Source of the DNA: an uncultured Gammaproteobacteria bacterium
GTDB lineage: Bacteria; Patescibacteriota; Microgenomatia; 2-02-FULL-39-11
Assembly: GCA_964354025.1 (NCBI GenBank)
Contig: CAYGXQ010000002.1
Location: 51,798-112,364 of the forward strand
DNA length: 60,567 nucleotides
Direction: 5' to 3'
Part shown: positions 1 to 60,567 of the stretch, one piece after another
Numbering within the stretch: the first letter of the stretch is position 1
Layout: each line of letters opens with the position of its first letter
Made by a program: the position numbers and the translations under genes
The notes under the pieces: model-generated
Told to the model about the DNA's origin: nothing
Database searches by the model: none
What the model saw: only the letters and a program-made list of their open reading frames with translations

Positions 1-1
1 C

Positions 2-1012
2 GCTCGGTCCTATTTGTCCGGTCGCTCCCGTTCCGCCGGTTCCTCCCGTTGGTCCAGCGATACCGGTTGCCCCAGTGCCTCCGGTTGGACCGGTTTCTCC
101 TGCGCTTCCTGTTCCACCGGCACCTCCACTTCCTCCGGCACCGATAGCTCCGGTGGCTCCGATAGAACCGGCACTTCCGGCTGTTCCGGCCGTTCCCGCG
201 TCTCCTTTATCTCCCTGGTCACCTTTATCACCTTTATCTCCTTTAGTTCCGGCAAGTCCTGCCGATCCTATTTCTCCTTTTTCTCCCTGCGGCCCTTGCA
301 GTCCCATTGCTCCCGCGGGCCCGATTTCTCCCTGCGGTCCTCTGGCTCCCGCCTCTCCTTGATTTACAGTGACTCTTTCTGTTGTTTGGGCGGCGGCGGC
401 CGGTGCGGCTTGTGCCTGAGCTAAAATCACTTCCGCCGGTTTAAGAGTGGTCTGTATTTCTACAGCCATGGTTTTGGAAAAAGGAGCTACAATCGCGCTT
501 AGCGCGCCGGAAAGAGGACGAGGGAGAGAATATTTAGCACCGGATATTCTTAAATCTCTAAGCGGCCATAAAAAAATTAAAAGAAAAATGACTGCCGATG
601 AAATTATCGCGCCAAGATGAAGAAACTCATTGGGGAAAATTGAATGGCTGAAAAATTCAGTCAGCTTAGGTTGGATTTCTTTTTCCACTTCATCTTTCGC
701 CAATAGAAGATGATTGGTATTATCTTTCAGGATTTTTATATTGCCTTTTTTACCCCAGCGCCTTAGAGTTTGTTTGCTGATCCCCAGTTCGTGGATAGCT
801 TGACTGGCGGTAAGTACCGAAGATATAGGAAGCGGGCCGAATTTTTTTACCCGGACCAGCTCATCATGAGAAAATCTCCGGAATCCTCCCTTAGTTTTCA
901 GGCAGGTAATTTTATTATCATTTACCCACCTGCGTAAAGTCATCACGGACTTGCCTAAAAATCTGGCGGCTTCGCCTATCGAATAGATTTGTTTAGTGGT
1001 TTGGGCAGTCAC
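2..1012 (-). CDS. HTH(x2)-TM-collagen-like repeat protein; 3' end lies outside the window
   Basis: Open frame not in the ORF track because there is no stop in the window. GTG at 1012 is preceded by an in-frame TAA (1022-1024). The translation has two MerR/excisionase-type HTH motifs (IYSIGEAARFLGKSVMTLRRWVNDNKI and VLTASQAIHELGISKQTLRRWGKKGNI). A hydrophobic helix follows (HLGAIISSAVIFLLIFLWPL). From about nt 370 down to nt 2 there are uninterrupted Gly-X-Y triplets (GEAGARGPQGEIGPAGAMGLQGPQGEKGEIG...). Confidence 0.7.
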   Translation of the reverse strand, partial: MTAQTTKQIYSIGEAARFLGKSVMTLRRWVNDNKITCLKTKGGFRRFSHDELVRVKKFGPLPISSVLTASQAIHELGISKQTLRRWGKKGNIKILKDNTNHLLLAKDEVEKEIQPKLTEFFSHSIFPNEFLHLGAIISSAVIFLLIFLWPLRDLRISGAKYSLPRPLSGALSAIVAPFSKTMAVEIQTTLKPAEVILAQAQAAPAAAAQTTERVTVNQGEAGARGPQGEIGPAGAMGLQGPQGEKGEIGSAGLAGTKGDKGDKGDQGDKGDAGTAGTAGSAGSIGATGAIGAGGSGGAGGTGSAGETGPTGGTGATGIAGPTGGTGGTGATGQIGPS

Positions 1013-1018
1013 AAGAAA

Positions 1019-1140
1019 AAATTACAAATTACAAATTATAAATTACAAATTAAATTCTGAATTTCTGAATGTCTGAATTAATTTAGAATTTGGTAATTTA
1101 GACATTTAATTTAGCATTTAGAATTTATAATTTATCATTT
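1019..1140. repeat. AT-rich quasi-palindromic word repeat (copy 1)
   Basis: About 120 nt built from 7-8 nt words (AATTACA, TTCTGAA, TTTAGAA) with mutually inverted arms. A second copy at 54475-54590 has the central block (AAATGCTAAAT.AAATGTCTAAAT...AATTAATTCAGA) in the opposite orientation. Lies directly upstream of the start at 1012. Confidence 0.7.
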
Positions 1141-1348
1141 CTAAGATCTGTATAGCTTTGTATATCTTTTTAAGGCTAATTATGTATAGATTTGTATATG
1201 TTTAAATTCCATATTCTTATTATTAATGTAATATATATATAAATATATTGTCAAGTGTTTGTCTAATAAAAAAGAAAATGTATGTAGCTTTATTGTTCAA
1301 TGAAGCGTTCTTGAGGGATTTGTATAAAGAGGAATTACCTAGCTATTT

Positions 1349-1427
1349 GTCATTGCGAGGAGCGAAGCGACGTGGCAATCTCGGATGGGATTGCTTCTCC
1401 CTCGATATACTCGGGATCGCAATGACA
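1349..1427. repeat. REP-like palindromic element, family A (GTCATTGCGA...TCGCAATGAC)
   Basis: Terminal inverted repeats at 1349-1358 and 1418-1427. Related copies at 3406-3478, 30412-30467 (opposite orientation, truncated) and 31701-31807, plus a half site at 12609-12620. Confidence 0.8.
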
Positions 1428-1432
1428 CGAAC

Positions 1433-2416
1433 TCAGTAGACGATCCTTACTTTCCGCAGGTAAAAGGAGAAGAGGCCGCCGGCGAAGAAGAGTCCGGAAA
1501 TCACAATCAGCCAAGTCATATTTTGGACCATAAATAGAGGGGAAAATAATTCATCCACCGGTACCACCCGCAGGATGACCCATCCCTGATGGTCAACTGG
1601 GAGACTTACCCCGTTTACTCTCGTATTGACAATCGGGAGAAGCTCGTTCTCGATAGGAGAAATCACACCACTCCGCGCTTCCTTGAAATAGTTAGTCTCG
1701 GATAAAAGACCAAGATCCTCCTCTTTCGGGAATTCCTGGTTGGTGATAAAAGCAATTTGCCTTTTATCATCCAAAAGCATTAGCGTATTTTTTCCGTCAC
1801 TGTGTTTCTTCTTTTCCAAAACATTCTCCGTCGCTTTTTTCAGGTATTCCAGATCAATAGTGGCGGTGATTATGGCTACGGTTTCATTATTTTTCAATAC
1901 AGGTACGGCGGTGATAATCAACCTTTTACCCGAAAAAGAGCTGATAATGACTGTGGAAAGGGCCATCTTTTTGGTCTCTAATGCCTGTTGAAAATAAGGT
2001 TTGCTTTGAATATTTATTTCTTCTTCCTGCTTGGGAATGTCAAAACTAAATGCCAGCGAAGAGCCGTCAAGATTCATGATATTGATACTGTTGATGCTCG
2101 GTGATTTGGCAATGATCTCTTTCAAAATCAGGCGGCCATTTTCCTTATCCTTCACGATAACGTCATACAAATTGTTTTGGGCGATAATATCAGAAGTAAT
2201 TTGTCCCACCTGAAAACTTTCCTTGACGTATTCCGCTGCCAGTTTGGCGAAATCAGTATTTTCTGTATAAGCTTGAGCTCTTCGCGTGTCATACCAGAGA
2301 TCAACCACATAGAAGATGAAGATGAGAAAAGGGATAATGGAAATAAGATAGACAATCAGGAGTTTGACTTTCAATTTTCGGTGTTTAGTCAGCATAGCTA
2401 TTTCTATTATGCTCAT
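1433..2416 (-). CDS. Membrane protein with Cache-like extracytoplasmic sensor domain and no output domain
   Basis: N-terminal TM (LLIVYLISIIPFLIFIFYVV). About 250 aa with Cache-like patterns (NLDGSSLAFSF, KPYFQQALETKK, LIITAVPVLKNNETVAIITATIDLEYL). A C-terminal TM follows, then the stop codon. Confidence 0.5.
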   Translation of the reverse strand: MSIIEIAMLTKHRKLKVKLLIVYLISIIPFLIFIFYVVDLWYDTRRAQAYTENTDFAKLAAEYVKESFQVGQITSDIIAQNNLYDVIVKDKENGRLILKEIIAKSPSINSINIMNLDGSSLAFSFDIPKQEEEINIQSKPYFQQALETKKMALSTVIISSFSGKRLIITAVPVLKNNETVAIITATIDLEYLKKATENVLEKKKHSDGKNTLMLLDDKRQIAFITNQEFPKEEDLGLLSETNYFKEARSGVISPIENELLPIVNTRVNGVSLPVDHQGWVILRVVPVDELFSPLFMVQNMTWLIVISGLFFAGGLFSFYLRKVRIVY

Positions 2417-2463
2417 AAAAACAGTTGCTTTTCAAGTGGAAGAAAGATATATTGTATTAGCGA

Positions 2464-2537
2464 CTAGTGGTTAGGGGTTAGTGATTAGTGAAATTTTTTT
2501 TGTAACTAAACCCTAGTGGCTAGTCACTATACCCTAA
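2464..2537. repeat. Heptamer-word imperfect hairpin (intergenic)
   Basis: CTAGTGG TTAGGGG TTAGTGA TTAGTG (2464-2490) faces TAACTAAACCCTAGTGGCTAGTCACTATACCCTAA (2504-2537). The second run is a partly complementary run of the same 7-nt words. Confidence 0.5.
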
Positions 2538-2541
2538 AATT

Positions 2542-3246
2542 ATGTCCGAAGTCATCCCAGCCATCTTAGAAAAAGATTTCTCCGAAATAGAAAAGAAAAT
2601 CCGTCTGGTTGAGAATTTAGTTTCTTGGGTCCAGATCGACCTGGCTGATGGGACACTGGTTCCCAACACCACTTTTCTTGATCCGACTCTTTTTGCCGGT
2701 ATTATAAAAGGCCTTAAAGACACCTCGAAGGTGTTCCGAAGGGACTCCTTCGAGGTGGAGGAAATAGTAAAGAGTAAGGCGCATAAATTATCTTTTGAAC
2801 TTCACCTGATGGTTAAAGATCCCCTGAAATATATTGAGCCTTTTGCCAAAAGCGGTTTCAAACGTTTTTTTGCCCATGTGGAAGGGAAGAAAGTGGAGGA
2901 ATATATAGAGGACTGCAACCGTTTGGATGTGGAGATCGGTTTGGCCATAGACGGGCCGACTAATTGGCAGGCAGTTCATAAATATCTGAATGATATTGAC
3001 ACGGTTTTAGTCATGGCCATTGATGCCGGTTTCTCGGGAAGGCCTTTTCGGGAAGATACGGTTGAAAAAATCAGGAAAATCCGCGAAATAGATTTGGAAA
3101 TTCCGATTGCTGTTGACGGAGCGATGAATCCGGAAAATGCCGCCAAAGTGGTTGCCGCCGGCGCCACCAGGATAAACTCCAATTCCTACATTTTCAATTC
3201 TCCGGATATCAAAGCGGCGATTGAAAAGTTAAGAAATATAAAATAA
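2542..3246 (+). CDS. rpe: Ribulose-phosphate 3-epimerase
   Basis: Colinear Rpe motifs: IDLADGTLVPNTTF, HLMVKDP, AHVEG, VLVMAIDAGFSGRPF, IAVDGAM. Contains an in-frame insert (GLKDTSKVFRRDSFEVEE) encoded by the 53-nt element at 2711-2763. Confidence 0.85.
   Translation: MSEVIPAILEKDFSEIEKKIRLVENLVSWVQIDLADGTLVPNTTFLDPTLFAGIIKGLKDTSKVFRRDSFEVEEIVKSKAHKLSFELHLMVKDPLKYIEPFAKSGFKRFFAHVEGKKVEEYIEDCNRLDVEIGLAIDGPTNWQAVHKYLNDIDTVLVMAIDAGFSGRPFREDTVEKIRKIREIDLEIPIAVDGAMNPENAAKVVAAGATRINSNSYIFNSPDIKAAIEKLRNIK
2711..2763 (+). repeat. 53-nt palindromic element inserted in frame (copy 1, in rpe)
   Basis: GCCTTAAAGACACCTCGAAGGTGTTCCGAAGGGACTCCTTCGAGGTGGAGGAA is identical over 53/53 nt to 16573-16625 in tal. 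It has an internal perfect 11-bp inverted repeat, CACCTCGAAGG (2721-2731) / CCTTCGAGGTG (2747-2757). Confidence 0.9.
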
Positions 3247-3254
3247 ATTCCCTA

Positions 3255-3323
3255 AACAGGAATAGCGCGGACTAAAGTCCGCTAATCCGTTTCTGTTTGG
3301 AATAGCGCAATTTATTGCGCGCC
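3255..3323. repeat. REP-like family B (GGAATAGCGC + short palindrome), two tandem variants
   Basis: AACAGGAATAGCGCGGACTAAAGTCCGC and GGAATAGCGCAATTTATTGCGCGCC. Matches 8624-8655 (GAACAGGAATAGCGCAATTTATTGCGCGCCTT) and a partial copy at 22141-22163. Confidence 0.75.
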
Positions 3324-3342
3324 TTTGAAATGGGGCAAAAGA

Positions 3343-3390
3343 CTGGGTCTGGTGGCCGTCGCCCTCCTCGGCCTAATGTAGCCGTTAAGG
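3343..3390. repeat. Repeat family C (CTGGGTCT.GT.GCCGTCG..CTCCTCGGCC)
   Basis: CTGGGTCTGGTGGCCGTCGCCCTCCTCGGCCTAATGTAGCCGTTAAGG resembles 9107-9157 (CCTGGGTCTTGTCGCCGTCGTTCTCCTCGGCCTGTCGTGGCTGTTATAGCC). Confidence 0.7.
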
Positions 3391-3405
3391 ATTTGGTAAA
3401 ACTTT

Positions 3406-3478
3406 GTCATCGCGAGTCCCGACGTTACGTCGGGGCGTGGCGATCCCGACGGGATTGCTTCGCTACGCTCGCAATGAC
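3406..3478. repeat. REP-like family A copy
   Basis: GTCATCGCGAG...GGGATTGCTTCGCTACGCTCGCAATGAC. ORF 3404..3715 (+) lying over it is judged spurious. Confidence 0.8.
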
Positions 3479-3508
3479 ATGAGACAACGTTTTGAGATAG
3501 CTTCTATT

Positions 3509-6500
3509 TTATTGCGCGCTTTTTGGATTATTTTTTTTACTTCTGCCGGTATTTTTCCCAATAGAAGTTATGACGGCTGCGCAATAGGTGATAAGAGCTT
3601 CGGTAACAGCGTCCTGATCTCTACCAGAATATTTTCTCAGAAGGTTTGTTGCCATACTGCCTGTTTGATTATCCGTATGAGTTCCTATTCCTATACAGGG
3701 GAAAGATCCCAATAATTCCGCGATGTTTCTTAGTCCATTATGAGCGGAGCCTTCATCTATACCTGATGATGCTTCGATCCTTCCCAATGATAATCTGGCA
3801 TTGTCCCAGACAACTATAGCGGGCGGAAGAGAAGATAGATCACTATTTTGTAATATTGCTCTTCCGCAATAATTTACATCGCAATTATTGATAAGGACAG
3901 TTAATGTTCCTCCGTTTGGAAAAGAGATTAAATAAGTATCCAGGTATTTTGCTGATTTTTTCTCTATTGTCACATTTCCCGATTTTTCAAGAGCTTTAAT
4001 CAACGTTTTCATTAATATGACTGACATGTTATGAGGGGTACCGTCAGCCTCGGGGCCATTTCCCATAGCGATAATACAACGGTTACCATCATCAAGATGG
4101 GGAAGATATTCTGCAATATCATGGGCGATTCTCTCTGCGGCTTCATCAATTGCCTTTTGATGGTCGATGGCAGGTTGTCCATCGTCAGGTTCCAATATGG
4201 GCTGTCTCAATGTTTTTATGACTGGTCTTGAGGGTTTTGCATACTTTCCTAGGGAAACTGACCATGTTTTTGAATCAGGATTAAGTCTTGTTTGTTCGAT
4301 ATGAAGAGCTATTTCCTGAGCTTTTTTCCTGAGAATTTCTTCAGGTAATCTTATACCAAGATTGTCAAAAAGCATATTTTGGATAAACACCCCATCAGGT
4401 TTTTCCGCCGCGACAATTCTTTGGCAGGCCTCCATAATTTCATCGTATAAAAATGGCGACAGTCCAATATTTTCCATCGTGCCTCTATATGTTCTTTCGG
4501 TAATTTTCGTATCTGCAGTTTTGTCTTTTAATAATAAATTCAGGGGACCATGAGGATGTTGCAGTAAATGAATGATGCTTTTGTCGTATTCCTCTAACTC
4601 ATGAGCTAGGATTCTTTCTTCATTTTCTTGCGATGGAGTTAATATTTTACGCTCAAGTCCGTTATAATAAACTAGACCTCTTTGCAACACAATATTCACC
4701 AAATTGTCTTGAGGAATTTTCAACAGTCGTGAAAGTATGATGGTTTCTCTGATCAGTTTCCGGCCGTGTGCCCGGAATCTCAGGGTTTCTTCTTCTATTG
4801 ACAAAATTTTGTCGAAATCACTATTTTGCATGGACATGGAATGGATTATGGCTCTTGTTGCGGTCAGTCTGTCAGTTAGAAGGTCAGTCAATCTATTATG
4901 GTTAGGGTGGCCTGCATTTGATAACCTATTAATTTCCCTATGGATTTCCAGAAAGGATGATGTATCAAAGACAGAGATATTTCTTTTGTGTTTTTGCGAA
5001 AGCAGAGCCATTTCCAGTCTGTCTTTACCGCAGGCTACTTCCCAGACCCCGAGCTGGCCGAATTTTTCTTCCCTGCCTTCTATGCCGTTGATATTGATAA
5101 AATTTGCCAGTTCAATTCTTCTACCATCAGGCATGATATAGAACAGCTCGAAGTTTCTTCCGGTCAGATTACCGCCCAACTGTGGATTAGGCGTGCCGCC
5201 CTGTCTCCAGTTGCACGCCTTTTCAGAAAGGGTGACATTGTCAGGGGATATTCCCCGTTCAGCCAGTATTTTCAGGACGGCGTTTTCCGCAGGATGCACA
5301 ACTGCCCTGATCCTCGAAAAATCGAGTTTTTCCTGTCGGAAAAAGTCCAGTAAAGGATAAATCACTTCCCTTAAACTAATTTGGTCCTTTTCCCTGAGTA
5401 TGAAATATCCCAGCATTTCAAAACAAGCAGCCCTGGTAGGAGTCATACCTTTATCCAGTTCAGCTGCCAATTCTCGGGCATCGTTATCCCGAAGGCACAG
5501 TTGACTGCCTGAACGCAGGACTTCATATGCAGGGAAACTTTCGGATAAAGGTTTGCTCTCCTGGGATTTAGACAGGTATTCGATAAGAAGTTGCTCTATA
5601 TCAGACCTGCCGAGGGACCGGTTGTATTCTTTTTCGTCTTTGGGATAGATGACATTTTTTTCCGCCCTAAAAGGAAAATATTTTTGTTCCATAAACCCTG
5701 CAAATCTGTCTTCAATCTTTTCCGGATGATATTTTTCCTGAGATTTCTCAAATTCCGCAACACTGATGTGTGGAGTTCGAGAATAGCGATCAGTAGCACG
5801 AAGGTATGCCTCCGGCCTAAAAGTTCTTGTAATAGCTGTCGAGGAGTCTGGCCGAAGCTCAATGGGGACAGTATTAAAAAACAGTGCTCCCTGTATGGAT
5901 CTGTCTAAATTGACATCAGGGTTTTGGGAATTCAAAAGTATCAGTTCCCGCAATCCGCATATAATAAACGGATGATTATCGCAAATCCATTTTATTGCCT
6001 CAGCAAGCGGGGTCAATTCTCCGGCAGGTTTATTAACTTTTCCCCAGTATATTAGTTCAATTAAACCTTCTTGTCTTAATTCTCTTATATCTCCCGGGAG
6101 ATTATTATAAAAAAGATAAGTGGTTGAGAGAGAACCGCAAATACAATCTAATATATATTTATTTATGCCAAATTTTTGGTAGTGGTCAGGCAGAGGAATA
6201 GAGTTTATTTTTGCATAAATATCAGGATGATTTTTTTCCAGAAAATCCAGCCAGCAGGATACCGATATGGGCAATGTTTCCTGACTGGTTTCAAATAATA
6301 AGTTTCTATTTTCATAATCACTCCTCTGGGGAGATACTTCTTGATCATAGTGTTGTCCGCTTATAAGCGCAGATATAAAATCCCGGCCAACGCTTTTTCT
6401 TGCCTCTTTTAAACAAACTGAGAATTTTCCGTTACCATCTCTTTTAAGGACAATTTCATTCAACCAGTTTTCCATTACCCTGTATCTGCCCGTAAACACA

Positions 6501-8524
6501 GCAAGAGCTATTTTATCAGCTTGTTGTGTTCCCAATCTTTTCAAAACGGTTTCTCTTAATTTCAGTTTATCTTCTTTAGGCAGATAAAGCGTCGCCGAAG
6601 CCTGTTCCAAGAGCAGGCTGATAAGAAATCCCATATCATCCAACTCTTTTACCAAATGATCTGTATCAGTTAAATCAACCCGGAGATGTCTATAAGGTTT
6701 TTGGCATCTTCGAGTAAAATCCCACGCGTGTTCCATGATTATCTTTACATGGCCATTATGAGTAGCACCAAATTCATGCCTAAAACGGATTGTATCTTCA
6801 GTTAAAACAGTTAAGGGCGCCCGATCTACGGATACTCTTGGGCCGGTATGACCTAACATACGTGCTTTATTCACAAGAATATTTGGCATGGCTGATCCTA
6901 AATCTAATGCCAGTCCTTTTGAGTCGTATCTGTGTTTCAAAGAGAGTAAGAGTTCGTCATGTTCATGCTCTCTTTGGGCGGATGATATCAGATATTTGTG
7001 ATCTAATAGGTGCCTGCCCAGATCACTGAAACGATGACGGTTAAAATCACCATCAAGCATCTCATAGGCACCTTGCGTACTTCTTTCGAAATATCCCTGC
7101 AGCTGGTATGGGGATATGATCCTATCCTTAACACGCATTATATTCATAAGTTCTATGACGAGGTCTGTTCTGTATATTCCTGAGGCCAGGTAGTCCAGAA
7201 AATCCTGCGCGTCATTCCTTGTCACTCCCGCCCAGGCGGTTTTGGGCAAAGTGACTATATTAACCATTTCCTGTATCAGATCGCCGAATCTTTGGATAGT
7301 TGCATCATCTCTAGCAAACTCATATATATTACTACCTGCTGATGAGCTGTATTTAATATCAGTAAGAATATTTTCTACAAAGATATCTACCTGCGGACTG
7401 TGATAGACAAACGGACTTTTCAGTTCTTCAAGAGCTTGTATGGCGCGGGAAACCTGTCCGGCATCAGTGTTGCCTTCAATTATTTCTTCCACAGGCTTGG
7501 CGATTATGGAAGGTAAATCCAGATGATCTAAAACAGTAATAACAGCTTTACTGATTTCCAGAAATACAGGATTTCTAATAGATAGCGCGAATCTATTTTG
7601 GCTTGCCTGTTTATTTAAATGACCATCAAAAGTGACCTTTCCAGCTTCATCAACGCCTGCGTATACATATCTCACATTTCTCATTATCTGTCTCAAACTG
7701 ACGTTTTGATCTTCAAATATACCCTTATGGGCGTCAATTACCGTAAGTGCATCCCTGATCTTAGTTAATTCCTGTTCCTTTATGCCCCATTCTGTTAAGG
7801 TAAAAAAGGGTTCAAACAAATCCCAATTTTTAAGTATGGTATGGGCATCAATAGTTTTAAATGCCCGGTTCCATTGGTCCATGGTCCTTTCTATGGTGTT
7901 TGAGTCTGCTTTAACCACATAATCAGCAGTTTCCTGTCTTTTTCGTATAAGGTCAGGGAGATTTACAACCGGTTTTTCTATATGTTGAACTATTTCAGTA
8001 GTTCTAACAGCCGGAAGTTCTCTCTTTCGTCTCAGTTTCTTTACTTCATACGGTGGAATATTGTTAATGATCGGCTTCTGAATTATGAATGGAAGATTTG
8101 TTGTTTGGGGTTGGTCTGCTCCGTCATGAAATAATTTATCTCTACAATTTATCCTTCTTCTGGAATCAGCGCATTTTTTTTGATATATGTCAGCTTCAAC
8201 TGCAATTTGCTTTTTAATGGCTTGTCCTTGTTCAAGAGCAAAATCTCTCGTGAGATTTATTAAAGCAACAAGACTTGGAACCGGTATCTCTTCCAGGCCG
8301 TCATTCGGCGGATCACCGGGTACAACACCTTCAGTATCAAGAGGGCTAACCTCATTTATTCTACAGGCCTGACGTAATAATTCAATTAATTGCTTTTTTT
8401 CCCTCGGTGTCCATTGATCTGCCTCTTTTTTCATCACCATACCTTCTGGTGTTTCTATCCATGGTGGATCCGGTGAAGCATCATGACCATTTGCTATTCT
8501 TATCGTTTCTGTTATATTTCCCAT
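3509..8524 (-). CDS. Giant multidomain protein (1671 aa from the SD-preceded ATG; 1680 aa from 8551) with a degenerate AlaRS-like core
   Basis: Single uninterrupted ORF. GAGGTG lies 7 nt upstream of the ATG at 8524. Residues ~980-1410 (nt ~4320-5614) are colinear with the alanyl-tRNA synthetase N-terminal half. Matching motifs, giant vs AlaRS: SQLCLR vs SQRCVR; ACFEMLGYF vs TFFEMLGNF; CNWRQGG vs DNFWQMG; ELFYIM vs EIFYD. Also IELANFININ vs IEIWNIVFMQF; ACGKDRLEMALLSQ vs TGMGLERIAAVLQ; SVFDTSSF vs SNYDIDLF; TRAIIHS vs IADHIRS. Also GRKLIRETIILS vs GYVLRRIIRRA; HELEEY vs TEEEQF. The N-terminal ~980 aa and C-terminal ~200 aa are unassigned. Confidence 0.6.
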   Translation of the reverse strand: MGNITETIRIANGHDASPDPPWIETPEGMVMKKEADQWTPREKKQLIELLRQACRINEVSPLDTEGVVPGDPPNDGLEEIPVPSLVALINLTRDFALEQGQAIKKQIAVEADIYQKKCADSRRRINCRDKLFHDGADQPQTTNLPFIIQKPIINNIPPYEVKKLRRKRELPAVRTTEIVQHIEKPVVNLPDLIRKRQETADYVVKADSNTIERTMDQWNRAFKTIDAHTILKNWDLFEPFFTLTEWGIKEQELTKIRDALTVIDAHKGIFEDQNVSLRQIMRNVRYVYAGVDEAGKVTFDGHLNKQASQNRFALSIRNPVFLEISKAVITVLDHLDLPSIIAKPVEEIIEGNTDAGQVSRAIQALEELKSPFVYHSPQVDIFVENILTDIKYSSSAGSNIYEFARDDATIQRFGDLIQEMVNIVTLPKTAWAGVTRNDAQDFLDYLASGIYRTDLVIELMNIMRVKDRIISPYQLQGYFERSTQGAYEMLDGDFNRHRFSDLGRHLLDHKYLISSAQREHEHDELLLSLKHRYDSKGLALDLGSAMPNILVNKARMLGHTGPRVSVDRAPLTVLTEDTIRFRHEFGATHNGHVKIIMEHAWDFTRRCQKPYRHLRVDLTDTDHLVKELDDMGFLISLLLEQASATLYLPKEDKLKLRETVLKRLGTQQADKIALAVFTGRYRVMENWLNEIVLKRDGNGKFSVCLKEARKSVGRDFISALISGQHYDQEVSPQRSDYENRNLLFETSQETLPISVSCWLDFLEKNHPDIYAKINSIPLPDHYQKFGINKYILDCICGSLSTTYLFYNNLPGDIRELRQEGLIELIYWGKVNKPAGELTPLAEAIKWICDNHPFIICGLRELILLNSQNPDVNLDRSIQGALFFNTVPIELRPDSSTAITRTFRPEAYLRATDRYSRTPHISVAEFEKSQEKYHPEKIEDRFAGFMEQKYFPFRAEKNVIYPKDEKEYNRSLGRSDIEQLLIEYLSKSQESKPLSESFPAYEVLRSGSQLCLRDNDARELAAELDKGMTPTRAACFEMLGYFILREKDQISLREVIYPLLDFFRQEKLDFSRIRAVVHPAENAVLKILAERGISPDNVTLSEKACNWRQGGTPNPQLGGNLTGRNFELFYIMPDGRRIELANFININGIEGREEKFGQLGVWEVACGKDRLEMALLSQKHKRNISVFDTSSFLEIHREINRLSNAGHPNHNRLTDLLTDRLTATRAIIHSMSMQNSDFDKILSIEEETLRFRAHGRKLIRETIILSRLLKIPQDNLVNIVLQRGLVYYNGLERKILTPSQENEERILAHELEEYDKSIIHLLQHPHGPLNLLLKDKTADTKITERTYRGTMENIGLSPFLYDEIMEACQRIVAAEKPDGVFIQNMLFDNLGIRLPEEILRKKAQEIALHIEQTRLNPDSKTWSVSLGKYAKPSRPVIKTLRQPILEPDDGQPAIDHQKAIDEAAERIAHDIAEYLPHLDDGNRCIIAMGNGPEADGTPHNMSVILMKTLIKALEKSGNVTIEKKSAKYLDTYLISFPNGGTLTVLINNCDVNYCGRAILQNSDLSSLPPAIVVWDNARLSLGRIEASSGIDEGSAHNGLRNIAELLGSFPCIGIGTHTDNQTGSMATNLLRKYSGRDQDAVTEALITYCAAVITSIGKNTGRSKKNNPKSAQ

Positions 8525-8623
8525 AAAAATTTCACCTCGATTTTGAGGCATTTTGATAGATATTTATATATTTTGTGGTATTGTAGCAGAATATCTTATA
8601 GAGTTCAAAAATAGATCAGGCTT

Positions 8624-8655
8624 GAACAGGAATAGCGCAATTTATTGCGCGCCTT
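8624..8655. repeat. REP-like family B copy
   Basis: GAACAGGAATAGCGCAATTTATTGCGCGCCTT, with palindrome GCGCAAT/ATTGCGC. Confidence 0.75.
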
Positions 8656-8675
8656 ATCAAAGGGTATTAAGCCGC

Positions 8676-8706
8676 TTGACATCGCTAATTTTATTTGTGA
8701 TAGAAT
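8676..8706 (+). promoter_or_regulatory. Sigma70-like promoter for the small-membrane-protein operon
   Basis: TTGACA (8676-8681), 19-nt spacer, TAGAAT (8701-8706). The ATG at 8715 is only 8 nt downstream, so the mRNA is probably leaderless. Confidence 0.45.
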
Positions 8707-8714
8707 AATTATTG

Positions 8715-8915
8715 ATGACAGAATTAAGAGGAGAACCCAAAGTATATTCAGAATTTTTTACTAACGTGGCAGTAGCTTGGTTTTCAGCCGGAGTAATTAC
8801 TCCATTATTTATAAAGCCTACTGATCTATTTGGGTTTTTACCAAGCGCTATCGCCATAGTCGCTTCCTGGGCGTTTCTAAATATTGCTTCTGCGTTTGCA
8901 AAGGAGGTAAAATGA
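8715..8915 (+). CDS. Small 2-TM membrane protein, family member 1
   Basis: SEFFTNVAVAWFSAGVITPLF aligns with AEFLGNFALAWITFGLISPVF (18057..18254) and SEFTANLGLIFFATGVTPLF (58099..58308). The paralogs support the plus strand over antisense ORF 8657..8992. Confidence 0.65.
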   Translation: MTELRGEPKVYSEFFTNVAVAWFSAGVITPLFIKPTDLFGFLPSAIAIVASWAFLNIASAFAKEVK

Positions 8916-9004
8916 TCACTGAGAATATCTGGTTGGCTTACGCCATTGGGATTATTATGAGTAGTATCGTAATTTTTTATGCTTATTTTCACCTGAGAAA
9001 ATGA
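8912..9004 (+). CDS. 30-aa single-TM micropeptide
   Basis: Not in the ORF track (<60 aa). ATGA overlap with the upstream stop; AGGAGG lies 6 nt upstream. Sequence: MITENIWLAYAIGIIMSSIVIFYAYFHLRK. A positional equivalent is at 18259..18363. Confidence 0.5.
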   Translation: MITENIWLAYAIGIIMSSIVIFYAYFHLRK

Positions 9005-9011
9005 GGAATTT

Positions 9012-9095
9012 ATGAATATAAATACTATTGTTTATATCCTGGCTTTTGTTTTGGGCGCGGTTGCTTTCTACATTGCTTTCTTTAAAATAAAGTAA
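9012..9095 (+). CDS. 27-aa single-TM micropeptide (MNIN family)
   Basis: MNINTIVYILAFVLGAVAFYIAFFKIK, with a GAGGA SD-like box upstream. Paralogs: MNINTVNTILMIIAFILLAGLGYISFAKDRKK (18373..18471) and MNLNWLQTFYIVGALVLLAIAIIAYPTLKSRSKK (57998..58102). Confidence 0.55.
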   Translation: MNINTIVYILAFVLGAVAFYIAFFKIK

Positions 9096-9106
9096 AGATA
9101 TTCTTT

Positions 9107-9157
9107 CCTGGGTCTTGTCGCCGTCGTTCTCCTCGGCCTGTCGTGGCTGTTATAGCC
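9107..9157. repeat. Repeat family C copy
   Basis: See 3343-3390. Confidence 0.7.
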
Positions 9158-9254
9158 TCTTATACCACTTTCTATTCTATATCCTTTTCTTGAAAAAAAT
9201 TAGATAATAATTATAATCATCTCAAAACAAAAGAGTATAATATAACTTACATTT

Positions 9255-10406
9255 ATGTTGCAAGAAAATAGTCCCCCAACAGCTACACCGTCACTGGCGG
9301 ATGCCGAAACTCAACAATCTGAACCCCAACCATTGGAAATACTTGGTAGAGCCGTACGGGAGAGATATATTGTCCAGACGGCTGGGACATTGGCATTTTG
9401 CAGGTCATTAAAAGAGACAGACAGTATAATTTTTAGTACAGCATATTCCGGCGATGCAGGTGAAATACTTGATAGAATGGTGAGTAATATTAATGGAACA
9501 AAAGGATATGCCAGGGTTATTGATCTTCATAGCCAGAAGATTGGTTTTAAAGGTGTATTAGAGGATATTGATAAAGCATGTCAGGCAGTTTCAGTAGCAG
9601 GAAGTGCTAGACCTGCCGATGATTTTGCGGCAGAACCAGATAATACACCTACAACCAGACCAGTATTAGTTATCAAGGGGTTTGCAGATATCCCAAATAT
9701 TATTACTACCAGTCCAATGCTGAAAAAAAGGCTCGTAACCTTTCTACGATTATTTATGCAAAAATACAGTGATTATCCTCCTGAACAACGACCGCTCATT
9801 ATTACTGATGCCTCAAAAGATGAAATGATATCGCTGAATGATGTTCTTGAGGTTAATATAACAGACCAACCTTATTATCGAATTCTTTTTAATGCGCAAA
9901 AAGTGCCTTTCGACCGGCTGGAAAAGATTCCCGAAGCGGTAGCTCTTGTGGCAGGAAGATTATTAACTATCGCTGATGCCATATTCACAGCGGATAAGCC
10001 TGCCGTATATCGTTTAATGTTGCCTTATGATTATGGACTAATTGCCGATCTTACGATGGAAGAGCTGATAAACCGGAAGCTATTGCATATACCGCCAGGT
10101 GTAGAAAGCCAGATTCAGTTGATTAATGCCCACGAGGCATTTCTGATGGTAGAGGATTTAAGAAATAATCACACCAAAATACCCGTGCATACAGGACAGC
10201 ATGATATTACTATTCTTGGATTGAGTGTGGATACCAATTATCCTGTCTTACGCAATTTTGCCGGGACTGGCGGCAATATTATTGCCATAACATCCGAGGA
10301 TAGGAATGTAGATTTTAGTTATGGACGATATGAATATACCCTTGATAAACCTCCTGTTTTTTGCGGTTCAGGACCATCAAATCAAGCTCGTCACATACAG
10401 GAATAA
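9255..10406 (+). CDS. Hypothetical cytoplasmic protein (383 aa)
   Basis: Long ORF with no TM and no motif I can name with confidence. There is a weak AAA-like colinearity (RPVLVIKGFADI, PLIITDASKDEMI) without a Walker A motif. TATAAT at 9236-9241, no SD. Confidence 0.5.
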   Translation: MLQENSPPTATPSLADAETQQSEPQPLEILGRAVRERYIVQTAGTLAFCRSLKETDSIIFSTAYSGDAGEILDRMVSNINGTKGYARVIDLHSQKIGFKGVLEDIDKACQAVSVAGSARPADDFAAEPDNTPTTRPVLVIKGFADIPNIITTSPMLKKRLVTFLRLFMQKYSDYPPEQRPLIITDASKDEMISLNDVLEVNITDQPYYRILFNAQKVPFDRLEKIPEAVALVAGRLLTIADAIFTADKPAVYRLMLPYDYGLIADLTMEELINRKLLHIPPGVESQIQLINAHEAFLMVEDLRNNHTKIPVHTGQHDITILGLSVDTNYPVLRNFAGTGGNIIAITSEDRNVDFSYGRYEYTLDKPPVFCGSGPSNQARHIQE

Positions 10407-10546
10407 CTCCTGATTTCTCCGAAATTTTTCTCTTTAATAAGATATCTTAAGTTATATTAAATCATATTAGTTTATATATTATATCAGTACGAAACTATGC
10501 AGAGTAAAGCTATTTTTTTCCTTATGATGAAGCGTATAATTATGTT

Positions 10547-11071
10547 ATGTCCAAGCCCGGTTACGAGTATCTTCTGACCTATCAAAACTCAGTCGAAATT
10601 TACGATCTGACGGTGGAATTTGTCGGGAAATTCCTGCCGGGAAGAGAAAATCTTAGAACTCGGGAGCAGATGGTTCAAGCCGCCCGCTCATCCAAACAAT
10701 GTATAGTTGAGGGATACTTGCAGAAAAGTACGAAGGGTTACATCAAGCTTTTGGGAGTGACGAGGGGATCTTGGGAAGAATTACTGGAGGATTACCGTGA
10801 TTTTGCCAGAACAAGAGGTTTTCAGATAAGGGACAAGTGGGACACAAGGGGAAAAAGGGACAAAATGAGAAAATATCTACTTCCTCTCGACCCTCTTTAC
10901 CCTCTTAACCCCTTTATCCCTGTTAACTATCTGGCCAATCTTATCCGTCGGACCAACTATTTACTGGATAGACAGATGGCTTCTTTGGAGAAAAAGTTTA
11001 TCTCAGAGGGCGGTTATACAGAAAAACTCTTCAAAAAGCGTTTGGATTTCCGGAGAAATACGGTGAAATAA
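10547..11071 (+). CDS. Four-helix-bundle protein (23S rRNA IVS-protein-like family) with a low-complexity insert
   Basis: YLLTYQNSVEIYDLTVEFVGKFLP...QMVQAARSSKQCIVEGY fits the family pattern. A GGG-word arm (10829-10865) and a CCC-word arm (10891-10924) form an imperfect inverted repeat encoding RDKWDTRGKRDKMRKYLLPLDPLYPLNPFIPVN. Confidence 0.65.
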   Translation: MSKPGYEYLLTYQNSVEIYDLTVEFVGKFLPGRENLRTREQMVQAARSSKQCIVEGYLQKSTKGYIKLLGVTRGSWEELLEDYRDFARTRGFQIRDKWDTRGKRDKMRKYLLPLDPLYPLNPFIPVNYLANLIRRTNYLLDRQMASLEKKFISEGGYTEKLFKKRLDFRRNTVK

Positions 11072-11086
11072 TCATATGGGTAGAGC

Positions 11087-11917
11087 TTATCCTAAATATT
11101 TCTTCATGATCTCCCGGTAATTTTCACAGAAATCCGAGACGAACCGGCTGTCCGGCAGAAAATTCAGGAGGTCATATTTAAGTTTTTGCGGAGTAGCGGT
11201 TTTTTCGATCTGCGCCGAAAGCCTGTTTTTCAGCTCTTTTTCATTTCCCACACCGGTGATTTTTTTCAGACACTTCCAGTTCGGCGTCACTCCTTTATCA
11301 AAGTACCAGAAAAGGTCGTAGAAGTCCCGTCCCTTTATATCAATCTCATTTTTCTTCCCCTTAAACCACAACCGATATAAAAACGCATGGATTTTACCGG
11401 CCATCAGAGTGGGGAGGTCATAATGACGGACGATGAAATTAAATCCCATTCGGGAAACGGGAGTAAGTGACATCCCGGCAAAAGGTAAAATATCATTTTC
11501 CACCTCAATTTTTACATATAATTTATCACTTTCACCGGCTTCGGCCATGGACAACTTTTTTAAGATAGGGAATTTCAAATATATTCTTTTTGTTGATTGC
11601 ATTTTGGTTTCAAGAAGGGCGACATATCTCTCTTTTATTTCCTTTTCCAGATAGGCGTTGAGTTCTTTCAGGGAAAACTTTTCCCGCTTTCGGGTATCGA
11701 TATCGAAATCCAAATCTTCAGAAAGTCTGGGCAGTCCGAAACAGATTCGAAGGCATGATCCTCCCTTAAAAATCATATTTTTGTATTCTTTGCTGTTGTA
11801 AATATTTTCCAGTACGGCGTATTGGATATGCTCTTTCAGGTAGTTTAAGATGACAGGTTTAGCGATACCCATTTTTTTCTTTTCGGCAACGATCTGTTTC
11901 AGAATGTTTTTATACAT
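11087..11917 (-). CDS. AbiEii/DUF1814-type nucleotidyltransferase toxin
   Basis: FKGGSCLRICFGLPRLSEDLDFD motif. 8-nt overlap with the upstream partner gene. Confidence 0.8.
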   Translation of the reverse strand: MYKNILKQIVAEKKKMGIAKPVILNYLKEHIQYAVLENIYNSKEYKNMIFKGGSCLRICFGLPRLSEDLDFDIDTRKREKFSLKELNAYLEKEIKERYVALLETKMQSTKRIYLKFPILKKLSMAEAGESDKLYVKIEVENDILPFAGMSLTPVSRMGFNFIVRHYDLPTLMAGKIHAFLYRLWFKGKKNEIDIKGRDFYDLFWYFDKGVTPNWKCLKKITGVGNEKELKNRLSAQIEKTATPQKLKYDLLNFLPDSRFVSDFCENYREIMKKYLG

Positions 11918-12542
11918 AGTATTTTGATTGTATCAGATTATATACCTCGTTCACTTTTCTGCTTCCGGATAATTTAACATATTTATACATCGCCTTAAAT
12001 TCCGGTCTTTTCATGTTTTCCCAATTTATACGAAGCTCCTCAATTGTTTTTCCGTTTACCGGAGTATTTTTCAGGAAACGTAAATAAAGAAAATCAAAAA
12101 GAGCCTTAATTTTTCCGGCGCTAAAAACAGGATACTGATCATAGTTTTTAGCCGTAAAACCGGTAAATAGAGGAGGGGTGACGGAATAATAATAAAAAGC
12201 CCCCAATGCGTTTTTGAATATTTTGGTTTTTCTGGTGGAGACGCTGGTGATATTTGTTACCCCCTCAGTCAGCAGGCCGAATTTGCTCATGACATATTCA
12301 CCGGACAGATATGACGGTTCATAGATTTTATTCGCGATATATTCCGGAAATTCTTTATTCCCGGCTTCTTTTTCCCTTCTTTCACGGGTAATATATAGCC
12401 CGCTCTTCAGCAAAATCACTTCCCCCTTTTTTATCCAATAGGAAAGATTGTAATTTAACGAGTCTTCCCTCGGTTCAATTTGCCTGAGAGTTTCTTTGGT
12501 AAAGAGAATGACGTTATACTTCTTCAAATCCTGCAGTTTCAT
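11910..12542 (-). CDS. AbiEi-like antitoxin/transcriptional regulator
   Basis: Operon partner of the AbiEii-like gene. The N-terminal region (YWIKKGEVILLKSGLYI) resembles AbiEi wHTH proteins. Confidence 0.6.
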   Translation of the reverse strand: MKLQDLKKYNVILFTKETLRQIEPREDSLNYNLSYWIKKGEVILLKSGLYITRERREKEAGNKEFPEYIANKIYEPSYLSGEYVMSKFGLLTEGVTNITSVSTRKTKIFKNALGAFYYYSVTPPLFTGFTAKNYDQYPVFSAGKIKALFDFLYLRFLKNTPVNGKTIEELRINWENMKRPEFKAMYKYVKLSGSRKVNEVYNLIQSKYYV

Positions 12543-12673
12543 AACTATGGTTGTTTCCTAATTAATAGCAATATTCTAATAAATAAGAAACACTTTGTCA
12601 AGATGGATCCTCGCAATGACATGTTACTTGGAAACTATGGATAGGTACAAGTATATGTTTGCGACTGACTCTC

Positions 12674-15600
12674 TTATTTCTTTTTAGTATATTTCATGTA
12701 TTTATAAGTCGCGTAGCTTGAGTAGGGAGTTTTGCCGCCCAGCCAGCTTGACCACTCGCCTGGGGCGCAGCCGTTGCCGGCGCGCATTTTAAAATAATAA
12801 GTTTTTCCCGCAACAAGCTTTTTTATATCGATGGACCAGACGTGTCCATTCCCCGGATTGGCGGCAAATGACATGGCATATCTCTCGTCTCCCGGTTTGA
12901 AGCCGTAGATTATAAAATACGTATTCATATTTTCCTTGACGGTGGTGTAATAAAGAGTAGCTGAATTCTTTTTCATATTTATCTGGAATAAATCAGGATG
13001 GCCGAGAGGCTTGGGCTGTTGACACTTGGTATTGTCAGTGCTTTCGGATGAGCCGGAAGAATAAGTGTTGCTGGTGGAGTCAAGAGAGGCAAAATAAGAT
13101 AGATGGTAGGTATGAATTTTCGTATCAGTAGAATTTGAAATAAAACATTCTCCGGGGAAAGTTGGGGCGGTCGGATTGTCATATGTTCCACTGCAGGCAT
13201 TGGTAATTCTCACCCACGAAGAAGAGCCGACCGGTTTATACCCGATAGCGCCTGATGCGCCTTTGATGATGATGCTTATGGCTTTGTCAAATAAGAGTTC
13301 GACGCTGGTAGATCCTAAAGATGTGACATGGTCGCCTAGGGTATATCCGGACGGGATAGAATCGGTTGAAGGAGCGGTATAGATGACCGGAGGTTGAAAT
13401 TTACCGTCCCAGCCGCTGGGACCCATAATAACCGTTCCGTCCGGGATAGAGACAGTTACCTCCGGAGCCGAATTTAAAGTGGAAACAGTGACGCCGGTGC
13501 CGGTGATGCCTGAATCGAGCCTGACGACTTTATTGACGGTCATACTGGTGTCGCCGATAGTTATTGCGCCTGAAAGGTTCTGGGCAGTCAGATCATTATA
13601 CGTATAGTTTCCTAAAGCCATTAAGCCTCCGCCGATGTAGACGTTGCCGCCTGAGGCGGTACTCAGACCCGCCGAGGTGTCCAGATTGTTTGTTTTGTTG
13701 AGGGATATAGCCGTGATGCTGTTGGGCATTTGGACTTGGCCGGCGCTTGAAGAAAGCAATGTTGAGTCGGTGTAACTGCCGTTGGAAAGCACGGTCCGGT
13801 TAACATCAGTATAATACGGGTCATAGTCAACGTAATCGCTGACTGAGTCGCCGTCGGTATTGGGTCCTGTGGCGCTATTCCACCAGTTATTTTCGGCGTT
13901 CAGAGTCGCGGGTGAAGGATCATAGGCGACCACCACCGCTTTGTCGTAAGGAGCTGAGCCGGTGTCGTTGCCGGCAAAATTATTATTGTTGACCGTAATC
14001 CCGCCCAGAGTGATCCGGTCTGCCGTCAGCGTGGTGACGAAGGCCAGGCCGAAATCGTTACTGACAAAACCGTTATTGGAGACGGTCAAGCTGGTCAGTT
14101 TGGTTACCCCGTCGTTTGATTTTGGTATGATCAGGAGGCCGCCCCAATGCGAAGTGCTGGTATCGCTGGGAGTGAATTTGTTGCTGGTGACCGTGACGGC
14201 CGAAGTGTCATTGCCTCCATCGACCAGATAAAGTCTGACACCCGACCCGAAAGTATTACCCGAAATAGCAGCTGTTTGGAGTGAGGCAAATTTTATAGCG
14301 TAATGGACATCGCCGGTGGCGGTAAAAGTGTTATTGGTCAGGCTAAGATTACTCGTCACCCCATCGGTGGCAGTCGGATTAAAATTAAGGGCCACGTCAA
14401 GCCCGGTAGAATCATAGTTTAAAGTATTATTATTTATCGTCAGATGATCATAAGCACCTTCAAGAGAAATACCGGCAGTTGGTTCGCCGGTGGAATTGAT
14501 GATGCAATTTTTTATCGTCAAATAATTGGTGCCGGTGGTGATCTGTACCGGCCAGTCACCGGCTGCCGCTCCTGATGAAGGAGGGGAGAGGGTCATGCTG
14601 TCCAATATCACCTGATTGTCAGCCGTGCCGGCATAATTGACGATGACCGTTGCCCCGCCGGTGGCCGCTCTTTGGATGGTAGTATTGGCGGCGCCATTGC
14701 CTTTGATGGTTACCGGTTTCGTGACGGTAAAATTATCAGCATAAGTTCCTGAAGCGACGTTGATGGTACCGTTATCGGCTACCAATGTAAGGGCGTCGCT
14801 GACGAGCGCGCCGGCGGCATCGGTCTGGTTGACGTTGACGGTGGCCGCGGTGATGCCGGTGGTGCCGGCCACCAAAACAGCGCCGTTGGTCAAAGTAAAA
14901 CTAGTTGCCGTTGGACTACCGGTTCCGACCAGCTGGGCGCTTTTATTGATAGTGACGTCTTCAGCATATGTTCCGGCTCCGGCATTTATCGTCCCGCCGG
15001 CGGCAACCAGCGTCAAAGCGTCGGCTATTTTTGCTCCGGTTGCGCCAACCTGATCGACATTGATGGTTGCCGCGGTGATACCGGTGGTTCCGGAAACCAA
15101 AGTGGCACCGTTGGTCAAAGTAAAACTGGTCGTTGTCGGATCTCCGGTTCCGACCAGTTTAATATTTTTATTGATGGTGATGTCTTCGCCGTACGCGCCG
15201 GCAGCGATATTAATCGTTCCTTCAGCCGAGACCAAAGTCAGCGCGTCAGCGATTTTGGCGCCGGCCCCCCCGGTTTGGTCGACGTTAACCGTCGCCGAGC
15301 TGATACCCGTTGTCCCGGCCACCAGAGTCGCTGTGTTGGTGAGAGTAAAACTGGTGGCCGTCGGACTGCCGGTTCCGACCAGTTTAATATTTACATTGAT
15401 AGTGACGTCTTCGGCGTATTCACCGGCGGCGACATTGACTATATCGTCAGCGATAGCCACCGTCATTGCTTTGGTCATCGACAGATAAGCGCAATCCGGA
15501 GGCGAAATAGGAGGGGCATCGACCAGCCCGCTGCAGGTGATATCGTCTCCGTTCGTCCGTACATACATAGTTGTGGCGGCATGGGCTGACTCAGGCAAAA

Positions 15601-15724
15601 AAAAGAATAACAGGAGGAACATGGCGGTCAGATAGCCCAACTGAAGAAATGATTTCCGGTGAACGGATAATTGAAGAAAAAAAATGATCAGAAATAAAAA
15701 CACCAGGCAGCTGAGATAGTACAT
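12674..15724 (-). CDS. Large secreted/surface beta-helix repeat protein with C-terminal FN3-like domain
   Basis: The ORF extends to 15931, but the ATG at 15724 (MYYLSCLVFLFLIIFF) or 15622 (MFLLLFFFLPESAHA) gives a signal or anchor sequence. Contains three 75-aa tandem repeats, G/T/N-rich beta-helix-like sequence, and a C-terminus GKTYYFKMRAGNGCAPGEWSSW. Confidence 0.7.
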   Translation of the reverse strand: MYYLSCLVFLFLIIFFLQLSVHRKSFLQLGYLTAMFLLLFFFLPESAHAATTMYVRTNGDDITCSGLVDAPPISPPDCAYLSMTKAMTVAIADDIVNVAAGEYAEDVTINVNIKLVGTGSPTATSFTLTNTATLVAGTTGISSATVNVDQTGGAGAKIADALTLVSAEGTINIAAGAYGEDITINKNIKLVGTGDPTTTSFTLTNGATLVSGTTGITAATINVDQVGATGAKIADALTLVAAGGTINAGAGTYAEDVTINKSAQLVGTGSPTATSFTLTNGAVLVAGTTGITAATVNVNQTDAAGALVSDALTLVADNGTINVASGTYADNFTVTKPVTIKGNGAANTTIQRAATGGATVIVNYAGTADNQVILDSMTLSPPSSGAAAGDWPVQITTGTNYLTIKNCIINSTGEPTAGISLEGAYDHLTINNNTLNYDSTGLDVALNFNPTATDGVTSNLSLTNNTFTATGDVHYAIKFASLQTAAISGNTFGSGVRLYLVDGGNDTSAVTVTSNKFTPSDTSTSHWGGLLIIPKSNDGVTKLTSLTVSNNGFVSNDFGLAFVTTLTADRITLGGITVNNNNFAGNDTGSAPYDKAVVVAYDPSPATLNAENNWWNSATGPNTDGDSVSDYVDYDPYYTDVNRTVLSNGSYTDSTLLSSSAGQVQMPNSITAISLNKTNNLDTSAGLSTASGGNVYIGGGLMALGNYTYNDLTAQNLSGAITIGDTSMTVNKVVRLDSGITGTGVTVSTLNSAPEVTVSIPDGTVIMGPSGWDGKFQPPVIYTAPSTDSIPSGYTLGDHVTSLGSTSVELLFDKAISIIIKGASGAIGYKPVGSSSWVRITNACSGTYDNPTAPTFPGECFISNSTDTKIHTYHLSYFASLDSTSNTYSSGSSESTDNTKCQQPKPLGHPDLFQINMKKNSATLYYTTVKENMNTYFIIYGFKPGDERYAMSFAANPGNGHVWSIDIKKLVAGKTYYFKMRAGNGCAPGEWSSWLGGKTPYSSYATYKYMKYTKKK
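14726..15400 (-). repeat. Three tandem 225-nt coding repeats
   Basis: IN.NIKLVGTG.PT.TSFTLTN.ATLV.GTTGI.AAT.NVDQ...GAKIADALTLV...GTIN.AAG.Y.ED.T repeated three times. Confidence 0.85.
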
Positions 15725-15818
15725 TTTATATCTAAAATTATCGTATAGTATGTTTAACCATGCTGTCAAGTGTATTCGCTGCTGACTTTCAAATAAATAT
15801 TTGTTAAAATCATCCTGT

Positions 15819-16769
15819 ATGGTCAAGTCCGCTTTTTCTTCCAAAATCTTTCTCGACGGCGGGGTGTCGGAAGAAACAGCCGAAGCTAAAAAGCTACTAG
15901 GCTTTCTCGACGGCCAGACGACCAACCCCACATTGATCGCGAAGAATTTACTAAATAGAGGGGTATCAGGTATCAGGTATCAGGTATCAGGTATAGATAA
16001 GAAGAAAAAAATACTTAATACTAAATACTTAATACCTAATACCGAGAAAGCGGCTCTTGAGGAGTATAAAAGAATTGTAAGACAAATGAGTAAGGTTATC
16101 CTTCACGGATCCGTTTCTATCCAGGTTTTTGCCGATCAGAAGACCAAAACCGCCGAGATGATCAAACAAGCGAGAGTTAGGAGAAAATGGATTCCCAATT
16201 CTTCAATCAAAATTCCCTGCGTGGCCGAAGGCCTGAAAGCCGGAGAAATACTTTGTAAAGAAATGCCCCTCAATTTTACCCTCGTATTTTCCCAAAGCCA
16301 GGCGGCGGCTGTATATGAGGCAACAAAGGGAGCCAAATATCCGGTTTTCGTTTCACCATTTGTCGGCCGGCTCGATGACGGAGGAGAGAAGGGGATGGAC
16401 GTGATCGCCAATATATTAAGAATGTATGAAAAGAGCGATCATCATATTGAAGTGCTTACGGCCAGTGTACGGAATTTAGGCCATATTTTCCGTGCTTTTG
16501 AACTTAAATCAAACATTATTACTATTCCCTTCAAAATCCTGAAAGAATGGGCAAGTCTTGGATTCCCAACAAGCCTTAAAGACACCTCGAAGGTGTTCCG
16601 AAGGGACTCCTTCGAGGTGGAGGAATCAGCAAAGACTGATCTATTACCGATTTATTATGATTCAAGCGTCAGGCTCGGCCAACCCTGGCAGTCTTACGAC
16701 CTTCACCACGACCTGACTGACAAAGGCGTCACCTCTTTCTGGACCGACTGGATGGGATTGTTTTCATAA
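15819..16769 (+). CDS. tal: Transaldolase / fructose-6-phosphate aldolase family (short type)
   Basis: KIFLDGG...LDGQTTNPTLIAKN, SIKIPCVAEGLKAGE, NFTLVFSQSQAAA, VSPFVGRLDDGGEKG. The ATG at 15819 is preferred over the TTG at 15801. Carries two in-frame repeat-derived inserts. Confidence 0.85.
   Translation: MVKSAFSSKIFLDGGVSEETAEAKKLLGFLDGQTTNPTLIAKNLLNRGVSGIRYQVSGIDKKKKILNTKYLIPNTEKAALEEYKRIVRQMSKVILHGSVSIQVFADQKTKTAEMIKQARVRRKWIPNSSIKIPCVAEGLKAGEILCKEMPLNFTLVFSQSQAAAVYEATKGAKYPVFVSPFVGRLDDGGEKGMDVIANILRMYEKSDHHIEVLTASVRNLGHIFRAFELKSNIITIPFKILKEWASLGFPTSLKDTSKVFRRDSFEVEESAKTDLLPIYYDSSVRLGQPWQSYDLHHDLTDKGVTSFWTDWMGLFS
15959..16043 (+). repeat. Heptamer-periodic imperfect hairpin inside tal
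   Basis: (GGTATCA)x4 arm, A-rich loop, then the ATACTTA ATACTAA ATACTTA ATACCTA ATACC arm (about 25/33 complementary). Encodes GVSGIRYQVSGIDKKKKILNTKYLIPNT right after the conserved TTNPTLIAKN motif. Confidence 0.8.
16573..16625 (+). repeat. 53-nt palindromic element inserted in frame (copy 2, in tal)
   Basis: Identical to 2711-2763 and read in the same frame (LKDTSKVFRRDSFEVEE). Confidence 0.9.
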
Positions 16770-16872
16770 ATCTATCGATACCTTTTGCTATATCTGTTTA
16801 AAGATATTTTATCTATAATGCCTACGCTTACTTGTAGCTTTCCTCTGCGTTCCGTTATAATACCCTTCCGCT

Positions 16873-18018
16873 ATGGCTATTGAAGCGCTAACCCATCCAT
16901 TCTTAGAGGATAATGTACAAACACCTTTAGAGGAATTAGGAGAATCGATGGCGAAACAATATTTTGATAACCGTGACTATTATGACAATCTTCGAGGCGT
17001 AAGGCATGAAATGAGAAGACCGTTGACGTATATCGCCGGAATAGGACAAATGTTAGCCAACCATAATAAAGTAATTTTCAGAAGATTAGATGATGTTTCG
17101 GCAGGTATCCGCGCTTTTTCAGATATTTTTACTTTTGAAAGTGCATTGGCTAGACGAGTATTTGCCCATAATCCGGATTCGCAAAGGTTACGTAAGGATA
17201 CAGTCTTATTGACAGATGAATTAGTTAAAATCGATAGAATGGTTCGTGTAAATGAAGAAGTGTCAGATCAATTAAAAAGCAGATTAGCTGGGATGGAAAG
17301 AAGAGAATTGGCCGGTTGGGTAATAGGCGAGTTAGTAAAAGGAGCAGAAATAATAGGCAATTTTGTTAAGCCGGGAAATCCTCAGCATCCTTATCATCCT
17401 TCTAATATTACTAACGCTGAACTTAGAGGACAGATTCCAATCCTTCAAGCCAATATCGCCAGAGTCGGAGAGACATTCCCTTTTTTACGGGCAGAGTTGA
17501 CGGGGCAAGCCTATCAAAGGAGAGATGGGGATGAACCACTTGATTTTTGGCGGATTGTAGAAGAATCAAAAGACCAATTTAACTGGAAAGCAGGTTTAGT
17601 TTCCGGCTGGGATAAAGTAACTGATTATGTCAGAAAATTACGTTTTACCTCTGATCCCGGCCTTCTTCGGATTATTCTGGAAAATCTTTTCCGCAATGCC
17701 TATCGCTACAGCGATGAATATATCCGAGTTACTCTTCGTCTGTTTAACGCGACCGGAAATAGAAAGTTAATTATCACTGTTGAAAATGATGGATCAGTAA
17801 TACCTTACGAAGAACAGGAAAGGGTATGGGAAAAGGGACGAAGAGGCTCAAATGCCGCGAAAAAAGAAGGTTCCGGCTTCGGCCTTTATCTCACGGGGAA
17901 AGCAGTTGCGGTGCTGGGAGGAGAAGCTTGTCTGATCAGCGGCCTCACGATCAAAGGTCCAAGAACCCAAGTCAAAGTCTCTTTGCCGATTGAGGATAAA
18001 TATACCTTGCAAGGTTGA
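16873..18018 (+). CDS. Soluble histidine-kinase-like protein (HisKA-like H-box + HATPase_c)
   Basis: H-box RHEMRRPLTYI. ATPase motifs LENLFRNAYRYS, VENDG, GSGFGLYL. No TM and no adjacent response regulator. TATAAT at 16856-16861, 11 nt before the ATG. Confidence 0.7.
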   Translation: MAIEALTHPFLEDNVQTPLEELGESMAKQYFDNRDYYDNLRGVRHEMRRPLTYIAGIGQMLANHNKVIFRRLDDVSAGIRAFSDIFTFESALARRVFAHNPDSQRLRKDTVLLTDELVKIDRMVRVNEEVSDQLKSRLAGMERRELAGWVIGELVKGAEIIGNFVKPGNPQHPYHPSNITNAELRGQIPILQANIARVGETFPFLRAELTGQAYQRRDGDEPLDFWRIVEESKDQFNWKAGLVSGWDKVTDYVRKLRFTSDPGLLRIILENLFRNAYRYSDEYIRVTLRLFNATGNRKLIITVENDGSVIPYEEQERVWEKGRRGSNAAKKEGSGFGLYLTGKAVAVLGGEACLISGLTIKGPRTQVKVSLPIEDKYTLQG

Positions 18019-18056
18019 ACCTTTAAAGGGTGACATATGTTATTATAAATTTAGCC

Positions 18057-18254
18057 ATGAAAAAACTCAATTTGAGGCAGAAAGGTGTATTGGCGGAGTT
18101 TTTAGGGAATTTCGCTTTAGCCTGGATTACGTTTGGGTTAATATCACCGGTATTTACTAAAATAGATGATCCTACTCTTTTTATCACCAGATCAATCTCG
18201 TCTCTTATATTAACATTCTTCTCTTTAAAATTTGCTCTGGATTTAGTAAAGTAA
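18057..18254 (+). CDS. Small 2-TM membrane protein, family member 2
   Basis: Paralog of 8715..8915 (the ORF opens at 18030). Confidence 0.6.
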   Translation: MKKLNLRQKGVLAEFLGNFALAWITFGLISPVFTKIDDPTLFITRSISSLILTFFSLKFALDLVK

Positions 18255-18258
18255 TATT

Positions 18259-18363
18259 ATGAAAATAAATTTTGATACAGTATATTTTTTCGCTGTAATA
18301 ATGAGTACTCTTTTTCTTTATGGTATTTATTTTTTATTTATCAGAAAGAAGAAGAAAAGATAG
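18259..18363 (+). CDS. 34-aa single-TM micropeptide
   Basis: MKINFDTVYFFAVIMSTLFLYGIYFLFIRKKKKR. Same position as 8912..9004. Confidence 0.45.
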   Translation: MKINFDTVYFFAVIMSTLFLYGIYFLFIRKKKKR

Positions 18364-18372
18364 GCAATAATT

Positions 18373-18471
18373 ATGAATATCAATACAGTAAATACAATCT
18401 TGATGATTATTGCTTTTATATTATTGGCAGGCTTAGGTTATATTAGTTTTGCTAAAGATAGAAAAAAATAG
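18373..18471 (+). CDS. 32-aa single-TM micropeptide (MNIN family)
   Basis: MNINTVNTILMIIAFILLAGLGYISFAKDRKK. Confidence 0.55.
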   Translation: MNINTVNTILMIIAFILLAGLGYISFAKDRKK

Positions 18472-18475
18472 GATT

Positions 18476-18514
18476 AGATCTTCACAAACTCCCCATCCAG
18501 TTTGAGGTAGAGGA
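18476..18514 (-). repeat. Duplicated 3' end of the 20194..20556 gene (direct repeat flanking the pepD cassette)
   Basis: AGATCTTCACAAACTCCCCATCCAGTTTGAGGTAGAGGA vs 20196-20234 AGACCTTCACAAACTCCCCATCCAGTTTGAGGTAAAGGA (37/39, same orientation). Confidence 0.85.
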
Positions 18515-18516
18515 TT

Positions 18517-20082
18517 TTAGCTGTTGTCTCTGGAAGTCAAATATTTGATTAGTTCTTTGGAATAAAGGAAAAATTCCATCGCAGATGGCAATGATGCTAT
18601 TTCTTGGGGTGTATGCGGGTCTTGTATAGTCGGACCGATAGAGATGATTTGGGTTTCGTGAGGAAACATCCTTTGCCAGTATGCGCATTCCAGTCCGCCA
18701 TGGGTAACTCTGGCGACAATATCTTTGCCGAACATCACTTTATGGACGGCGTTTGCCGCAGTGAGTATCGGAGATTCAAAGTCCGGTTCCCAAGCAGGAT
18801 AAGGATCATCAGGAGTGTTAACCGATGCACGGTATTTGCCAGCAATTTGTGGCAACTCCGAGTCTATATAATCTCTTAATTTTTGCGCATCTGCACTTCT
18901 GCTCATAATATTAATATCCAGCGTACCGCTGTCAGTTTTAACTATTGCCAGGTTCGTTGATGTCCGTACGTCTCCTCCTTCTTGGCCAATCCAGTCGATT
19001 ACTCCATGTCTAAGGTCTGATAAAAGATCGATGACAGCTTGTGTTGATTGAACAGTCATAGGAATATTTTCAGCTTGTTGCGTTTGTTCATCCGGTAATA
19101 CGGCATAGGAATATGAAATATTTGTTTCTTCGGGAGGGAAAAATACCTTGTCATGTCGAGTATTTATTTGCTGCAAAGCTTTCTCAACGGATCTTGCTTC
19201 AGACTGGGGTACGGCAATAACCATTTGGGCGTCTTGAGGGATGGCATTCTTTTTTGCATTACTGGTGGTAAGAGAAACCAGTCTTAGACGAGCCTCCGGA
19301 TCGTCAAGACCTTTAGCTATATCCATCATTATTTTGATAGGATTGACGTGATTTCTGTTGATCTTCAGTCCGGAATGTCCTCCCTGGCAACCGGAAACAC
19401 AGACGGACATGTAAACTAAATCGTCAGTAGGTTTTTCTCTTTCAAGAGTTAATTTGACATTAGTATGGGCTCCGCCGGCGCCGCCGATGGTTGCTTCACC
19501 CATCTTTTCACTGTCCATATTCAATATTCTCGAGTAACCTTGAAGATCAGCCAATAATCCGAAATTTTTAGCTCCTTCCATACTGGTTTCTTCCTGAACT
19601 GTAAAAAGAAGCGCCAAGGGGCCGTGTTCTAAATCTTCGGATTGCGCCAGACTCAACATGGTTGCCAGGCCGAATCCGTTATCAGCACCCAGGGAAGTGC
19701 CGTCTCCCCTTAACCAGACACCGTCATCAGTCATTGCTTTTACTCCATGCAAATCGGGATTTATTACCGGATCGCTTGGGACGCCAACCATATCCATATG
19801 GCCTTGAAGGATTATCCCGGGTAATTTATCCAAGCCGCGTGAAGGAGGAACTAGAATCAAGAGATTTCCGGAATCATCCCTTTTATGAGTCCAGCCATTG
19901 GCTTTGGCTATTTCTGTCAAATAATTGCTTACGCCTGCTTCTTGGCCAGAACCGTGGGGGATCTCGCAGAGTCTATGAAAATGCCTCAGCATACCTATTA
20001 GCTGGTCATTTATTTCCGGTCGTTTAACCTCTTCAAGGACAAAACGTGACTGTATTAATGGTTGTTGTTCTAGAGGCGGCAT
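18517..20082 (-). CDS. pepD: M20-family dipeptidase (PepD / Xaa-His dipeptidase-like)
   Basis: ILQGHMDMV, GTSLGADNGFGLA, TVQEETSMEGAKNF, and length ~500 aa. Confidence 0.8.
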   Translation of the reverse strand: MPPLEQQPLIQSRFVLEEVKRPEINDQLIGMLRHFHRLCEIPHGSGQEAGVSNYLTEIAKANGWTHKRDDSGNLLILVPPSRGLDKLPGIILQGHMDMVGVPSDPVINPDLHGVKAMTDDGVWLRGDGTSLGADNGFGLATMLSLAQSEDLEHGPLALLFTVQEETSMEGAKNFGLLADLQGYSRILNMDSEKMGEATIGGAGGAHTNVKLTLEREKPTDDLVYMSVCVSGCQGGHSGLKINRNHVNPIKIMMDIAKGLDDPEARLRLVSLTTSNAKKNAIPQDAQMVIAVPQSEARSVEKALQQINTRHDKVFFPPEETNISYSYAVLPDEQTQQAENIPMTVQSTQAVIDLLSDLRHGVIDWIGQEGGDVRTSTNLAIVKTDSGTLDINIMSRSADAQKLRDYIDSELPQIAGKYRASVNTPDDPYPAWEPDFESPILTAANAVHKVMFGKDIVARVTHGGLECAYWQRMFPHETQIISIGPTIQDPHTPQEIASLPSAMEFFLYSKELIKYLTSRDNS

Positions 20083-20193
20083 AAATAAAAAATCCTACAT
20101 TTTTAGCAGGCGGTATTACATCGAAACTGAATTTTATACTACCTTGAAGATACTGTCAATATAAATGTCTTTATATCACACCTTAACAAATCA

Positions 20194-20556
20194 TCAGACC
20201 TTCACAAACTCCCCATCCAGTTTGAGGTAAAGGAGGAAGATTTTGAGGTGGGGGAATTTAGCGCTAATCGCTTTTTTGGCTGCCGTCAAATCATTTTGGT
20301 GTTTCTCCAATGATCCTTCCGTTCCATACGCCCCGCAGTCTTCGTGGTTGATGAGGTAAACTTCTTTGACATGATGCAAACGGATGGAGATGTCTATTTG
20401 CTTTAAAACATATGTCATATCTTTCACCGCTCCGGCGATGGAAAGCTTGTCATAGCCGCCCGGGAGGTTTTTCGCTGTCCATTTCTCGATATATTTCTGC
20501 AGCCGGAAATCGATACAGGTAACTACAATTGCTTGACAAGAGTGTTGATTTAACAT
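20194..20556 (-). CDS. Small beta-carbonic-anhydrase-like protein
   Basis: CIDFR ... HEDCG spacing resembles the beta-CA zinc ligand motifs (CxDxR, HxxC), but the protein is only 120 aa. Confidence 0.4.
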   Translation of the reverse strand: MLNQHSCQAIVVTCIDFRLQKYIEKWTAKNLPGGYDKLSIAGAVKDMTYVLKQIDISIRLHHVKEVYLINHEDCGAYGTEGSLEKHQNDLTAAKKAISAKFPHLKIFLLYLKLDGEFVKV

Positions 20557-20581
20557 AGAAAAATATTATAACATAAAACAA

Positions 20582-21454
20582 ATGGCCAAATTCGTCCCTG
20601 ACGTCAAAACCCAAAGATGGATTATCATTGCCCCTGTCCGGCAGGACCGGCCTGCCTCGCTCGCCTCGCTGCGAAGCGGGCCGAGTCAAGGCGGGCCTGA
20701 TGAACACCATGGGCCGGAGAAGAAAACCGTTTGCCCTTTTTGCTCCGGCAATGAGAAAGAGACGCCGCCTGAGATTATGCGTCTCGGGGGAGGAGAGAAA
20801 GATACTCCGGGCTGGCAGATCAGGGTTGTTCCCAATAAATTCCCCATCACGGATATCCACGAAGTAATCATCCACAGCCCGGATCACAACAAAGATATAG
20901 AGGATTTTGATTTATCACAATTGGAAAAACTGCTTAATGTTTACCACCAACGCTTCCTTGAACATCAAAATGACGGGCATGTCATGATCTTTTGCAATCA
21001 CGGCGAGCACGCCGGCGCTTCTTTAGCTCATCCTCATTCCCAGTTAGTGGTTATCCCCAGACAAATAAATCTGGATGCGCTGGTGAAAGAACCGGTTAAA
21101 AATATCGTTGAGGATAATAATTTTTTTGTCACCTACTGCCCTGATTTTTCCCAATGGCCTTATGAAGTCTGGATTGCTCCGAAGAAGGTAGGGACGACTT
21201 TTGCCGATGTTACGGATGAGGAGATGAAAGACTTAGCAGTTATTTTACAAAAAACAGTCCGGCGTTTAAGAGTCAAATATGAAGGGAAGCTTTTTGCCTA
21301 CAATTACTATATCCATCACGCCAAAGATTGGTTTATCAGGATCATTCCCCGTTTTGTCCATCGGGCCGGTTTTGAGCTGGGGACGGGTTTGTCAGTAAAT
21401 ATTATCGATCCTACCGTTGCCGCGGAAGAGTTGAAGAAGATAGAAGTGGAATAA
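20582..21454 (+). CDS. galT: Galactose-1-phosphate uridylyltransferase (HIT superfamily)
   Basis: CPFCSGNE zinc-knuckle motif and the HPHSQL (HxHxQ) active site. Confidence 0.85.
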   Translation: MAKFVPDVKTQRWIIIAPVRQDRPASLASLRSGPSQGGPDEHHGPEKKTVCPFCSGNEKETPPEIMRLGGGEKDTPGWQIRVVPNKFPITDIHEVIIHSPDHNKDIEDFDLSQLEKLLNVYHQRFLEHQNDGHVMIFCNHGEHAGASLAHPHSQLVVIPRQINLDALVKEPVKNIVEDNNFFVTYCPDFSQWPYEVWIAPKKVGTTFADVTDEEMKDLAVILQKTVRRLRVKYEGKLFAYNYYIHHAKDWFIRIIPRFVHRAGFELGTGLSVNIIDPTVAAEELKKIEVE

Positions 21455-21505
21455 GGATAATTTTTCCTTGACAAACTTTGTATTTATATCATACAATCTT
21501 TGTAT

Positions 21506-21796
21506 ATGAATACTACTATCAATATTTCCTTACCAAAAACCATGTACCAGGATGCCAAAAAAATACAGAAGGCACGCCGGTATTCCTCCATCAGCGAATT
21601 AATCCGCGATCTTCTGCGCGGATTTCTTTATCCCAGACTGACGGAAAACGGCTTTACGCCGGAGTTTGAGGCGGAAGTTTTGAAATCCGCGGCAGAACCC
21701 GTAGATAATGACATTGTTTTAAAAACAGAGAAAGATGTTGATGATTATTTTAATAATCTAAAACTTCCCCCAGAGAAAAAACATGCTAAAAGTTAA
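21506..21796 (+). CDS. RHH/CopG-like antitoxin
   Basis: MNTTINISLPKTMYQDAKK...SISELIRDLLR. 14-nt overlap with the toxin gene. TTGACA (21468-21473), 18-nt spacer, TACAAT (21492-21497), then 8 nt to the ATG. Confidence 0.6.
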   Translation: MNTTINISLPKTMYQDAKKIQKARRYSSISELIRDLLRGFLYPRLTENGFTPEFEAEVLKSAAEPVDNDIVLKTEKDVDDYFNNLKLPPEKKHAKS

Positions 21797-22061
21797 AATC
21801 AACGGGAATTACGATAAGATGCGAAGGGAATTAATAGACCAGAATCCATGTTTGAAAGAGACGATTAACGCCAAAGTTAAATTATTCATGCATAATCCCG
21901 ACGATACCAGACTGTTCAATCATCCTTTGACTGGCGTCATGGATGGGCAACATGCTTTTTCCATTACCGATGATATCAGGATTGTTTACGAATGGTTTGG
22001 TAAAAATACCGTTAGGTTCCTAGGTATTGGCGGCCATCCAAAGGTTTATAGCAGGAATTAG
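21783..22061 (+). CDS. RelE/YafQ-type mRNA interferase toxin
   Basis: NHPLTGVMDGQHAFSITDDIRIVYEW...VRFLGIGGHPKVY matches the RelE-family C-terminal pattern. Confidence 0.7.
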   Translation: MLKVKINGNYDKMRRELIDQNPCLKETINAKVKLFMHNPDDTRLFNHPLTGVMDGQHAFSITDDIRIVYEWFGKNTVRFLGIGGHPKVYSRN

Positions 22062-22156
22062 GGCGGGATGGTTTGAATCGTAAAGTAGCAATTAATCCTC
22101 AGCGGCCGCATGTCAATTAATATATTATCGATTTATTTATGGAATAGCGCAATTTA

Positions 22157-22366
22157 TTACTCCTTAGTCTGCAATCCCAGAAGCCACATGACGGCTTCTT
22201 TTTTATACCGGCGGTCGCCTCGTGAGTTGATGCGGATGGCCGGCAGTTTGCCTCTTTTGCCCCATCTTTTTATGGTGAGCGGTGAGACGCGCAGAATTTT
22301 TGCCACTTCCCTTACGGTTAAAAGGTCCGGCCAGTCTTGTCCTAGAGACATATTATTAAGTATCAA
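22157..22366 (-). CDS. Excisionase-family/MerR-like HTH DNA-binding protein
   Basis: LLTVREVAKILRVSPLTIKRWGKRGKLPAIRINSRGDRRY. Confidence 0.7.
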   Translation of the reverse strand: MILNNMSLGQDWPDLLTVREVAKILRVSPLTIKRWGKRGKLPAIRINSRGDRRYKKEAVMWLLGLQTKE

Positions 22367-22563
22367 GTATTAAGTATCAGGTATTAAGTATATAACTTAA
22401 TCACAAAATATTTCTACTTGAGCCCTCCAATTGTTTGCGGACAGAAAAATTTATAAGGAGGCAGATTATCTAATCAATTTGATATGTAATGTAACATAAC
22501 CCATTTTATGTTGTCAATAGACATCAAAGAAGGGCAGGTAGTTTGAAATAGAATGATGTATAT

Positions 22564-23514
22564 TTAACCCTGCGCTTTCCGGTGATGGCGCAAACGAAGA
22601 CCTGTGACAGAGTTCAGTTGATGATATAAATGCATCGCTTCTCTTGCACGTGAACTATCATTGGTTTGTAATTCGGCAATCGGAAATTCTTGGAAACGAT
22701 AAGTGCCTCCAAATTGTGATATTAAAGCGGGAATTACTTCGGTGAGCAACCTATCTTGATTCCCATCTGAAAGGAGAGCCGATAAGACTGGGATTAATGT
22801 GATATTGTCATTAACTATCCAATGACGTACCCATTGTAAACCAGCATTCAGGTAGGAGCCGGTATGGAAAATATTTCCATCTCCTGAAGGAAAATTATTA
22901 AAGCCATGATCAGGGAAATAAAAGAAGATTTTTTTTAAAATTACATGTGAAAGTCTGGCAGAGGCAGAATTTACCCTCCCGTCTAAGTCGTACAGCCAAG
23001 TTTCGCTTACCGCCTCTGGATAATAGACGGCTTTTACTTCATCTCTAGGTGTTAGAAGTAATAGATCATCTTCCCACACCTGCTGATGCCGAGGACGAGT
23101 ATTTACCCAGATTTCTTTTCGGGTAACTCCAGCTAGGTTACTTGAAGGTTCTCCAAAAGAAGCAGAGTTGGCAGTTTTCTTGGAAGAATCAAAACGTATT
23201 CTGGCAGAGGTGTGTAACAAGTTGGGATGCTGATAGTATAAATCCAGACAATGATAGCTAGTCCAGTTAACCGGTTGTCCTGGCAGCGAAGTCATCTGTG
23301 CAAGTTGCGGTAATAATGCCATAAATTGATTTTCCTTCTCTATTGAAGTCAAGTCAAAAGCAGCTTCGCCGCAGTGATTTACAATTACCGGTTTATTAGG
23401 CAACAGTCCGGTATTTCGTAATTCCAAGATGAATCTCTGCATGCTTTGAAACTCGTCTTTAGGTATATGGGCAGGTATCTCTAGGCTTGTCATAAATATG
23501 TAATATTTTCTCAT
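22564..23514 (-). CDS. Hypothetical protein (316 aa)
   Basis: Long ORF with no recognisable motif, divergent from the radical SAM gene. Confidence 0.5.
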   Translation of the reverse strand: MRKYYIFMTSLEIPAHIPKDEFQSMQRFILELRNTGLLPNKPVIVNHCGEAAFDLTSIEKENQFMALLPQLAQMTSLPGQPVNWTSYHCLDLYYQHPNLLHTSARIRFDSSKKTANSASFGEPSSNLAGVTRKEIWVNTRPRHQQVWEDDLLLLTPRDEVKAVYYPEAVSETWLYDLDGRVNSASARLSHVILKKIFFYFPDHGFNNFPSGDGNIFHTGSYLNAGLQWVRHWIVNDNITLIPVLSALLSDGNQDRLLTEVIPALISQFGGTYRFQEFPIAELQTNDSSRAREAMHLYHQLNSVTGLRLRHHRKAQG

Positions 23515-23590
23515 ACCAAGTCAAATTTAGGTAAAATTTACTATCAATTTGGATTTATTGTGGAAAAAATATATAATTCACTTCTATATT

Positions 23591-25090
23591 ATGAGACATG
23601 AACAAGATAGACCGAAAATCGTTATTGCTACTTCAGTTACCGGAAATACGCTGCCGGTTCCTTCCAGAACAGCAGCGGTATTGGCCGGTTGTGCCCAAAG
23701 AGAAGAATTTTCTGCTGAGGTAATAGATGCAGGCAGAGTAAACTTGGTGGAGGCTGTAAGAAAAAGTCAACCTTTATTTACAGGATTAAGTGTCATGTTG
23801 CCCGGTGAGTTATTGGAATTGGACAAGATTACTCGACAAATTCGTCAGGCTGCCCCTAATACCATTATTGGAGTCGGCGGTAGTCCGGTTACTTTACAAA
23901 CGGCTGAAACATTCCGAAGTGCGCCGGAAATTGATTTAATATTCAGAGGTATTTCTGATAGGTCATGGCGTGATTTTTTGGCTTTATTAAAAAGTGGCAT
24001 AAGGAGAGAAAATATTTTCCAGATAAGTGATGACTATCCCGGTATATGCCGTCCAAGTGGAGATTTAACCATCTCGCCTTATTTACCTTTAAGGATGGTA
24101 AATCCGCCTGATTATTCACGTTTATCTCCAGGTCTTTCGAGTTATTTTCACTCCGGCGGCACCGAAACTTCATGGTTTGAAATGTACAAGCATAAACAAA
24201 TGCTGGATGTTCTGACTCATATAGGCTGTTATTACGGTTGTGTTTTTTGCTTCAATACCCAACTGCAGCAGTTGGAAGAGGGTACCGGAAGACCTAAGGT
24301 CGAATTTAGACCTCCAGCGCAGGTGGCAGATGAGATAGAAGAGGTAGTGGAAAGGTTGCGTTTTGAAACTATACCGGTGTATTTGGCGGGAGTGAATTGT
24401 TTTGCCGACCCGGACAATCTTGAAGAAACTGTCCGAATTTTACTTGAAAGAGGGTTAGACCGTCGAGTTAGGATGAACTGTGATAGTATAGTAAAACATT
24501 TATTGCATGCAGATAAGAAAAAACCTCAACTGTTAGAGTTATGTTGCCATGCAGGACTAAGGTATATAAAATTAGGGGTGGAACATCTTCATCATGATAT
24601 GCAGAAATACATCAGAAAGATAGTCTCTCCTGATGAAATTAGTCAGGCAGTAACAAGGATTTGGCAGGCCGGGATAGTGCCCGAACTGGAATTTGTTTTA
24701 GGATTACCGCCTGAAACTAGCGAGACGCTACAGTTTTTCTACGAAACTATCTTACGATTAAAAAAAGAGCTGCCGCCATTTATTATCCAAGTGCATAGAG
24801 CCGTACCCTTTGCCGGAACTGATCTTCACGATGAGGTGATAGAATCTAGATTATTAGGCAGAGACAATCACATACCCAGTAAGTGGTTTGGGGGAGCCTG
24901 TATGCCGACACGCAGTTTGACAGCCGAGGAAGTATCACGAGGAATCTGGAGAATTATGTCCGCTTTCTATTCCGATGGATATCTTTCAAGTCTTGAGGGT
25001 ATTCCGGGAGAACAGGGTGAACTTGTGCGATTTGAAGCTAGTAAGAAAATTAGCCGTGCCAGAGAATTATTATCTATTATGGAAGAGTAA
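23591..25090 (+). CDS. Radical SAM enzyme with N-terminal B12-binding-like domain
   Basis: CYYGCVFC (CxxxCxxC) cluster motif after a ~200-aa Rossmann-like N-terminal domain. The ORF opens at TTG 23549. TATAAT at 23572-23577. Confidence 0.7.
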   Translation: MRHEQDRPKIVIATSVTGNTLPVPSRTAAVLAGCAQREEFSAEVIDAGRVNLVEAVRKSQPLFTGLSVMLPGELLELDKITRQIRQAAPNTIIGVGGSPVTLQTAETFRSAPEIDLIFRGISDRSWRDFLALLKSGIRRENIFQISDDYPGICRPSGDLTISPYLPLRMVNPPDYSRLSPGLSSYFHSGGTETSWFEMYKHKQMLDVLTHIGCYYGCVFCFNTQLQQLEEGTGRPKVEFRPPAQVADEIEEVVERLRFETIPVYLAGVNCFADPDNLEETVRILLERGLDRRVRMNCDSIVKHLLHADKKKPQLLELCCHAGLRYIKLGVEHLHHDMQKYIRKIVSPDEISQAVTRIWQAGIVPELEFVLGLPPETSETLQFFYETILRLKKELPPFIIQVHRAVPFAGTDLHDEVIESRLLGRDNHIPSKWFGGACMPTRSLTAEEVSRGIWRIMSAFYSDGYLSSLEGIPGEQGELVRFEASKKISRARELLSIMEE

Positions 25091-26426
25091 CTTGTTTAAA
25101 AAAATCCGCTAGGTTATGAGGTCCCCAACGGTCAGATGAATTGATCAGCAGTTCTTTAATCAGACCGCATAACTGATCTTGTACAGTAAATCCAGTGATA
25201 GTATAGTTATCAGCGGAAAAGGTGAGTCGAGGGAGGTAAGGTATTAGAGCTGGACCGTATCGTTTTAAACTTAAAATAAACGGATGCCTAAGATAGTCAG
25301 AAGGCGGTTGATTCATACAAATTATGGCATTACTGGTTAAGCATAACTGCAGAGAAATATTCTTTTCCTTCGCTAATTCTAGAATTTTAATAGCAATATC
25401 AAAATAGGAAGTATCAGGAGACATACCCAATTCAACCGCAATTTGGGCGATTCTTTCTTTTTGGCAGGCTAATACCGGATCATCCTTTTGAGCTGACAGA
25501 AGCCGGAATAAAGAATAGGCATGACCCAGCCTGATATTTTGTAAACGGATAGCAGAAATAATATTTTCTAATCCGGCAGCAGTCTCTTCGTCCTTAAGTT
25601 CACCAGTATGTAGACTATAAAGCAATCTACTGTCTTTTAGACGTTGCAGGAAGGGAGAAATGGCGGCTACAGACTTAACTTTTTCGTCATCGCTTATATC
25701 CACACCCATAATAAGACCATCAATTTTTAGGCCTTGGAGTTCATCAATAAACATGTCCGTAGCCCGATCCTCAGGGTAGTTCATATACCAGGTTTCGCCC
25801 TGTGGACGATTGCGTCTTAAAGAAGCTATAATTGGTCTTTCCAATCCCGCATGTAGTGCGGTAAGATATTGCCTGGTTTCCAGCGAAACAAAATCTTTAG
25901 GAAATTTATCGCCTCCATATTTTTCAGCCGCTTTTTTTGCTAAACCTGAACCATTCAAAGTTGTTCTTCTTTGTGAATCGGCAGACAGATTGAACATACA
26001 GCAGTAAAATGGAACTGTCTCTAAAATACCTATTTTGTCTGCCTGTCCTTTTACTTTTCTTCCCAACTTAAAAGCAACTGTCATCATGGCTTTTTGTTGG
26101 AGAAGGAGATATCTGTGCGCTGTCTGTTCGTAGCCGGATATTACCGTTTGAAACGGTGTATTATCTGATATTGAGGCTAATTCAGCCTCGGGATGACGAT
26201 AAGCATCCAGCATTTTTATCTGCCAATTTCCTGTAGGGTATCTATTAACCATACAACTCAGCCAGCTATTTTCAGACGCTGTCCAAGGTTCATCTCTTGA
26301 TGGATCATCGCATGTCCCTTCCACATGATTGTGGTCCGAGTGTGCTATTTGATAATAGATTTCATCTTGAAGTCTACGTAATCTGTCCGCAGTGGTTATC
26401 GGTAGTTGCCCCTCTATTTGATACAT
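25077..26426 (-). CDS. Adenosine/AMP-deaminase-like amidohydrolase with a long N-terminal extension
   Basis: SLHTGE, IRLGHAY, LQLCLTSN and a C-terminal FSADNY in the order of the ADA metal/catalytic motifs. Overlaps the rSAM gene 3' end by 14 nt (convergent). Confidence 0.6.
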   Translation of the reverse strand: MYQIEGQLPITTADRLRRLQDEIYYQIAHSDHNHVEGTCDDPSRDEPWTASENSWLSCMVNRYPTGNWQIKMLDAYRHPEAELASISDNTPFQTVISGYEQTAHRYLLLQQKAMMTVAFKLGRKVKGQADKIGILETVPFYCCMFNLSADSQRRTTLNGSGLAKKAAEKYGGDKFPKDFVSLETRQYLTALHAGLERPIIASLRRNRPQGETWYMNYPEDRATDMFIDELQGLKIDGLIMGVDISDDEKVKSVAAISPFLQRLKDSRLLYSLHTGELKDEETAAGLENIISAIRLQNIRLGHAYSLFRLLSAQKDDPVLACQKERIAQIAVELGMSPDTSYFDIAIKILELAKEKNISLQLCLTSNAIICMNQPPSDYLRHPFILSLKRYGPALIPYLPRLTFSADNYTITGFTVQDQLCGLIKELLINSSDRWGPHNLADFFKQVTLP

Positions 26427-26527
26427 TTTGTATTATTGGTAGATAAATTTATATATTTAGAGAGATAAATAAGTATTCTACCAAGAGAGACAATTTAATA
26501 CAAGTAATCCGGTAAAAAAATCATTAA

Positions 26528-26911
26528 TTACTTCAACTCTACCGTCGCTCCGGCCGTAGTCAATTTTGTCTTGGCTTCCTCTGCCGTTTTTTTGTTGACT
26601 CCGGTTAAGACTTCTTTGGGAGCTGATTCCACCAATGTTTTGGCCTCCTGAAGACCGAGAGTCTGTACCAGTTCACGGACGGCTTTGATGACGCCGATTT
26701 TGTTGGTGCCGGCATTACTCAGCACCACATTGAAAGTCGTTTGTTCGGGAGCGGCTTCTCCTGCCGGTGCGCCTCCTGCTGGAGCTGCGACCGCCACTGG
26801 GGCTGCTGAAACACCGAATTTCTCTTCCAAAGCTTTGACGAGGTCTGCCAGTTCAAGGACTGACATTTCCTCAACTGATTTTAAGATTTCTTCTTTACTT
26901 AATTTTGCCAT
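26528..26911 (-). CDS. rplL: Ribosomal protein L7/L12
   Basis: [19 protein letters not shown] hinge, then [31 protein letters not shown]. Confidence 0.97.
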
Positions 26912-26936
26912 AAACTTCTTTCACCCCCGTTCGTTA

Positions 26937-27458
26937 TTATTTTTTATTTTTAACATTTCCCAATACAGTTACTAATCTCTGTATATTCCAACTCAACGCG
27001 TAGTGCAGTCCCTGTATCGGTGAATTTAACCTGCCGGCCAAAGTAGCCAGGAGTACATCACGGGTTGGCAATGTCGCCAGTTTTAAAAAGTCGGCTTCAT
27101 TGGCCAGTTTACCGGCAAATACGCCGATTTTGATTTTAGGAAGCTGAAGAGTCTTGATGAATTTAGCCAGTTCCCTGATGGGTGCGATCTCGTCGCCGTA
27201 GATGAAGAGGGTAGCGGTGGGATTTTTCAGCTCCTTCGCCAAATCGTCTAATTGGGCAAATTTATTTTCTGACAGGGCAATTTTAACCAAAGTGTTTTTG
27301 GCCACCACCAGTTCCGCCTCGACTTTTTTGAGAGCCCGGCGCAGTTGTTCCAGCTGTTGGTGGGTGAGTCCGCGGTATTCGGCCAGAAAGACCGCCTTGG
27401 CGCGGCTCAATTTTTCTTTGATCAGTTTTACCTGGTCTGTTTTTCTTTGTGTCGGCAT
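26937..27458 (-). CDS. rplJ: Ribosomal protein L10
   Basis: MPTQRKTDQVKLIKEKLSRAKAVFLAEYRGLTHQQLEQLRRALKK. The ATG at 27458 is preferred over the ORF opening at 27491. Confidence 0.93.
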   Translation of the reverse strand: MPTQRKTDQVKLIKEKLSRAKAVFLAEYRGLTHQQLEQLRRALKKVEAELVVAKNTLVKIALSENKFAQLDDLAKELKNPTATLFIYGDEIAPIRELAKFIKTLQLPKIKIGVFAGKLANEADFLKLATLPTRDVLLATLAGRLNSPIQGLHYALSWNIQRLVTVLGNVKNKK

Positions 27459-27560
27459 ATATAAAATAAAACCTCGGCATTGCCGAGGCAACTAAACGCT
27501 AGACGCTATTCTCTAGACGCTAATCATTTCCTCGGCAAGACTTATTTTTGTGCTTGTTGT
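27459..27560 (-). promoter_or_regulatory. Possible rplJ leader structure
   Basis: Nested CCTCGGCA/TGCCGAGG inverted repeats (27473-27490 and 27530-27540) lie immediately upstream of rplJ. L10 leaders are known autoregulatory RNAs, but the identity here is not demonstrable by eye. Confidence 0.3.
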
Positions 27561-27661
27561 CTTCGGATACTCATATTTATACCACAAAATATTTTCGCAG
27601 ACAAGAGGGAAAAAGCCAAAGATTGCATTCCTGAAAAAGCAAGCTATAATTATAGGTCATT

Positions 27662-29311
27662 ATGGCTTTAGCAGAAACACTTAGAAAAGTCGAACGGTCT
27701 GGTGAGCTTCCTCAGATTACCCGGATAGTTGGTAGTGTCGTATTTGGACAGGAAGGAAACAAACAGGAAGCACTAATAGGTTTTTCTCCTGATGGTGGTT
27801 TGATTGCCTCTTCCGAAGAGGGATCCGTAGAAAGTCACGAATTACGAAGTTTTAGAATTGCCAATGCGGCTCAAGGAGAGACAACCAGGATAGAACTTGA
27901 CCCATCTATCAGGCGCGTTATCCCTGTCAGTATAGATTTGAATAATTCGGATATGTTACGAATTCCCGATATGTCAACTGCAAGAGGTACCAGGTATGAT
28001 ATTAGTCTCCCTCTTATTACTCCTATTAGAATAGGTAGAACTGAATACTATCAAGAGTCAAAAATACGGAATTTTCCTTTACCGCAATTGTTATACTTAT
28101 TTTCAGCTGTATCTTCCCCCAAACCGATTTTGGAGTTTATGGATACACGGGTTTTGCCTGAAAGAGCAGTCAGACGGAGGTCAAGCAGGCTTTGTTTATG
28201 TATGAAAGATCCGGAACAGACAGACACGGCGATTTTGATGTTTTTTGTCAATAGGCATGAGGGTACTTTTCAACGGCAGGAAGAGGAAATAGACAGCTGG
28301 GGCATGGCCCATCTTTTTTTCAACCGGATTTTAGCAAACTTAAACCCTATATATGAAAAAGACACTAAAGGAATTCTAGCCAGAATCAGGAGACAGCCTG
28401 AATATAAGAAAGCTCGGAGGGAACTCATCCGGGACCTGATGGAGCTTCAAGCGATTGCCACTATTGAGCATTACAGGCAATATCGGCAGACTCATAGAGA
28501 TCTAGTCGATGATGCAGTGTATGCTTCTATCCAGGCCGGACTGATGGATCTTCCCAATAAAGCTGGCAGTCGGGAAGCGGTCTTGAATCTTTTCCGTCCG
28601 CCGGAAGAATCTTCCAGCAGTGCGCCTCTTTCAAGAACAGAGTTGCCCGAATCAGAAAAAAGGAGAACGGAGTTTGATGAGGTTTTTAATAAGCTTGATT
28701 CTTTGTTAGGTTCTGAACCTGCTGTAATGGGATCAGATATTTGGGTGAAATATTACACTCAAGTATATCAAATTGCAGAAGAAGCAGATGAACCAAATAT
28801 AGTCAGGGCAGCCATTGCCAGGTTGGAATATTATGCTAAATATATCAAAGCAGAAAGTAAATTGACTTTAAAGGAGAGAAGGTCTCAGCATTCTTATGCA
28901 AGATCAGATCAATTAAGAACAGCCCAATTGACTTTCCACCAGAAATATCTGGAGGATGAGATGCAAGCGGCCGCCAATGCCCTTTGGTTGAGGTTGATCG
29001 GTTTTGCTAAATATTACGCATCAAGAAGAGACGCTGTTCGTACTCTAGAGATAATTGATGATTTCGAAGCGAACCTGGACCGGGATGACCCGCTTATGTT
29101 GCCACGCGAATTTTTCCTGGCCTTAGGAGAAATCGGCAGGAGTACAAAATTGAAAGATGAGATACTGGTGCGTCTTGAGAGGTACCAATACCAGGATAGG
29201 TATGCTTTCAGATATATTGAGGTTTATGAAGAGGGACTTAAATGGAGAAAACAAATCCGGACTCTTATTTCAGAAAACATCCGCGATATAGAAGAAAAAA
29301 AATTGGATTAA
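27662..29311 (+). CDS. Hypothetical cytoplasmic protein (549 aa)
   Basis: Long ORF, largely helical C-terminal half, no known motif. TTGCAT (27623-27628), 16-nt spacer, TATAAT (27645-27650), then 11 nt to the ATG. Confidence 0.55.
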   Translation: MALAETLRKVERSGELPQITRIVGSVVFGQEGNKQEALIGFSPDGGLIASSEEGSVESHELRSFRIANAAQGETTRIELDPSIRRVIPVSIDLNNSDMLRIPDMSTARGTRYDISLPLITPIRIGRTEYYQESKIRNFPLPQLLYLFSAVSSPKPILEFMDTRVLPERAVRRRSSRLCLCMKDPEQTDTAILMFFVNRHEGTFQRQEEEIDSWGMAHLFFNRILANLNPIYEKDTKGILARIRRQPEYKKARRELIRDLMELQAIATIEHYRQYRQTHRDLVDDAVYASIQAGLMDLPNKAGSREAVLNLFRPPEESSSSAPLSRTELPESEKRRTEFDEVFNKLDSLLGSEPAVMGSDIWVKYYTQVYQIAEEADEPNIVRAAIARLEYYAKYIKAESKLTLKERRSQHSYARSDQLRTAQLTFHQKYLEDEMQAAANALWLRLIGFAKYYASRRDAVRTLEIIDDFEANLDRDDPLMLPREFFLALGEIGRSTKLKDEILVRLERYQYQDRYAFRYIEVYEEGLKWRKQIRTLISENIRDIEEKKLD

Positions 29312-29349
29312 ACCACAACCATACACTAGGGTACACTAGGGGTACACTA

Positions 29350-29400
29350 GGGGACGGTCCTTTGATATCTTGACATGACGCCTCAGAAATGAAGTAGTTT
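29350..29400 (+). repeat. Solo copy of the left end of the RAYT unit
   Basis: GGGGACGGTCCTTTGATATCTTGACA... matches 38786-38838. Preceded by three tandem GTACACTAGGG units (29321-29352). Confidence 0.75.
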
Positions 29401-29407
29401 GCGGCAA

Positions 29408-30400
29408 TTACGGCAAAATGATTAGCGACCATTGCCGGAGAGTATTATATATCTGTTTGAAAAAATCAGTTGTTTTTTCCACCGTTTTCCTGATGGAGAT
29501 AAATGGAGTCGGTACGACAGGAGTTGTAGTCGGTTCAAATGTTTGTCTGTCCGTGGTCCCTCCGGCATTCATCTGACTATTCGGATAGTTGATGGGTTCC
29601 TGTATCGGTTCTTCGGTCGGATCTCTCGAAATTCTCTGGGTTTCTTGAGTCGGCCGGACAAAGGTATTGGGTCGGTTGATGGCTGGATTGGTCGGGCCAA
29701 GAACCGGAGTGTGATAGTTTTGCGGCGGATTGGTCGGTTGGAGATTTGCAGCTTGGGTGGGTGATAATTGGCCGTGGTAGTCCGGCTGGTTAGGAATAAT
29801 AGTGTCTTCCGCGTCCTGAAACGGCGGGACATAGCGGGTGGGTGACGGGCCGTAAGTGGGTGTTGGCGGAAGAGGCGTCGCAGTCGGTTTGGGCTTTTTA
29901 GTCGGTGTGGGGACAGGCGTTTCCGTCGGTTCTTCCTCGTATTCCGGCGGCTCGTTGTAGCAGTAGCCGCCTGATCCTGGCGGATTTTGAGCGTCGTATG
30001 CTTCTCCGGACATGATTACTTCACCGCAGCATTCGCTATTGCAAGTGCCGGCACACCCGCCGGTGAAATCTCCTCTACGGCAGGGATCATTATGGGAAAA
30101 TTTACAGGGTCCGTAAGGATAATCAGTATGATAAAGCACGCGGATGCATTGAGAGCAGAGGCTGCCGTTACCGTTATCCACCAGGCAGGAATTCACTTCA
30201 AAGCCATGCGCGTCATATTTGCCGTAATCGCATTCAGGAGTATCATTGAAGCGTCTGCCGCCGTCCGGACAATAAGTGTCTGCTGCTTTACTTCTGGTTT
30301 CCAATTGGCTGTTTTGTATAAAGATCGAAGTGCCGACTACAGACAGAGAGAAAACGCTGAGGAAAATTAAAAAATAAATATTTCTGTTACGGGTTTTCAT
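29408..30400 (-). CDS. Secreted Cys-rich / Pro-Thr-rich protein
   Basis: N-terminal signal anchor, about 20 Cys in about 110 aa, then PT-rich low-complexity sequence. Confidence 0.6.
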   Translation of the reverse strand: MKTRNRNIYFLIFLSVFSLSVVGTSIFIQNSQLETRSKAADTYCPDGGRRFNDTPECDYGKYDAHGFEVNSCLVDNGNGSLCSQCIRVLYHTDYPYGPCKFSHNDPCRRGDFTGGCAGTCNSECCGEVIMSGEAYDAQNPPGSGGYCYNEPPEYEEEPTETPVPTPTKKPKPTATPLPPTPTYGPSPTRYVPPFQDAEDTIIPNQPDYHGQLSPTQAANLQPTNPPQNYHTPVLGPTNPAINRPNTFVRPTQETQRISRDPTEEPIQEPINYPNSQMNAGGTTDRQTFEPTTTPVVPTPFISIRKTVEKTTDFFKQIYNTLRQWSLIILP

Positions 30401-30411
30401 ATATTTCTTTT

Positions 30412-30467
30412 GTCATTGCGATCCCGAGCCTGTCGAGGGAGAAGCAATCCCGTCCGAGATTGCCACG
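30412..30467. repeat. REP-like family A copy (reverse orientation, truncated)
   Basis: GTCATTGCGATCCCGAGCCTGTCGAGGGAGAAGCAATCCCGTCCGAGATTGCCACG matches the reverse complement of 1349-1427. Confidence 0.8.
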
Positions 30468-30473
30468 GCTACT

Positions 30474-30914
30474 TCATTGATAGTTGTATTCAATGTCTAA
30501 TAATGCCGTTTGGTCGTCGCCCAGCCCTTTTGCCCTCAGCCAGTCGAAGAAATTGATTTTTGCCAAAGCCTGACTGTCTTTATTGAGAGTGACGGTGAAG
30601 AAAAAATGGCCATTTTTAAATCCGCCGGTTTTCACGGAAAAATTTTCCGCCTTGTAGGGACTCAAGTTTGCTAAAAAGACATCCGGATGGTTAATCCTTT
30701 GGAACTCTTTTTCCTTTTCCGCCGCTTTTTCCGGGAAAGTATCGATGAAAGCGGTGGTGACTGTTGGTTTTTTGATCTCCAGCGGTTGGTAGCTGTTGGT
30801 GAATTTTTGAGATTCGGGCGATTCGGTAGCTTTTTTCAATGACAACACTAGGATAAGGATAACGAGAAGAACCAGACCGACGGCGATTATGATCAATAAC
30901 TTCTTTTTGTTCAT
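30474..30914 (-). CDS. Membrane-anchored hypothetical protein (146 aa)
   Basis: N-terminal TM (LLIIIAVGLVLLVILILVL). ATGA overlap with the upstream CHAP gene. Confidence 0.55.
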   Translation of the reverse strand: MNKKKLLIIIAVGLVLLVILILVLSLKKATESPESQKFTNSYQPLEIKKPTVTTAFIDTFPEKAAEKEKEFQRINHPDVFLANLSPYKAENFSVKTGGFKNGHFFFTVTLNKDSQALAKINFFDWLRAKGLGDDQTALLDIEYNYQ

Positions 30915-31615
30915 ATTCTTCTCAACCAGCCGCGAAAATATGGCGCATCAATTGTTTCGATTCTTCCTATCCGAACTAGCCCTCGGCCATCCCAATGTCC
31001 TTCGGCGACTTCAAAAGTATCGGCGTCATAGATTTTCGTCACATAGGCCATATGACCATAAGTATACCAATCCCAAAGAGGCAGGTCGCCCACCTCAATT
31101 TGGATTGTACCATTATTTTTGTCGACAAATTGGTAACCGGTGGGCGGAGTGGTGATATAAGCCTTAGCGTAGAGAGTTTCGGGGAAAGTAGTCCCGCTGG
31201 CAGTCAGATCAGCCGCTTTCACGAAGCCGACGCATTGAAGATAAGTGTTATTAAAGGTCGAAGTACGCATGACATCGATGACTTGGGGTGGAAGAGGAGG
31301 GGTGATGTTTTCCACACAGGAAAAATTGCGGATGGTTACTCTGCCCCAGACGCCATCTTCTTCGCAATTGGCTATTATTGAGTTTATCAGTTGTTCAACT
31401 TGGTCCAAATCTTCAGGCGGGATATTGGTAATGTAGGGGATTATCGGCGTCGGGGTCGTCGGTTCCGGCGTGGGAGTAATCGTTGGTGTCGGGGTGATTG
31501 TCGGCCTTGGCGGCTGCCAGAATTTGAGCTTGATAGTGAAAGGGTCGAAGGCAGAAACAGGTTGAGGAATAATGAGAATAACAAATAAAATGAATAAAAT
31601 TTTTCTGAATGACAT
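30911..31615 (-). CDS. Secreted CHAP-domain peptidoglycan hydrolase-like protein
   Basis: Signal peptide MSFRKILFILFVILIIPQPVSA, PT linker, Cys motif QCVGFVK and His motif GHMAYVTKI...VAEGHW. GAGGA SD lies before the ATG at 31615. Confidence 0.6.
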   Translation of the reverse strand: MSFRKILFILFVILIIPQPVSAFDPFTIKLKFWQPPRPTITPTPTITPTPEPTTPTPIIPYITNIPPEDLDQVEQLINSIIANCEEDGVWGRVTIRNFSCVENITPPLPPQVIDVMRTSTFNNTYLQCVGFVKAADLTASGTTFPETLYAKAYITTPPTGYQFVDKNNGTIQIEVGDLPLWDWYTYGHMAYVTKIYDADTFEVAEGHWDGRGLVRIGRIETIDAPYFRGWLRRI

Positions 31616-31700
31616 AACAATCCTCATTTCCAGTTTAGATTCTGTTGGAAGATCAGTCAAGGAGGAAGGAAGGTGTCTATTTAGAGTTTCCCGATAGCAG

Positions 31701-31807
31701 GTCATCGCGAGCGATCCGCCAGTTGGCGGAGAGCGTGGCGATCCCGTAGGAATTACTGTAGCATAACGGGATTGCTTCTCCCGATTTCCATCAGGATCGC
31801 AATGACA
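31701..31807. repeat. REP-like family A copy (long form)
   Basis: GTCATCGCGAGCG...GGATCGCAATGAC. Confidence 0.8.
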
Positions 31808-31862
31808 TTGTTTTTCGGGAAGAACTGAATAATTACGAAGGAAGGAAAACTTCAGTCAGAAT

Positions 31863-34127
31863 TTATTCAGCCGCCGGAGGTGTAGGTTCGCCGGAGAAAA
31901 CGGTTGTAGCTTTAGGAAGAGATGCGGGAATAGGAATATCTGCGGCTAGAAATATTTGTTCCATCCGTTTACGGTCCAGTTGCGGGTGTTGGGCTAGATC
32001 TACAGCGGCCGATAATCTGTCCCGCCATTGTGGTAATTCTTGTATTTTATAGAATACCCGTGAAGCTGCATACATTTTAATATCCGATAATGTTTTATGA
32101 AACGTGTCTGGTGACATGTCAGAAGGAAGCATTATGGCTATCGCTACAAACCAATTGAAAAGAGCTGTGGTGACCATATGTTCAAGCGTGACCGTGTCTA
32201 TTTGTTTTTTCAAGCTGGCCGCTGGTAGTTGCATAAGATCAACAAGAGCGCTTTCTTGTTGTTTCAGAAGACGAGATGTCAAGGCAGATAATATTTCTTC
32301 AGCTCGGTCTGCCATTATTGCGTTTTGACGAAAAGCATCCTCTGCTACATTAAAAAAATCAGTAGAAGCAAGAGCTTCGAGGATAGTTCTACATTCTTCA
32401 AGTCCAAAGTGGCGTTTTTTATCGAGAGAAAAATAATCCACAAAGACGCTATCTTCAGCTATTTGTTTTTTGGCACGATGCGGTGTCTTTGTGGATGTCA
32501 ATACCCGGAGAAGCTGTTCTTTTTCCCATAGCGAGTATTCCGGTTGGGGAGGCAGACCATGTCGTTCAGGAGCAAGGTTATTTAAACCGGCGATAAGCGC
32601 GTCTGCTTTGGTAATCCTTTTAGCGATTAAATCATCTGCCAATCCAGCTATATAAGGTTTTACATTCTCAAAAATCTTTTTCCATCGTTCTGTTCTTTCC
32701 GCCACTAAATACTCATCATTCGGAGCAATTCCGTCCGCCTTGAGCCAGGCGTCCTGTTTGGCGTCGAGGATGGCATTGATCAAAGGTCTCTTATCTTCCG
32801 AGTAAAATCTTTCGGCTATTATATCAAGGAAAAAGTCTCTCTGTTGTTCTGGAAGATCACCGTCACGTAAAAGCTGGATCCATACCGGCGATTGGCGATC
32901 AGTACCGGCTGGGGGTACTTTCAGCAGGAATTCTGGTCTGCTCGCCAAGAGGAGTGTCATAAGTGTATTTGTATAATCACGGGAATTCGGTATTATCTTA
33001 TAAGTTTCCCACATCGTTTTATCGTCAGCCCTGCTAAATAATTCCCGGCTTATACCGGCAGCTTTGTCTTCTAGCCATTTATTATCAGTTAGTATTATTT
33101 TTCGCTTTCTTTCATTTAATATACAGGCGATGAGATGATCAGACGTGATTGCTTGAGCCTTTTCTGCCTCCGGTAATGAATCTTCCAGTCTGACGGCGGT
33201 TATACGGGCATAATTTAATTGTTGAGGATATGAAGTGTGATTCATTTCTCTTTCCTGTAAACCTAAAGTGTGAGTCCAGACTGCCTGGACTAAGGTTAAA
33301 TTTCCTTTTGGCAAACGGTCTAAAAAGTTTTGATAAGCGGTTAGATCCTCGTCGTAAAGGCGACCAACTTGCGCTTTCTGAAAAAATTCTGTAATCAAGT
33401 TTTGATGATCGATTAAAACTTCTTCCGGCACACGGCTTAAGATAGGCATAGTCTTTTTATGTGTGAAATGATTCTGTGCTTCTTGAATCCCATCAAGCAT
33501 GACATCCTCAGCTATTTGTTTCCAAAAAGTAGTGTTCTCCGGCGGTGGCGGAGCGGTCTCTGTATAATTTGCTAACAGATTTAGCCATTGGTTTGCTACT
33601 ATTGGTTCTCTCCGGTATGTCGAGGCAAATTCCCTGGTTTGGGTGTATAGGAGATATTTATTTTCAGCGGAAAAGTTTTCCTCCGGCATAGTCATCATCT
33701 GTCCGATGACAGCCAGCACATCTCCCGTTCTATCGGCCGGCCGATCACTAGCGTCAATAAAAGGTTTTGCATCCGTGGGGGTAAGCCCAAAAATATGGAA
33801 AAGTTCAGCGCTTCGGGTGACAACTTTCTTAAAGGGATTTTCTCCTTTCCCCGTAACACTATTAAATGCCGCTAGGCAGCTTGTTAATACAAGACCTTTT
33901 CCTTCTTCGCCAAGCAGGCTAACTCCCGGGATTATTCCAAGCGGAGTTTCCATTAATTCACGGTTTCCTGTTTCCCAGGTAGCGTTTCCAGACTGAAGGT
34001 AACTTTGTAGTAATGTGGGTAAACTAGCGGCAAATCCTATTAATAAATCTTTTCTTGTTAATGGTGAAGATTCTTGAACTTGTTCAGTGGCAATTGCTTT
34101 TTCTCGAGCTACTTCTTGTAGTGCCAT
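31863..34127 (-). CDS. Hypothetical all-alpha protein (754 aa)
   Basis: Long uninterrupted ORF with no recognisable motif. Confidence 0.55.
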   Translation of the reverse strand: MALQEVAREKAIATEQVQESSPLTRKDLLIGFAASLPTLLQSYLQSGNATWETGNRELMETPLGIIPGVSLLGEEGKGLVLTSCLAAFNSVTGKGENPFKKVVTRSAELFHIFGLTPTDAKPFIDASDRPADRTGDVLAVIGQMMTMPEENFSAENKYLLYTQTREFASTYRREPIVANQWLNLLANYTETAPPPPENTTFWKQIAEDVMLDGIQEAQNHFTHKKTMPILSRVPEEVLIDHQNLITEFFQKAQVGRLYDEDLTAYQNFLDRLPKGNLTLVQAVWTHTLGLQEREMNHTSYPQQLNYARITAVRLEDSLPEAEKAQAITSDHLIACILNERKRKIILTDNKWLEDKAAGISRELFSRADDKTMWETYKIIPNSRDYTNTLMTLLLASRPEFLLKVPPAGTDRQSPVWIQLLRDGDLPEQQRDFFLDIIAERFYSEDKRPLINAILDAKQDAWLKADGIAPNDEYLVAERTERWKKIFENVKPYIAGLADDLIAKRITKADALIAGLNNLAPERHGLPPQPEYSLWEKEQLLRVLTSTKTPHRAKKQIAEDSVFVDYFSLDKKRHFGLEECRTILEALASTDFFNVAEDAFRQNAIMADRAEEILSALTSRLLKQQESALVDLMQLPAASLKKQIDTVTLEHMVTTALFNWFVAIAIMLPSDMSPDTFHKTLSDIKMYAASRVFYKIQELPQWRDRLSAAVDLAQHPQLDRKRMEQIFLAADIPIPASLPKATTVFSGEPTPPAAE

Positions 34128-34204
34128 AAAAAACCTACCTCTTGGGCAGGGGATAGTAATATTGGCGGATTATAGCACGCCGGGTCAAAAAATATCAAAT
34201 TCCC

Positions 34205-34230
34205 GCTTTTCTCCCCGGGCTCAGGGTGGA
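34205..34230 (-). repeat. rplA 3'-end remnant G
   Basis: GCTTTTCTCCCCGGGCTCAGGGTGGA vs the rplA-copy end ACTTTTATCCCCGGACTCATGGTGGA (38384-38409). Confidence 0.6.
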
Positions 34231-34304
34231 TATTGGTATGACATTTTAGTATTAAAATGCATATTGACACTTTGCAATTTAGTAGTAAAATGAAAGGTAG
34301 AAAT

Positions 34305-35456
34305 ATGCTTAAACGTGCGATTGAGGCTAAAATAGAGGAGTATTTACGGGGGAAAGATTATAAAACCTTCTATATTTGGGGTCCGCGGCGTTCCGGGAAA
34401 ACAACGCTCCTGCAAAAACTCTCCCAGAAACTGAAGGTGCCGATTTTTAATTTTGATTTTTCTTCGGATCACGAGAAGTTTAAACCGGACAGAGAAACAC
34501 TGGAAAAACTGGTTAGCCAAAACCGGGTAATTCTCATCGATGAAGTGCAAAACTATCCGCAGGCGACAGTCGCCCTGAAACTATTGCACGATGAGTTTAA
34601 AACCAAAGTGATCGCCACTGGAAGCAGTGAACTTAAACAAAAAGGCAAAGAGTTTGATACTCAGGTGGGCCGGTTCACAGAGCACTATTGTTTACCACTG
34701 TCCATTTCGGAAATTAAAGCAAACAGTACTTACAAAGCGTACGATGAAAAAGCTTTTGAGAAGAAGCTGCTTGAAAATCTTCAGATTTTTGGCTCATACC
34801 CGGAAGTTTACGCGCCGGGGACTATCACGGATGAGGCAAAGATCAAATTACTTGAAAATATTGTCAATGCTTATGTCTTAAAAGACGTGATTGACATCTA
34901 TGAACTTAAAAATGAGAAACTGGCCCGGGACATCCTCACCAAAATTGCCCTCCAGTTAGGCAGCGAAGTCTCCATCCGGGAAATTGCCGCCAGCTTAGGT
35001 TCAAATGGCGTCACGGTGGCAAACTACATTGAAATTTTTATTAAAAACTATATTCTAATTCCTCTGCCGTCCTTCAAAACCAACACCAGAAAAGCCGTCT
35101 CGGAAAACCGGAAACTCTATTTTTATGATTTAGGCGTCCGTAACGCCCTGGTCAAAGATTTCAGGGAAACCAGGCTGCGGCCGGATCAGGGCGGACTATT
35201 TGAAAATTTCATTATTCTGGAAATTGAGAAACAGCGGAAAAATACCGAGGTGAAACGCAATCTCTATTTCTACCGGGAATACGGCGGAAAAGAGATTGAC
35301 TTGGTGATTGAGGACTATTTCAAAAAGTACAATTGTGTTGAGATTAAAATGCAAAAGCACGGAGGCAATAAGGATATTTTTCCTTTGCCCCATACCTATA
35401 CTAAAATCGACGGCGATAATTATTTTGCAAAAACCTCACGAGTGTTGGATCATTAA
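34305..35456 (+). CDS. AAA ATPase, DUF4143-containing family
   Basis: Walker A GPRRSGKTTLL, Walker B VILIDEVQ. C-terminal part is typical of the AAA_14/DUF4143 architecture. Paralog at 49062..50285. Confidence 0.8.
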   Translation: MLKRAIEAKIEEYLRGKDYKTFYIWGPRRSGKTTLLQKLSQKLKVPIFNFDFSSDHEKFKPDRETLEKLVSQNRVILIDEVQNYPQATVALKLLHDEFKTKVIATGSSELKQKGKEFDTQVGRFTEHYCLPLSISEIKANSTYKAYDEKAFEKKLLENLQIFGSYPEVYAPGTITDEAKIKLLENIVNAYVLKDVIDIYELKNEKLARDILTKIALQLGSEVSIREIAASLGSNGVTVANYIEIFIKNYILIPLPSFKTNTRKAVSENRKLYFYDLGVRNALVKDFRETRLRPDQGGLFENFIILEIEKQRKNTEVKRNLYFYREYGGKEIDLVIEDYFKKYNCVEIKMQKHGGNKDIFPLPHTYTKIDGDNYFAKTSRVLDH

Positions 35457-35550
35457 ACTTGTACTTATCCCCGGACTCATGAATTAATCCTTAAATTACC
35501 CCATAATTTATTTCTCTCAACCGTAAAAAGCCTGTTAGATAATATATAAT
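35457..35550. repeat. rplA 3'-end remnant E plus a ~70-nt block shared with 41857-41925
   Basis: ACTTGTACTTATCCCCGGACTCATG, then GAATTAATCCTTAAATTACCCCATAATTTATTTCTCTCAACCGTAAAAAGCCTGTTAGATAATATATAAT. The block is nearly identical in both copies. Confidence 0.75.
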
Positions 35551-35621
35551 CCCAAAGTTGCTCTTTATTAGCCATTAACCTATAATACACCGTTAGCCCA
35601 AAAGTAGAGCGAGGGTAAAAT

Positions 35622-37427
35622 ATGAATGCTGAAATTGATTACCGCAGATTTCATGCTCCAGCTGCCCGTAATGAGCAAATTACTTATGGGCAGTCACTCT
35701 TGGTTGAGGCTGTAGGGATCAATAATAATGATCAACCAGCCTTAGAAGCTTTTAAAGGTAAATTAGGTTTACCGGAAGGAGTGACATTTCAGAGTGTAAC
35801 TGATTATTTAAATCATTTTGTAGCAGAATCTGATTTGCCGACATTTGCCATAGCAACGACTTTGGCCACTTTATCAAAAGATGTTAGCGGTTTTATTCCT
35901 GATTCCCAGGAAGAGCTTCGGTTATATAAACCCATTCCTTCTTTAGATATGCCAATAAAATTTAGATTCGGACAGACATTGTCTTGGAAAGATATATTGC
36001 TACGGATTAGTATCCAAGCGTATACCTATCATGAGATTCTTAATTATTTTGGTAACATACACCCAGATAATTTATCAGAATTTGTTACATATTTAAAAGC
36101 TGAAAAGAAATCTAATTACGGTAGAGATCTGAATAAGATGGTAGAACTAGGATTTTTATCTTGTACTGATTTGACAATTACTGCGTGTCAGTCTGCTGAT
36201 AACCAAACCATCTTTAATATGCATGTTCCAGGAAAAGATGTTCTAGAATATAATTTGACCCGTTTGTTAGATCCTATAAAGGAAGCACATCCTAACTCTG
36301 ATCGTTCTGCCTATTTACTATGCGGATTATTTAATCCAACATTAATAGAATTGATACGTTTAGAAGGAGTTAATCACTCATTTTTTAAAGCCTTTGGAAA
36401 AGCCAATGCCACGGCTTTATTAGATATACTGAGATCGCAGGATTTTGAAGCCATCGACCGATTAGCCAGTCATTGGAAGAAATTATTTGATACTTGGGAA
36501 CAAACTTCGGCAATTTCCATGAACCTACCAGTCCTGACTCATTACGGTCCGGTTAAGGATTGGTGTTTGGGAAAGGCTCCCCAAGGTGTTACTTCTGATG
36601 GCAGACTGACTCCGGAATTTATCAGATGGATATTTTATGAAGCGACTGATGAGCAAAGAGAGGAGTATTCCCAAGTCATGGTTACGCAAATTGAAGCCGG
36701 GATGACCATGACCGGAGTAGATCGGATCGAATGGGATTTCTGGAAAGAAGTATTTGGCAGAATGGAAGCGGAAAATTTGCATGCCATAAATGTAGTTGAT
36801 GAAGGCGGTAGTGCCGGATTAGTCACCCAGCAATTATTTACTGATAGACGGACAGGAGCTTTACATCTTAAAGGTAGATTGGCACATGTAGTTAATGTTG
36901 ACCGGATACCTTCAGAACAAGCGATGTTAAACCGTATTTATAGATTTAATCCTGCTCGTTATGATGAAACTTTAGAGTTGTTGTCACAGGATGACGCAAC
37001 AGAGCTTTATAATCAATCGTTAGCAGCGTTCAGAGAACTACACGGAAATATTTATAGTTTTGTAGGATCAGTCGATACTTCAAAAGCTGATTTATCGGCT
37101 GTTCTCAAACAGCAAAACATTAATCAAGCTCATCTTATCTTAAACATGCGGGCTCAGGGACTGCATGGTAGACCTGAAGAATTGGAAGCAGTTTATCAGC
37201 GCTCATTGCCGCTTCTGGCAGAAGGCGGCCGGTTTTATCTCCAGCGGGGATTACCGATTTACGGTCATCTGGTTTTGGGAGTTTTGTATAAAAAAATAAA
37301 AGGTCAGCCGGTAGTTGAAGCAATTCAGTTAAACAATCACGGAGAATCAGTTACAGTCTGGAGATTGGATAGAAACGGTAATGAATCTACAAGCTGGAAA
37401 GACGAAATAAGGGCAATTTACGGGTAA
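35622..37427 (+). CDS. Hypothetical 601-aa protein with a C-terminal SAM-methyltransferase-like region
   Basis: VVDEGGSAG (motif I-like) ... LLAEGGRFYLQ (post-motif-like) in the last ~230 aa. N-terminal 370 aa unassigned. Confidence 0.45.
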   Translation: MNAEIDYRRFHAPAARNEQITYGQSLLVEAVGINNNDQPALEAFKGKLGLPEGVTFQSVTDYLNHFVAESDLPTFAIATTLATLSKDVSGFIPDSQEELRLYKPIPSLDMPIKFRFGQTLSWKDILLRISIQAYTYHEILNYFGNIHPDNLSEFVTYLKAEKKSNYGRDLNKMVELGFLSCTDLTITACQSADNQTIFNMHVPGKDVLEYNLTRLLDPIKEAHPNSDRSAYLLCGLFNPTLIELIRLEGVNHSFFKAFGKANATALLDILRSQDFEAIDRLASHWKKLFDTWEQTSAISMNLPVLTHYGPVKDWCLGKAPQGVTSDGRLTPEFIRWIFYEATDEQREEYSQVMVTQIEAGMTMTGVDRIEWDFWKEVFGRMEAENLHAINVVDEGGSAGLVTQQLFTDRRTGALHLKGRLAHVVNVDRIPSEQAMLNRIYRFNPARYDETLELLSQDDATELYNQSLAAFRELHGNIYSFVGSVDTSKADLSAVLKQQNINQAHLILNMRAQGLHGRPEELEAVYQRSLPLLAEGGRFYLQRGLPIYGHLVLGVLYKKIKGQPVVEAIQLNNHGESVTVWRLDRNGNESTSWKDEIRAIYG

Positions 37428-37440
37428 ATTATTAAAAGTT

Positions 37441-37467
37441 GACTTTTATCCCCGGGCTCATGGTGGA
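37441..37467 (-). repeat. rplA 3'-end remnant D
   Basis: GACTTTTATCCCCGGGCTCATGGTGGA. Confidence 0.7.
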
Positions 37468-37480
37468 CCTGTTTCACCGA

Positions 37481-38137
37481 TTATTTCGTGATTTTCCGGC
37501 CGATTTCCAAAGAGAGGTTCCGGAAAAAAGATTGCAAAACGGTGAGTTTCAAAGGCTTGATCATTTTGGGTAAAAAAGTAAAATCCTCGGCTTTCAAAAA
37601 GTCCGAGGCAATCAGGAATTGGTCTGTTTCCAGGTGAAATTTAGCTTCAAGTCCATATATTAAATCCCAGATGGTATATTTTTTTAGGAGATAGTAAAGA
37701 TCGACGAAGTCTTTAACATCAGTCCTTTGATTGATAGTTAATAATTTATTAGTCGCGATGTCTCTTAAACTATCCACTGATAAAGGCCCGTCCATTTTTC
37801 CTTTGTGGATCTGTTTATATGGGTAATAGCCGAAATCAATTTTCAGTTCTTTTTTATCAGGAAACTCAAGAAAGAACATATAAACTACTTCGCTGAATTT
37901 AGAAGAAAATTTATAACCGTATTTTTGGGACCATTTATCTACTTTTGAATAAATAACTTCATTATCAAACTTGTTTAAACTGAAAAAATCCAGATCTTCG
38001 GAATAGCGGTGTTTCAAGTGGTACAGGCTTAATGCTGTCCCGCCGGTGAAATAAAAGTTGGAACAAAGAAAAGGGTCATTTTTCAATTCATCCAGTATGA
38101 TTTTTTGATTTCTGGTGATGATTGGTATTTTCCCCAT
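37481..38137 (-). CDS. AbiEii/DUF1814-like nucleotidyltransferase
   Basis: FYFTGGTALSLYHLKHRYSEDLDFF motif. Confidence 0.7.
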   Translation of the reverse strand: MGKIPIITRNQKIILDELKNDPFLCSNFYFTGGTALSLYHLKHRYSEDLDFFSLNKFDNEVIYSKVDKWSQKYGYKFSSKFSEVVYMFFLEFPDKKELKIDFGYYPYKQIHKGKMDGPLSVDSLRDIATNKLLTINQRTDVKDFVDLYYLLKKYTIWDLIYGLEAKFHLETDQFLIASDFLKAEDFTFLPKMIKPLKLTVLQSFFRNLSLEIGRKITK

Positions 38138-38325
38138 ATCAAAAGCTCCAATAAACGCTTTGGTAATCTATATATATGCAATTGATCCCAATTGTATTTA
38201 ATAAAGTGAAGATCCAGTTTTGTCTTACCGGGTCCGTAATTTATCAGTCTCTCCAGCATAAAAAGCCGGCCTTTTTTAGTTTTTCTTAACTCCTTTTCAT
38301 CATAGTCCCAAAGGTGTTTCATCAT
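38083..38325 (-). CDS. Small partner protein of the AbiEii-like gene (80 aa)
   Basis: Overlaps the downstream gene by 55 nt in another frame. The same arrangement is conserved in the second copy (48678..48917). Confidence 0.4.
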   Translation of the reverse strand: MMKHLWDYDEKELRKTKKGRLFMLERLINYGPGKTKLDLHFIKYNWDQLHIYRLPKRLLELLIWGKYQSSPEIKKSYWMN

Positions 38326-38371
38326 ATTAGAATTATATCAGACAGAAGGGGGTATGGGCAACCTGAGTTAA

Positions 38372-38789
38372 TTAATTGAATTTTACTTTTATCCCCGGAC
38401 TCATGGTGGATTTCAGAGTAATATTCTTGATCTTTGTTTCTCCGACGGATTTGGTGAAAGCTTGGAAATTTTCTTCAAGCTGTTTGTCTTTGAAAGACAA
38501 TTTGCCGATGACCTGGTGGATGATGGGAAAATCTGCCTCGGTTTTCCAGGCGATTTCTCCGCCGGTCAGCTTTTCCGCTACTTTTTCCGGAGTAGGTGAG
38601 ATAGTGCCGTTTTTGGGATTGGGCATCAGGCCTTTGGGGCCTAGGAATCGGGCCACTTTGGCCATCACTTGCGGGTGGGCAACGAGGGCGTCAAAATCGA
38701 TTTTGCCTTTTTCCACCGCTTCCACGATTTTATCGATAGTAGCGTTGTCAGCGATGGCTACCCTGATCTTTTTGCCGGTCCCATAGGGG
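38372..38789 (-). pseudogene. rplA: 5'-truncated second copy of rplA (C-terminal ~139 codons)
   Basis: Colinear with 50356-50775 (~85% nt identity by eye). Protein GTGKKIRVAIADNATIDKIVEAVEKGKIDFDALVAHPQVMAKVARFLGPKGLMPNPKNG...SPGIKVKFN. Homology stops at ~38790, exactly where the RAYT-unit inverted repeat begins. Confidence 0.85.
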
Positions 38790-39556
38790 ACGGTCCTTTG
38801 ATATCTTGACAGGACAATCTAGAAATGCAATAGTTTAAACAGATATGCCCCGCGGACCCAGAATTGCTTTCGAGAATGCTTTTTATCACGTCTTCAATAG
38901 GGGAATCGCCTACCAAAAGATTTTTATTGACGATAGCGATTACATAAAGTTCCTAAAAAGGCTTGAAGATCTCAATAATGTCAACGGTTACGATCACAGT
39001 ATTTATTCCTATGTCTTGATGCCCAATCACTTTCATCTTCTTATCCAAACGAAGAAGACTCCTCTTGCCAAAGTCATGTCTTCGCTTCTGACCAGTTACT
39101 CCATGTATTTTAACAGGAAATACAAAAGGATCGGTACTCTTTTCCAAAACAGGTTTAAAAGCAAACTTTGCGATAAAGACAGCTATTTCCTGGGTGCCTC
39201 AAGATATATTCATCTTAATCCTGTTGAAGCAGGTTTAGCAGAAAAGGTTGACGATTATCTTTGGAGCAGTTTTGGGGAGATATTTGGTCATTCTCAATAT
39301 TCAATCATCGATAAAAATGAGATTACCAGATTGGTAGGGGAAACAAACAAAGAGAGGGAATCCTATCGGCAATTTATCCTCTCTGGGATAAAGATAATGG
39401 AAGATATTAAAAATAGCTATTCTTTTGATAAAGATATTGAAGGCAAGCCCAGATTTCAGACTCTCACCCAAAAGAAATATTTGAGAAGAAAAAGACGCAG
39501 AAAGTAAACTATTTAAAATCTAGAAGATCACAACAAGCAATCAAAGGACCGTCCCC
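38786..39556 (+). mobile_element. RAYT/IS200-like unit bounded by a perfect 16-bp inverted repeat
   Basis: GGGGACGGTCCTTTGA (38786-38801) and TCAAAGGACCGTCCCC (39541-39556) flank the Y1 transposase gene. Confidence 0.75.
38845..39507 (+). CDS. Y1 (HUH) transposase, IS200/REP-associated tyrosine transposase-like
   Basis: YHVFNRG, YVLMPNHFHLLI (HUH), GTLFQNRFKS, RYIHLNPVEAGL (catalytic Tyr region), YLWSSF. Confidence 0.8.
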   Translation: MPRGPRIAFENAFYHVFNRGIAYQKIFIDDSDYIKFLKRLEDLNNVNGYDHSIYSYVLMPNHFHLLIQTKKTPLAKVMSSLLTSYSMYFNRKYKRIGTLFQNRFKSKLCDKDSYFLGASRYIHLNPVEAGLAEKVDDYLWSSFGEIFGHSQYSIIDKNEITRLVGETNKERESYRQFILSGIKIMEDIKNSYSFDKDIEGKPRFQTLTQKKYLRRKRRRK

Positions 39557-39578
39557 TAACGGTTCCCTAACGTCGTCT

Positions 39579-39633
39579 ATTACCCTGTCAAATTTTTAGA
39601 TTTGCTTTTCTTGTTGCATAAGCCTATAATATC
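39579..39633 (+). promoter_or_regulatory. Conserved 55-nt promoter block (copy 1)
   Basis: 54/55 identical to 45404-45458. TTGCTT (39602-39607), 17-nt spacer, TATAAT (39625-39630). Confidence 0.65.
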
Positions 39634-39710
39634 CTGTCGCCCAATATATGGGCTTATATTTTATGGGGAAAAAAGAATATAACATCGATTTATGGTGAAA
39701 GGATGATTTT

Positions 39711-41738
39711 ATGATAAGAGATGAACGACAATCAATATCACTTCCGTTTTTTGAAAGACATCCGGAGTATTCGCATCTGGTGGAGCAGGTGAATATAGAT
39801 AGAATAAGAGACAGAATAGACATCTTGTCCGGTATCGCTCATGGGGGTAAGATCGGTGAAGGCGGAGGCAGAGGCCAATTTACACAAGAGGATTTCCGGG
39901 CCAGGGAGACGATGGAAGACTGGGTATGGCAGATGGCCGGCGGGCAGGCAGTTTCAGACAGAGTGGAGACTTACCCTCAGGCGGGAAGATTAAGAAGAAG
40001 TGAAAGTCTCGGATTATCCGTCTGGCAAAATCCTTCAGGCTTAGTGGTATATTTTGAAGGGGAGGATCCGGAAAAAGATGAGCCTTCCGTCGCCGGTTCC
40101 CACACTGATACGATTTATAATGACGCGGGGACGGAAGACGGACAGGAAGGCTGTGCGGCCGCTTTCGAGACTTTAGAAATACTGGTTAATAATTTTCGAG
40201 AGACGGGTAAAAAACCAAAAAGAGGATTTGCGGTGTTGATCGTCACCGGAGAAGACACTCCGCCATACTTTTCCGGCAGCCAGGCTTTGGTTCGAGGACT
40301 TAACAAAGAAGTTCTTGATACCGTTTTAACTCAAGACATCACCTTAAGAGAGGGAATATTAAATTGGGCCAGACATTTCGGAATAAAAGATCTAAAGGAA
40401 GAGAATGTCGATCGGGTTATGTCCCAGCCGCTTCTTGACCAGTCTCCTTATTCCTGGAGTTGGATGTATAGCCATCTTGAACTTCATCCTTTTCCCAATA
40501 ATTCATCAAGAGAGCTTCCGGATATGCTCATGTCAGCGGAAAAAGTACTTGGTTCAACGAAATTAAAATTGACTTTAGAAAAAATTCCATCAATAAAACA
40601 GGTTGATTCAGAGACAATTACCAGTAATGCGCTGATATCTTTTGGCATTAGGGTTACAGGTACCGAAGGACACGCCGCTTCCTTACCTATGGAAGAGAGG
40701 GTGGATGCAGTAAGACTAGTATTGGCCTGGCGGCAAAAAATCCGGGAAATATTGTCACAGGAAAAATATAGAGGGATCACTCTTTATCCATTTGAATTTT
40801 CTATCCCTAATGGTGTGCCAAACAGGGTAGCCGGGTTATCAGAAATGTATTTCACATTGGCATATCCCGTACAGGATAGAAGTAAACAAAGAGAAGTTAG
40901 TAAACTCCTTATGCAGGCAAGAAGAGAAATCGAAGATGAGATCAAACAAGCAAAAACTAAAGAATTGGGAGAAGAAAAAAGCGCAGCAGACTTTTTGGAT
41001 ATAAGTGTTCCAGCTATAGCATTCTCACCGCATTATAAACCCGAAGATCTTGATTATCTTCTTGATCTTGCGGAAAAATATATCTATCTGATTGATTATA
41101 CGTGCAGAGAAAGTACAGCTCATCACAGTAATATGTATCAGACTGCAACTGTCGGAACTATAGGTTTGAGAAACGGGAAAATAGAATTTACTTTGGATTT
41201 AAGATCAGAAGGTAAAACAGCTTTGAAAGTTCTTATATATGATTTAATTAAAACATTTTTCTACCCTCCGTTAAATGTTGCAAAACAAATGATTGTACCT
41301 CTTTTTAAGAGAGATGCTTTAATTATGGGGAGTTATATAAAGCGATTAAAATTAGATCCTGTTGTACGAGATTTAACATTTGATAGAGTCATGTATTTAG
41401 AAAAGGATAAATCAACTAAGAATCCTTTTCCTTATATACTCTCTATAGATGGACCTTTAAGCGGAAGTGAACCTCCGGTAACGATGGACCCGGGACTGAT
41501 TGAGGAGCTGGACGAATTGGGCAAGAGGTTTGCCGGAGTACCGGTTCCGAAAAAATTAATTTTTGCCGGAGAAGATCACCAGGTTCTTGTGGAAAGAGTG
41601 GTAAATGGAAGGATTGGGATGATTTTTCCGGCTTCAAATAATACCCATAAAAAAGATGAACAGACTCCAGTTGAAGCTTTAGAAAAGGCCGCCAAAGTCC
41701 TCGTGGCGCAAAAGATCTCAGAGGTATACGAAGATTAA
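39711..41738 (+). CDS. Oversized (675 aa) M20/carbamoylase-family amidohydrolase-like protein, paralog 1
   Basis: Colinear with the allantoate-amidohydrolase/N-carbamoyl-amino-acid-hydrolase N-terminus: GKIGEGGGRGQFTQEDFRARE, VAGSHTDT, GTEDGQEGCAAAFE, VLIVTGEDTPPYFSGSQAL. The usual EE is replaced by ED. About 260 extra residues. Confidence 0.5.
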   Translation: MIRDERQSISLPFFERHPEYSHLVEQVNIDRIRDRIDILSGIAHGGKIGEGGGRGQFTQEDFRARETMEDWVWQMAGGQAVSDRVETYPQAGRLRRSESLGLSVWQNPSGLVVYFEGEDPEKDEPSVAGSHTDTIYNDAGTEDGQEGCAAAFETLEILVNNFRETGKKPKRGFAVLIVTGEDTPPYFSGSQALVRGLNKEVLDTVLTQDITLREGILNWARHFGIKDLKEENVDRVMSQPLLDQSPYSWSWMYSHLELHPFPNNSSRELPDMLMSAEKVLGSTKLKLTLEKIPSIKQVDSETITSNALISFGIRVTGTEGHAASLPMEERVDAVRLVLAWRQKIREILSQEKYRGITLYPFEFSIPNGVPNRVAGLSEMYFTLAYPVQDRSKQREVSKLLMQARREIEDEIKQAKTKELGEEKSAADFLDISVPAIAFSPHYKPEDLDYLLDLAEKYIYLIDYTCRESTAHHSNMYQTATVGTIGLRNGKIEFTLDLRSEGKTALKVLIYDLIKTFFYPPLNVAKQMIVPLFKRDALIMGSYIKRLKLDPVVRDLTFDRVMYLEKDKSTKNPFPYILSIDGPLSGSEPPVTMDPGLIEELDELGKRFAGVPVPKKLIFAGEDHQVLVERVVNGRIGMIFPASNNTHKKDEQTPVEALEKAAKVLVAQKISEVYED

Positions 41739-41769
41739 ATATTGGACTAGAGATTATAGGGACGGATTA

Positions 41770-41925
41770 TAGGGACGGGGGCAGCGCAAGTTGATAGCAT
41801 CATCTAAAAGACCTTATTTTTCTTGGGAGAATTTTACCTTTCTCCCCGGGCTCTGGGATTAATCCAAAAATTACCCCATAATTTAATTCTCTCAACCGTA
41901 AAAAGCCTGTTAGATAATATATAAT
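41770..41925. repeat. Conserved downstream flank + rplA remnant F + shared 70-nt block
   Basis: 41770-41853 is ~87% identical (73/84 by hand) to 47511-47594 and ends in the remnant GAATTTTACCTTTCTCCCCGGGCTC. 41857-41925 matches 35481-35550. Confidence 0.8.
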
Positions 41926-41968
41926 TTAATCAGTTGCGCAAACAAATATTATAGGTTATAATCCGATT

Positions 41969-42820
41969 ATGCGTCAGGCTTTCAATATTCGCGATGAGTT
42001 TAGCAAACTCAAAGAAGTAATTATCGGCACGGCCGCAAATTTTATTCAGGGAGAAAAGATCAATCGCGGTATGCGCCGGTATTATGGGAAAAAATACGGT
42101 CCTACCAGGCAAAAACTCACGGCAGAATATCTCTATTTAAAAAAAATTTTAGAAGCTCAAGACGTCAAAGTTTATTCTCCCAATCCTTCAAAAGATATTT
42201 CTCAGCAGTTAGCCCCCCGTGACATTGGTTTTGTCGTAGATAGTACGTTTGTCATCTGCAATATGAAATTTGACAGCAGAAAACATGAGATTGATGCGAT
42301 CAGGCACATATTGAATAGATTTACCGGAAAAATTATTAAAACTCCGGATGATGTCAATCTAGAAGGCGGTAACGTATTGGTTGACGGCAAAACAATATTT
42401 CTGGGCATAGGTATAAGAACCAGTCCCAATGCGGTTGATTTTATGAAGAAAAAATTCGGTAAAAAATTCAGGATTATGCCTCTCTACCTTGACCAGAAGG
42501 AGGAAACCATCCATCTTGACGGGGTATTTAATATGATCGGAGATAAAGTCGCTCTTGTCTATCCTCGGGAAATAAAAAAATTGCCCGGAATATTAAGTAC
42601 TTACAAGTTGCTCAAAGTCACCCATGAGGAAAAATTGCTCGGCGCCTGTAATGTTATGGTTGTTGATAATCAAACGGTCATTATCAGAAACAAGCTTCCC
42701 CGGATCAAAAAAATTCTTACAAAATCAGGCTTTAAAGTTTTAATCACTCCCTGGGATGAATCAGGAAAAACCGGTACTACCGGACCTAGATGTGCTTGTC
42801 TGCCGTTAATCAGAAGTTAA
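41969..42820 (+). CDS. Guanidino-group-modifying enzyme fold (amidinotransferase/arginine deiminase/DDAH superfamily)
   Basis: C-terminal TGTTGPRCACLPLIR matches the GGGPRCM..PL nucleophile-Cys motif. LEGGNVLVDGKTIFLGIGIRT and IHLDGVF are also family-like. TATAAT at 41957-41962, 6 nt before the ATG. Confidence 0.65.
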   Translation: MRQAFNIRDEFSKLKEVIIGTAANFIQGEKINRGMRRYYGKKYGPTRQKLTAEYLYLKKILEAQDVKVYSPNPSKDISQQLAPRDIGFVVDSTFVICNMKFDSRKHEIDAIRHILNRFTGKIIKTPDDVNLEGGNVLVDGKTIFLGIGIRTSPNAVDFMKKKFGKKFRIMPLYLDQKEETIHLDGVFNMIGDKVALVYPREIKKLPGILSTYKLLKVTHEEKLLGACNVMVVDNQTVIIRNKLPRIKKILTKSGFKVLITPWDESGKTGTTGPRCACLPLIRS

Positions 42821-42835
42821 TCCTCAATATTTTCG

Positions 42836-43558
42836 TTAAAAACTCTCGACGATTTTACTTTTTAATTTATGAACTGTGTTGGGGAATTCGGCGGTTCTGT
42901 TTACAAATACCTTCTTTATTTTTCCCGGTACTCCCGACAAAATATAAATTCTGTCTCCAAGAGTGATGGCTTCGTCCGTATCATGGGTGACGAAGATGAT
43001 GGTGGTTCTCAACACTTTATGGATATGTAAAAGCAGCTTCTGCATCCGTTTTCTGGTTGTCGGATCAAGAGAGCCGAAAGGTTCATCCAGAAGTAAAACC
43101 TGCGGTTTAAGAACTAAGCTGCGGGCCAGGGCTAGCCTCTGTTTCATCCCTCCGGAAAGCTCAAACGGGTAATATTGCCCGAAAGGCGCCAAACCGACCA
43201 TTTTCAAATATTGCCGGGTAGTTTTTTCAATTTCGGGCATTCCTCTCATTCTTAATCCGAAAGCGACATTTTCGGCCGTCTTCAGCCAGGGAAACAGCCG
43301 CAGATCCTGGAAGACTACGCCGAGGTCGCCGGAGGCGGGAGAAGTGATGATTTTCTTATCCAGCCTGATCTCGCCTGAGGTAGGTTTTACCAGGCCGGCG
43401 ATCAGGCAAAGGAGGGTAGTCTTGCCGCAGCCGGACGGGCCCAAAACCACGTGGATTTTTCCCTTTTCAAAATCGCAATTGATCTTCGCCAGGATTTTGG
43501 CTGTTTGGCCGTTTTTCCGGTAATCTTTACTCAGATTAGTTATCCTCAGGTAATTCAT
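42836..43558 (-). CDS. ABC transporter ATPase (NitT/TauT family)
   Basis: Start MNYLRITNLSK at 43558, directly after the permease stop. Walker A GPSGCGKTT, signature LSGGMKQR, Walker B LLLDEP. The longer ORF to 43993 overlaps the permease and is rejected. Confidence 0.9.
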   Translation of the reverse strand: MNYLRITNLSKDYRKNGQTAKILAKINCDFEKGKIHVVLGPSGCGKTTLLCLIAGLVKPTSGEIRLDKKIITSPASGDLGVVFQDLRLFPWLKTAENVAFGLRMRGMPEIEKTTRQYLKMVGLAPFGQYYPFELSGGMKQRLALARSLVLKPQVLLLDEPFGSLDPTTRKRMQKLLLHIHKVLRTTIIFVTHDTDEAITLGDRIYILSGVPGKIKKVFVNRTAEFPNTVHKLKSKIVESF

Positions 43559-43560
43559 AT

Positions 43561-44361
43561 TTAAAGCTCCAGTATTTTTGACTTTTCCGCCCAGGGGAAT
43601 AATTTCCCATAGGCAAATTTCAATAAACTGTCGATGGTCAGGGCCACCGCCGCGCTGATGACTACCAGGCTGAATATTTCGGTGATATGGACATAACGCT
43701 GGGCCAGTACCAGCCGGTAGCCGATGCCGGAATTGGCGCCTAAGACTTCCGCCAATACGACCGTTGACCAGCTGCTGCCCAGTTCTATCCGGCAGATATC
43801 CCAGATTTGGGGGAAAATCCGGGGGAAAACGATTTTTGTCAGGATCTGTTTTTGGTTTGCTCCCAATACTTTGCCCATCTCGATGTATTCTTTTTCCACA
43901 TTGGCCGCGGCACTGCTGATATACAGTACCAGATAAGGAAGGGCCCGGATGAAAATAAGGGCGATTTTCCCGAATTCTCCCACCCCGAACCACAAGATAA
44001 GCAAAGGGATCATGGCGGCGGCTGGGATAAATCTTAAAAAATTAAAGTAGGGTTCAAAGATATTCTGTATCGGTTTATGGATTCCGCACATTATCCCAAC
44101 CGGGATTCCGACTATGGCGGCCGCAGCAAAACCGGTAGCGACCCGAAAAAGGCTGATGGCGACGTCTTTCAATATTTCTTTATTCCAAATAAGCTGCCAT
44201 ATATCTGCGGCCACACTGGCCGGTTTGGGCAGGGTCAAATCACCGATACCGAATATAGTTTTCAGTATTATCCAGAGAAAGATAAAGATGGCGATAGAGA
44301 AGGGGATCAGCAAAAAGGAGGGATAGGGCGATTTTCTGTTTTTGGTGAAAAATGCGGGCAT
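43561..44361 (-). CDS. ABC transporter permease (NitT/TauT family)
   Basis: Six hydrophobic segments and an SsuC/TauC-like EAA region (MGKVLGANQKQILTKIVFPRIFPQIW). Confidence 0.85.
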   Translation of the reverse strand: MPAFFTKNRKSPYPSFLLIPFSIAIFIFLWIILKTIFGIGDLTLPKPASVAADIWQLIWNKEILKDVAISLFRVATGFAAAAIVGIPVGIMCGIHKPIQNIFEPYFNFLRFIPAAAMIPLLILWFGVGEFGKIALIFIRALPYLVLYISSAAANVEKEYIEMGKVLGANQKQILTKIVFPRIFPQIWDICRIELGSSWSTVVLAEVLGANSGIGYRLVLAQRYVHITEIFSLVVISAAVALTIDSLLKFAYGKLFPWAEKSKILEL

Positions 44362-44370
44362 GGAATCAGT

Positions 44371-45366
44371 TTATCTCAACTTTCCCAAAGTTGACAAATC
44401 GATTATCTCAGAGGCGGTCATCTGCTTGGAGATGATCTTTTCCGCCTGCGCCACGTCAATGATTGACTGGGTGACTTCAAAAACCATTCCTTTTTTATCC
44501 TCCGTGCCGAAATACGCGAGGTTATCCTTTTTGTCAAGCCAGCGGACGGATTCGATGGCTTTGCCAAACTCTACGGCGGTCATGCCGTATTCTTTGGCCA
44601 TGATTTCATTAGCCTCTGTGGGATTGTTTTTCCAGTATTCGAGGCTGTCAAACCAGGCCTTTGCCAGTCCGATAAAAGCGGTCTGTTTATTTTTTACCGC
44701 GTCATTTCTGGCCAGAACAATATCAGTCACCACGTTGGGCGTCTCTTTGCTGGAGATAAGGATATGGCCTTTCCCCTGGGCGACGACATTGCTGATCCAC
44801 GGCTCCATCATCGCTCCGGCGTCTATTTTGCCGGCCAGCATGGCCGGGCCGATCGTCTCATCCGGCATATCCAGAATTTTGATATCTTTATCCTGCAATC
44901 CGTTTTTATTCATCAGGTATTTAAGGAAAAAATAATTGGTAAAGCCTTTGGTGGCGGCCACGGTTTTGCCTTTCAGGTCGGCAAAAGTCTTGATGCTGTT
45001 TTTAGCCACAATGGCGTCGCCGCCGAAAGAAGTATCATAGGCCATGATAATCTTCAGATCCATGCCGGCGTTGATATTAAATACGGCTCCGTCTATCGTT
45101 GGGGTGAGGAAATCTACCTGTCCGGAAGCCAACATCCCTCTTCTGGCGTCGGAACTGCCCACCTTTTCAATTTTTAATTCCAGTCCGTATTTTTTGTCAA
45201 GATTTTTATTTTTAGCCAGATAAAAAGGGGCAAAACCAACCCATTTACCCGAATCAGCGGTAGTGATTTGTGTCAGCTGCGGCGCAGTCTTGTTTTTGGA
45301 ATAAACGGTAAAGAATAAGGAGAAAGCGGCAATGGCCAATATAATTACCAGAATTTTTTTGATCAT
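44371..45366 (-). CDS. ABC transporter substrate-binding protein (SsuA/NMT1-like)
   Basis: Start MIKKILVIILAIAAFSLFF at 45366 (signal peptide). The upstream 51 codons of the ORF run through the conserved promoter block and are rejected. Confidence 0.8.
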   Translation of the reverse strand: MIKKILVIILAIAAFSLFFTVYSKNKTAPQLTQITTADSGKWVGFAPFYLAKNKNLDKKYGLELKIEKVGSSDARRGMLASGQVDFLTPTIDGAVFNINAGMDLKIIMAYDTSFGGDAIVAKNSIKTFADLKGKTVAATKGFTNYFFLKYLMNKNGLQDKDIKILDMPDETIGPAMLAGKIDAGAMMEPWISNVVAQGKGHILISSKETPNVVTDIVLARNDAVKNKQTAFIGLAKAWFDSLEYWKNNPTEANEIMAKEYGMTAVEFGKAIESVRWLDKKDNLAYFGTEDKKGMVFEVTQSIIDVAQAEKIISKQMTASEIIDLSTLGKLR

Positions 45367-45403
45367 ATTTTTATTTATCTTACTATAACAATCTCCATTA
45401 TAC

Positions 45404-45458
45404 ATTACCCTGTCAAATTTTGAGATTTGCTTTTCTTGTTGCATAAGCCTATAATATC
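45404..45458 (+). promoter_or_regulatory. Conserved 55-nt promoter block (copy 2)
   Basis: TTGCTT (45427-45432), 17-nt spacer, TATAAT (45450-45455). The ATG at 45467 is 11 nt downstream, with no SD. Confidence 0.65.
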
Positions 45459-45466
45459 TAGCTATT

Positions 45467-47491
45467 ATGATTGAACGAGATAGGGGAGAAAGAATTCCTG
45501 CTTCATTGGCTGAAATCAAGCCGGGTTTGGCTCTTATTTCCCCTGATTCAATCGAATCTTACAGAAATAGATTGTCCGCCTATTCTTCAGTGGTTACCAG
45601 AGATGGCGACCATCATTATGTTTCTGAAGCCTCCGGTCAACTTATCGGTGAAGGCGGAGGCCGGGCGGCTTTTACCGAACACGGCGATTTCAAAGTGAGA
45701 GAGGAAATTATCACTATCGTCAGGGAAATGCTAACCGGAAAAGCAGGCCAAGAGGGAAGAGAGCTGAAGGAAGAAAGTAGTAAAGATGAAAAAGGAATTT
45801 ATACTATATTCCCTGAATATGGAATTACCATCTGGAATAGTCCGGCCGGTCTGGTTGTCACCTACGCGCCTTCCGGAACCGATGATAAGAAAAAACCCCT
45901 GCGGACTGGTTCGCATCTGGATACACCGGAAGGCAATGCCGGCAGAGAAGACGGCCAGGGAGGTATAGCAGTCACTTTAGAGATGCTTCGCTGTATGATT
46001 GAATCAAAGTATATTCCCGAAAGTCCCATCCAATTGGTCTTCGACACCGCTGAAGAATCAGGGAAGCGGGCTTTCTTAGGCGCCGCCATGTTTGCCCAAG
46101 GCATAGAAGATATTGAACTGGATATCCGGCTTGAAATAGGATTATCTGTAAGGGAGGCAATAGAAAGATGGAGAAAATATTTCCACGCTGACCATTTTGA
46201 TATAAGTTGTCTGTCTGCGCCGCTGTTGCCGCAAGGCCGTTGCTACATCGAGCCCCATGCTTTCCCGGGTAAATTAGATGAAAAAATTATTTTAGCCGCT
46301 CCGGAATCAATCCCCGCTGCCAGAAGGTTTGAAATTATAGTAGAACCTATTGAAAAAGCCGCCAAACAAGCAGTAGAAGTTATGACAAGTAAATATACTC
46401 AGGCTCTGACAATAAAGACCACTGGTACACCGGGTCATCATGCAAGTTTTAAACCAGATGAAAAACTAAGCGCACTGGATAGGCTCGCCAGATTTTTTCC
46501 AAACCTTAAACAAGCCATAACTGAGGTAGAAGGAATTGAGGTTTATATTGTCGAAATGGGTATAAACGGTAAACAGGCGATGAATGTTGTACCCGGAGAG
46601 GCGGAAATGACGTTAGTCGTGGCCGGTGACACGAAAGAAACGGTAACAAATGTAATACAGACTATCGAAGCCGCAAAAGAAGAACATAATGAGCGTCATC
46701 TTTGGCCATATCCTTGTAAATATCCAATTGTCATCAGCCATTCTCCCACTCCTCCTACAATAGATAGCTTGTTTTATGATGCCCAAACCACCTTCAGGTC
46801 TTTCGAAATTACCGCAAGAATGATTAATATTATTGAAAGAAATATAAACTTTTTAGGTAGGATAGCAAACGGTAGAGGAAATATAGGGATACTGGAATAC
46901 AATCCCAGTGGTGAAATCAGTTTTAATGTAGATGTGAGAAGTACTGACTTACACTGGTTAAACGATTGTATCTCCAGTTTCTTAGAAACCATAATACTTG
47001 GTTATCCTAGAGCTGGTAGAAAACCAATAGAAGAAATAGCAGTGGCAGGAACATTAATGACAGAAAAACAACTAAAAAAAATATTTCTAGCTTCGGAAAG
47101 GAGCGTCTATGATGCCATTCTTTATCATCATGTTGATAGTATAAATAATTCAGAACAAGCACTAGGTCATAGGTATATGGATTTTCCTCTACCCACACAC
47201 GTTATTAATTTTAACGGTCCGCTTCCCGGCAGCGTGGATCCTTTATTTCCATCAAAAGATTTACATAGAGTTATTCAGGATGTAGCTCGTGATCTTTATA
47301 AACAGTATGTGCGAAAATTCCCGATCACGGCCGGTGAATCCGGACAGGTTTTTCAGCATATTTCCGATATGGTAAATATGATCTTTGTCCAACAGCAGGG
47401 CGTGACTCACCAACCATCTGAGTATGTGGAACCGGAGCATTGGGCTATGGCCGCAGCCACTCTCTGGGGGACGCTTCATCAGGTTAGATAA
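45467..47491 (+). CDS. Oversized (674 aa) M20/carbamoylase-family amidohydrolase-like protein, paralog 2
   Basis: LIGEGGGRAAFTEHGDFKVRE, RTGSHLDTPEGNAGREDGQGGIAV, VFDTAEESGKRAFLGAAM (EE retained). Colinear with paralog 1, but only motif-level identity. Confidence 0.5.
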   Translation: MIERDRGERIPASLAEIKPGLALISPDSIESYRNRLSAYSSVVTRDGDHHYVSEASGQLIGEGGGRAAFTEHGDFKVREEIITIVREMLTGKAGQEGRELKEESSKDEKGIYTIFPEYGITIWNSPAGLVVTYAPSGTDDKKKPLRTGSHLDTPEGNAGREDGQGGIAVTLEMLRCMIESKYIPESPIQLVFDTAEESGKRAFLGAAMFAQGIEDIELDIRLEIGLSVREAIERWRKYFHADHFDISCLSAPLLPQGRCYIEPHAFPGKLDEKIILAAPESIPAARRFEIIVEPIEKAAKQAVEVMTSKYTQALTIKTTGTPGHHASFKPDEKLSALDRLARFFPNLKQAITEVEGIEVYIVEMGINGKQAMNVVPGEAEMTLVVAGDTKETVTNVIQTIEAAKEEHNERHLWPYPCKYPIVISHSPTPPTIDSLFYDAQTTFRSFEITARMINIIERNINFLGRIANGRGNIGILEYNPSGEISFNVDVRSTDLHWLNDCISSFLETIILGYPRAGRKPIEEIAVAGTLMTEKQLKKIFLASERSVYDAILYHHVDSINNSEQALGHRYMDFPLPTHVINFNGPLPGSVDPLFPSKDLHRVIQDVARDLYKQYVRKFPITAGESGQVFQHISDMVNMIFVQQQGVTHQPSEYVEPEHWAMAAATLWGTLHQVR

Positions 47492-47510
47492 TTGAAGAAT
47501 TATCCGCTAT

Positions 47511-47602
47511 TAGGGACGGGGGCAGAAGAAGTTGATAGTATCATCTAAAATACCTTATTTTTCTTAGGCGAATTTCACTTTTATTCCCGGGCTCATGGCG
47601 GA
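47511..47602. repeat. Conserved downstream flank + rplA remnant C
   Basis: See 41770-41853. The remnant is GAATTTCACTTTTATTCCCGGGCTCATGGCGGA (47570-47602). Confidence 0.8.
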
Positions 47603-47650
47603 CCCAGCCTCGTCGGCAGGCAGGTTTGAGGGTGATACTTCGCGGCAAAC

Positions 47651-48046
47651 TCAAGGAGAAGCGGGGAAAGGATAGAATTTTAGAGATTTGATTTGTCGGA
47701 AATGTTTTAGATTTCGGGTCGCCAGTTTGGCTTTCAGATAAATTGCAGTTTGGGCGATGATATAATCGGCCAAGGGTAAATTCACTTTTTGTCCGTTTTT
47801 GGCGATCCCCGTAAATCGGGCCAGTTCTTTGTCAAAAGGGATAACGGGAAAATTATTCACCAGCTCCGAGAGCAGTTTGTTTGTTTCGACGTCCATTCTT
47901 CCGGCAAAAAGTTCCACGACAGTGACGGAGGAGAGGTATAGTTGGATTTTCCCTGCTAATTGGAGATTTAGAAGTTCTTCATACCAGCTTTTTCCGGTTC
48001 TGAGATAATCGATAATGATATCGCTGTCTAGGATGACTTTTTCCAT
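47651..48046 (-). CDS. vapC: PIN-domain toxin (VapC-like)
   Basis: LDSDIIIDYL, VVELF, ADYIIAQTA, TRNLKHF: acidic residues in PIN order. Confidence 0.8.
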   Translation of the reverse strand: MEKVILDSDIIIDYLRTGKSWYEELLNLQLAGKIQLYLSSVTVVELFAGRMDVETNKLLSELVNNFPVIPFDKELARFTGIAKNGQKVNLPLADYIIAQTAIYLKAKLATRNLKHFRQIKSLKFYPFPASP

Positions 48047-48054
48047 AAAAGAAT

Positions 48055-48339
48055 TTATGCGCCTAACTGACGCATGTAACGGATTTCTTTTTTGCCGCGG
48101 AAGAAATTATTATTATAATCAATCTTTATTTTTCCGATCAGTTTCCGGGAGATAGACAACAGTTTTTTTGCTTGTTCTCTGGCTGTTTGTTCAACCGGAA
48201 TCACTTTCAATATCGTTTTGCCGTCTTTTTCTATCAGTACTTCGCCACCGTCTTCAACCAGGCGGTCGGTTAAGCTGAAAATATTTTTCCTGAAATCAGT
48301 GATGGGGATGAGTACATTCATATGTACGTCAGTGTACAT
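48055..48339 (-). CDS. Phd/YefM-like antitoxin
   Basis: MNVLIPITDFRKNIFSLTDRLVEDGGEVLIEKDGKTILKVIP (probable start 48321). Lies directly upstream of vapC. Confidence 0.6.
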   Translation of the reverse strand: MYTDVHMNVLIPITDFRKNIFSLTDRLVEDGGEVLIEKDGKTILKVIPVEQTAREQAKKLLSISRKLIGKIKIDYNNNFFRGKKEIRYMRQLGA

Positions 48340-48378
48340 AATATGTTAGGGTTTGTCAAGAGGGAGATCAGCTGACTT

Positions 48379-48732
48379 TTACTTCGTGATTTTTCGGCCG
48401 ATTTCCAAAGATAGGTTCCGGAAAAAAGATTGAAGAGTGGTAAGTTCCAAAGGTTTGATCATTTTAGGCAGAAAGTCGAAATCATCGACTTTCAAAAAGT
48501 CAGAGGCGATCAGGAATTGGTCAGTTTTTAGATGAAATTTAGCTTCAAGTCCATATATTAAATCCCAGATTGTATATTTTTTTAAGAGATAATAAAGATC
48601 GACGAAGTCTTTAATATCAGTCCTTTGATTGATAGTCAATAATTTATTGGTCGCGATGTCCCTAAAAGGGTCATTTTTCAATTCATCCAGTATGATTTTT
48701 TGATTTCTGGTGATGATTGGTATTTTCCCCAT
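48379..48732 (-). pseudogene. AbiEii-like gene copy with an in-frame ~101-codon deletion
   Basis: Near-identical to 37481..38137 but jumps from ...LKNDPF to RDIATNKLL..., removing the GG...DLDF nucleotidyltransferase core. Confidence 0.75.
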
Positions 48733-48917
48733 ATCAAAAGCTCCAATAAACGCTTTGGTAATCTATATATATGCAGTTGATCCCAATTGTTTTTTATAGA
48801 GTGAAGATCCAGTTTTGTCTTACCGGGTCCGTAATTTATCAATCTCTCCAGCATAAAGAGCCGGCCTTTTTTGGTTTTTCTTAACTCCTTTTCATCATAG
48901 TCCCAAAGGTGTTTCAT
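48678..48917 (-). CDS. Second copy of the small AbiEii-partner protein
   Basis: 77 of 79 aligned residues identical to 38083..38325. Confidence 0.4.
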   Translation of the reverse strand: MKHLWDYDEKELRKTKKGRLFMLERLINYGPGKTKLDLHSIKNNWDQLHIYRLPKRLLELLIWGKYQSSPEIKKSYWMN

Positions 48918-48968
48918 CGTATTGGAATTATATCAGACAGAAGGGGGAAAGGGCAACTTTAGAGATAA

Positions 48969-49007
48969 TCAATTGAATTTAACCTTTATCCCCGGGCTCA
49001 TGGTGGA
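48969..49007 (-). repeat. rplA 3'-end remnant B
   Basis: TCAATTGAATTTAACCTTTATCCCCGGGCTCATGGTGGA vs 38372-38410 TTAATTGAATTTTACTTTTATCCCCGGACTCATGGTGGA. Followed by a small hairpin TGCCTGAC-AACA-GTCAGGCA. Confidence 0.85.
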
Positions 49008-49061
49008 CATGCCTCGACTGCCTGACAACAGTCAGGCAAGGCGGGTTTCAGAGTTACATTT

Positions 49062-50285
49062 TTAAAAAACGGTCATGGTCAGAAAATCGATGATATTGAT
49101 CTGTTTAATACCCTTATAATCACCCTGTGTCATTTCATCCATGGAAACAACCATTTTAGGATAGTTATCAGGAACATCCAGGAGGTTGCCGAACTCTCTT
49201 TGTTTGACTTTGGGCGAAGTGATCAGATAAGCCACTTGGACATAGATCCTTTTACCGCTTTTCTCGCCGACAAAATCGATGTCTTTTTTATCCAACTGAC
49301 CGATGGATACTTTATAACCCAGATAAGTCAGGTGGCCGAAAACCAGATTTTCCAAAATTTTATTAATGTCCGCCTGCCGGTAACCGATGTAAGTATGCCT
49401 AAGACCTAAATCCTGCCAATAATATTTTTCGTTCACTTCAAAGATTTTCTTGCCGATCACTTCCATCCGGGGTACTTTATGGACAATGAAACTGGAACTC
49501 AGGTTTGAGAGGTAGTTTAAAACAGTATTGGGAGAAAGGGCTATATGCTGGGATTTCAGAAAATCGCTGATTTTTTTGGCCGAAACCAGACTCCCTGTAT
49601 TATCCGCCAGATACTCAACCAGCCTTAAAAGAAAATTGACATTTCTGATGGTATATCTTTCCACCACATCCTTCAATATGATGGTATTGGCGACGCTCTG
49701 TAGATAACCGTAGACAATTTCATCGGTCAGGTCAAGATGGATCAGGTAGGGAAGCCCTCCGTATTTGATATATTTCAGGAGCGAATCGCTGTTTTTTTCC
49801 AGACGGTGGAAATGCAGAAATTCCGGGAATGAAAGCGGATAGACCGGAATTTCCAAAAATCTGCCTGACAAAAGAGTCGCCAGCTCTCCGGAGAGGAGAT
49901 TGGCATTACTGCCGGTACAGTAGATGTCGTATTTTTTGGAAGCAGCCAGATCTCTCAGGGCTTTTTCGAAAAACTGGATATCCTGGATTTCGTCGATAAA
50001 AAGGTAATTTTTCCCCGCTTTTGAGGTTTTGGATTTAATGTATTTGAGTAAGTCATGATATGTACGGATCTGGTCAAACTTATACAATTCTTTATTGATA
50101 TAGATAAAGGCGGCTTTGGGATGGCTTTTTTTGATCTCATCCATAATCTGGAAAAGAAGATAACTTTTACCCGCTCTCCGTTGGCCGGTCAGCACCTTGA
50201 TAATTTCTTTATCTATAAAGGGCTTCACCTTGTCTAGGTATTTCCCTCTTTTGATATATCTTTTAACCATACTTAAAATATACAC
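49062..50285 (-). CDS. AAA ATPase, DUF4143-containing family (paralog 2)
   Basis: Walker A GQRRAGKSYLL, Walker B YLFIDEIQ. Probable start MVKRYIKRG at 50270. Confidence 0.8.
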   Translation of the reverse strand: MYILSMVKRYIKRGKYLDKVKPFIDKEIIKVLTGQRRAGKSYLLFQIMDEIKKSHPKAAFIYINKELYKFDQIRTYHDLLKYIKSKTSKAGKNYLFIDEIQDIQFFEKALRDLAASKKYDIYCTGSNANLLSGELATLLSGRFLEIPVYPLSFPEFLHFHRLEKNSDSLLKYIKYGGLPYLIHLDLTDEIVYGYLQSVANTIILKDVVERYTIRNVNFLLRLVEYLADNTGSLVSAKKISDFLKSQHIALSPNTVLNYLSNLSSSFIVHKVPRMEVIGKKIFEVNEKYYWQDLGLRHTYIGYRQADINKILENLVFGHLTYLGYKVSIGQLDKKDIDFVGEKSGKRIYVQVAYLITSPKVKQREFGNLLDVPDNYPKMVVSMDEMTQGDYKGIKQINIIDFLTMTVF

Positions 50286-50355
50286 GGAATATATATAATA
50301 TTTTAATTATACTTAAAATAGATAATTTGTCAAGGATAGAGGAAATTAGTGGTTA

Positions 50356-51234
50356 TTAATTGAATTTAATTTTGATGCCGGGACTCATCGTTGATTTTAA
50401 AGTAATATTCTTGATCTTCGTCTCTCCGACGGATTTGGTGAAGGCTTTGAAATTTTCCTCAAGCTGTTTGTCTTTAAAAGAGAGTTTACCGATTACCTGG
50501 TGGATGATGGGGAAGTCCGCCTCGGTTTTCCAGGCGATTTCTCCGCCGGCCAGCTTGGCCGCCACTTTTTCCGGAGTGGGTGAAATGGTTCCATTTTTCG
50601 GATTAGGCATGAGACCCTTGGGGCCTAAAAAGCGGGCCACTTTGGCCAGCTTGGCCATCACCTGCGGATGAGCCACCAGGGCGTCAAAGTCGATTTTCCC
50701 TTTTTCGACGGCTTCCACGATTTTATCTATGGTAGTGTTGTCGGCGATGGCGACCCTGATCTTTTTGCCGGTGCCGTGGGGCAGTTGGACATTGCCGCGC
50801 AGACCTTTTTCCGCTACGTTAATATGGAGTTCTACCGTACCGTCAAATTTAGTCAGGGAAATCTGTCGAAGAAGGGCAAGGGCTTCATCAATCGGATAAA
50901 CTTTTTTGTGCTCGATCTTCATCACCGCCGCTTTATAATTGCCTGATCGTACCCGTATTTTGGCTTTTCTTTTGGGTTTTTCCGCTTCAATCTTTATTCC
51001 TTCAGCCTGGTCTTTTTCCACCTGTTCGGTCAGTTTGGCCAGCCGATTAAGTTCCTCTTCACTTTCCGCCCCGACACTCTTTATCCTTTCGCCGCCTTTC
51101 ATGCCGGCGATGTGGATTTTTTCCGGCTTTGCCGCGTGTTCCCTTTTTTTCTTTTCCTCACGGCGAACCTTCTGCTTTTCACGCAGTGCTTCTTCGTTTT
51201 CTCCGCCTAAAGTAGCAACTTTTATTTTTCCCAT
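50356..51234 (-). CDS. rplA: Ribosomal protein L1 with a ~95-aa Lys/Glu-rich N-terminal extension
   Basis: YPIDEALALLRQISLTKFDGTVELHINV...LPHGTGKKIRVAI...ARFLGPKGLMPNPKNGT. 292 aa. Confidence 0.93.
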   Translation of the reverse strand: MGKIKVATLGGENEEALREKQKVRREEKKKREHAAKPEKIHIAGMKGGERIKSVGAESEEELNRLAKLTEQVEKDQAEGIKIEAEKPKRKAKIRVRSGNYKAAVMKIEHKKVYPIDEALALLRQISLTKFDGTVELHINVAEKGLRGNVQLPHGTGKKIRVAIADNTTIDKIVEAVEKGKIDFDALVAHPQVMAKLAKVARFLGPKGLMPNPKNGTISPTPEKVAAKLAGGEIAWKTEADFPIIHQVIGKLSFKDKQLEENFKAFTKSVGETKIKNITLKSTMSPGIKIKFN

Positions 51235-51236
51235 AA

Positions 51237-51662
51237 TTACTCAACTTTTATTCCCATACTCCTCGCCGTGCCTTCGACGATTTTAGCAGCGGCTTCGGGA
51301 GTATCACAATTTAAGTCAGCCATTTTTTCTTTGCCGATTTCGGCAGCTTGCGCTTTGGTCAGGGTGCCGGATGATTCCCGTCCCGCTTTTCCTGAACCTT
51401 TGGCGATACCCAATTTTTTCTTGATCATTTCCGCTACCGGCGGAAGTTTGGTGATAAAAGAGAAAGTCCTGTCAGTATAAACTGTGATAACTGCGGGAAT
51501 AATTTGTCCTTTTTGTTTGGCGGTTTTATCGTTGTAAGCGCGGACGAAATCCATAATCGACAGTCCGTGCTGTCCCAGAGCCGGCCCGACGGGGGGAGCG
51601 GGAGTGGCTTCTCCTGCGGGAAGATTGAGTTTGACGATTGTTTTTACTTTTTTCGCTGGCAT
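51237..51662 (-). CDS. rplK: Ribosomal protein L11
   Basis: KLNLPAGEATPAPPVGPALGQHGLSIMDFVRAYN. GGGAGG SD upstream. Confidence 0.97.
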   Translation of the reverse strand: MPAKKVKTIVKLNLPAGEATPAPPVGPALGQHGLSIMDFVRAYNDKTAKQKGQIIPAVITVYTDRTFSFITKLPPVAEMIKKKLGIAKGSGKAGRESSGTLTKAQAAEIGKEKMADLNCDTPEAAAKIVEGTARSMGIKVE

Positions 51663-51880
51663 ATTGTTCGCCTCCCTATATTTAATTACTTAATAATAAA
51701 TACAGGTATTTGATATATTACCATAATGTTTTCAGAATGAAAAGGGGTGTATTGCAAGGCTATCTAAGTTATAGGCTGTTGATAATTTATCCACATAAAA
51801 ACCTATAGTGAGAGATAATATAAATTATATAGGATATAGAACATATAATATGGAGTGATTTATGAGGGATTTCGTGGGAT

Positions 51881-52516
51881 TTATAATTTAGCGATTTGTA
51901 GAAAATCTAACTCAACAGGAGTTTCTCTTCCGAAGATGGAAACTAGCACTTTTACCTTGCCGCGGGTTTCGTCAACTGAATCAATTGATCCTAAAAAGTC
52001 GGCAAACGGGCCGTCAATGATTTTTACCGCCTCGCCGATGGAAAACTTGGTCTTAAACTTCGGCGCTTCAAGTTTCATAAACTGCATGATGGCTTTGACT
52101 TCACTGTCTGAAATCGGGGTCGGTTTGTGTCCCATTCCCACAAAAGCAGTCACTCCCGGGGTAGTCCGTACTGCCAGCCAGCTTTCATCATCAAGCGTCA
52201 TCCGCACCAGGATATAGCCGGGAAAAATTTTCTCTTTGGATTCTTCTTTTTTGCCGTGGCGGACCTGGACAATATTACGGGTGGGGACGACGATCTCATA
52301 GATTTTTCCGCCCAAATTCATGGCGGTGATTCTTTGTTTAAGGGCGGCAGACGCTTTATTCTCATGGCCGGAGTAGGTGTGGACGACGAACCATTGGCCT
52401 TTATCAGGTTGTAAGTTGTCAGTTGTAGGTTGTAGGTTGTTAGGTTGTTCCACTGGTTGCTTCACCTCGCCGACTGGTGTTTGGTTTTCTTTTTTTTCTT
52501 GTTTTTTGTCTGCCAT
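51881..52516 (-). CDS. nusG: Transcription termination/antitermination factor NusG
   Basis: WFVVHTYSGHENKA (NGN) and a C-terminal KOW (GEAVKIIDGPFADFLGSIDSVD). The N-terminal ~40 aa are low complexity, encoded by a heptamer tract at ~52405-52450. Confidence 0.93.
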   Translation of the reverse strand: MADKKQEKKENQTPVGEVKQPVEQPNNLQPTTDNLQPDKGQWFVVHTYSGHENKASAALKQRITAMNLGGKIYEIVVPTRNIVQVRHGKKEESKEKIFPGYILVRMTLDDESWLAVRTTPGVTAFVGMGHKPTPISDSEVKAIMQFMKLEAPKFKTKFSIGEAVKIIDGPFADFLGSIDSVDETRGKVKVLVSIFGRETPVELDFLQIAKL

Positions 52517-52527
52517 ATATTAAAAAA

Positions 52528-52749
52528 TTATTTCTTAATCAATAAATCCGTCAATTTCGTCATAACCATGTCCAGCCCGCCGATGTAAATGCCTATGACG
52601 ACCGAAACAACGATGACGATGGCCGTCAGTTTGATCACTTCCGGACGGGTCGGCCAGACGACTTTGGACAGCTCGCTTTTGACTTCTTTAAAAAAGACAA
52701 TCGGGCTGGCCTTAAAATCCGGTAACATCGGTTTAGGTAAGTCTGCCAT
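52528..52749 (-). CDS. secE: Preprotein translocase subunit SecE
   Basis: FFKEVKSELSKVVWPTRPEV followed by a single TM. Lies upstream of nusG. Confidence 0.88.
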   Translation of the reverse strand: MADLPKPMLPDFKASPIVFFKEVKSELSKVVWPTRPEVIKLTAIVIVVSVVIGIYIGGLDMVMTKLTDLLIKK

Positions 52750-52818
52750 GCTTCACTTTGTTGCAGTTTATCACAACCGGTGTTGACTTGTAAAGCCGAG
52801 TTACGGTATGATCATTTC

Positions 52819-53703
52819 ATGAAAAGGTCATATCCCAAGATCAAAAAGGCTGTTATTCCCGCCGCAGGATTCGGTACCCGATTCCTTCCCCAAACCAAGG
52901 CCATGCCTAAAGAGATGCTTCCCATCGTCGACAAGCCGGTTATCCAGTATGTGGTTGAGGAAATAGTCGCTTCAGGTATTACCGATATCGTCATGATCAC
53001 CGGCTGGCACAAGCGCTCGATCGAGGATCATTTTGACTATCCTTTTGAACTGGAGAAAAGGCTGGAGGAAGCCGGCAAAGAAAAAGAGCTGGCCGAGGTG
53101 CGCCGGATTGCCGATATGGCCAACTTCATTTACGTGAGACAAAAAGGCCCTTACGGCAATGCTACTCCCGTACTTTGCGCAAAAAATGTGATAGGTAATG
53201 AGCCTTTTGCCGTCCTTTGGGGTGACGAATTTATTTACGCGCATCCGCCAAGGCTAAAACAGATGATCGACGTCTATGAAGAATACGGCAAGCCGGTTAT
53301 CTCTGGGGTACGGATTAAGGAGAAAAAAGATCTGTCCCGCTACGGGATAGCCAAAATCAAACCGGTGAAAGATAATATTTATGAGATAGAGGGAATTGTC
53401 GAGAAGCCGGATCCGGACAAAGCGCCTTCAAACCTGGCTACCCATGGAGCATATATTCTTCCTCCGGAAATATTTCCTATCATCGAAAATCTCAAGCCGG
53501 GCAGGGGCGGCGAGCTTTGGCTTCCGGAAGCCATAGAACAGCTCTTAAAGATCGAAAAAGTCTATGCCTGTGAGATAAAAGACGCCCGTTACTTTGACAC
53601 CGGCAACCAGCTGGAATATCTCAAAACCGTGATCACACTGGCTCTTGAGCATCCGGGGTTAAACGGCGAGCTGAAAAAATACCTCAAAGGCCTCAAACTA
53701 TAA
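52819..53703 (+). CDS. galU: UTP-glucose-1-phosphate uridylyltransferase
   Basis: KAVIPAAGFGTRFLPQTKAMPKEMLPIVDKPVIQYVVEE. ATG at 52819 preferred. Confidence 0.92.
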   Translation: MKRSYPKIKKAVIPAAGFGTRFLPQTKAMPKEMLPIVDKPVIQYVVEEIVASGITDIVMITGWHKRSIEDHFDYPFELEKRLEEAGKEKELAEVRRIADMANFIYVRQKGPYGNATPVLCAKNVIGNEPFAVLWGDEFIYAHPPRLKQMIDVYEEYGKPVISGVRIKEKKDLSRYGIAKIKPVKDNIYEIEGIVEKPDPDKAPSNLATHGAYILPPEIFPIIENLKPGRGGELWLPEAIEQLLKIEKVYACEIKDARYFDTGNQLEYLKTVITLALEHPGLNGELKKYLKGLKL

Positions 53704-54471
53704 TCCAGTCTGGAAATATTTCATTTCAGTAGAAAATTTTCTGTCTGTTTCATCCCGTAAAGTTATCTGATAAAAATAAACCGTATCCGGTTCCAGGTCG
53801 GTTAATAATAACTGATGGGAGGAAGAAAGCGTTGCCGAAATATATTTCTCCTTCATCTGGAGAGTTGATTTCCCGTAGGAAATTATTGATATAACCGGTG
53901 TTTTGGTTTGGAAAGTGATACTGACGATTGACGGGGAAATCGGTTTCACCTGCAGCTTCGTCATCATTTGAGTTGCCTGTATCCGTTGGTCTTTGGCGTT
54001 TTGTAAAGTGAGAGTGGTCACGAAGGTGGCGAAAAATAAAAGAGCGACGAAAAGGGCCGGGACAAAAACGACTGAAAGGGCGGGGAAAGCGACTTTACTC
54101 ATTTTGTATTCCTTGACGGTTTCTTCCTGTTTGCCCTTAAAAGCTTCAAGGGCTTTTTGGGTGGCCCAGACGCCGTGGCATTTATCGCATCGCAGGAGAG
54201 TAACCCGGGCGGGGACGCTTTCACCGCGATATCTGGATAATTCTATCCTGCAATGCGGACAAAGGTGAGTATTGGTTGTATACAATTGATGCTTGGGAAG
54301 CACGGTTAGCTTAGCTAAATTGACGATCTCATGATAGGGAATCCGGTTTATTTCGTACGGATCAAACCAGGTGCCGCCGCATCTGCCGCAGTGGTCGATG
54401 TCGAACTTGCCGCCGGAAGAGGTGGTCACTGACAGTTTCTGCAATAAATAATTACATGAAGGACAGAACAT
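53698..54471 (-). CDS. Double zinc-ribbon (TFIIB-type Zn-finger) - TM - extracytoplasmic domain protein
   Basis: CPSC...CGRCGGTWFD and CPHC...CDKCHGVWA, then a TM (VVFVPALFVALLFFATFV), then a beta-rich C-terminus. Confidence 0.55.
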   Translation of the reverse strand: MFCPSCNYLLQKLSVTTSSGGKFDIDHCGRCGGTWFDPYEINRIPYHEIVNLAKLTVLPKHQLYTTNTHLCPHCRIELSRYRGESVPARVTLLRCDKCHGVWATQKALEAFKGKQEETVKEYKMSKVAFPALSVVFVPALFVALLFFATFVTTLTLQNAKDQRIQATQMMTKLQVKPISPSIVSITFQTKTPVISIISYGKSTLQMKEKYISATLSSSHQLLLTDLEPDTVYFYQITLRDETDRKFSTEMKYFQTGL

Positions 54472-54474
54472 AAG

Positions 54475-54590
54475 AAATTACAAATTAAAAATTACAAATG
54501 CTAAATGAAATGTCTAAATGATAAAATGCCAAATTAATTCAGAAATTTAGAAATTTATAATTAATTTATAATTTGTAATTTATAATTTAT
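54475..54590. repeat. AT-rich quasi-palindromic word repeat (copy 2)
   Basis: See 1019-1140. Confidence 0.7.
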
Positions 54591-55780
54591 CATTTAATAA
54601 GATTATTATTAACAATCGCATCCACAATCTTCTGTGAAAAAAGTAATTTTCCTTCATCCGACGGATGCAGGTGGTCTGATTGGTTGATATAGCGTTCCTG
54701 TCCATTACCGGAAGAGTCAAGCGACGGATGGAATGCGTCAGCCAAAGGGTAGTGTTCACTGGTGGCAAAATTGACCAGGTTTTGGAGATATGCTTTGGTG
54801 ATGGCGGCCGCGTTCCATTTGAGGTCCTGCGGCCAGTTGAGTTTGCCGTCGCCGAAAACCAAACCGTTGGGAGCAATCGCCGCGCCTAAAATAATTTTGG
54901 TTTCCGGAGATTCTTTTTTGACCGTGTCGATGATTTTGGCGATGGTCAGCCATTGACGGTCAAAGTTGAAGATTTCGCCTGACCAATGGTTGTAGGCGAA
55001 AGATTCGACCACTAAAATATCCGGTTTGTAGGTAAGAAGCCCGGGAAAATCCTGATCAAGATATCTGGTTGTATCGGTCAGCCGGTATAAGCCGCTGTCC
55101 AGGTCGGTGGCTCCCTGTCCGTAATTGAGGAGTAAAAATGAATATTTGGGAAAAGCTTTGGCCAAAAGGTTTTGCAGGTGGGGAAGATCTTTACCCATAG
55201 TTTCCACCATGGAGTCTCCCAATAGAGCGATAGTGTATGATGTTTTTTCCGGATTTTCATCCATCACCCCGATATTAGTCATTGGTCTTTGGTCGTTAGT
55301 CGTTGGCAGTTCTTGGTTCTCAGTTCTAAGTTCTAAATTTTCAGGATTTTGTTCTATGTTATCTGTTATCTGACTTACTGCTTCATCCGCCAAGATTGTC
55401 TGGATTTTCGGATGATAAGTCGGCGCCGGGGTGGTGGCCAGGGTATAGATGTTATCCGCCATTTCCGTCTTCGGAGTGATGTTTAACTCGGCCAACTGTT
55501 GTTGCGATTCACCGGACATCTCATCTAACCGGGCTAATAATTGTTCCGTCTTCTGTTCCCGTTCCTCGGTCGTTTGGCCAAGTATCCGTCCAAAAGTAGG
55601 CGGGGACGCTTGGTCAATATCAGCCGGCTGGCCGATAACCGGGAATTGATAATGTCTGGCTTCGAAAAGTTTGCCGAAAAAAACCACCGGGAAAAACAAA
55701 ATAAAGCAAATGAAAAACAGACGGACATATTTTACCATCTTAAATCCATTGTAGGGGGGTAGCTCTTCGGATGTCAACAA
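54590..55780 (-). CDS. Membrane-anchored SGNH/GDSL-family hydrolase
   Basis: IALLGDSMVE (GDS block) and SDHLHPSDEG (DxxH block). A low-complexity insert PENLELRTENQELPTTNDQRPMTN is encoded by word repeats at ~55270-55345. Probable start is the ATG at 55738. Confidence 0.65.
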   Translation of the reverse strand: MLTSEELPPYNGFKMVKYVRLFFICFILFFPVVFFGKLFEARHYQFPVIGQPADIDQASPPTFGRILGQTTEEREQKTEQLLARLDEMSGESQQQLAELNITPKTEMADNIYTLATTPAPTYHPKIQTILADEAVSQITDNIEQNPENLELRTENQELPTTNDQRPMTNIGVMDENPEKTSYTIALLGDSMVETMGKDLPHLQNLLAKAFPKYSFLLLNYGQGATDLDSGLYRLTDTTRYLDQDFPGLLTYKPDILVVESFAYNHWSGEIFNFDRQWLTIAKIIDTVKKESPETKIILGAAIAPNGLVFGDGKLNWPQDLKWNAAAITKAYLQNLVNFATSEHYPLADAFHPSLDSSGNGQERYINQSDHLHPSDEGKLLFSQKIVDAIVNNNLIK

Positions 55781-55793
55781 TTACCAACAATTA

Positions 55794-56315
55794 TTACTGG
55801 CACTTTCCCCACAAGCCTCTGTTTTCTGCCTTTGCTTCTTTTTCCGCTTCTTTAAATTGTAAGGAGAATTTCGTGTCCGGTGGGATGGTCATCTCGCGGT
55901 CGTAGCCCTGGCGGATGAGGAAATCGTTGATAAAGATGTCATCAAGATAGATATACCGTAGCTGTCGGCCGTAAATATCCTTGTCTTCTTTATCCGTTTC
56001 CAATTCAATTGTTTGACCGTTTAACAATTGGACAATAATATTTTTTGCTTCTTCGGCAAAACAGTCAGGTGGTTTGGAACCATAGTTTATTTCCGGAGCG
56101 TCAAGGCCGATGAGACGGACTTTTCTTTTACCTTCCAGTTGGATGGTATCGCCGTCATAAACGAAGGTGACCTGGACTTTTTCCCTGATTTCTTCCTCAG
56201 TCGGCTTTTCCCGATAATAATACCGGAAACAGAAGAAAATAAGGGCAATAACGGCAACTGCGAGAAGAATAACAGTAATCGATTTATTCTTTTTGTTTTT
56301 CTTATTATTGGACAT
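55794..56315 (-). CDS. Membrane-anchored thermonuclease (SNase-like)
   Basis: VYDGDTIQL...VRLIGLDAPE...YGRQLRYIYL...AEKEAKAENRGLW. Confidence 0.85.
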   Translation of the reverse strand: MSNNKKNKKNKSITVILLAVAVIALIFFCFRYYYREKPTEEEIREKVQVTFVYDGDTIQLEGKRKVRLIGLDAPEINYGSKPPDCFAEEAKNIIVQLLNGQTIELETDKEDKDIYGRQLRYIYLDDIFINDFLIRQGYDREMTIPPDTKFSLQFKEAEKEAKAENRGLWGKCQ

Positions 56316-56319
56316 GCGC

Positions 56320-56883
56320 TTACGGAGTGACGGTTATCGGCGCAACGGAAATCTTTACGGTTGGCGAGGCGGATTGGGTGGCAGCGCGGGTGGCGGAAAC
56401 GGAAGCAACCGGAATAATGATAGCCGAGCCGGTGGCCGGAATCGGTGTCTCGGAAGGGATGACCTTGACTTCGACTGTGGGGATGACGGTTGCCGTTGGG
56501 ACGACTGCCGGTATTTTGGGAGCGGCCGGTTTGTTTATAAAATAATTATATGCAAAGGAAACACCGAAGCCGGCGATAATCACCAGCAGGAATATGGTGA
56601 TAATCATAAAAGTGGATTTGCCGCCGGATTTTGGATGTTCGTCAACAGCCATCACCATTGGTGGAGGCGGCGGAGAGATTATCGGCGGCGGCAATGGACT
56701 GCCATAGTTGTTACCAACTATCGGGATTGGTGGTGGTGACGGCGGTGGAGAGATCGGATCAGGCAGGGGATTGGCGGGAGGGTTATTGTTAGCTGTTTGT
56801 TTAGAGGATGGCGGGAAACCGGCCAGCGGATTATTTTCCGCCGGAGGCGGGGGATTATTCGGGCTATTTTGGACAGGATCCAT
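56320..56883 (-). CDS. Proline-rich single-TM protein
   Basis: PPPP-rich N-terminus, TM (FMIITIFLLVIIAGFGVSF), T/V/P-rich tail. Confidence 0.5.
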   Translation of the reverse strand: MDPVQNSPNNPPPPAENNPLAGFPPSSKQTANNNPPANPLPDPISPPPSPPPIPIVGNNYGSPLPPPIISPPPPPMVMAVDEHPKSGGKSTFMIITIFLLVIIAGFGVSFAYNYFINKPAAPKIPAVVPTATVIPTVEVKVIPSETPIPATGSAIIIPVASVSATRAATQSASPTVKISVAPITVTP

Positions 56884-57070
56884 AATATAAAACTAAAATA
56901 GTTTACATTCTATGTCAAGAGAGGAGTTTTTTCTAAGAAGTATTTTGCCCTCCGCAACTTTCCATTCGCCTTACCTATTATTCATAGCGCGGCTCATGGA
57001 GCGTTTACTGGCGGGCACAAGAATCTCTAATTCTCTCCGTCAACTGTCGGATCGGAAAGAGATTCTAGTG

Positions 57071-57141
57071 CAGGGCCAGGTGGAGTCGAACCACCATCAA
57101 AGGTTTTGGAGACCTCTATTCTGCCATTAAACTATGGCCCT
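57071..57141 (-). tRNA. trnW: tRNA-Trp (anticodon CCA)
   Basis: AGGGCCATAGTTTAATGGCAGAATAGAGGTCTCCAAAACCTTTGATGGTGGTTCGACTCCACCTGGCCCTG. Acceptor stem AGGGCCA/TGGCCCT, anticodon loop CTCCAAA, T arm GGTGG-TTCGACT-CCACC, CCA not encoded. Classic position upstream of secE-nusG. Confidence 0.9.
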
Positions 57142-57171
57142 ATTTTCGCTTAATTATACCAGATTTATATG

Positions 57172-57744
57172 TTATTGGATAAATTTGAAGGAAGAAAGAG
57201 CTTGCCGGAAAATGGTACCGTAGCCGGCGATGATGACCTCCAGATTTTTCGACGGGTGTTTGACGATCACTTCATCCCTCGGTGTGCCGTCTTTGGCGTT
57301 TTGGTCATGATACAAAGTGGCGGCCACTCCATCCAAAATTATTGACTCGATTTTATCGGCAGTAAGCGGCGGTTTGGGGATTTCTTCCTGGCAGGCGGTG
57401 GCTACCCCTTCTTCAGGCTTATCCGGATTGGTGAAAATCTGCGACTGGCTGTTTTCCGTTTTTTGTTTCAGGTAGCTGCTTGGGAAAGTCAGGCGGAAAC
57501 CGCAGGTCTGGTCGGTGACCGTGGAAGTTTCGGCATTGGCGGAAGTTGTGGCGGAAGAGGTAGGTGGTAAGTTCAGTTGGACAGTCGGGATAAGAGTCGG
57601 GGAAACAGATACCGGCGGATTCGTCGGCACAGGCAGATTAGGTACATCTGTATTCTTTCCAATCTTCTTGCCGAGATTGATCCCGATTAATAAGGTAGCG
57701 ACTATACAAAGGAAAAAAAGAAGTAGCGCAGTATTTTTAACCAT
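57172..57744 (-). CDS. Membrane-anchored hypothetical protein (190 aa)
   Basis: N-terminal TM (ALLLFFLCIVATLLIGI). Starts 3 nt after the rpmG stop. Confidence 0.5.
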   Translation of the reverse strand: MVKNTALLLFFLCIVATLLIGINLGKKIGKNTDVPNLPVPTNPPVSVSPTLIPTVQLNLPPTSSATTSANAETSTVTDQTCGFRLTFPSSYLKQKTENSQSQIFTNPDKPEEGVATACQEEIPKPPLTADKIESIILDGVAATLYHDQNAKDGTPRDEVIVKHPSKNLEVIIAGYGTIFRQALSSFKFIQ

Positions 57745-57746
57745 TT

Positions 57747-57920
57747 TTAGTCTAATTTATCCGTCTCTTTATGCTCCGTATGTTTTCTGCAGCGCTTGCA
57801 GTACTTATTGCAAACCAGCTTCTCCTTGTGGTTGAGCTTGTTTTTCTTAGTGATATAGTTTTGGCTCTTGCAGGTCTGGCAGACGAGAGCGATGACGATT
57901 GTTTGTTCTTTTTTAGCCAT
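57747..57920 (-). CDS. rpmG: Ribosomal protein L33
   Basis: Not in the ORF track (57 aa). [57 protein letters not shown], with the CxxC...CxxC pattern and KHT.H.E. Confidence 0.88.
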
Positions 57921-57997
57921 GGGGCAATTATAAAGAATTAAGACTCAGGAATCAAGAATTAAACGTCCCGGCATGATTCGGCAGGGTTTTGAATCCA

Positions 57998-58102
57998 TTA
58001 TTTTTTTGAACGACTCTTAAGCGTAGGATAAGCAATGATAGCAATCGCCAGAAGTACAAGTGCTCCTACAATATAGAAAGTTTGTAACCAATTCAGGTTC
58101 AT
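57998..58102 (-). CDS. 34-aa single-TM micropeptide (MNIN/MNLN family)
   Basis: ATGA overlap with the stop of 58099..58308. MNLNWLQTFYIVGALVLLAIAIIAYPTLKSRSKK. Confidence 0.5.
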   Translation of the reverse strand: MNLNWLQTFYIVGALVLLAIAIIAYPTLKSRSKK

Positions 58103-58308
58103 TTTTCTACTCCTTTCAATAATAATAAACTCATAATTAGACAGCCTAGTGTCAATATTATACTTATCTCAAAAATAAGCGTATCTACTTTATTAGCTTG
58201 AGAAAATAATGGCGTTACTCCTGTAGCGAAAAATATCAGTCCAAGGTTTGCTGTAAATTCTGACAATCTATCAAGCTGCAACAAGCTTAGCTTAGGAATG
58301 ATTTTCAT
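58099..58308 (-). CDS. Small 2-TM membrane protein, family member 3
   Basis: LSEFTANLGLIFFATGVTPLF. Paralog of 8715..8915 and 18057..18254. Confidence 0.6.
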   Translation of the reverse strand: MKIIPKLSLLQLDRLSEFTANLGLIFFATGVTPLFSQANKVDTLIFEISIILTLGCLIMSLLLLKGVEK

Positions 58309-58381
58309 CTAAGTCATTATAACACAGTTAAATTGGAGAATTTTTCAGGAAGCAAGGAAGAGAAAAAGTAAAGAAGAGTTA

Positions 58382-59968
58382 TTATTTTTGGCCCATATCA
58401 ATCTCAATAAAAGTAGCCGCTTCTAATGAAACTGGTTGCAACTTAGGATCGGAACAGTATATTGTTGGTTGGGTAATTTGGACACGAACTTGGGCTGATG
58501 TACCGGGTTGAGATGAAATGATAAACGTTCCAATCCATTCATTGGATGGTCCTAGAATTGGTCCTAGCAAATCGCTGCTCCGAGTCATCCTTATATCCGT
58601 ACATTGTGATGCTTTGTCACAAAATTGTGCTTTAGCGGTAGCGTCTTTTAGGGAGCCAGAGCCTCTAACTGTGACAATTCGCTCGCCGTTGCTATTAGCA
58701 TAACTTACGGTAACGATAGGGATATCCGGTTGATATGCCGGTTGCTCACAGACAATGGTCGGACCAGCACATCCACGACTAATATCTGGAGGGTTACATC
58801 CGGGATTTGTATATACTTTATTTATTTTTGTTGTAGGTAGCTTTGCTGTTGGTGTAGCAGTAGTTTCGGGTAAAGGAAGCTTGACAGCTTTTGGAGTACG
58901 GCTCGGAGCTGTAGTGGATGGAATTGGCGGGTGGCCTTTTGACCAGAGGTCAATATTTTCTGGAGGACAACCGATGCCTGAATAATAGCGATATGGATTT
59001 TCCGGATTTTCGAGAAAAACAACCCAGCTTGGTTTTTTCGATTCGTCAACTTCGCACGCCGGAGAATATTTGCCTACTTGTATAGTATCACCCGGATTAT
59101 AATATGGATTCTTATTAAAGGACCATTGCGTCGGGGGGCATGTACACATTCCTTCACGGGGCTGGATGGTTGGATCAGGAAAGGCTGTTGCGGGTGATGT
59201 AGCTGGGATTGTTTGAGATTGATCAGGAGGTTTACCACAACCCGCTGTTATAACGGCTGTTCCTGCCAAGGTCAATCCAAGGAGTCCAACAGCGACCCAT
59301 GGTGGAAACAGCGGAGGAGATTTTGCCGCTTCCGGTTCAGGTTTCGGCTGATGTTGAAAGATTACTGTTGGTTTTACAGCTTGAGTTGCAGAATCAGTCT
59401 GAATATCTGGTTTTGGTAGAAAACGATCATTAACCTCTGTGACTTCATATGCGTCAGTTACAATCCTGCTCAATGACTTTAAAGCGGCGCATTCTGCTCT
59501 TTTAAAACGACTTTGCCATACTCTGGCTTTTTTAGAGCTAGGTTTATGTTTATCGGGATGTTTTTCAGCTCGTAATTTTATCAGCTGTACTAATGCTTCT
59601 TCGAACCTTGTGGAAGCAGGTTCTATCAAAGATGGTTGTTCGTGGTCAAGTGCTTTTGGTGTAGCGCAAAAACGAACAGAAGGACAACCGAGCATGGAAA
59701 TTTTTATCTCTGCGGGTCTGAAAGTCGGTCTACTAGATGGATGTGTCACCATTCGTTCATACAGAGACAAAGCTAATGCTTCTCTGGCCAGATCAGTAAG
59801 GTTAATGGAAAAAGACCTTTCCGAGAGAGCGGTTTGAATTTCTTCATCCACAAACCTATCTCCAAGTCGGCGGGTAATATGTTCCGTCAAACCCAAATCC
59901 GGCTGGATAGCTGGTTGGGTAACAAGAGAAAATGTTCTACCAGATTCTACTTCTGCTAAAGAAACCAT
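58382..59968 (-). CDS. Hypothetical bitopic protein (528 aa): cytoplasmic N-domain, TM, Cys-containing extracytoplasmic domain
   Basis: TM WVAVGLLGLTLAGTAVITAGC at ~residue 225. TATAAT (59980-59975) lies 6 nt before the ATG. Confidence 0.55.
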   Translation of the reverse strand: MVSLAEVESGRTFSLVTQPAIQPDLGLTEHITRRLGDRFVDEEIQTALSERSFSINLTDLAREALALSLYERMVTHPSSRPTFRPAEIKISMLGCPSVRFCATPKALDHEQPSLIEPASTRFEEALVQLIKLRAEKHPDKHKPSSKKARVWQSRFKRAECAALKSLSRIVTDAYEVTEVNDRFLPKPDIQTDSATQAVKPTVIFQHQPKPEPEAAKSPPLFPPWVAVGLLGLTLAGTAVITAGCGKPPDQSQTIPATSPATAFPDPTIQPREGMCTCPPTQWSFNKNPYYNPGDTIQVGKYSPACEVDESKKPSWVVFLENPENPYRYYSGIGCPPENIDLWSKGHPPIPSTTAPSRTPKAVKLPLPETTATPTAKLPTTKINKVYTNPGCNPPDISRGCAGPTIVCEQPAYQPDIPIVTVSYANSNGERIVTVRGSGSLKDATAKAQFCDKASQCTDIRMTRSSDLLGPILGPSNEWIGTFIISSQPGTSAQVRVQITQPTIYCSDPKLQPVSLEAATFIEIDMGQK

Positions 59969-60192
59969 ACGGGTATTATACTATGGGGTAGCAAGTTTTT
60001 TTACCTTATTTATTTCTTTTAGGCTTAGGGCTCGTTCGTAAATAACATGCAATGGTATTTATGAATACGAGCCCTTGTGCCGCATCTTTCTATGAAAAGA
60101 TATCAAGTTATTAATGGATGCGGCCTTAATCTCGATTCTTTTCCCCTGATAGTCAAATACAACCTTTGAGTAAGACAGGAAATAACAGATAA

Positions 60193-60393
60193 TCAAATTT
60201 GAGTGAGGATATAGGTAGCATAATCTTTGGGAATTTTCGTGATCAAAGGCTCTTTAACGCCTTTTTCCTGAGATTTCTGATAAGCCTCTTTGGGAGATTT
60301 GCCGTTACCCACCACTTCGCCGGTAGATTCTTTTATAGCTACCCATTGGTTAGGATATTTTTCTGATAGTTTTTTTAATTTTGCCGATGTCAT
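60193..60393 (-). CDS. DUF5678-like small protein (possible antitoxin-like)
   Basis: KYPNQWVAIKESTGEVVGNGKSPKEAYQKSQEKGVKEPLITKIP resembles the DUF5678 pattern. No partner gene was recognised. Confidence 0.4.
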   Translation of the reverse strand: MTSAKLKKLSEKYPNQWVAIKESTGEVVGNGKSPKEAYQKSQEKGVKEPLITKIPKDYATYILTQI

Positions 60394-60567
60394 AAATATA
60401 AGTATACCACATAAAGAGGAACAGTTGAGTCACCCTACATTCTATATGGGGTAGCAAGTTTTTGTTCTGTTCTGAATATATTTACCTGACTTTCCCAAAT
60501 TAGTGTCCTGGCTCCAGCTTTTGTATATGTTTGTGGATATCTTCCCTCCGGTTCCCGTTAAAGTAGC

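Follow-up and report, generated by a model that had tools for sequence, protein, structure and literature searches.

The colonisation of essential genes by palindromes inserted in frame is, to our knowledge, a textbook case for Rickettsia only. GC-rich palindromic inserts are also found in genes of fungal mitochondria (GC clusters, double-hairpin elements and the 'byp' of Magnusiomyces), and uptake sequences (USS/DUS) consist of 9-12 nt cores that occur about once per kb and are not hairpins themselves. Rickettsia palindromic elements (RPEs), as summarised in PMC10969869, are repeats of ~100-150 bp carrying a conserved peptide of tens of residues (Ogata et al., 2000). REPs are recognised by a GTAG or CGTC tetranucleotide at one end; intragenic cases are known, for instance in Opitutus terrae, along with RPE-4 and RPE-6 of R. 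conorii, and the arrangement termed 'TIRYT' places a RAYT-like Y1 gene between long inverted repeats (Di Nocera et al., 2013; PMC3733652).

In this work, we characterized a hairpin repeat present in rpe and tal, where it is predicted to be read through as a flexible surface loop, within a 60.5-kb stretch of DNA from an ultra-small, Microgenomates-type bacterium of the candidate phyla radiation, CPR (the window, i.e., the whole of the sequence analysed), belonging to a previously undescribed repeat family that resides mostly inside essential genes of this CPR group. The relevant features of the window are the following:

2542..3246, + strand: rpe, ribulose-phosphate 3-epimerase, 234 aa (Pfam Ribul_P_3_epim)
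2706..2773, + strand: element copy 1, ~68 nt, inside rpe (covariance model, 78.9 bits, E 4e-15), with identical core 2711-2763
2711-2763, + strand: peptide of the copy 1 core, Rpe residues ~57-74, GLKDTSKVFRRDSFEVEE
2721..2757, + strand: hairpin of copy 1, 11-bp perfect stem, 17 bp with one mismatch, GAA apical loop
15819..16769, + strand: tal, transaldolase family, 316 aa from the ATG at 15819 (Pfam TAL_FSA)
15962..16042, + strand: second in-frame repeat in tal, unrelated to the hairpin element, made of inverted heptamer arrays (GGTATCA)x4.7 and (AATACTT)x4.7
16568..16635, + strand: element copy 2, ~68 nt, inside tal (covariance model, 80.7 bits, E 1.5e-15), with core 16573-16625
16573-16625, + strand: peptide of the copy 2 core, Tal residues ~252-269
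16583..16619, + strand: hairpin of copy 2, same as that of copy 1
38845-39507: Y1 transposase gene (Pfam E 5e-10; best NCBIfam model 'REP-associated tyrosine transposase', 65 bits, below its cut-off of 80)

A first-pass annotation of the window had singled out 2711-2763 and 16573-16625 as identical, palindromic and read in the same frame in two unrelated genes, and our analyses bear this out. The two stretches match at 53/53 nt, a similarity with no counterpart in any of 100 dinucleotide shuffles, and both carry a perfect 11-bp inverted repeat (CACCTCGAAGG / CCTTCGAGGTG, the arms 15 nt apart, spanning 2721-2757 and 16583-16619), which extends in RNA folds to a 17-bp hairpin with one mismatch and an MFE of -32 to -33 kcal/mol over 81 nt (z = -5.9 and -4.5 against shuffles). 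The common reading frame encodes (G/S)LKDTSKVFRRDSFEVEE. The repeated unit, given in that annotation as 53 nt, is larger, since the ungapped similarity of the copies reaches 68 nt at 93% (2706-2773 / 16568-16635), corresponding to a shared unit of ~66-68 nt; the GC content of the element is 0.59, against ~0.42 for the window. The copies are flanked by TAAAGA and GAGGAA, and in both genes, as in about half of the window's subfamily, the core is bracketed by the motif AAAGAC (AAAGAG for the rpe copy). This motif was rejected as a target-site duplication because its occurrences are 53 nt apart, which is not a multiple of three, and it is missing from many copies.

Over the 60.5-kb window, a covariance model of the family matched only the rpe and tal copies. 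No Rfam covariance model matched the window at its gathering threshold, or positions 2600-2900 at E<=1. The phage search returned no match for the element, and viral contigs yielded one unrelated match and none for the window's subfamily; a known RNA family and a phage or viral origin were set aside.

In Rpe, the insert lies in the TIM barrel between helix 49-57 and strand 84-90, a position where 73 of 101 homologues have a short 9-aa linker and no insert. Of the closest relatives, P0003 (76% identical, 208 aa) has the site empty and P0002 (81%) carries a different repeat. The same peptide at the same position in distant orthologues had been named beforehand as a sign of ancestry; most homologues lack it, and a more distant orthologue (P0012, 66% identical) has a related element and peptide at this site, which we attribute to a hot spot having been hit twice and not to common ancestry. 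In Tal, the element stands 47 residues ahead of the C-terminus and is absent from 56 of 71 homologues, including the closest relative (P0122, 70%). This site is not a clean insertion, as ~7 flanking codons were replaced and a conserved YxY was lost, and the event looks more like a patch replacement than a simple insertion. As for protein length, Rpe is longer by a net +26 aa and Tal by +12 aa, as opposed to the 18 aa that the identical stretch encodes. These comparisons demonstrate that the element is a secondary insertion in both genes.

AlphaFold models place the elements of Rpe and Tal in the sole low-confidence loops of otherwise confidently predicted barrels. For Rpe, the pLDDT is 90 and is low only at ~residues 58-83, the model aligning to solved RPEs with TM 0.82-0.88, in agreement with the surface loop anticipated by the first-pass annotation; for Tal, the pLDDT is 86 and is low only at 49-70 and 262-271. 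In both models, low confidence is confined to inserts. Separately, the heptamer arrays at 15962..16042 add ~20 residues to Tal, which its closest homologue lacks.

Hairpins with the foot CACCT/AGGTG were found in Ca. Daviesbacteria and in Gottesman-, Curtiss- and Levybacteria. The dispersed repeat suspected at first is corroborated by the search of related genomes, where ~100 more copies occupy dozens of genes unrelated to one another, nearly all of them in frame. In species-representative genomes, 97 copies with exact stems were recovered, mostly from Ca. Daviesbacteria and with unrelated flanks; given that the scan demanded exact stems, the stem conservation among them is partly ascertainment. 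The window's own subfamily comprises ~17 independent copies in metagenomes, whose conserved termini were required by the search pattern itself, and the covariance model detected further, diverged copies. Among the loci fetched, each MAG carries 5-7 exact copies. All informative matches derive from Microgenomates-type CPR genomes, while hits in Vicinamibacterales, Dehalococcoidia, Streptomyces, Clostridium, Bacteroidales and others displayed other loops and contexts and were discarded as unrelated palindromes. The MAGs named 'Uncultured Gammaproteobacteria' have host genes 60-76% identical to Daviesbacteria orthologues, with the same insertion sites, and we take their label to be a placeholder.

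The element is dispersed over many unrelated genes and genomes, overwhelmingly within ORFs and with the frame kept. Ten hosts could be named by Pfam, namely ArgRS, a WecG-family glycosyltransferase, a family-2 glycosyltransferase, DHQ synthase, pseudouridine synthase, MurB, HMG-CoA reductase, the CCA enzyme, RF-1 and RadA, and the net gain across sites ranges from 8 to 26 aa. Long open frames span 88 of 99 copies; in the CPR loci, 79 of 85 copies (93%) fall in ORFs, compared with 83% of random 34-nt windows from the same loci. The element is free of stops in five of its six frames, and no copy uses the one combination of orientation and phase in which a stop occurs. The loop is found in both orientations and in several phases: the Daviesbacteria family, which has no GGAGGA tail, occurs in a ratio of 34 to 22, and the window's subfamily at ~9 independent sense sites versus 1 antisense. 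The resulting peptides are unrelated (TSKVGFDSFEV, HLEGVKAHLRG, TSKESKPTFEV, PRRSQSPPSR); with two orientations and three phases in use, the family is defined at the nucleotide level. Hairpins of 34, 35, 36, 37, 38, 40 and 41 nt all occur, which indicates that the frame is kept by selection and not by design; a fixed design in which the hairpin plus 2 nt makes a multiple of three was discarded, as hairpins of 35, 36, 38 and 41 nt are also in frame. In the family with a 12-nt loop, an asymmetric flank A-T-C/T adjoins the hairpin foot on one strand and is seen across reading phases. Neither a clean boundary nor a target-site duplication could be defined among the copies compared.

Palindromy is maintained through compensatory changes: 93% of cells are paired, double changes occur in 8 of 15 pairs, none of 500 shuffles reached the observed covariation score, and it is through such changes that the mid-stem varies. 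The stem allele TCCAGG recurs at two unrelated sites (L092 and L025), which suggests subfamilies that spread separately. Furthermore, the same protein loops have been occupied repeatedly, with different stem alleles or other repeats at orthologous sites. For instance, three pairs of loci (L038/L069, L055/L091 and L076/L085) differ in their stem allele, or in having the loop flipped, at one and the same position, and the MurB site is filled in six species (L013/17/25/31/50/75). One locus, L056, is a collapsed remnant with a deletion between CACCTC direct repeats. Imperfect pairs that are independent were too few for a bias between G-U and A-C mismatches to tell an RNA from a DNA role.

Compared with the described systems, the element belongs neither to the RPEs nor to the classical REPs. 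The RPE-like colonisation proposed at first holds as analogous behaviour: in both cases a hairpin-forming palindromic repeat in several copies lies in frame in unrelated housekeeping genes of a small, reduced genome and appears to be read through at predicted permissive positions. The proposal does not extend to membership, however. RPEs, here compared by their description, measure ~100-150 bp, whereas the element measures 35-68 nt, with a hairpin of 34-41 nt and a net gain of 8-26 aa; it uses both orientations and several frames and has no single conserved peptide; its mid-stem varies as compensatory 'alleles'; and its hosts are CPR Microgenomates instead of Rickettsia. With REPs and REPINs it shares the size of an imperfect palindrome of 20-40 bp (34-41 nt in the element), the dispersal in both orientations and a short asymmetric tag adjoining the hairpin foot, and the window harbors a RAYT-like Y1 gene with long inverted repeats on its flanks, in a 'TIRYT'-like arrangement. 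Conversely, the tag is A-T-C/T and not GTAG or CGTC, copies amount to tens and not to hundreds per genome, 93% of them lie within genes whereas REPs mostly stand outside, downstream of genes, and no Y1 gene was seen between these hairpins in the window or in L054 and L011.

The Y1 gene of the window is of the REP-associated type, and the inverted repeats that flank it (TAGGGGACGG...) differ from the hairpin element; the Y1 homologues in L054 and L011 stand 2-7 kb from hairpins, with no flanking copies. Over the window and these two loci, no connection between this transposase and the element emerged, and no enzyme is linked to the element. MITEs carry inverted repeats at their termini plus a target-site duplication and derive from an IS; here the whole element is one hairpin, with no consistent duplication and no parent IS seen. 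The inserts of fungal mitochondria are also short GC-rich hairpins that invade coding sequence at many sites of an AT-rich, compact genome, although in organelles and not in bacteria; translation bypasses the byps, which need not be in frame, whereas the frame of the element is kept in 88/99 copies, so that read-through is expected. Uptake sequences resemble it as short conserved DNA motifs in genes, with preferred frames and common to related species, but the element has 2 copies in 60 kb and its conserved feature is the stem.

We consider that the rpe and tal copies most probably represent one short (~35-68 nt) GC-rich hairpin repeat of a family endemic to Microgenomates, REP/RPE-like, non-autonomous and kept in permissive loops, a reading to which we assign a probability of about 65%. 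The element would act as a selfish repeat whose new copies arise randomly or at weakly preferred sites, the survivors being those that keep the frame and land in permissive loops; this would produce hot spots where one loop holds different repeats in different species. Judging from the conserved frame, the insert is presumably translated, giving a short hydrophilic and disordered peptide that the enzyme would tolerate. That the rpe and tal copies are identical may stem from recent copying, one from the other or both from a common master, and the most likely, though unproven, route is a hairpin-recognising single-strand enzyme supplied in trans, for example a transposase of the Y1/HUH kind (RAYT or IS200-type), which the conserved asymmetric A-T-C/T on one strand of the hairpin foot would fit. 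Against this reading stands the fact that exact 11-bp stems are common to several candidate phyla-level groups; these shared stems and the slight enrichment in ORFs exceed what a purely parasitic repeat needs, and the sense-strand bias of the window's subfamily is not predicted by plain DNA parasitism. The missing link to an enzyme, the lack of a defined boundary or target-site duplication among the copies compared, the variable gains and hairpin lengths, and the patch-like Tal site also weigh against it.

These same features could be explained if the hairpin were a selected cis-acting signal and the peptide a by-product, which we regard as rather improbable. As RNA, the stable stem followed by GAGGTGGAGGA (Shine-Dalgarno-like, the 5' arm CACCTC being anti-SD-like) might make ribosomes pause or start again, or lend the message stability; as DNA, it might be bound or processed by a conserved host protein; in either form, its presence inside enzymes would be regulated or useful. 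The strong covariation that keeps the stem speaks for such a signal, yet replication template switching (quasi-palindrome correction) can perfect palindromes without selection. The identical stems of Davies-, Gottesman-, Curtiss- and Levybacteria, the occupation of orthologous sites in up to six species (MurB), the ORF enrichment and the sense-strand bias also favor it, as does GGAGGA 3-13 nt upstream of the start codon in three intergenic copies (L110, L108/114, L102/104). However, three intergenic among ~17 copies approximates the expectation from non-coding space alone, the conserved termini of the subfamily were imposed by the search pattern, the Daviesbacteria family lacks the GGAGGA tail and occurs in both orientations (34 to 22), and most Rpe and Tal orthologues do without the element, hot spots in other species being filled by quite different repeats and collapsed remnants having been found. 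A further reading, also unlikely in our view, is a REPIN-like system adapted to life within genes and kept across Microgenomates by a dedicated hairpin-recognising enzyme, with an invariant CACCT/AGGTG foot, an asymmetric tag and, mid-stem, a 3-bp 'allele' that can be swapped; where genomes have hardly any non-coding DNA, it would persist by targeting to, or retention in, surface loops of essential enzymes, and it might also benefit the cell by making translation pause or restart, or by supplying new loops.

Identity between the copies had been taken at first as very recent spread; recent copying is compatible with it, but it can also mean gene conversion. It is conceivable, if doubtful, that the element spreads with no transposase, existing copies being propagated through gene conversion or template switching at replication via short homologies such as AAAGAC, so that the rpe/tal identity would reflect concerted evolution and not a recent new insertion. 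The AAAGAC/AAAGAG motifs that bracket the core in both copies of the window and in roughly half the subfamily, the patch-like replacement of ~7 codons for a net 12 aa in Tal, and the allele swaps or flipped loops at exact orthologous positions agree with this, and the deletion in L056 between CACCTC direct repeats indicates that slippage acts on the elements. Nevertheless, this leaves the first arrival at dozens of unrelated, non-homologous sites unexplained, tracts of 35-70 nt are near the minimum for homologous recombination, and the asymmetric A-T-C/T flank better matches an enzyme recognition site. Finally, an ancestral or convergent protein motif would account for the related peptide of P0012, but it is already contradicted by the absence of the insert from most orthologues and by a nucleotide-level family whose orientations and phases yield unrelated peptides; an assembly artefact fares no better, with related copies in many independent assemblies and with rpe and tal intact on either side of the repeat, so that no chimeric join took place. 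We hold both to be extremely improbable.

CPR genomes of this kind have ~1 Mb and little non-coding space, and the elements show no depletion from coding sequence. Gene colonisation of the type known in Rickettsia is found here across a major branch of the CPR, with much smaller elements. The family accounts for some of the hitherto unexplained differences in length, and some 'extra loops', among CPR housekeeping proteins. It also alerts annotators and structure predictors to the repeat origin of such loops. Furthermore, its copies are potential markers for strain typing and constitute a natural experiment on where proteins can accommodate 10-25 additional residues. Should an enzyme partner be found, the REP-RAYT relationship between host and element would extend to a new phylum and to coding DNA.

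The hairpin repeat lies on the plus strand, in the same frame, within two genes of the window:

2542-3246, plus strand, rpe (ribulose-phosphate 3-epimerase), host of copy 1
15819-16769, plus strand, tal (transaldolase-family protein), host of copy 2

The copies are identical at 53 of 53 nt (2711-2763 and 16573-16625), a match found in 0 of 100 shuffles, and encode the peptide (G/S)LKDTSKVFRRDSFEVEE. The first-pass annotation, which had described a 53-nt palindromic element in frame in both genes, holds overall with two corrections: the full unit exceeds 53 nt, as ungapped similarity reaches 68 nt (2706-2773 and 16568-16635, 93%), and the identity, formerly read as recent spread, may also stem from gene conversion. 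The core comprises an 11-bp inverted repeat without mismatches around a 15-nt spacer, and folds as RNA into a hairpin of 17 bp that contains one mismatch (-32 to -33 kcal/mol; z-scores of -5.9 and -4.5 for the two window hairpins); the GC content of the hairpin is 0.59 vs approximately 0.42 for the window. A covariance model of the family, applied to the whole window, found no third copy.

Named relatives of both proteins belong to Candidatus Gottesmanbacteria or Microgenomates, which places the source of the window among CPR bacteria of this group. Length variation in Rpe is confined to one place, between DPxPF and ELHxMV, where 73 of 101 homologues carry a 9-aa linker and 27 a stretch of 17-51 aa, with eight or more kinds represented; the site is empty in P0003 (76% identical), one of the nearest relatives, and thus the insert is secondary in Rpe, as had been proposed, with a net gain of 26 aa. 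Among the 101 homologues, the window kind is restricted to P0012 (66%) and the window protein itself; the variant element of P0012 at this site differs from that of the window by three consecutive compensatory pairs. Here the closest relative, P0002 (81%; L093:10099-10320), has a different pair of small hairpins, ATCCTGAAC..GTTTCAGGAT and ATGCCGGA..TCCGGCAT, encoding HPELVSGS and MPDQVRHD, and further homologues carry GIPDQVRDD, SPNSPSY..GLGGV, QTRFVTSHKPGLDEL or TGDASEGS; several repeat families therefore share the Rpe hot spot. VIASEAKQS tails were also seen at the C-terminus of further Rpe homologues. The Rpe model (pLDDT 90, pTM 0.87; TM 0.82-0.88 to solved RPEs) is confident except at residues ~58-83, between helix 49-57 and strand 84-90, the same spot at which sequence alignments to PDB entries are interrupted. 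The insert loop leads into strand 3 and, judging from general TIM-barrel geometry, would be on the side of the barrel that points away from the active site. Genes of a four-helix-bundle family (23S_rRNA_IVP / Avd-like) were repeatedly observed near rpe in relatives, with one in the window:

10547-11071, window
L093:9568-9936, related locus
L094:2260-2631, related locus

The corresponding Tal segment spans 42 aa in 56 of 71 homologues vs 54 aa in the window protein. Relative to its closest relative (P0122, 70%), 12 residues were gained (TSKVFRRDSFEV), the following seven are substituted, and a nearly invariant YxY is missing. Insertion near the C-terminus, as first claimed, stands relative to most homologues; judged by sequence comparison, the event is not a clean insertion. 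In the Tal model (pLDDT 86), low-confidence residues 262-271 fall in the element, and residues 49-70 correspond to another in-frame repeat, unrelated to the element and composed of inverted heptamer arrays, which heads the following list of 7-nt tandem arrays:

15962-16042, in frame in tal
1019-1140, 2456-2491, 22354-22391, 52406-52448, 54475-54596 and 55278-55336, further arrays, among them ones ahead of rpe and at the ends of genes

These numerous arrays, often two inverted to each other, could form long AT-rich hairpins.

A scan with the pattern CACCTCGAAGG-N9-21-CCTTCGAGGTG, using one genome per species, recovered 97 copies in 91 loci, mainly from Ca. Daviesbacteria, but also from Gottesman-, Curtiss- and Levybacteria, other Microgenomates, and MAGs that bear the label 'uncultured Gammaproteobacteria'; the host genes of these MAGs share 60-76% identity with their Daviesbacteria orthologues. 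Flanks are unrelated from copy to copy. Loops fall into a 12-nt class (TGGGCTTTGACT and its reverse complement), a window-like class of 13-15 nt and one of 18-19 nt, each found in both orientations. A long open frame spans 88 of 99 copies; within CPR loci, 79 of 85 copies lie in open frames, vs 83% of random 34-nt windows from the same loci. Peptides vary with orientation and phase, including (S/D/N)TSKVGFDSFEV, HLEGVKAHLRG, STSKESKPTFEV and, more rarely, PRRSQSPPSR; no copy uses the single combination with a stop. The ten Pfam-named hosts are ArgRS, a WecG-family and a family-2 glycosyltransferase, 3-dehydroquinate synthase, pseudouridine synthase, MurB, HMG-CoA reductase, the CCA-adding enzyme, RF-1 and RadA, and orthologue comparison at other loci gave a net gain of 8-13 aa for hairpins of 34-40 nt. 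One arginyl-tRNA synthetase gene (L097, metagenome contig Ga0194125_10048638) apparently contains two or three family elements, in the stretches AKDTWKVTLDGSFQVEE and, further downstream, KTPGRWP...LLPGGG and SLFEVE.

Regarding the copying route, the three bases ahead of the foot (CACCT/AGGTG, the stem ends) are A-T-C/T in most copies, in any reading phase, on the strand carrying the AGTCAAAGCCCA loop, an asymmetric tag reminiscent of the GTAG/CGTC tags of REPs (PMC3733652). A candidate enzyme is encoded in the window:

38845-39507, Y1/HUH transposase, 220 aa, Pfam PF01797 (region 38784-39558)

Its best NCBIfam match is the REP-associated tyrosine transposase, below the model's cut-off. The gene is bracketed by 54-nt inverted repeats beginning TAGGGGACGGTCCTTTGAT, unrelated to the hairpin element; in two Daviesbacteria loci, the Y1 homologues have no flanking hairpins, and no target-site duplication could be defined for the element. 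We therefore consider copying by a Y1-type enzyme purely as a hypothesis. Template switching or gene conversion is a possible route, above all for the Tal event, which is patch-like. Three tandem TACACTAGGGG units stand ahead of a third copy of the TAGGGGACGGTCCTTTGAT end, at 29348.

The Y1 gene lies within a stretch of ~23 kb that interrupts the usual nusG-L11-L1-L10-L12 cluster (26528-27491 and 50356-52516). Genes within and outside this stretch, as well as further repeats and long ORFs, include:

37481, AbiEii toxin, within
34257 and 49062, AAA_14/DUF4143 ATPases, within
47651, PIN, within
39711 and 45467, M20/M28 peptidase paralogues, within
11087, further AbiEii gene, outside
18517, third peptidase paralogue, outside
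1371-1427 with 30411-30467, and 1335-1361 with 12608-12634, members of a further repeat family with TGTCATTGCGA / TCGCAATGACA
3509-8551, minus strand, 1680-aa ORF, known-family match (peptidyl-tRNA hydrolase) in the C-terminal 190 residues only
12674-15931, minus strand, 1085-aa ORF without Pfam match, three 225-nt tandem repeats at 14808-15482

The first repeat pair (57 nt, 93% complementary) is intergenic, just downstream of minus-strand ORFs. The 3' part of the L1 gene is duplicated next to the transposase (50334-50781 and 38350-38788, 84-86% identity), and the 292-aa L1 ORF matches Pfam L1 on residues 169-285 only.

Among known systems, Rickettsia palindromic elements (RPEs), to which the element had been likened, are the nearest in behaviour, but differ in their size of 100-150 bp, conserved peptides and Rickettsia host (PMC10969869). 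REPs, which are occasionally intragenic (PMC3733652), are the nearest in size and shape; however, the present family lacks GTAG/CGTC tags, is not extragenic, and its RAYT partner is only hypothetical. Rfam gave no match, and phage and viral searches no source; the literature searched contained no description of elements of this kind from CPR or Patescibacteria. On these grounds, we class the family as a variant of a known repeat type.

The window subfamily was collected from metagenomes with the pattern TAAAGACACCT-N20-34-AGGTGGAGGA, which fixes the ends, yielding 24 loci of which ~17 are independent true copies. Beyond the required ends, these share a left flank RRGCSN, an apical GGTGGCCGAAGGACTCC and often a downstream AAAGAC. 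Twelve copies are sense intragenic, from approximately nine independent sites, and a single one (L109) is antisense; a further three immediately precede a start codon and place GGAGGA 3-13 nt ahead of the ATG. Mid-stem alleles are fully compensated (CGA/TCG, TCC/GGA, GGA/TCC, CGG/CCG, GAA/TTC); 93% of alignment cells are paired, double changes occur at 8 of 15 pairs, and the covariation score was reached by 0 of 500 shuffles and collapsed in slid controls.

Orthologous sites outside pattern selection (L042, L057, L085, L025) still carry hairpins with other stem alleles or loops, and part of the perfect conservation of stems between species therefore reflects ascertainment. A collapsed remnant was found at L056, where 27 nt between CACCTC direct repeats are deleted, and in the locus pairs L038/L069, L055/L091 and L051/L089 the flipped loops share both position and phase. 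In the HMG-CoA reductase loop of two Daviesbacteria genomes, heptamer tandem repeats replace the hairpin found in other species:

L071:552-596, minus strand, heptamer array
L062:3845-3889, minus strand, heptamer array

The other alleles, the remnant and the flipped loops at orthologous sites thus indicate that these sites are dynamic. The TCCAGG allele of P0012 Rpe recurs in an unrelated gene of L025, a sequence recurrence which suggests that the family comprises subfamilies that each spread.

Follow-up and report, generated by a model that had tools for sequence, protein, structure and literature searches.

The segment at positions 8715-9095 of the 60,567-nt stretch of DNA analyzed here (the window) contains three consecutive reading frames of 66, 30, and 27 codons, and raises the question of whether frames of this size are genes and, if so, what a set of membrane micro-proteins might do. 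An earlier note on the window had claimed that three loci encode a protein of about 66 aa with two transmembrane (TM) segments and a common motif, followed by one or two still shorter peptides, and that these are real genes missed by the list of predicted reading frames.

Operons and proteins of the window

The description of the three loci was borne out. The two-TM protein, denoted A, is encoded at each of them with its motif in alignment, and is followed by two peptides, B and C, at loci 1 and 2, and by a single peptide at locus 3. The operons have the following features:

8676..8706, plus strand: promoter of operon 1, TTGACA at 8676-8681 and extended -10 box TG-n-TAGAAT at 8698-8706
8715..8915, plus strand: A1, 66 aa, two-TM hairpin with helices 8-32 and 38-65, predicted N-in/C-in
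8912..9004, plus strand: B1, 30 aa, single TM, predicted N-out/C-in
9012..9095, plus strand: C1, 27 aa, single TM, MNIN start, predicted N-out/C-in
18038..18049, plus strand: extended -10-like box of operon 2, TG-n-TATTAT/TATAAA, 7-10 nt 5' of the A2 start
18057..18254, plus strand: A2, 65 aa, two TM
18259..18363, plus strand: B2, 34 aa, single TM, basic C-tail
18373..18471, plus strand: C2, 32 aa, single TM, MNIN start
58316..58324, minus strand: extended -10 box of operon 3, TG-n-TATAAT, ending 7 nt before the A3 start
58099..58308, minus strand: A3, 69 aa, two TM, subtype II
57998..58102, minus strand: peptide of locus 3, 34 aa, single TM, 'YPTL' class
57945..57958, no strand: left copy of the direct repeat around operon 3, imperfect, 14 nt
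58345..58358, no strand: right copy of the same repeat, 14 nt, 12/14 identical

The A1, A2, and A3 proteins (65-69 aa) are 28-32% identical to each other over their whole length and have in common the motif LSEF..N....W/F...G.I.P.F, and the short peptides (27-34 aa) align as single hydrophobic helices with basic C-ends. Coupling signals, which the earlier note had listed, are clear at two of the operons. The start of B1 overlaps the stop of A1 in an ATGA and is preceded by an AGGAGG box, and the peptide of locus 3 overlaps A3 in the same manner, with an AAGGAG box; at locus 2, however, short gaps separate the genes and the SD boxes are weak. Orthologs of B1 are found at loci L062, L063, and L067. 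In operon 1, 8 nt lie between the end of the -10 box and the ATG, so that a leaderless or near-leaderless mRNA is predicted, and this promoter layout is kept in the orthologous operon L062. A leaderless mRNA is likewise predicted for operon 3 from the spacing of its -10 box, and the -10-like box of operon 2 is located 39 nt past the stop codon of the histidine kinase gene.

The AlphaFold2 model of A, based on an alignment of 129 sequences, is a helical hairpin (helices 8-32 and 38-65, pLDDT 82.6). Charge counts demonstrated a basic N-tail and a basic C-tail of A, which fits an N-in/C-in topology. The C-tail is very short, and A is devoid of a signal peptide. Among the single-TM peptides, 63 of 66 B and 41 of 43 C sequences are basic at the C-end and neutral or acidic on the N-side; by the positive-inside rule, this pattern fits N-out/C-in. 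Conservation of A is focused on the juxtamembrane LSEF and the whole of helix 1 (AAWF..G.I.P.F), and helix 2 is poorly conserved. The extramembrane mass of A, B, and C is negligible, and therefore they would act within the bilayer. This topology, together with assembly of the three proteins into one membrane complex, is strongly suggested by the above features. Longer fused forms of A were looked for and not found, which is weak evidence. The apparent A-B fusion P0174 is probably an artefact, because a W falls exactly at the junction, where TGA was probably read as Trp in a code-4 gene call.

Size and conservation of the family

The window's own genome, G000 (1.48 Mb, 42% GC, 100% complete), which belongs to an ultrasmall CPR bacterium, proved to contain many more such operons. 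An HMM built from the three A proteins of the window revealed seven strong and several weaker copies of A, and a 12-member profile about 15, each of them followed by its own micro-ORFs. The three loci of the earlier note are thus all real but an undercount. The operons are scattered singly over at least 12 contigs, and the A cassettes make up about 0.4% of the genome. An exhaustive profile search of 1.84 billion cluster representatives resulted in 1026 matches at E<=1e-3 and 95 at E<=1e-10, almost all of them 60-75 aa long, and none of these matches has a name or a Pfam domain.

We compiled 68 non-redundant A loci from G000, its relatives, and public genomes, the latter including Levy-, Curtiss-, Gottesman-, Woese-, Roizman-, Collier-, and Beckwithbacteria (CPR of the Microgenomates group) and two genomes of Saganbacteria/WOR-1. 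A partner was defined as an ORF of 22-60 aa with a strong hydrophobic segment that starts from -14 to +12 nt relative to the A stop. Such a TM micro-ORF follows A in 66 of the 68 loci (97%), with an ATGA overlap in 39 of the 66 pairs, and a third TM peptide directly follows the second in 42 of 68, many loci having one peptide only. The same partner test applied to the ends of 1291 other ORFs of G000 gave six positives (0.5%; Fisher p ~1e-102). In G000, B-type and PTL-type peptides are restricted to A loci.

The earlier note had named non-conservation in other genomes, or a substitution pattern of non-coding DNA, as grounds for abandoning these genes. Conservation of the small ORFs extends to other genomes, and in orthologous triads of G000 and two close relatives, G007 and the same-genus G001, the pN values of A, B, and C (0.15-0.45) are far below the saturated pS values (0.7-0.95), with no disrupted frame among the triads. 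Judging from these comparisons, all three genes are under purifying selection. There is practically no probability left that the loci are non-coding elements or ORFs that arose by chance in AT-rich intergenic DNA: the ORFs are indeed very short, and B and C are mostly skipped by gene callers, but frames, lengths, topology, and motifs are kept across 68 loci from several candidate phyla, the pN/pS contrast and the excess of adjacency over the control point to coding genes in partnership, no Rfam family is present at the loci, and the conservation data reject this reading. The claim that the list of reading frames had passed over real genes therefore stands, with paralogs in the same genome and a micro-ORF after nearly every A.

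In the largest subfamily, the mean identity is 52% for B, 44% for A, and 36% for C, and the outward N-end of B has a near-invariant W...N.Y pattern. Three peptide classes were distinguished, 'NTY', 'YPTL', and 'IAFF'. On the phylogenetic tree of A, both the architecture (A-B-C or A-B) and the peptide class track the A clades, which points to co-evolution of A and its peptides.

The promoter signals of the window recur in the family. Many loci have a TTGACA-like box and then an extended -10 box upstream of A, and in 33 of the 68 loci a distance of 6-8 nt separates the end of the best -10 hexamer from the A start, compared with 16% of other gene starts in G000 (binomial p=4e-10). With a -10 box so near the start, A is predicted to be translated from a leaderless or near-leaderless mRNA, and B and C would need coupling or an SD box of their own. 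Most operons are predicted to have their own promoter. Homology between locus 1 and its closest relative, L062, extends from about 40 nt before the A start to the C stop, and therefore the promoter travels with the genes.

Distribution, turnover, and genomic context

The distribution of the operons is patchy. Protein A was detected in seven of 31 close relatives (15 copies in G000, nine in G007, and three in G001), most of the others having zero matches, and in 12 of 401 genomes drawn from across the phylum; the operon is missing from many complete genomes of the same family. A DNA search of the relatives with the locus 1 region gave no match, and the nearest homologous loci share the operon alone and not its flanks. 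The copies of G000 are spread over all clades of the A tree, and each of them is closest to copies from other genomes and therefore is not a recent duplication.

Comparison with G001, in which the flanks are 86-92% identical to G000 at the DNA level, demonstrated that the operon is absent from the orthologous site at all five testable loci. At the PPDK site, a 63-nt remnant of a C gene is present 1 kb away. The site of window locus 3, between the genes for L33 and the 528-aa protein, is reduced in G001 to 67 nt with one copy of the 14-nt repeat and no operon. At the rpsO site, the segment inserted in G000 is 1.76 kb long and also holds a gene for a 416-aa protein, and at the holB site it is 1.9 kb; the fifth empty site is at the nucleoside phosphorylase gene. 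Reciprocally, an insert of about 500 nt is found in G001 at a site empty in G000, and it contains a HicB-like gene overlapping an A gene, and a PTL peptide.

The operon designated C8 is flanked by a 34-bp direct repeat (32/34 identical) that begins at the stop codon of vapC and is unique to this site in the genome. Weaker flanking repeats were identified at locus 3 (14 nt) and at the copy C7, and most copies are without a clear repeat. In C7, the A gene is broken by a MITE and the downstream peptide gene is intact. We found neither a recombinase nor another mobility mechanism near the operons. The operons come and go independently of the flanking DNA and behave as accessory, mobile-like cassettes.

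The proposed link of each operon to a large unassigned or signaling protein was not upheld, since the neighbors are unrelated from locus to locus and such proximity is coincidental. In G000 they include an AlaRS-like/Pth giant protein, a soluble histidine kinase, an M20 peptidase, L33, S15, DNA polymerase III delta', PPDK, pyrimidine-nucleoside phosphorylase, RHS proteins, a LamG giant protein, a VWA protein, and a DUF4143 ATPase. All-against-all clustering of 365 neighboring ORFs revealed no family recurring in more than three of the 68 loci. In a Pfam tally of 150 neighbors, the commonest families (AbiEii, Polbeta/NTP_transf_2, PIN, HTH_3, and LAGLIDADG), all of TA or mobile type, have two or three members each, one gene encodes an integrase and two encode T4SS pilins, and the remainder are assorted housekeeping genes. 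Three type II toxin-antitoxin (TA) pairs, VapBC (PIN), BrnTA, and Gp49/HTH (HigB-like), directly adjoin operons of G000, and MNT-HEPN cassettes are also among the adjacent genes; TA genes as a whole are a minority of the neighbors, about 10 of 150. A TumE toxin gene is coupled to a C-like peptide in one instance. TA genes abound in CPR genomes generally.

Possible function and comparison with known systems

Searches of A, B, and C against Pfam, NCBIfam, PHROGs, and PADLOC assigned them to no family and detected no homology to a known toxin, antitoxin, holin, bacteriocin, or defense protein. The PDB profile search and Foldseek with the AlphaFold2 hairpin of A returned only non-specific helical hairpins, which are uninformative because A is itself a helical hairpin. 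Neither 50,697 phage records nor plasmid records (tblastn) nor a scan of IMG/VR gave a match to the family. The sole named lead for A, obtained from the ESM Atlas, is DUF6722 (PF20482), an uncharacterized family of small two-TM proteins similar to A in size and two-helix layout. Eighteen of 129 A proteins match PF20482 weakly (best E=1e-3), and the A copies of G000 score at most 14 bits against a gathering cut-off of 27. No A protein reaches this cut-off, and therefore membership is not claimed. A search with the DUF6722-like ORF of G000 (C8:27624-27851) matched only this ORF itself.

With the genes, their partnership, and their cassette-like dynamics established, architecture and genomic behavior are the grounds on which we tentatively favor a TA-like reading, in which the mobile accessory cassettes would encode an all-membrane hetero-oligomer with a toxin-immunity or exclusion function. 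Each locus forms an independent transcription unit, about 400-500 bp in length, in which translation of A is coupled to that of one or two peptides. The proteins A, B, and C would most likely form a three- or four-helix hetero-oligomer in the cytoplasmic membrane, in which the two termini of A, like the basic tails of the peptides, may be cytoplasmic, and helix 1 of A, through its outer half, may face outward together with the conserved N-end of B. The upstream and supposedly more abundant A would neutralize, within the bilayer, the downstream peptide or peptides, which resemble small hydrophobic toxins of the Hok/Fst/TisB type in size, hydrophobicity, and basic tail. By controlled permeabilization of the membrane, such a module could serve addiction, or exclusion of phages or competitors.

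Several traits of the operons are TA-like. The gene for A comes first and is coupled to the next through ATGA overlaps, the conservation of B exceeds that of A, TA cassettes are located beside some operons, and one operon lies directly 3' of a HicB-like gene. Two properties general to TA modules are observed as well: adjacent coupled small genes form an autonomous unit, with its own promoter and with the ATGA overlaps described above, and the distribution is patchy and multicopy with rapid gain and loss. The copy C7, with its broken A and intact peptide gene, is awkward for a potent toxin, although loss of coupling could silence the peptide. The outward N-end of B is strongly conserved between lineages of phylum rank, which is compatible with binding of a ligand or partner as well. 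It is possible, if doubtful, that the operons represent a separate class of three-component intramembrane toxin-immunity or abortive-infection systems, composed of membrane micro-proteins only, confined to Microgenomates-type CPR and a few groundwater lineages, and carried on recombinase-free, promoter-bearing leaderless cassettes of about 450 bp.

A serious contender, nearly as likely as toxin-immunity or exclusion, is a non-toxic small membrane complex, be it a channel for ions or small solutes, a unit that binds lipids or envelope precursors, or a modulator docked as a subunit onto larger membrane proteins. Kinases and transporters have well-known small modulators with a single TM, for example MgrB, KdpF, and AcrZ. 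In agreement with such a role, the proteins are wholly intramembrane, polar and aromatic residues are conserved in helix 1 of A and the N-end of B, purifying selection on all three genes is strong, and ancient divergent subfamilies coexist in one genome, where each of the many paralogs may serve a different partner or condition. On the other hand, no neighbor family recurs among the loci, many complete genomes of the same family do without the operon, and the near-total turnover between genomes of one genus is unusual for a physiological subunit.

More remote is the possibility of a leaderless two-peptide bacteriocin, in which B and C would be released to kill host cells or competitors, with A conferring immunity on the producer. 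Leaderless and class IIb loci, such as those of enterocin L50, aureocin A70, and lactococcin G, have small membrane immunity proteins. The A-B-C loci are similar to them in having two peptides of about 30 aa, without leaders, next to a small two-TM protein, and in being multicopy, patchy accessory loci with their own promoter. They differ in that B and C are TM anchors, with about 20 contiguous hydrophobic residues and a positive-inside charge pattern, rather than cationic amphipathic peptides, in that no ABC exporter or other export gene adjoins any locus, and in the reversed gene order, with the putative immunity gene first; moreover, many loci have a single peptide. This reading is improbable, and still much less probable is that A is a class II holin or pinholin with antiholin-like peptides, the loci being left over from phage lysis cassettes. 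In size and in its N-in/C-in two-TM topology, A is like a class II holin, and the cassettes are found in variable regions, but the C-tail of A is very short, whereas holins typically have a long and charged one, none of the loci adjoins an endolysin or phage gene, neither PHROGs nor the phage records and IMG/VR contain the family, and fifteen copies per 1.5-Mb genome are inconsistent with prophage remnants. Both readings fail specific tests, the former for want of an exporter and amphipathic peptides, the latter for want of a lysin or phage context.

Much of bacterial diversity belongs to the CPR, whose genes for the most part lack an explanation. For these organisms, the present analysis contributes a well-supported family that comprises three or more linked micro-protein genes, of which two have about 30 codons and normally go unannotated. 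Whatever their function, the cassettes can serve as clean markers of the gain and loss of such units and as useful test cases for the annotation of small ORFs, and they exemplify predicted leaderless expression in Patescibacteria. If the favored toxin-immunity or exclusion reading is true, they would give a handle on conflict systems in organisms with few known defense systems, and an all-membrane conflict module could be categorically new. Among defense genes, ldgA and ddgA are Patescibacteria-specific (PMC12366544).

Two groups of known systems are closest to the TA-like reading. The A-B-C loci resemble type I TA systems in peptide type, multicopy patchiness, own promoters, turnover, and coupling to an upstream frame. 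The type I toxins (Hok/Sok, Ldr, Fst, TisB, Ibs) are single-TM peptides of 20-50 aa with a charged C-tail, their loci are multicopy, patchy, usually unannotated, and intergenic with their own promoters and fast turnover, and translation of hok is coupled to the upstream frame mok. In contrast to type I systems, the upstream frame of the A-B-C loci is a conserved two-TM protein under purifying selection, a second peptide is often present, and there is neither sequence similarity nor an evident antisense RNA (no Rfam match). With the type II systems (VapBC, BrnTA, HigBA) the loci have in common a neutralizer-first order, provided that A has the proposed role, the 4-nt ATGA overlaps, autonomy, and the occurrence of many divergent paralogs, side by side in variable regions. 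They differ from type II systems in consisting of integral membrane micro-proteins only, in place of a DNA-binding antitoxin domain and an enzymatic toxin, and, if the cassettes are indeed membrane toxin-immunity or exclusion modules, TA biology would extend to an all-membrane, protein-only format.

Small genes related or adjacent to micro-operon genes

Three small genes bear on the micro-operon (a two-TM hairpin protein A followed by the single-TM peptides B/C), two in the genome of the window (G000) and one in the same-genus genome G001:

L119:1720-1809 (G000 contig C3:24219-24308), orphan C-like TM peptide of 29 aa, E=6e-7 to the C profile
Within L024:755-1240 (G001 contig C213), HicB-like antitoxin-fold gene of 62 aa, Pfam E=1.3e-5, just below the cut-off
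L050:7627-7851 (G000 contig C8:27624-27851), minus strand, two-TM ORF of 75 aa, DUF6722 21.4 bits

The orphan C-like peptide begins 3 nt past the stop codon of a TumE-toxin gene, which looks like a part of a tumA-tumE operon; thus a classical toxin-antitoxin pair can have one of this family's micro-peptides appended to it. The HicB-like gene of G001 shares ~30 nt with the start of an A gene, and there is no hicA gene. The whole unit, ~500 nt in length, represents an insertion when compared with G000 C3:18920-18935.

The 75-aa ORF has the top score for DUF6722, a family of small two-TM proteins (PF20482), in G000 (21.4 bits versus the cut-off of 27). A distance of 1.4 kb separates this ORF from the C8 micro-operon. 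No TM peptide is encoded downstream of the ORF, and a search of 5.8 billion proteins revealed no homologue of it.

Neighboring genes, gene starts and organism labels

Comparison of window positions 58382-59968 with G001 contig C209 demonstrated that the 528-aa bitopic protein adjoining locus 3 (window 57998-58308, minus strand) is only ~23% identical to its 529-aa positional counterpart; the adjacent genes for L33 and a 190-aa protein have ~83% DNA identity between the two genomes. This protein of the membrane or surface evolves very rapidly. Among 21 genomes of the family, only G000 and G001 were seen to have the gene for pyruvate phosphate dikinase (L058:3517-6381, G000 contig C4), which may itself have been acquired.

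In a crude scan with uncurated start codons, the best -10-like hexamer ends 6-8 nt ahead of the start codon at ~16% of all gene starts in G000, so that leaderless mRNAs may be common in this organism generally, beyond the micro-operons.

Public TPA records from binchicken and SRP co-assemblies, under the label 'uncultured Gammaproteobacteria/Pseudomonadales', contain these micro-operons of CPR bacteria at the following loci:

L065, L072-L075, L077, L080, L081, L083, L088, L089

Among these, L077 is identical to the relative G007, which belongs to the same GTDB family as G000. The organism labels of the records are probably wrong.

Repeats within and around the micro-operons

Window 8634-8653, one copy of the 16-nt palindrome GCGCAATTTATTGCGC, 3' of the 1680-aa gene
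L059:5503-5633 (G000 contig C7:49502-49632), MITE of ~130 nt inside the C7 micro-operon, in its A gene
L060:8206-8314 (G000 contig C15:29203-29312), sequence of ~108 nt
L004:1404-1437 and 1905-1938 (G000 contig C8), 34-bp direct repeat, 32/34 identical

On the minus strand, the window copy of the palindrome has the score of a terminator-like hairpin. Of the 15 occurrences of the palindrome in the G000 genome, two are found a short way upstream of micro-operons, namely locus 1 and C18.

The C7 A gene is broken by the MITE at the loop joining its two helices, and a stop codon is brought in. This element has terminal inverted repeats of ~18 nt (GGTAACCGTTCAGGAGTT and its complement), the 7-nt target duplication CCCTTTG on both sides, and a core formed by an 'RYARND'-type hairpin repeat widespread in G000. 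The ~108-nt sequence of C15, matched by at least seven different G001 contigs at 79-89% identity, looks like another dispersed repeat family.

Finally, the 467-nt C8 micro-operon is bracketed by the 34-bp direct repeat, which starts at the vapC stop codon and has no further occurrence in the genome. This arrangement resembles the att-like scars behind rplA in the window.

Follow-up and report, generated by a model that had tools for sequence, protein, structure and literature searches.

Results

The rplA-rplJ island

The window analyzed here (60,567 nucleotides in total) belongs to an uncultivated member of Candidatus Gottesmanbacteria (CPR). Ribosomal protein L1 (292 aa, identified by translation and by Pfam Ribosomal_L1) is encoded by rplA on the minus strand (50356-51234) and carries a Lys/Glu-rich N-terminal extension. 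The usual downstream partners of rplA, rplJ (26937-27491) and rplL (26528-26911), lie on the same strand, and the gap between rplA and rplJ measures 22.9 kb (27492-50355). The island is thereby bigger than the array of the original prediction.

Eight same-strand copies of the rplA end had been proposed for this island, and these copies are real. An nhmmer search with a profile built from the remnants returned eight significant copies and no more (E values from 2e-12 to 7e-4; next match at E=3.1), and relaxed searches gave the same eight. The consensus 23-mer, at up to three mismatches, matched five times versus zero times in 100 shuffles. All copies are located on the minus strand, i.e. the rplA strand, between rplA and rplJ. 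They comprise the live end and seven leftovers of the last 13 codons of rplA, the intact ones translating to STMSPGIKVKFN* or close variants. Numbered from the live end (c1, 50356-50394), the copies are c2 (48969-49007), c3 (47564-47602), the 5'-truncated c4 (41823-41857), c5 (38372-38788), c6 (37432-37467), whose 5' boundary falls exactly at -39 relative to the rplA stop codon, c7 (35457-35483), which is also 5'-truncated and abuts the stop codon of ATPase 2 (see below), and c8 (34195-34230). These coordinates refine those first given; c3, for example, starts at 47564 instead of 47570, and c5 comprises 417 nt.

c8 is the most decayed copy (STLSPGRKAGI*) and overlaps the -35 box of the promoter of a 754-aa gene; it is probably the oldest copy and the original rplA end. 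c1, the last 39 nt of rplA, differs from every remnant by synonymous recoding and shows six mismatches to the 23-nt consensus. c5 preserves, in frame, the 3' part of a diverged rplA allele, and its 5' edge adjoins an inverted repeat of a RAYT element. Compared to live rplA, 88 of its codons are identical, 45 differ synonymously and 6 nonsynonymously (differences by codon position 8/1/47). Because the differences are almost exclusively synonymous, as under purifying selection, c5 derives from a functional, diverged allele (~84% identical). In their C-terminal codons the remnants are specific to the lineage: those of the window are of the KVKFN type, like the window's own gene. This pattern fits ends from the resident or a close relative rather than a single promiscuous element. 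The remnants of the window are 25 to 418 nt long, and those of relatives measure 53, 61, ~135 and ~178 nt. No 3'-end remnants were found for rplL, rplJ, rplK, nusG, secE and three other genes.

Cassettes and cargo

The copies bound unrelated gene sets, and the content of the cassettes is as originally described except for one label. Cassette 1 (49062-50333, minus strand) encodes an AAA_14/DUF4143 ATPase with a PD-(D/E)XK nuclease fold (PMC3424549). It belongs to the defence-candidate family PDC-S01 (E 8e-149), has homologues 62-74% identical across phyla and is preceded by a predicted consensus sigma-70-like promoter (50306-50333, minus strand). Cassette 2 (47651-48962, minus strand; Pfam) combines AbiE with Phd/PIN, namely a 79-aa antitoxin-like ORF (48678-48917), a truncated AbiEii (48379-48732), Phd (48055-48339) and PIN (47651-48046). 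Its AbiE module is 89-97% identical to the intact AbiE pair of cassette 5 (37481-38367, minus strand), which consists of an 80-aa ORF (38083-38325) and AbiEii (37481-38137) under its own predicted promoter (38332-38361).

Cassette 3 (41969-47563, mixed strands) has a GC content of 47-49% versus about 41% around it. A REP-like TAGGGACGG flank at 47511 is followed by M20 amidohydrolase-like gene 2 (45467-47491, plus strand), the binding protein (44371-45519), permease (43561-44361) and ATPase (42836-43993) of a minus-strand ABC transporter, and the gene of an arginine-deiminase/DDAH-like enzyme (41969-42820, plus strand). Cassette 4 (38784-41822, plus strand) holds M20 amidohydrolase-like gene 1 (39711-41738) and a RAYT/Y1 transposase gene (38845-39507) between 54-nt inverted repeats (38784-38837 and 39505-39558). 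The two M20 proteins share 24% aa identity, and their flanks are 87-98% identical.

In cassette 6 (35484-37427, plus strand), an 86-nt promoter block shared with another junction precedes the gene of a 601-aa protein (35622-37427). This protein had been labeled MTase-like; it has no match in Pfam, NCBIfam, PADLOC or PDB sequences, which leaves the label without support. Cassette 7 (34257-35456, plus strand) encodes a second AAA_14/DUF4143 PDC-S01 ATPase (ATPase 2; E 1e-87), which is 26% identical to the first and likely starts at 34305. Same-direction cassettes each have a predicted promoter of their own. The distal spacer (27492-34194) is free of remnants and encodes the 754-aa protein, a CHAP-domain protein (30911-31705) and proteins of 146, 330 and 549 aa. 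The CHAP and 146-aa genes are likely ancestral neighbours, since both also come after the last remnant in the relatives L006 and L007.

Junctions

Discontinuities cluster exactly 39 nt ahead of the rplA stop codon, often with a small GC-rich hairpin insert. This position is the boundary of c6 and c8, and hairpin inserts occupy it in c2, c3, L072, L006c3 and L004. In L075 the sequence around it shows 0/139 mismatches upstream and about 12/36 downstream. The c2 junction block (48969-49063, minus strand) consists of c2, a 38-nt hairpin insert X (49008-49045) and 18 rplA-like nt resembling positions -57 to -40 (49046-49063). An 81-nt block of pre-sequence, X and c2 is found 95% identical in L058/L077 with different genes on both sides. 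In the c3 junction block (47564-47636, minus strand), c3 is joined to a 22-nt insert X (47603-47624) and to ATCACCCTCAAA (47625-47636), the ..ITLK codons of rplA. The c4 junction block (41823-41925, minus strand) fuses c4 to the 86-nt promoter block, which is also fused to c7.

c4 is a mosaic, its low-coordinate (stop-codon) side matching the c3 flank and its high-coordinate (5') side the c7 flank. Flanking blocks are common to c2/c5, c3/c4 and c4/c7, so that the eight copies do not represent eight independent events; some arose when members of the array recombined with each other. Junction blocks are 87-98% identical, and the genes between them are unrelated or only 24% identical. L004, L072 and L077 also contain modules without cargo, in which a new end and its stop are followed by 3-13 nt, a hairpin and the old end. 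TCCGCC-N4-GGCGGA palindromes are generic in these genomes, and the hairpins at -39 may be REP-like elements of a generic kind that have no part in the joining.

Related genomes and assembly support

The search of related genomes found same-strand remnants downstream of rplA in at least seven genomes or contigs (L001, L004, L006, L007, L058/L077/L079, L072-74 and L075). Within 1.04 Mb of related loci each of the 41 matches is either an rplA end or a remnant on the same strand, 43-2485 nt downstream of rplA, with none elsewhere or on the opposite strand; the motif is therefore no general terminator or REP. Close relatives (L1 86-96% identical) have different arrays, and cargo differs among their islands. 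Together with the mosaic identities and the synonymous divergence of c5, these different arrays bear out the claim that repeated recombination, not one duplication, produced the copies.

Junctions were checked independently at the assembly level for c1-c3 among the eight. In Logan assemblies of two runs the segments 45429-48562, 48664-50549 and 50520-52780, which cover c1, c2 and c3, recur at 100% identity; the c3 junction is present in the independent assembly L084. The structure of L058/L077/L079 is identical across three independent data sets.

Search for mobility genes

The original prediction of no recombinase in 60 kb holds with one exception. Among about 50 ORFs searched by Pfam in the 60-kb window, which was the scope of the host-genome integrase search, the Y1/RAYT gene of cassette 4 is the sole integrase or recombinase candidate. 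The 65 ORFs from 17 related islands contain neither an integrase (Pfam) nor a Y1 gene, and no relaxase or excisionase was found in 18 islands. Viral and metagenome scans found no free attP-bearing element, and no recurrent unknown protein family or consistent nuclease family adjoins rplA across genomes. One relative's island carries a TrwB/TraG-like coupling protein. A REP-like motif, TAGGG(G)ACGG / CCGTCCCTA, occurs six times in the island, and the related CCGTCCCTAA directly follows the live rplA end of L001.

Discussion

We tentatively regard the rplA-rplJ spacer of Gottesmanbacteria as a gene-capture hotspot with a recombination junction inside the rplA end, a reading to which we give slightly less than even weight. 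On the same tentative footing, serial insertions would replace the gene end, displaced ends would then recombine, and the enzymes would act in trans. In the course of events that we infer, DNA from a related cell would pair on one side with the conserved stretch of rplK and rplA. Its other side would be joined either at or close to the -39 position of rplA or to an rplA end displaced earlier. The incoming piece would supply its own gene end, leaving rplA intact and the resident end displaced downstream as a dead remnant. Repetition would stack the cassettes, the newest adjoining rplA, and the remnants would offer short portable homology for later exchange, duplication and deletion of cassettes. 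As the cassettes lack a recombinase, the enzymes would have to be supplied from outside them, for instance by homologous or illegitimate recombination of the host, perhaps aided by a trans-acting nuclease or recombinase at -39. The remnants, their descent from functional alleles, the -39 clustering, the mosaic junction blocks, the recurrence in relatives and the lack of integrases are observed; the direction of growth, the uptake route and the enzymes are inferred. Against this reading, the joints cluster at -39 more tightly than expected from random illegitimate joining, a hint of a dedicated enzyme that the searches did not find. The cargo-less modules are not naturally predicted by it either, and neither a donor element nor a circular or excised form has been seen.

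Serial integration was the mechanism originally proposed. Repeated events are upheld, but the classical site-specific form, in which integrase-bearing elements with the rplA 3' end as attB inserted one after another, is unlikely given the variable remnant lengths, the lack of integrase and attP, and the recombination within the array. The integrase or mobility genes could since have been lost (CIME-like decay), or cargo-only satellites could use an integrase elsewhere in the genome. Direct repeats of a gene 3' end next to a restored gene are the textbook signature, and the common -39 boundary with a conserved 23-26-nt core resembles an att identity block; the coupling protein in one relative's island also fits. 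A ribosomal protein gene as target has precedent, as the 3' ends of rplL, rpmE, rpmG and rpsI are known targets of tyrosine integrases, and CIME accretion is documented (PMC5704250). Tycheposon islands likewise show partial-tRNA scars and stacked elements (10.1101/2020.12.28.424599). However, integrases are absent from this island and 17 related ones, remnants of about 135, 178 and 418 nt are atypical as att sites, one of these long remnants matches the live gene at 100% identity as far as -40, no attP-bearing element emerged from the scans, and each cassette is a single operon of 1-6 kb under its own promoter.

HUH/Y1 single-stranded cut-and-paste is improbable. Here a trans-acting RAYT-type transposase would cut REP-like hairpins and insert hairpin-ended segments with a substitute gene end 3' of ..CT(C/G)AAA in rplA. 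The RAYT gene is the sole recombinase-like gene in the island and lies between inverted REP-like repeats, one abutting c5; the REP-like motif recurs in the island and after the live end of L001, small hairpins sit exactly at -39 in five lineages, and the lack of a recombinase in the cassettes would follow from the normal action of RAYTs in trans. Yet the X hairpins differ in sequence, the palindromes are generic in these genomes, junctions c8, c4 and c7 lack a hairpin, folding z-scores are weak and the related islands have no Y1 gene. To our knowledge, RAYT/REP systems do not move cargo genes.

Distinctly improbable is the action of a site-specific nuclease on the consensus rplA end, with a cut at -39. 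The left end would be repaired from a resistant recoded allele with cargo, and the right end (the remnant) would be end-joined with fold-back hairpin scars. Genomes with X plus remnant do have synonymously recoded live ends (TCAACG..AGTCCnGGn) where the remnants keep TCCACCATGAGCCCGGGG, the remnants start where the cut would fall, the inserts form partial palindromes with the adjacent TCCACC, and first cassettes hold nuclease-fold genes (DUF4143 here, GIY-YIG in L006). No consistent nuclease family adjoins rplA across genomes, however, the consensus persists in many live ends and statistical support for the recoding is weak.

Purely local segmental duplication and decay without DNA import is very improbable and already largely contradicted: the paired modules (AbiE, M20 flanks, promoter block) do lie 5.7-12 kb apart, but neighbouring parts of these "duplicates" range from 84% to 98% identity, the two M20 genes and the two ATPases are far more diverged, c5 diverged under purifying selection and relatives hold other cargo. 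A chimera joining rplA regions of co-occurring strains is hardly credible, although the contig is from a MAG and c5 resembles another strain's live rplA end, because three junctions were reproduced in independent assemblies, a relative's structure recurs across data sets, repeats of 25-39 nt are below the k-mer sizes typical of assemblers, and the c5/RAYT-element junction has only about 5 nt in common, too little for a false join.

A gene-capture hotspot, the reading we favour, shares features with several known systems. ICE/IME/CIME tandem accretion (ICESt1/3 at fda; streptococcal IMEs at rplL, rpmE, rpmG and rpsI) also stacks elements between target-3'-end repeats, restores the gene each time, includes decayed members without integrase and commonly carries toxin-antitoxin cargo (PMC5704250). 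In contrast, the target here is rplA, the host belongs to the CPR, integrase, relaxase and excisionase are missing from 18 islands, cassettes are single operons of 1-6 kb, and remnants vary up to ~418 nt. Prochlorococcus tycheposon islands likewise combine a streamlined genome, fixed-site islands, partial target copies and defence and nutrient cargo, with successive integrations displacing older elements further in (10.1101/2020.12.28.424599); they target tRNA genes and carry tyrosine recombinases, whereas here the end of a protein-coding gene is used and no recombinase is seen. Integron arrays are likewise ordered series of small cassettes at a repeated site, with toxin-antitoxin cassettes and the newest nearest the fixed platform, but our array has no IntI and no attC (no RYYYAAC/GTTRRRY cores), its repeat is a coding-sequence remnant, and its cassettes have own promoters and both orientations. 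REPtron and IS200/IS605 elements share the Y1 transposase between inverted REP-like repeats, extra solo motif copies and junction hairpins; the -39 hairpins here are heterogeneous. Homology-facilitated illegitimate recombination after natural transformation likewise pairs a long homologous anchor with a short or illegitimate second joint. Integrase-free HGT hotspots also show variable content between conserved core genes and no mobile-element genes; we know of none with ordered arrays of displaced gene ends and a preferred breakpoint.

The rplA-rplJ island thus resembles a gene-accretion hotspot of a familiar type, with no integrase found in any island examined. Genes for defence, toxin-antitoxin systems and nutrient scavenging separate its two flanking ribosomal protein genes.

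Results and discussion

The rplA array

The window derives from Candidatus Gottesmanbacteria (Microgenomates, CPR), as placed by its L1 homologues, which number in the hundreds, the best L1 matches being a metagenome contig (L058, 96%) and a related genome locus (L001, 93% amino-acid identity). Its rplA gene (50356-51234, minus strand, Pfam Ribosomal_L1) is intact; in translation the reading frame ends in ..STMSPGIKIKFN and a stop codon, the target frame being restored by the rplA-proximal copy of the repeat. The rplA-rplJ spacer is normally short. Here it measures 22.9 kb, because rplJ is located at 26937-27491 (rplL at 26528-26911). This island consists of seven cassettes bounded by eight same-strand direct repeats of the 3' end of the target gene, namely the live end c1 (50356-50394) and the remnants c2 (48969-49007), c3 (47564-47602), c4 (41823-41857), c5 (38372-38788), c6 (37432-37467), c7 (35457-35483) and c8 (34195-34230), all on the minus strand. 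Read along rplA, the intact copies encode STMSPGIKVKFN and a stop codon, or near variants. The other end of L1 carries a Lys/Glu-rich extension of ~95 aa (50950-51234) common to all Gottesmanbacteria homologues (288-309 aa); bacterial L1 is typically ~230 aa long.

All eight rplA-end sites of the original prediction were recovered by relaxed searches, and no additional site appeared. The 23-nt consensus TTTATCCCCGGGCTCATGGTGGA (plus strand) gave 5 matches at ≤3 mismatches versus 0 in 100 dinucleotide shuffles, and a profile HMM built from the remnants returned 8 matches (E 2e-12 to 7e-4), minus strand throughout, with a ninth at E=3.1; both tests agree with the claim that the copies are rplA-like beyond shuffled sequence. 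The copies are not a generic repeat either. A REP or terminator is ruled out by the confinement of the motif to rplA and its downstream region, on one strand, in the window as well as in related loci totalling 1.04 Mb, where 41 of 41 matches to the core (≤4 mismatches) are rplA ends or same-strand remnants 43-2485 nt downstream. Likewise, gene-end remnants are no genome-wide habit, since none were found for eight other gene ends (rplL, rplJ, rplK, nusG, secE and three further genes). An Rfam search for known RNA families matched tRNA-Trp alone.

The rplA array is real and recurrent across the lineage. In related genomes the rplA-rplJ gap ranges from 0.13 kb to ~7.8 kb and contains PIN, BrnT, AbiEii, IS1595 transposase, Band_7, MFS and CHAP genes as well as many genes without assignment. 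Same-strand rplA-end remnants downstream of rplA occur as a ~135-nt fragment behind a 575-aa ORF (L001), as two copies (L006), as one copy behind an AbiEii gene (L007), as a ~178-nt fragment (L075), in L004, in L072/73/74 and, with identical structure in three independent data sets, in L058/L077/L079.

Origin of the copies

Remnant c5 is 84% identical to live rplA at the DNA level and its reading frame is open. The alignment spans 139 codons, of which 88 match exactly, 45 show synonymous differences only and 6 change the amino acid; by codon position the differences number 8/1/47. Differences that are mainly synonymous mean divergence under purifying selection, so c5 once belonged to a working rplA of another lineage, or else is the earlier resident end that a foreign one displaced. 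A drifting duplicate of local origin is ruled out by the same pattern. The remnants differ by lineage in their C-terminal codons: all copies in the window are of the KVKFN type, as in the window's own gene, and remnants of other genomes resemble the own genes of those genomes. This argues for displaced ends of the resident or of close relatives, and against one promiscuous element with a universal site. The most decayed copy, c8, lies partly over the promoter of the genes that are probably the ancestral neighbours and whose homologues come after the last remnant in L006 and L007; its decay and position fit growth from the rplA side.

A preferred breakpoint

There is a hotspot 39 nt before the rplA stop codon (-39). 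A discontinuity falls there in 7 of ~12 independent remnants; others start at -25, -53, -61, ~-135, -178 and -418. Copies c6 and c8 start precisely at the K/S codon boundary in ..ITLK/STMSPGIK..., and in c2 and c3 rplA-like sequence persists upstream (18 and 12 nt), interrupted at -39 by GC-rich inserts (38 and 22 nt). The same insert-at-39 architecture is found in L058/L077, L072, L006 (third copy) and L004, and in L005 an insert lies 10 nt past the stop codon with no remnant behind it. In L075 the remnant and the live gene agree at all 139 positions up to -40, after which ~12 of 36 positions differ. The inserts form a loose family (CTCAAA-CCYG-TCCGCC-N4-GGCGGA/TCCACC) with hairpins of 6-8 bp and weak folding z-scores (-0.6 to -2.4). 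TCCGCC-N4-GGCGGA palindromes are also dispersed through Microgenomates loci (L001-L075; window 31715), with ~25 sites in roughly 1 Mb. Elsewhere, c4 and c7 both start at -25 with a common promoter block, and the -418 edge of c5 falls at the inverted repeat belonging to the RAYT element.

In genomes with insert and remnant the live ends are recoded synonymously (TCAACG ATG AGT CCn GGn) and the remnants keep the clade consensus TCCACC ATG AGC CCG GGG, a pattern that is suggestive only. Equally suggestive only is a mosaic test of live rplA among close relatives, in which identity drops to 53-67% in the last 39 nt versus 82-88% just upstream, over a short stretch with poorly constrained C-terminal codons.

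Mosaic junctions

Junction blocks are shared between unrelated neighbours. An 81-nt block (pre-sequence, insert and c2) is 95% identical between the window and the metagenome contig L077, with different genes on either side; the cassette ATPase is absent from L077. Amino-acid identity between the M20-like proteins of cassettes 4 and 3 is 24%, compared with DNA identities of 98% in the 55-nt promoter block of their genes and 87% in the 84-nt 3' flank that takes in the remnant. The 601-aa gene and the DDAH-like gene have a common 86-nt upstream block fused to a truncated remnant, and c4, changing over within the CCCCGGGCTC core, has one flank as c3 and the other as c7. Between the two AbiE modules identity is 89-97%, versus 84% for the adjoining rplA pieces. 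The original prediction attributed the eight copies to repeated recombination in the form of serial integration. The mosaic blocks bear out the recurrence and speak against eight clean integrations; the copies therefore record several acquisitions plus later exchange between copies. Three processes are observed: repeated events in which the rplA end is replaced, the import of functional alleles that had diverged, and recombination between remnants.

Cargo of the island

Numbered outwards from rplA, the cassettes contain a promoter and an AAA_14/DUF4143 ATPase (1), a decayed AbiE module with Phd/PIN (2), an M20 amidohydrolase-like gene with an ABC transporter and an arginine-deiminase/DDAH-like enzyme (3), a second M20-like gene with RAYT (4), an intact AbiE pair (5), a 601-aa protein without family match (6) and a second AAA_14/DUF4143 ATPase (7); beyond them lies a block with a 754-aa protein and a CHAP domain. 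Cassettes in the rplA direction have strong sigma-70-like promoters directly after the remnant stop codon. Both ATPases, by their Pfam domains, are single AAA_14 + DUF4143 proteins (COG1373) as in PDC-S01, a PADLOC phage-defence candidate (E 8e-149 and 1e-87). DUF4143 is a member of the PD-(D/E)XK nuclease superfamily (PMC3424549). The cassette 1 ATPase has homologues of 62-74% identity in distant phyla and is on that account a well-travelled gene. The AbiE assignment (type IV toxin-antitoxin / abortive infection) follows from an AbiEii nucleotidyltransferase (Pfam 6e-19, and PADLOC) preceded by a small ORF of 80 aa, which has no family match. The label 'MTase-like' for the 601-aa protein found no support in Pfam, NCBIfam, PADLOC or PDB-sequence searches, and the 754-aa protein has no Pfam, NCBIfam or PADLOC match. 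Outside the island there are a third AbiEii gene (11087-11917) and a third M20-family gene (18517-20082), so neither cargo family is confined to it.

Other features of the window

Between rplL and a GalT/HIT-like gene (21455-26527) the gap is 5 kb versus ~0.3-1 kb in relatives, and it holds a radical SAM/B12 protein and two proteins without assignment (449 and 316 aa). This makes a second zone of insertion within the ribosomal cluster, one in which rplL-end remnants are absent. The nusG-rplK spacer is likewise variable among relatives (BrnT/CopG, dCMP deaminase). A 68-nt palindromic repeat (2706-2773 and 16568-16635, 93% identical) lies in frame within a ribulose-phosphate 3-epimerase-like gene and a transaldolase, adds the identical peptide LKDTSKVFRRDSFEVEE to both unrelated metabolic ORFs and resembles the in-frame palindromic elements of Rickettsia. 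MITE-like 'GTCATTGCGA' elements occur as inverted copies at 1371-1427 and 30411-30467 (57 nt, 93% complementary) and as a further pair at 1335-1361 / 12608-12634; the motif is also present in L001 and adjoining remnant c2 of L006. Three tandem 225-nt repeats (14808-15482, 70-72% identical) with raised GC (~50%) lie inside a 1085-aa ORF without Pfam match. A 1680-aa ORF (3509-8551) has a C-terminal peptidyl-tRNA hydrolase as its sole recognisable domain, an unusual fusion if the ORF is real.

How the array may have grown

The reading we tentatively prefer, at somewhat less than even chances, is that host recombination captures DNA from related cells at rplA. Incoming DNA would pair within the conserved rplK-rplA region, the other side would be joined at -39, close to it, or at a remnant already present, and the old rplA end would stay behind. 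Host recombination would do the work, with a trans-acting nuclease or recombinase possibly behind the preference for -39.

The main rival, possible though rather doubtful, is classical integrase-mediated accretion followed by decay, or served by an integrase elsewhere in the genome. Such accretion is well documented for other ribosomal protein genes (PMC5704250) and for tRNA islands (10.1101/2020.12.28.424599), and accretion arrays of ICEs, IMEs and CIMEs (decayed integrative elements) likewise show 3'-end direct repeats around each element and a restored target frame. However, such arrays encode a tyrosine or serine integrase at an end of some elements. As originally claimed, the ~50 ORFs of the window include no such recombinase (Pfam Phage_integrase, Resolvase, Recombinase), the sole recombinase-like gene being Y1/RAYT; 65 ORFs from 17 related islands also gave no integrase in Pfam, making 18 islands in which none was found in cis. 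A hidden recombinase among island proteins without annotation was rejected on all-against-all BLASTP, which returned no recurrent family adjoining rplA. Integrative elements excise as a circle with attP, and an empty attB exists in the population; the scans did not yield an attP-bearing element: one of two viral scans had no match, the other a single chance match inside an unrelated ORF, and a metagenome scan for the rplA-end site returned rplA-linked loci alone. With no attP-like site matched in any of them, these scans lend no support to a viral or free element carrying the rplA-end site. The remnants are, moreover, long and of variable length. Copies of an att site have a common crossover position or identity block; here 7 of ~12 independent remnants share the edge at -39. 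Tycheposons target tRNA genes and carry a tyrosine recombinase; here there is neither, the only tRNA (Trp, 57070-57141) lying outside the island. Xer modules (IMEX, pdif) use a 28-bp dif-like site (11-6-11 partial palindrome), but inspection of the aligned cores (TCCACCATGAG/CCCGGG/GATAAAAGTNA) revealed no arm symmetry, and a dif-like structure was rejected.

Unlikely, yet worth stating, is an integron-like cassette-capture platform of Gottesmanbacteria, integrase-free locally and anchored on the last 13 codons of essential rplA. A trans enzyme, perhaps RAYT/HUH at the -39 hairpins, would insert and shuffle promoter-bearing defence and scavenging cassettes, each insertion bringing a substitute gene end. 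Integrons, by contrast, have IntI beside attI and a Pc promoter; rplK, nusG and secE lie upstream of the array here, with no integrase. Their attC palindromes have RYYYAAC/GTTRRRY cores, whereas these repeats are rplA coding remnants with weak hairpins, and an attC-like structure was rejected on this weak folding.

Movement of hairpin-ended segments driven by RAYT/HUH we consider improbable. The Y1/RAYT gene (38845-39507, Pfam Y1_Tnp 5e-10; NCBIfam REP_Tyr_transpos at 65 bits, under the 80-bit cutoff) lies between 54-nt inverted REP-like repeats (38784-38837 and 39505-39558), with a solo copy at 29341-29400. A RAYT so flanked, with further solo repeats, is the arrangement of a REPtron. The short TAGGG(G)ACGG motif occurs 6 times in the island (including 41757, 41770 and 47511) versus once in 1.04 Mb of related loci; a related CCGTCCCTAA follows just after the live rplA stop in L001. 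IS200/IS605 peel-and-paste elements have subterminal hairpins at both ends and insert 3' of a fixed short target. Here hairpins lie 3' of CT(C/G)AAA at -39 in five lineages; no left-end hairpin was found, and several junctions have no hairpin.

One-sided repair induced by an endonuclease has little to recommend it in our estimate, and purely local duplication, against which the purifying selection on c5 stands, even less. An assembly artefact is the least credible of all: Logan assemblies of ERR3804374 and ERR3804373 match 48664-50549, 50520-52780 and 45429-48562 at 100% identity, which makes a chimera unlikely for the three junctions within those segments (c1, c2, c3). Exact-protein look-ups of the window's L1 and RAYT gave no record. 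No model proposed gives a good account of the cargo-less modules (new end, stop, few nt, hairpin, old end) that occur in L004, L072 and L077.

The logic of the array is that of integrative elements accreting in tandem and of tycheposon islands, with a looser likeness to integrons. It falls short of membership in each family for want of the recombinase that defines it and, in the case of integrons, of attC as well. No description of an rplA-linked hotspot, or of such arrays in CPR bacteria, was found in the open-access literature. Nevertheless, the array has more precedent than was first supposed, since integration into the ends of ribosomal protein genes is established and accretion arrays that lack an integrase are known.

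Conclusions

CPR bacteria have tiny genomes with few recognisable mobile elements, and their gain of accessory genes is poorly understood. Our analysis identifies a specific site, within the cluster of ribosomal protein genes, at which genes are acquired across the lineage. Displaced gene ends leave its history readable, one breakpoint is preferred, and phage-defence and toxin-antitoxin genes make up most of the cargo. If it is true that no cassette-encoded recombinase is needed, islands would have a new and simple way of forming, and searching with the remnant sequence would be a practical means of finding genes recently acquired in CPR metagenomes. If the cassettes are instead decayed integrase-borne elements, rplA would still be added to the targets, and the CPR to the hosts, known for tandem accretion.
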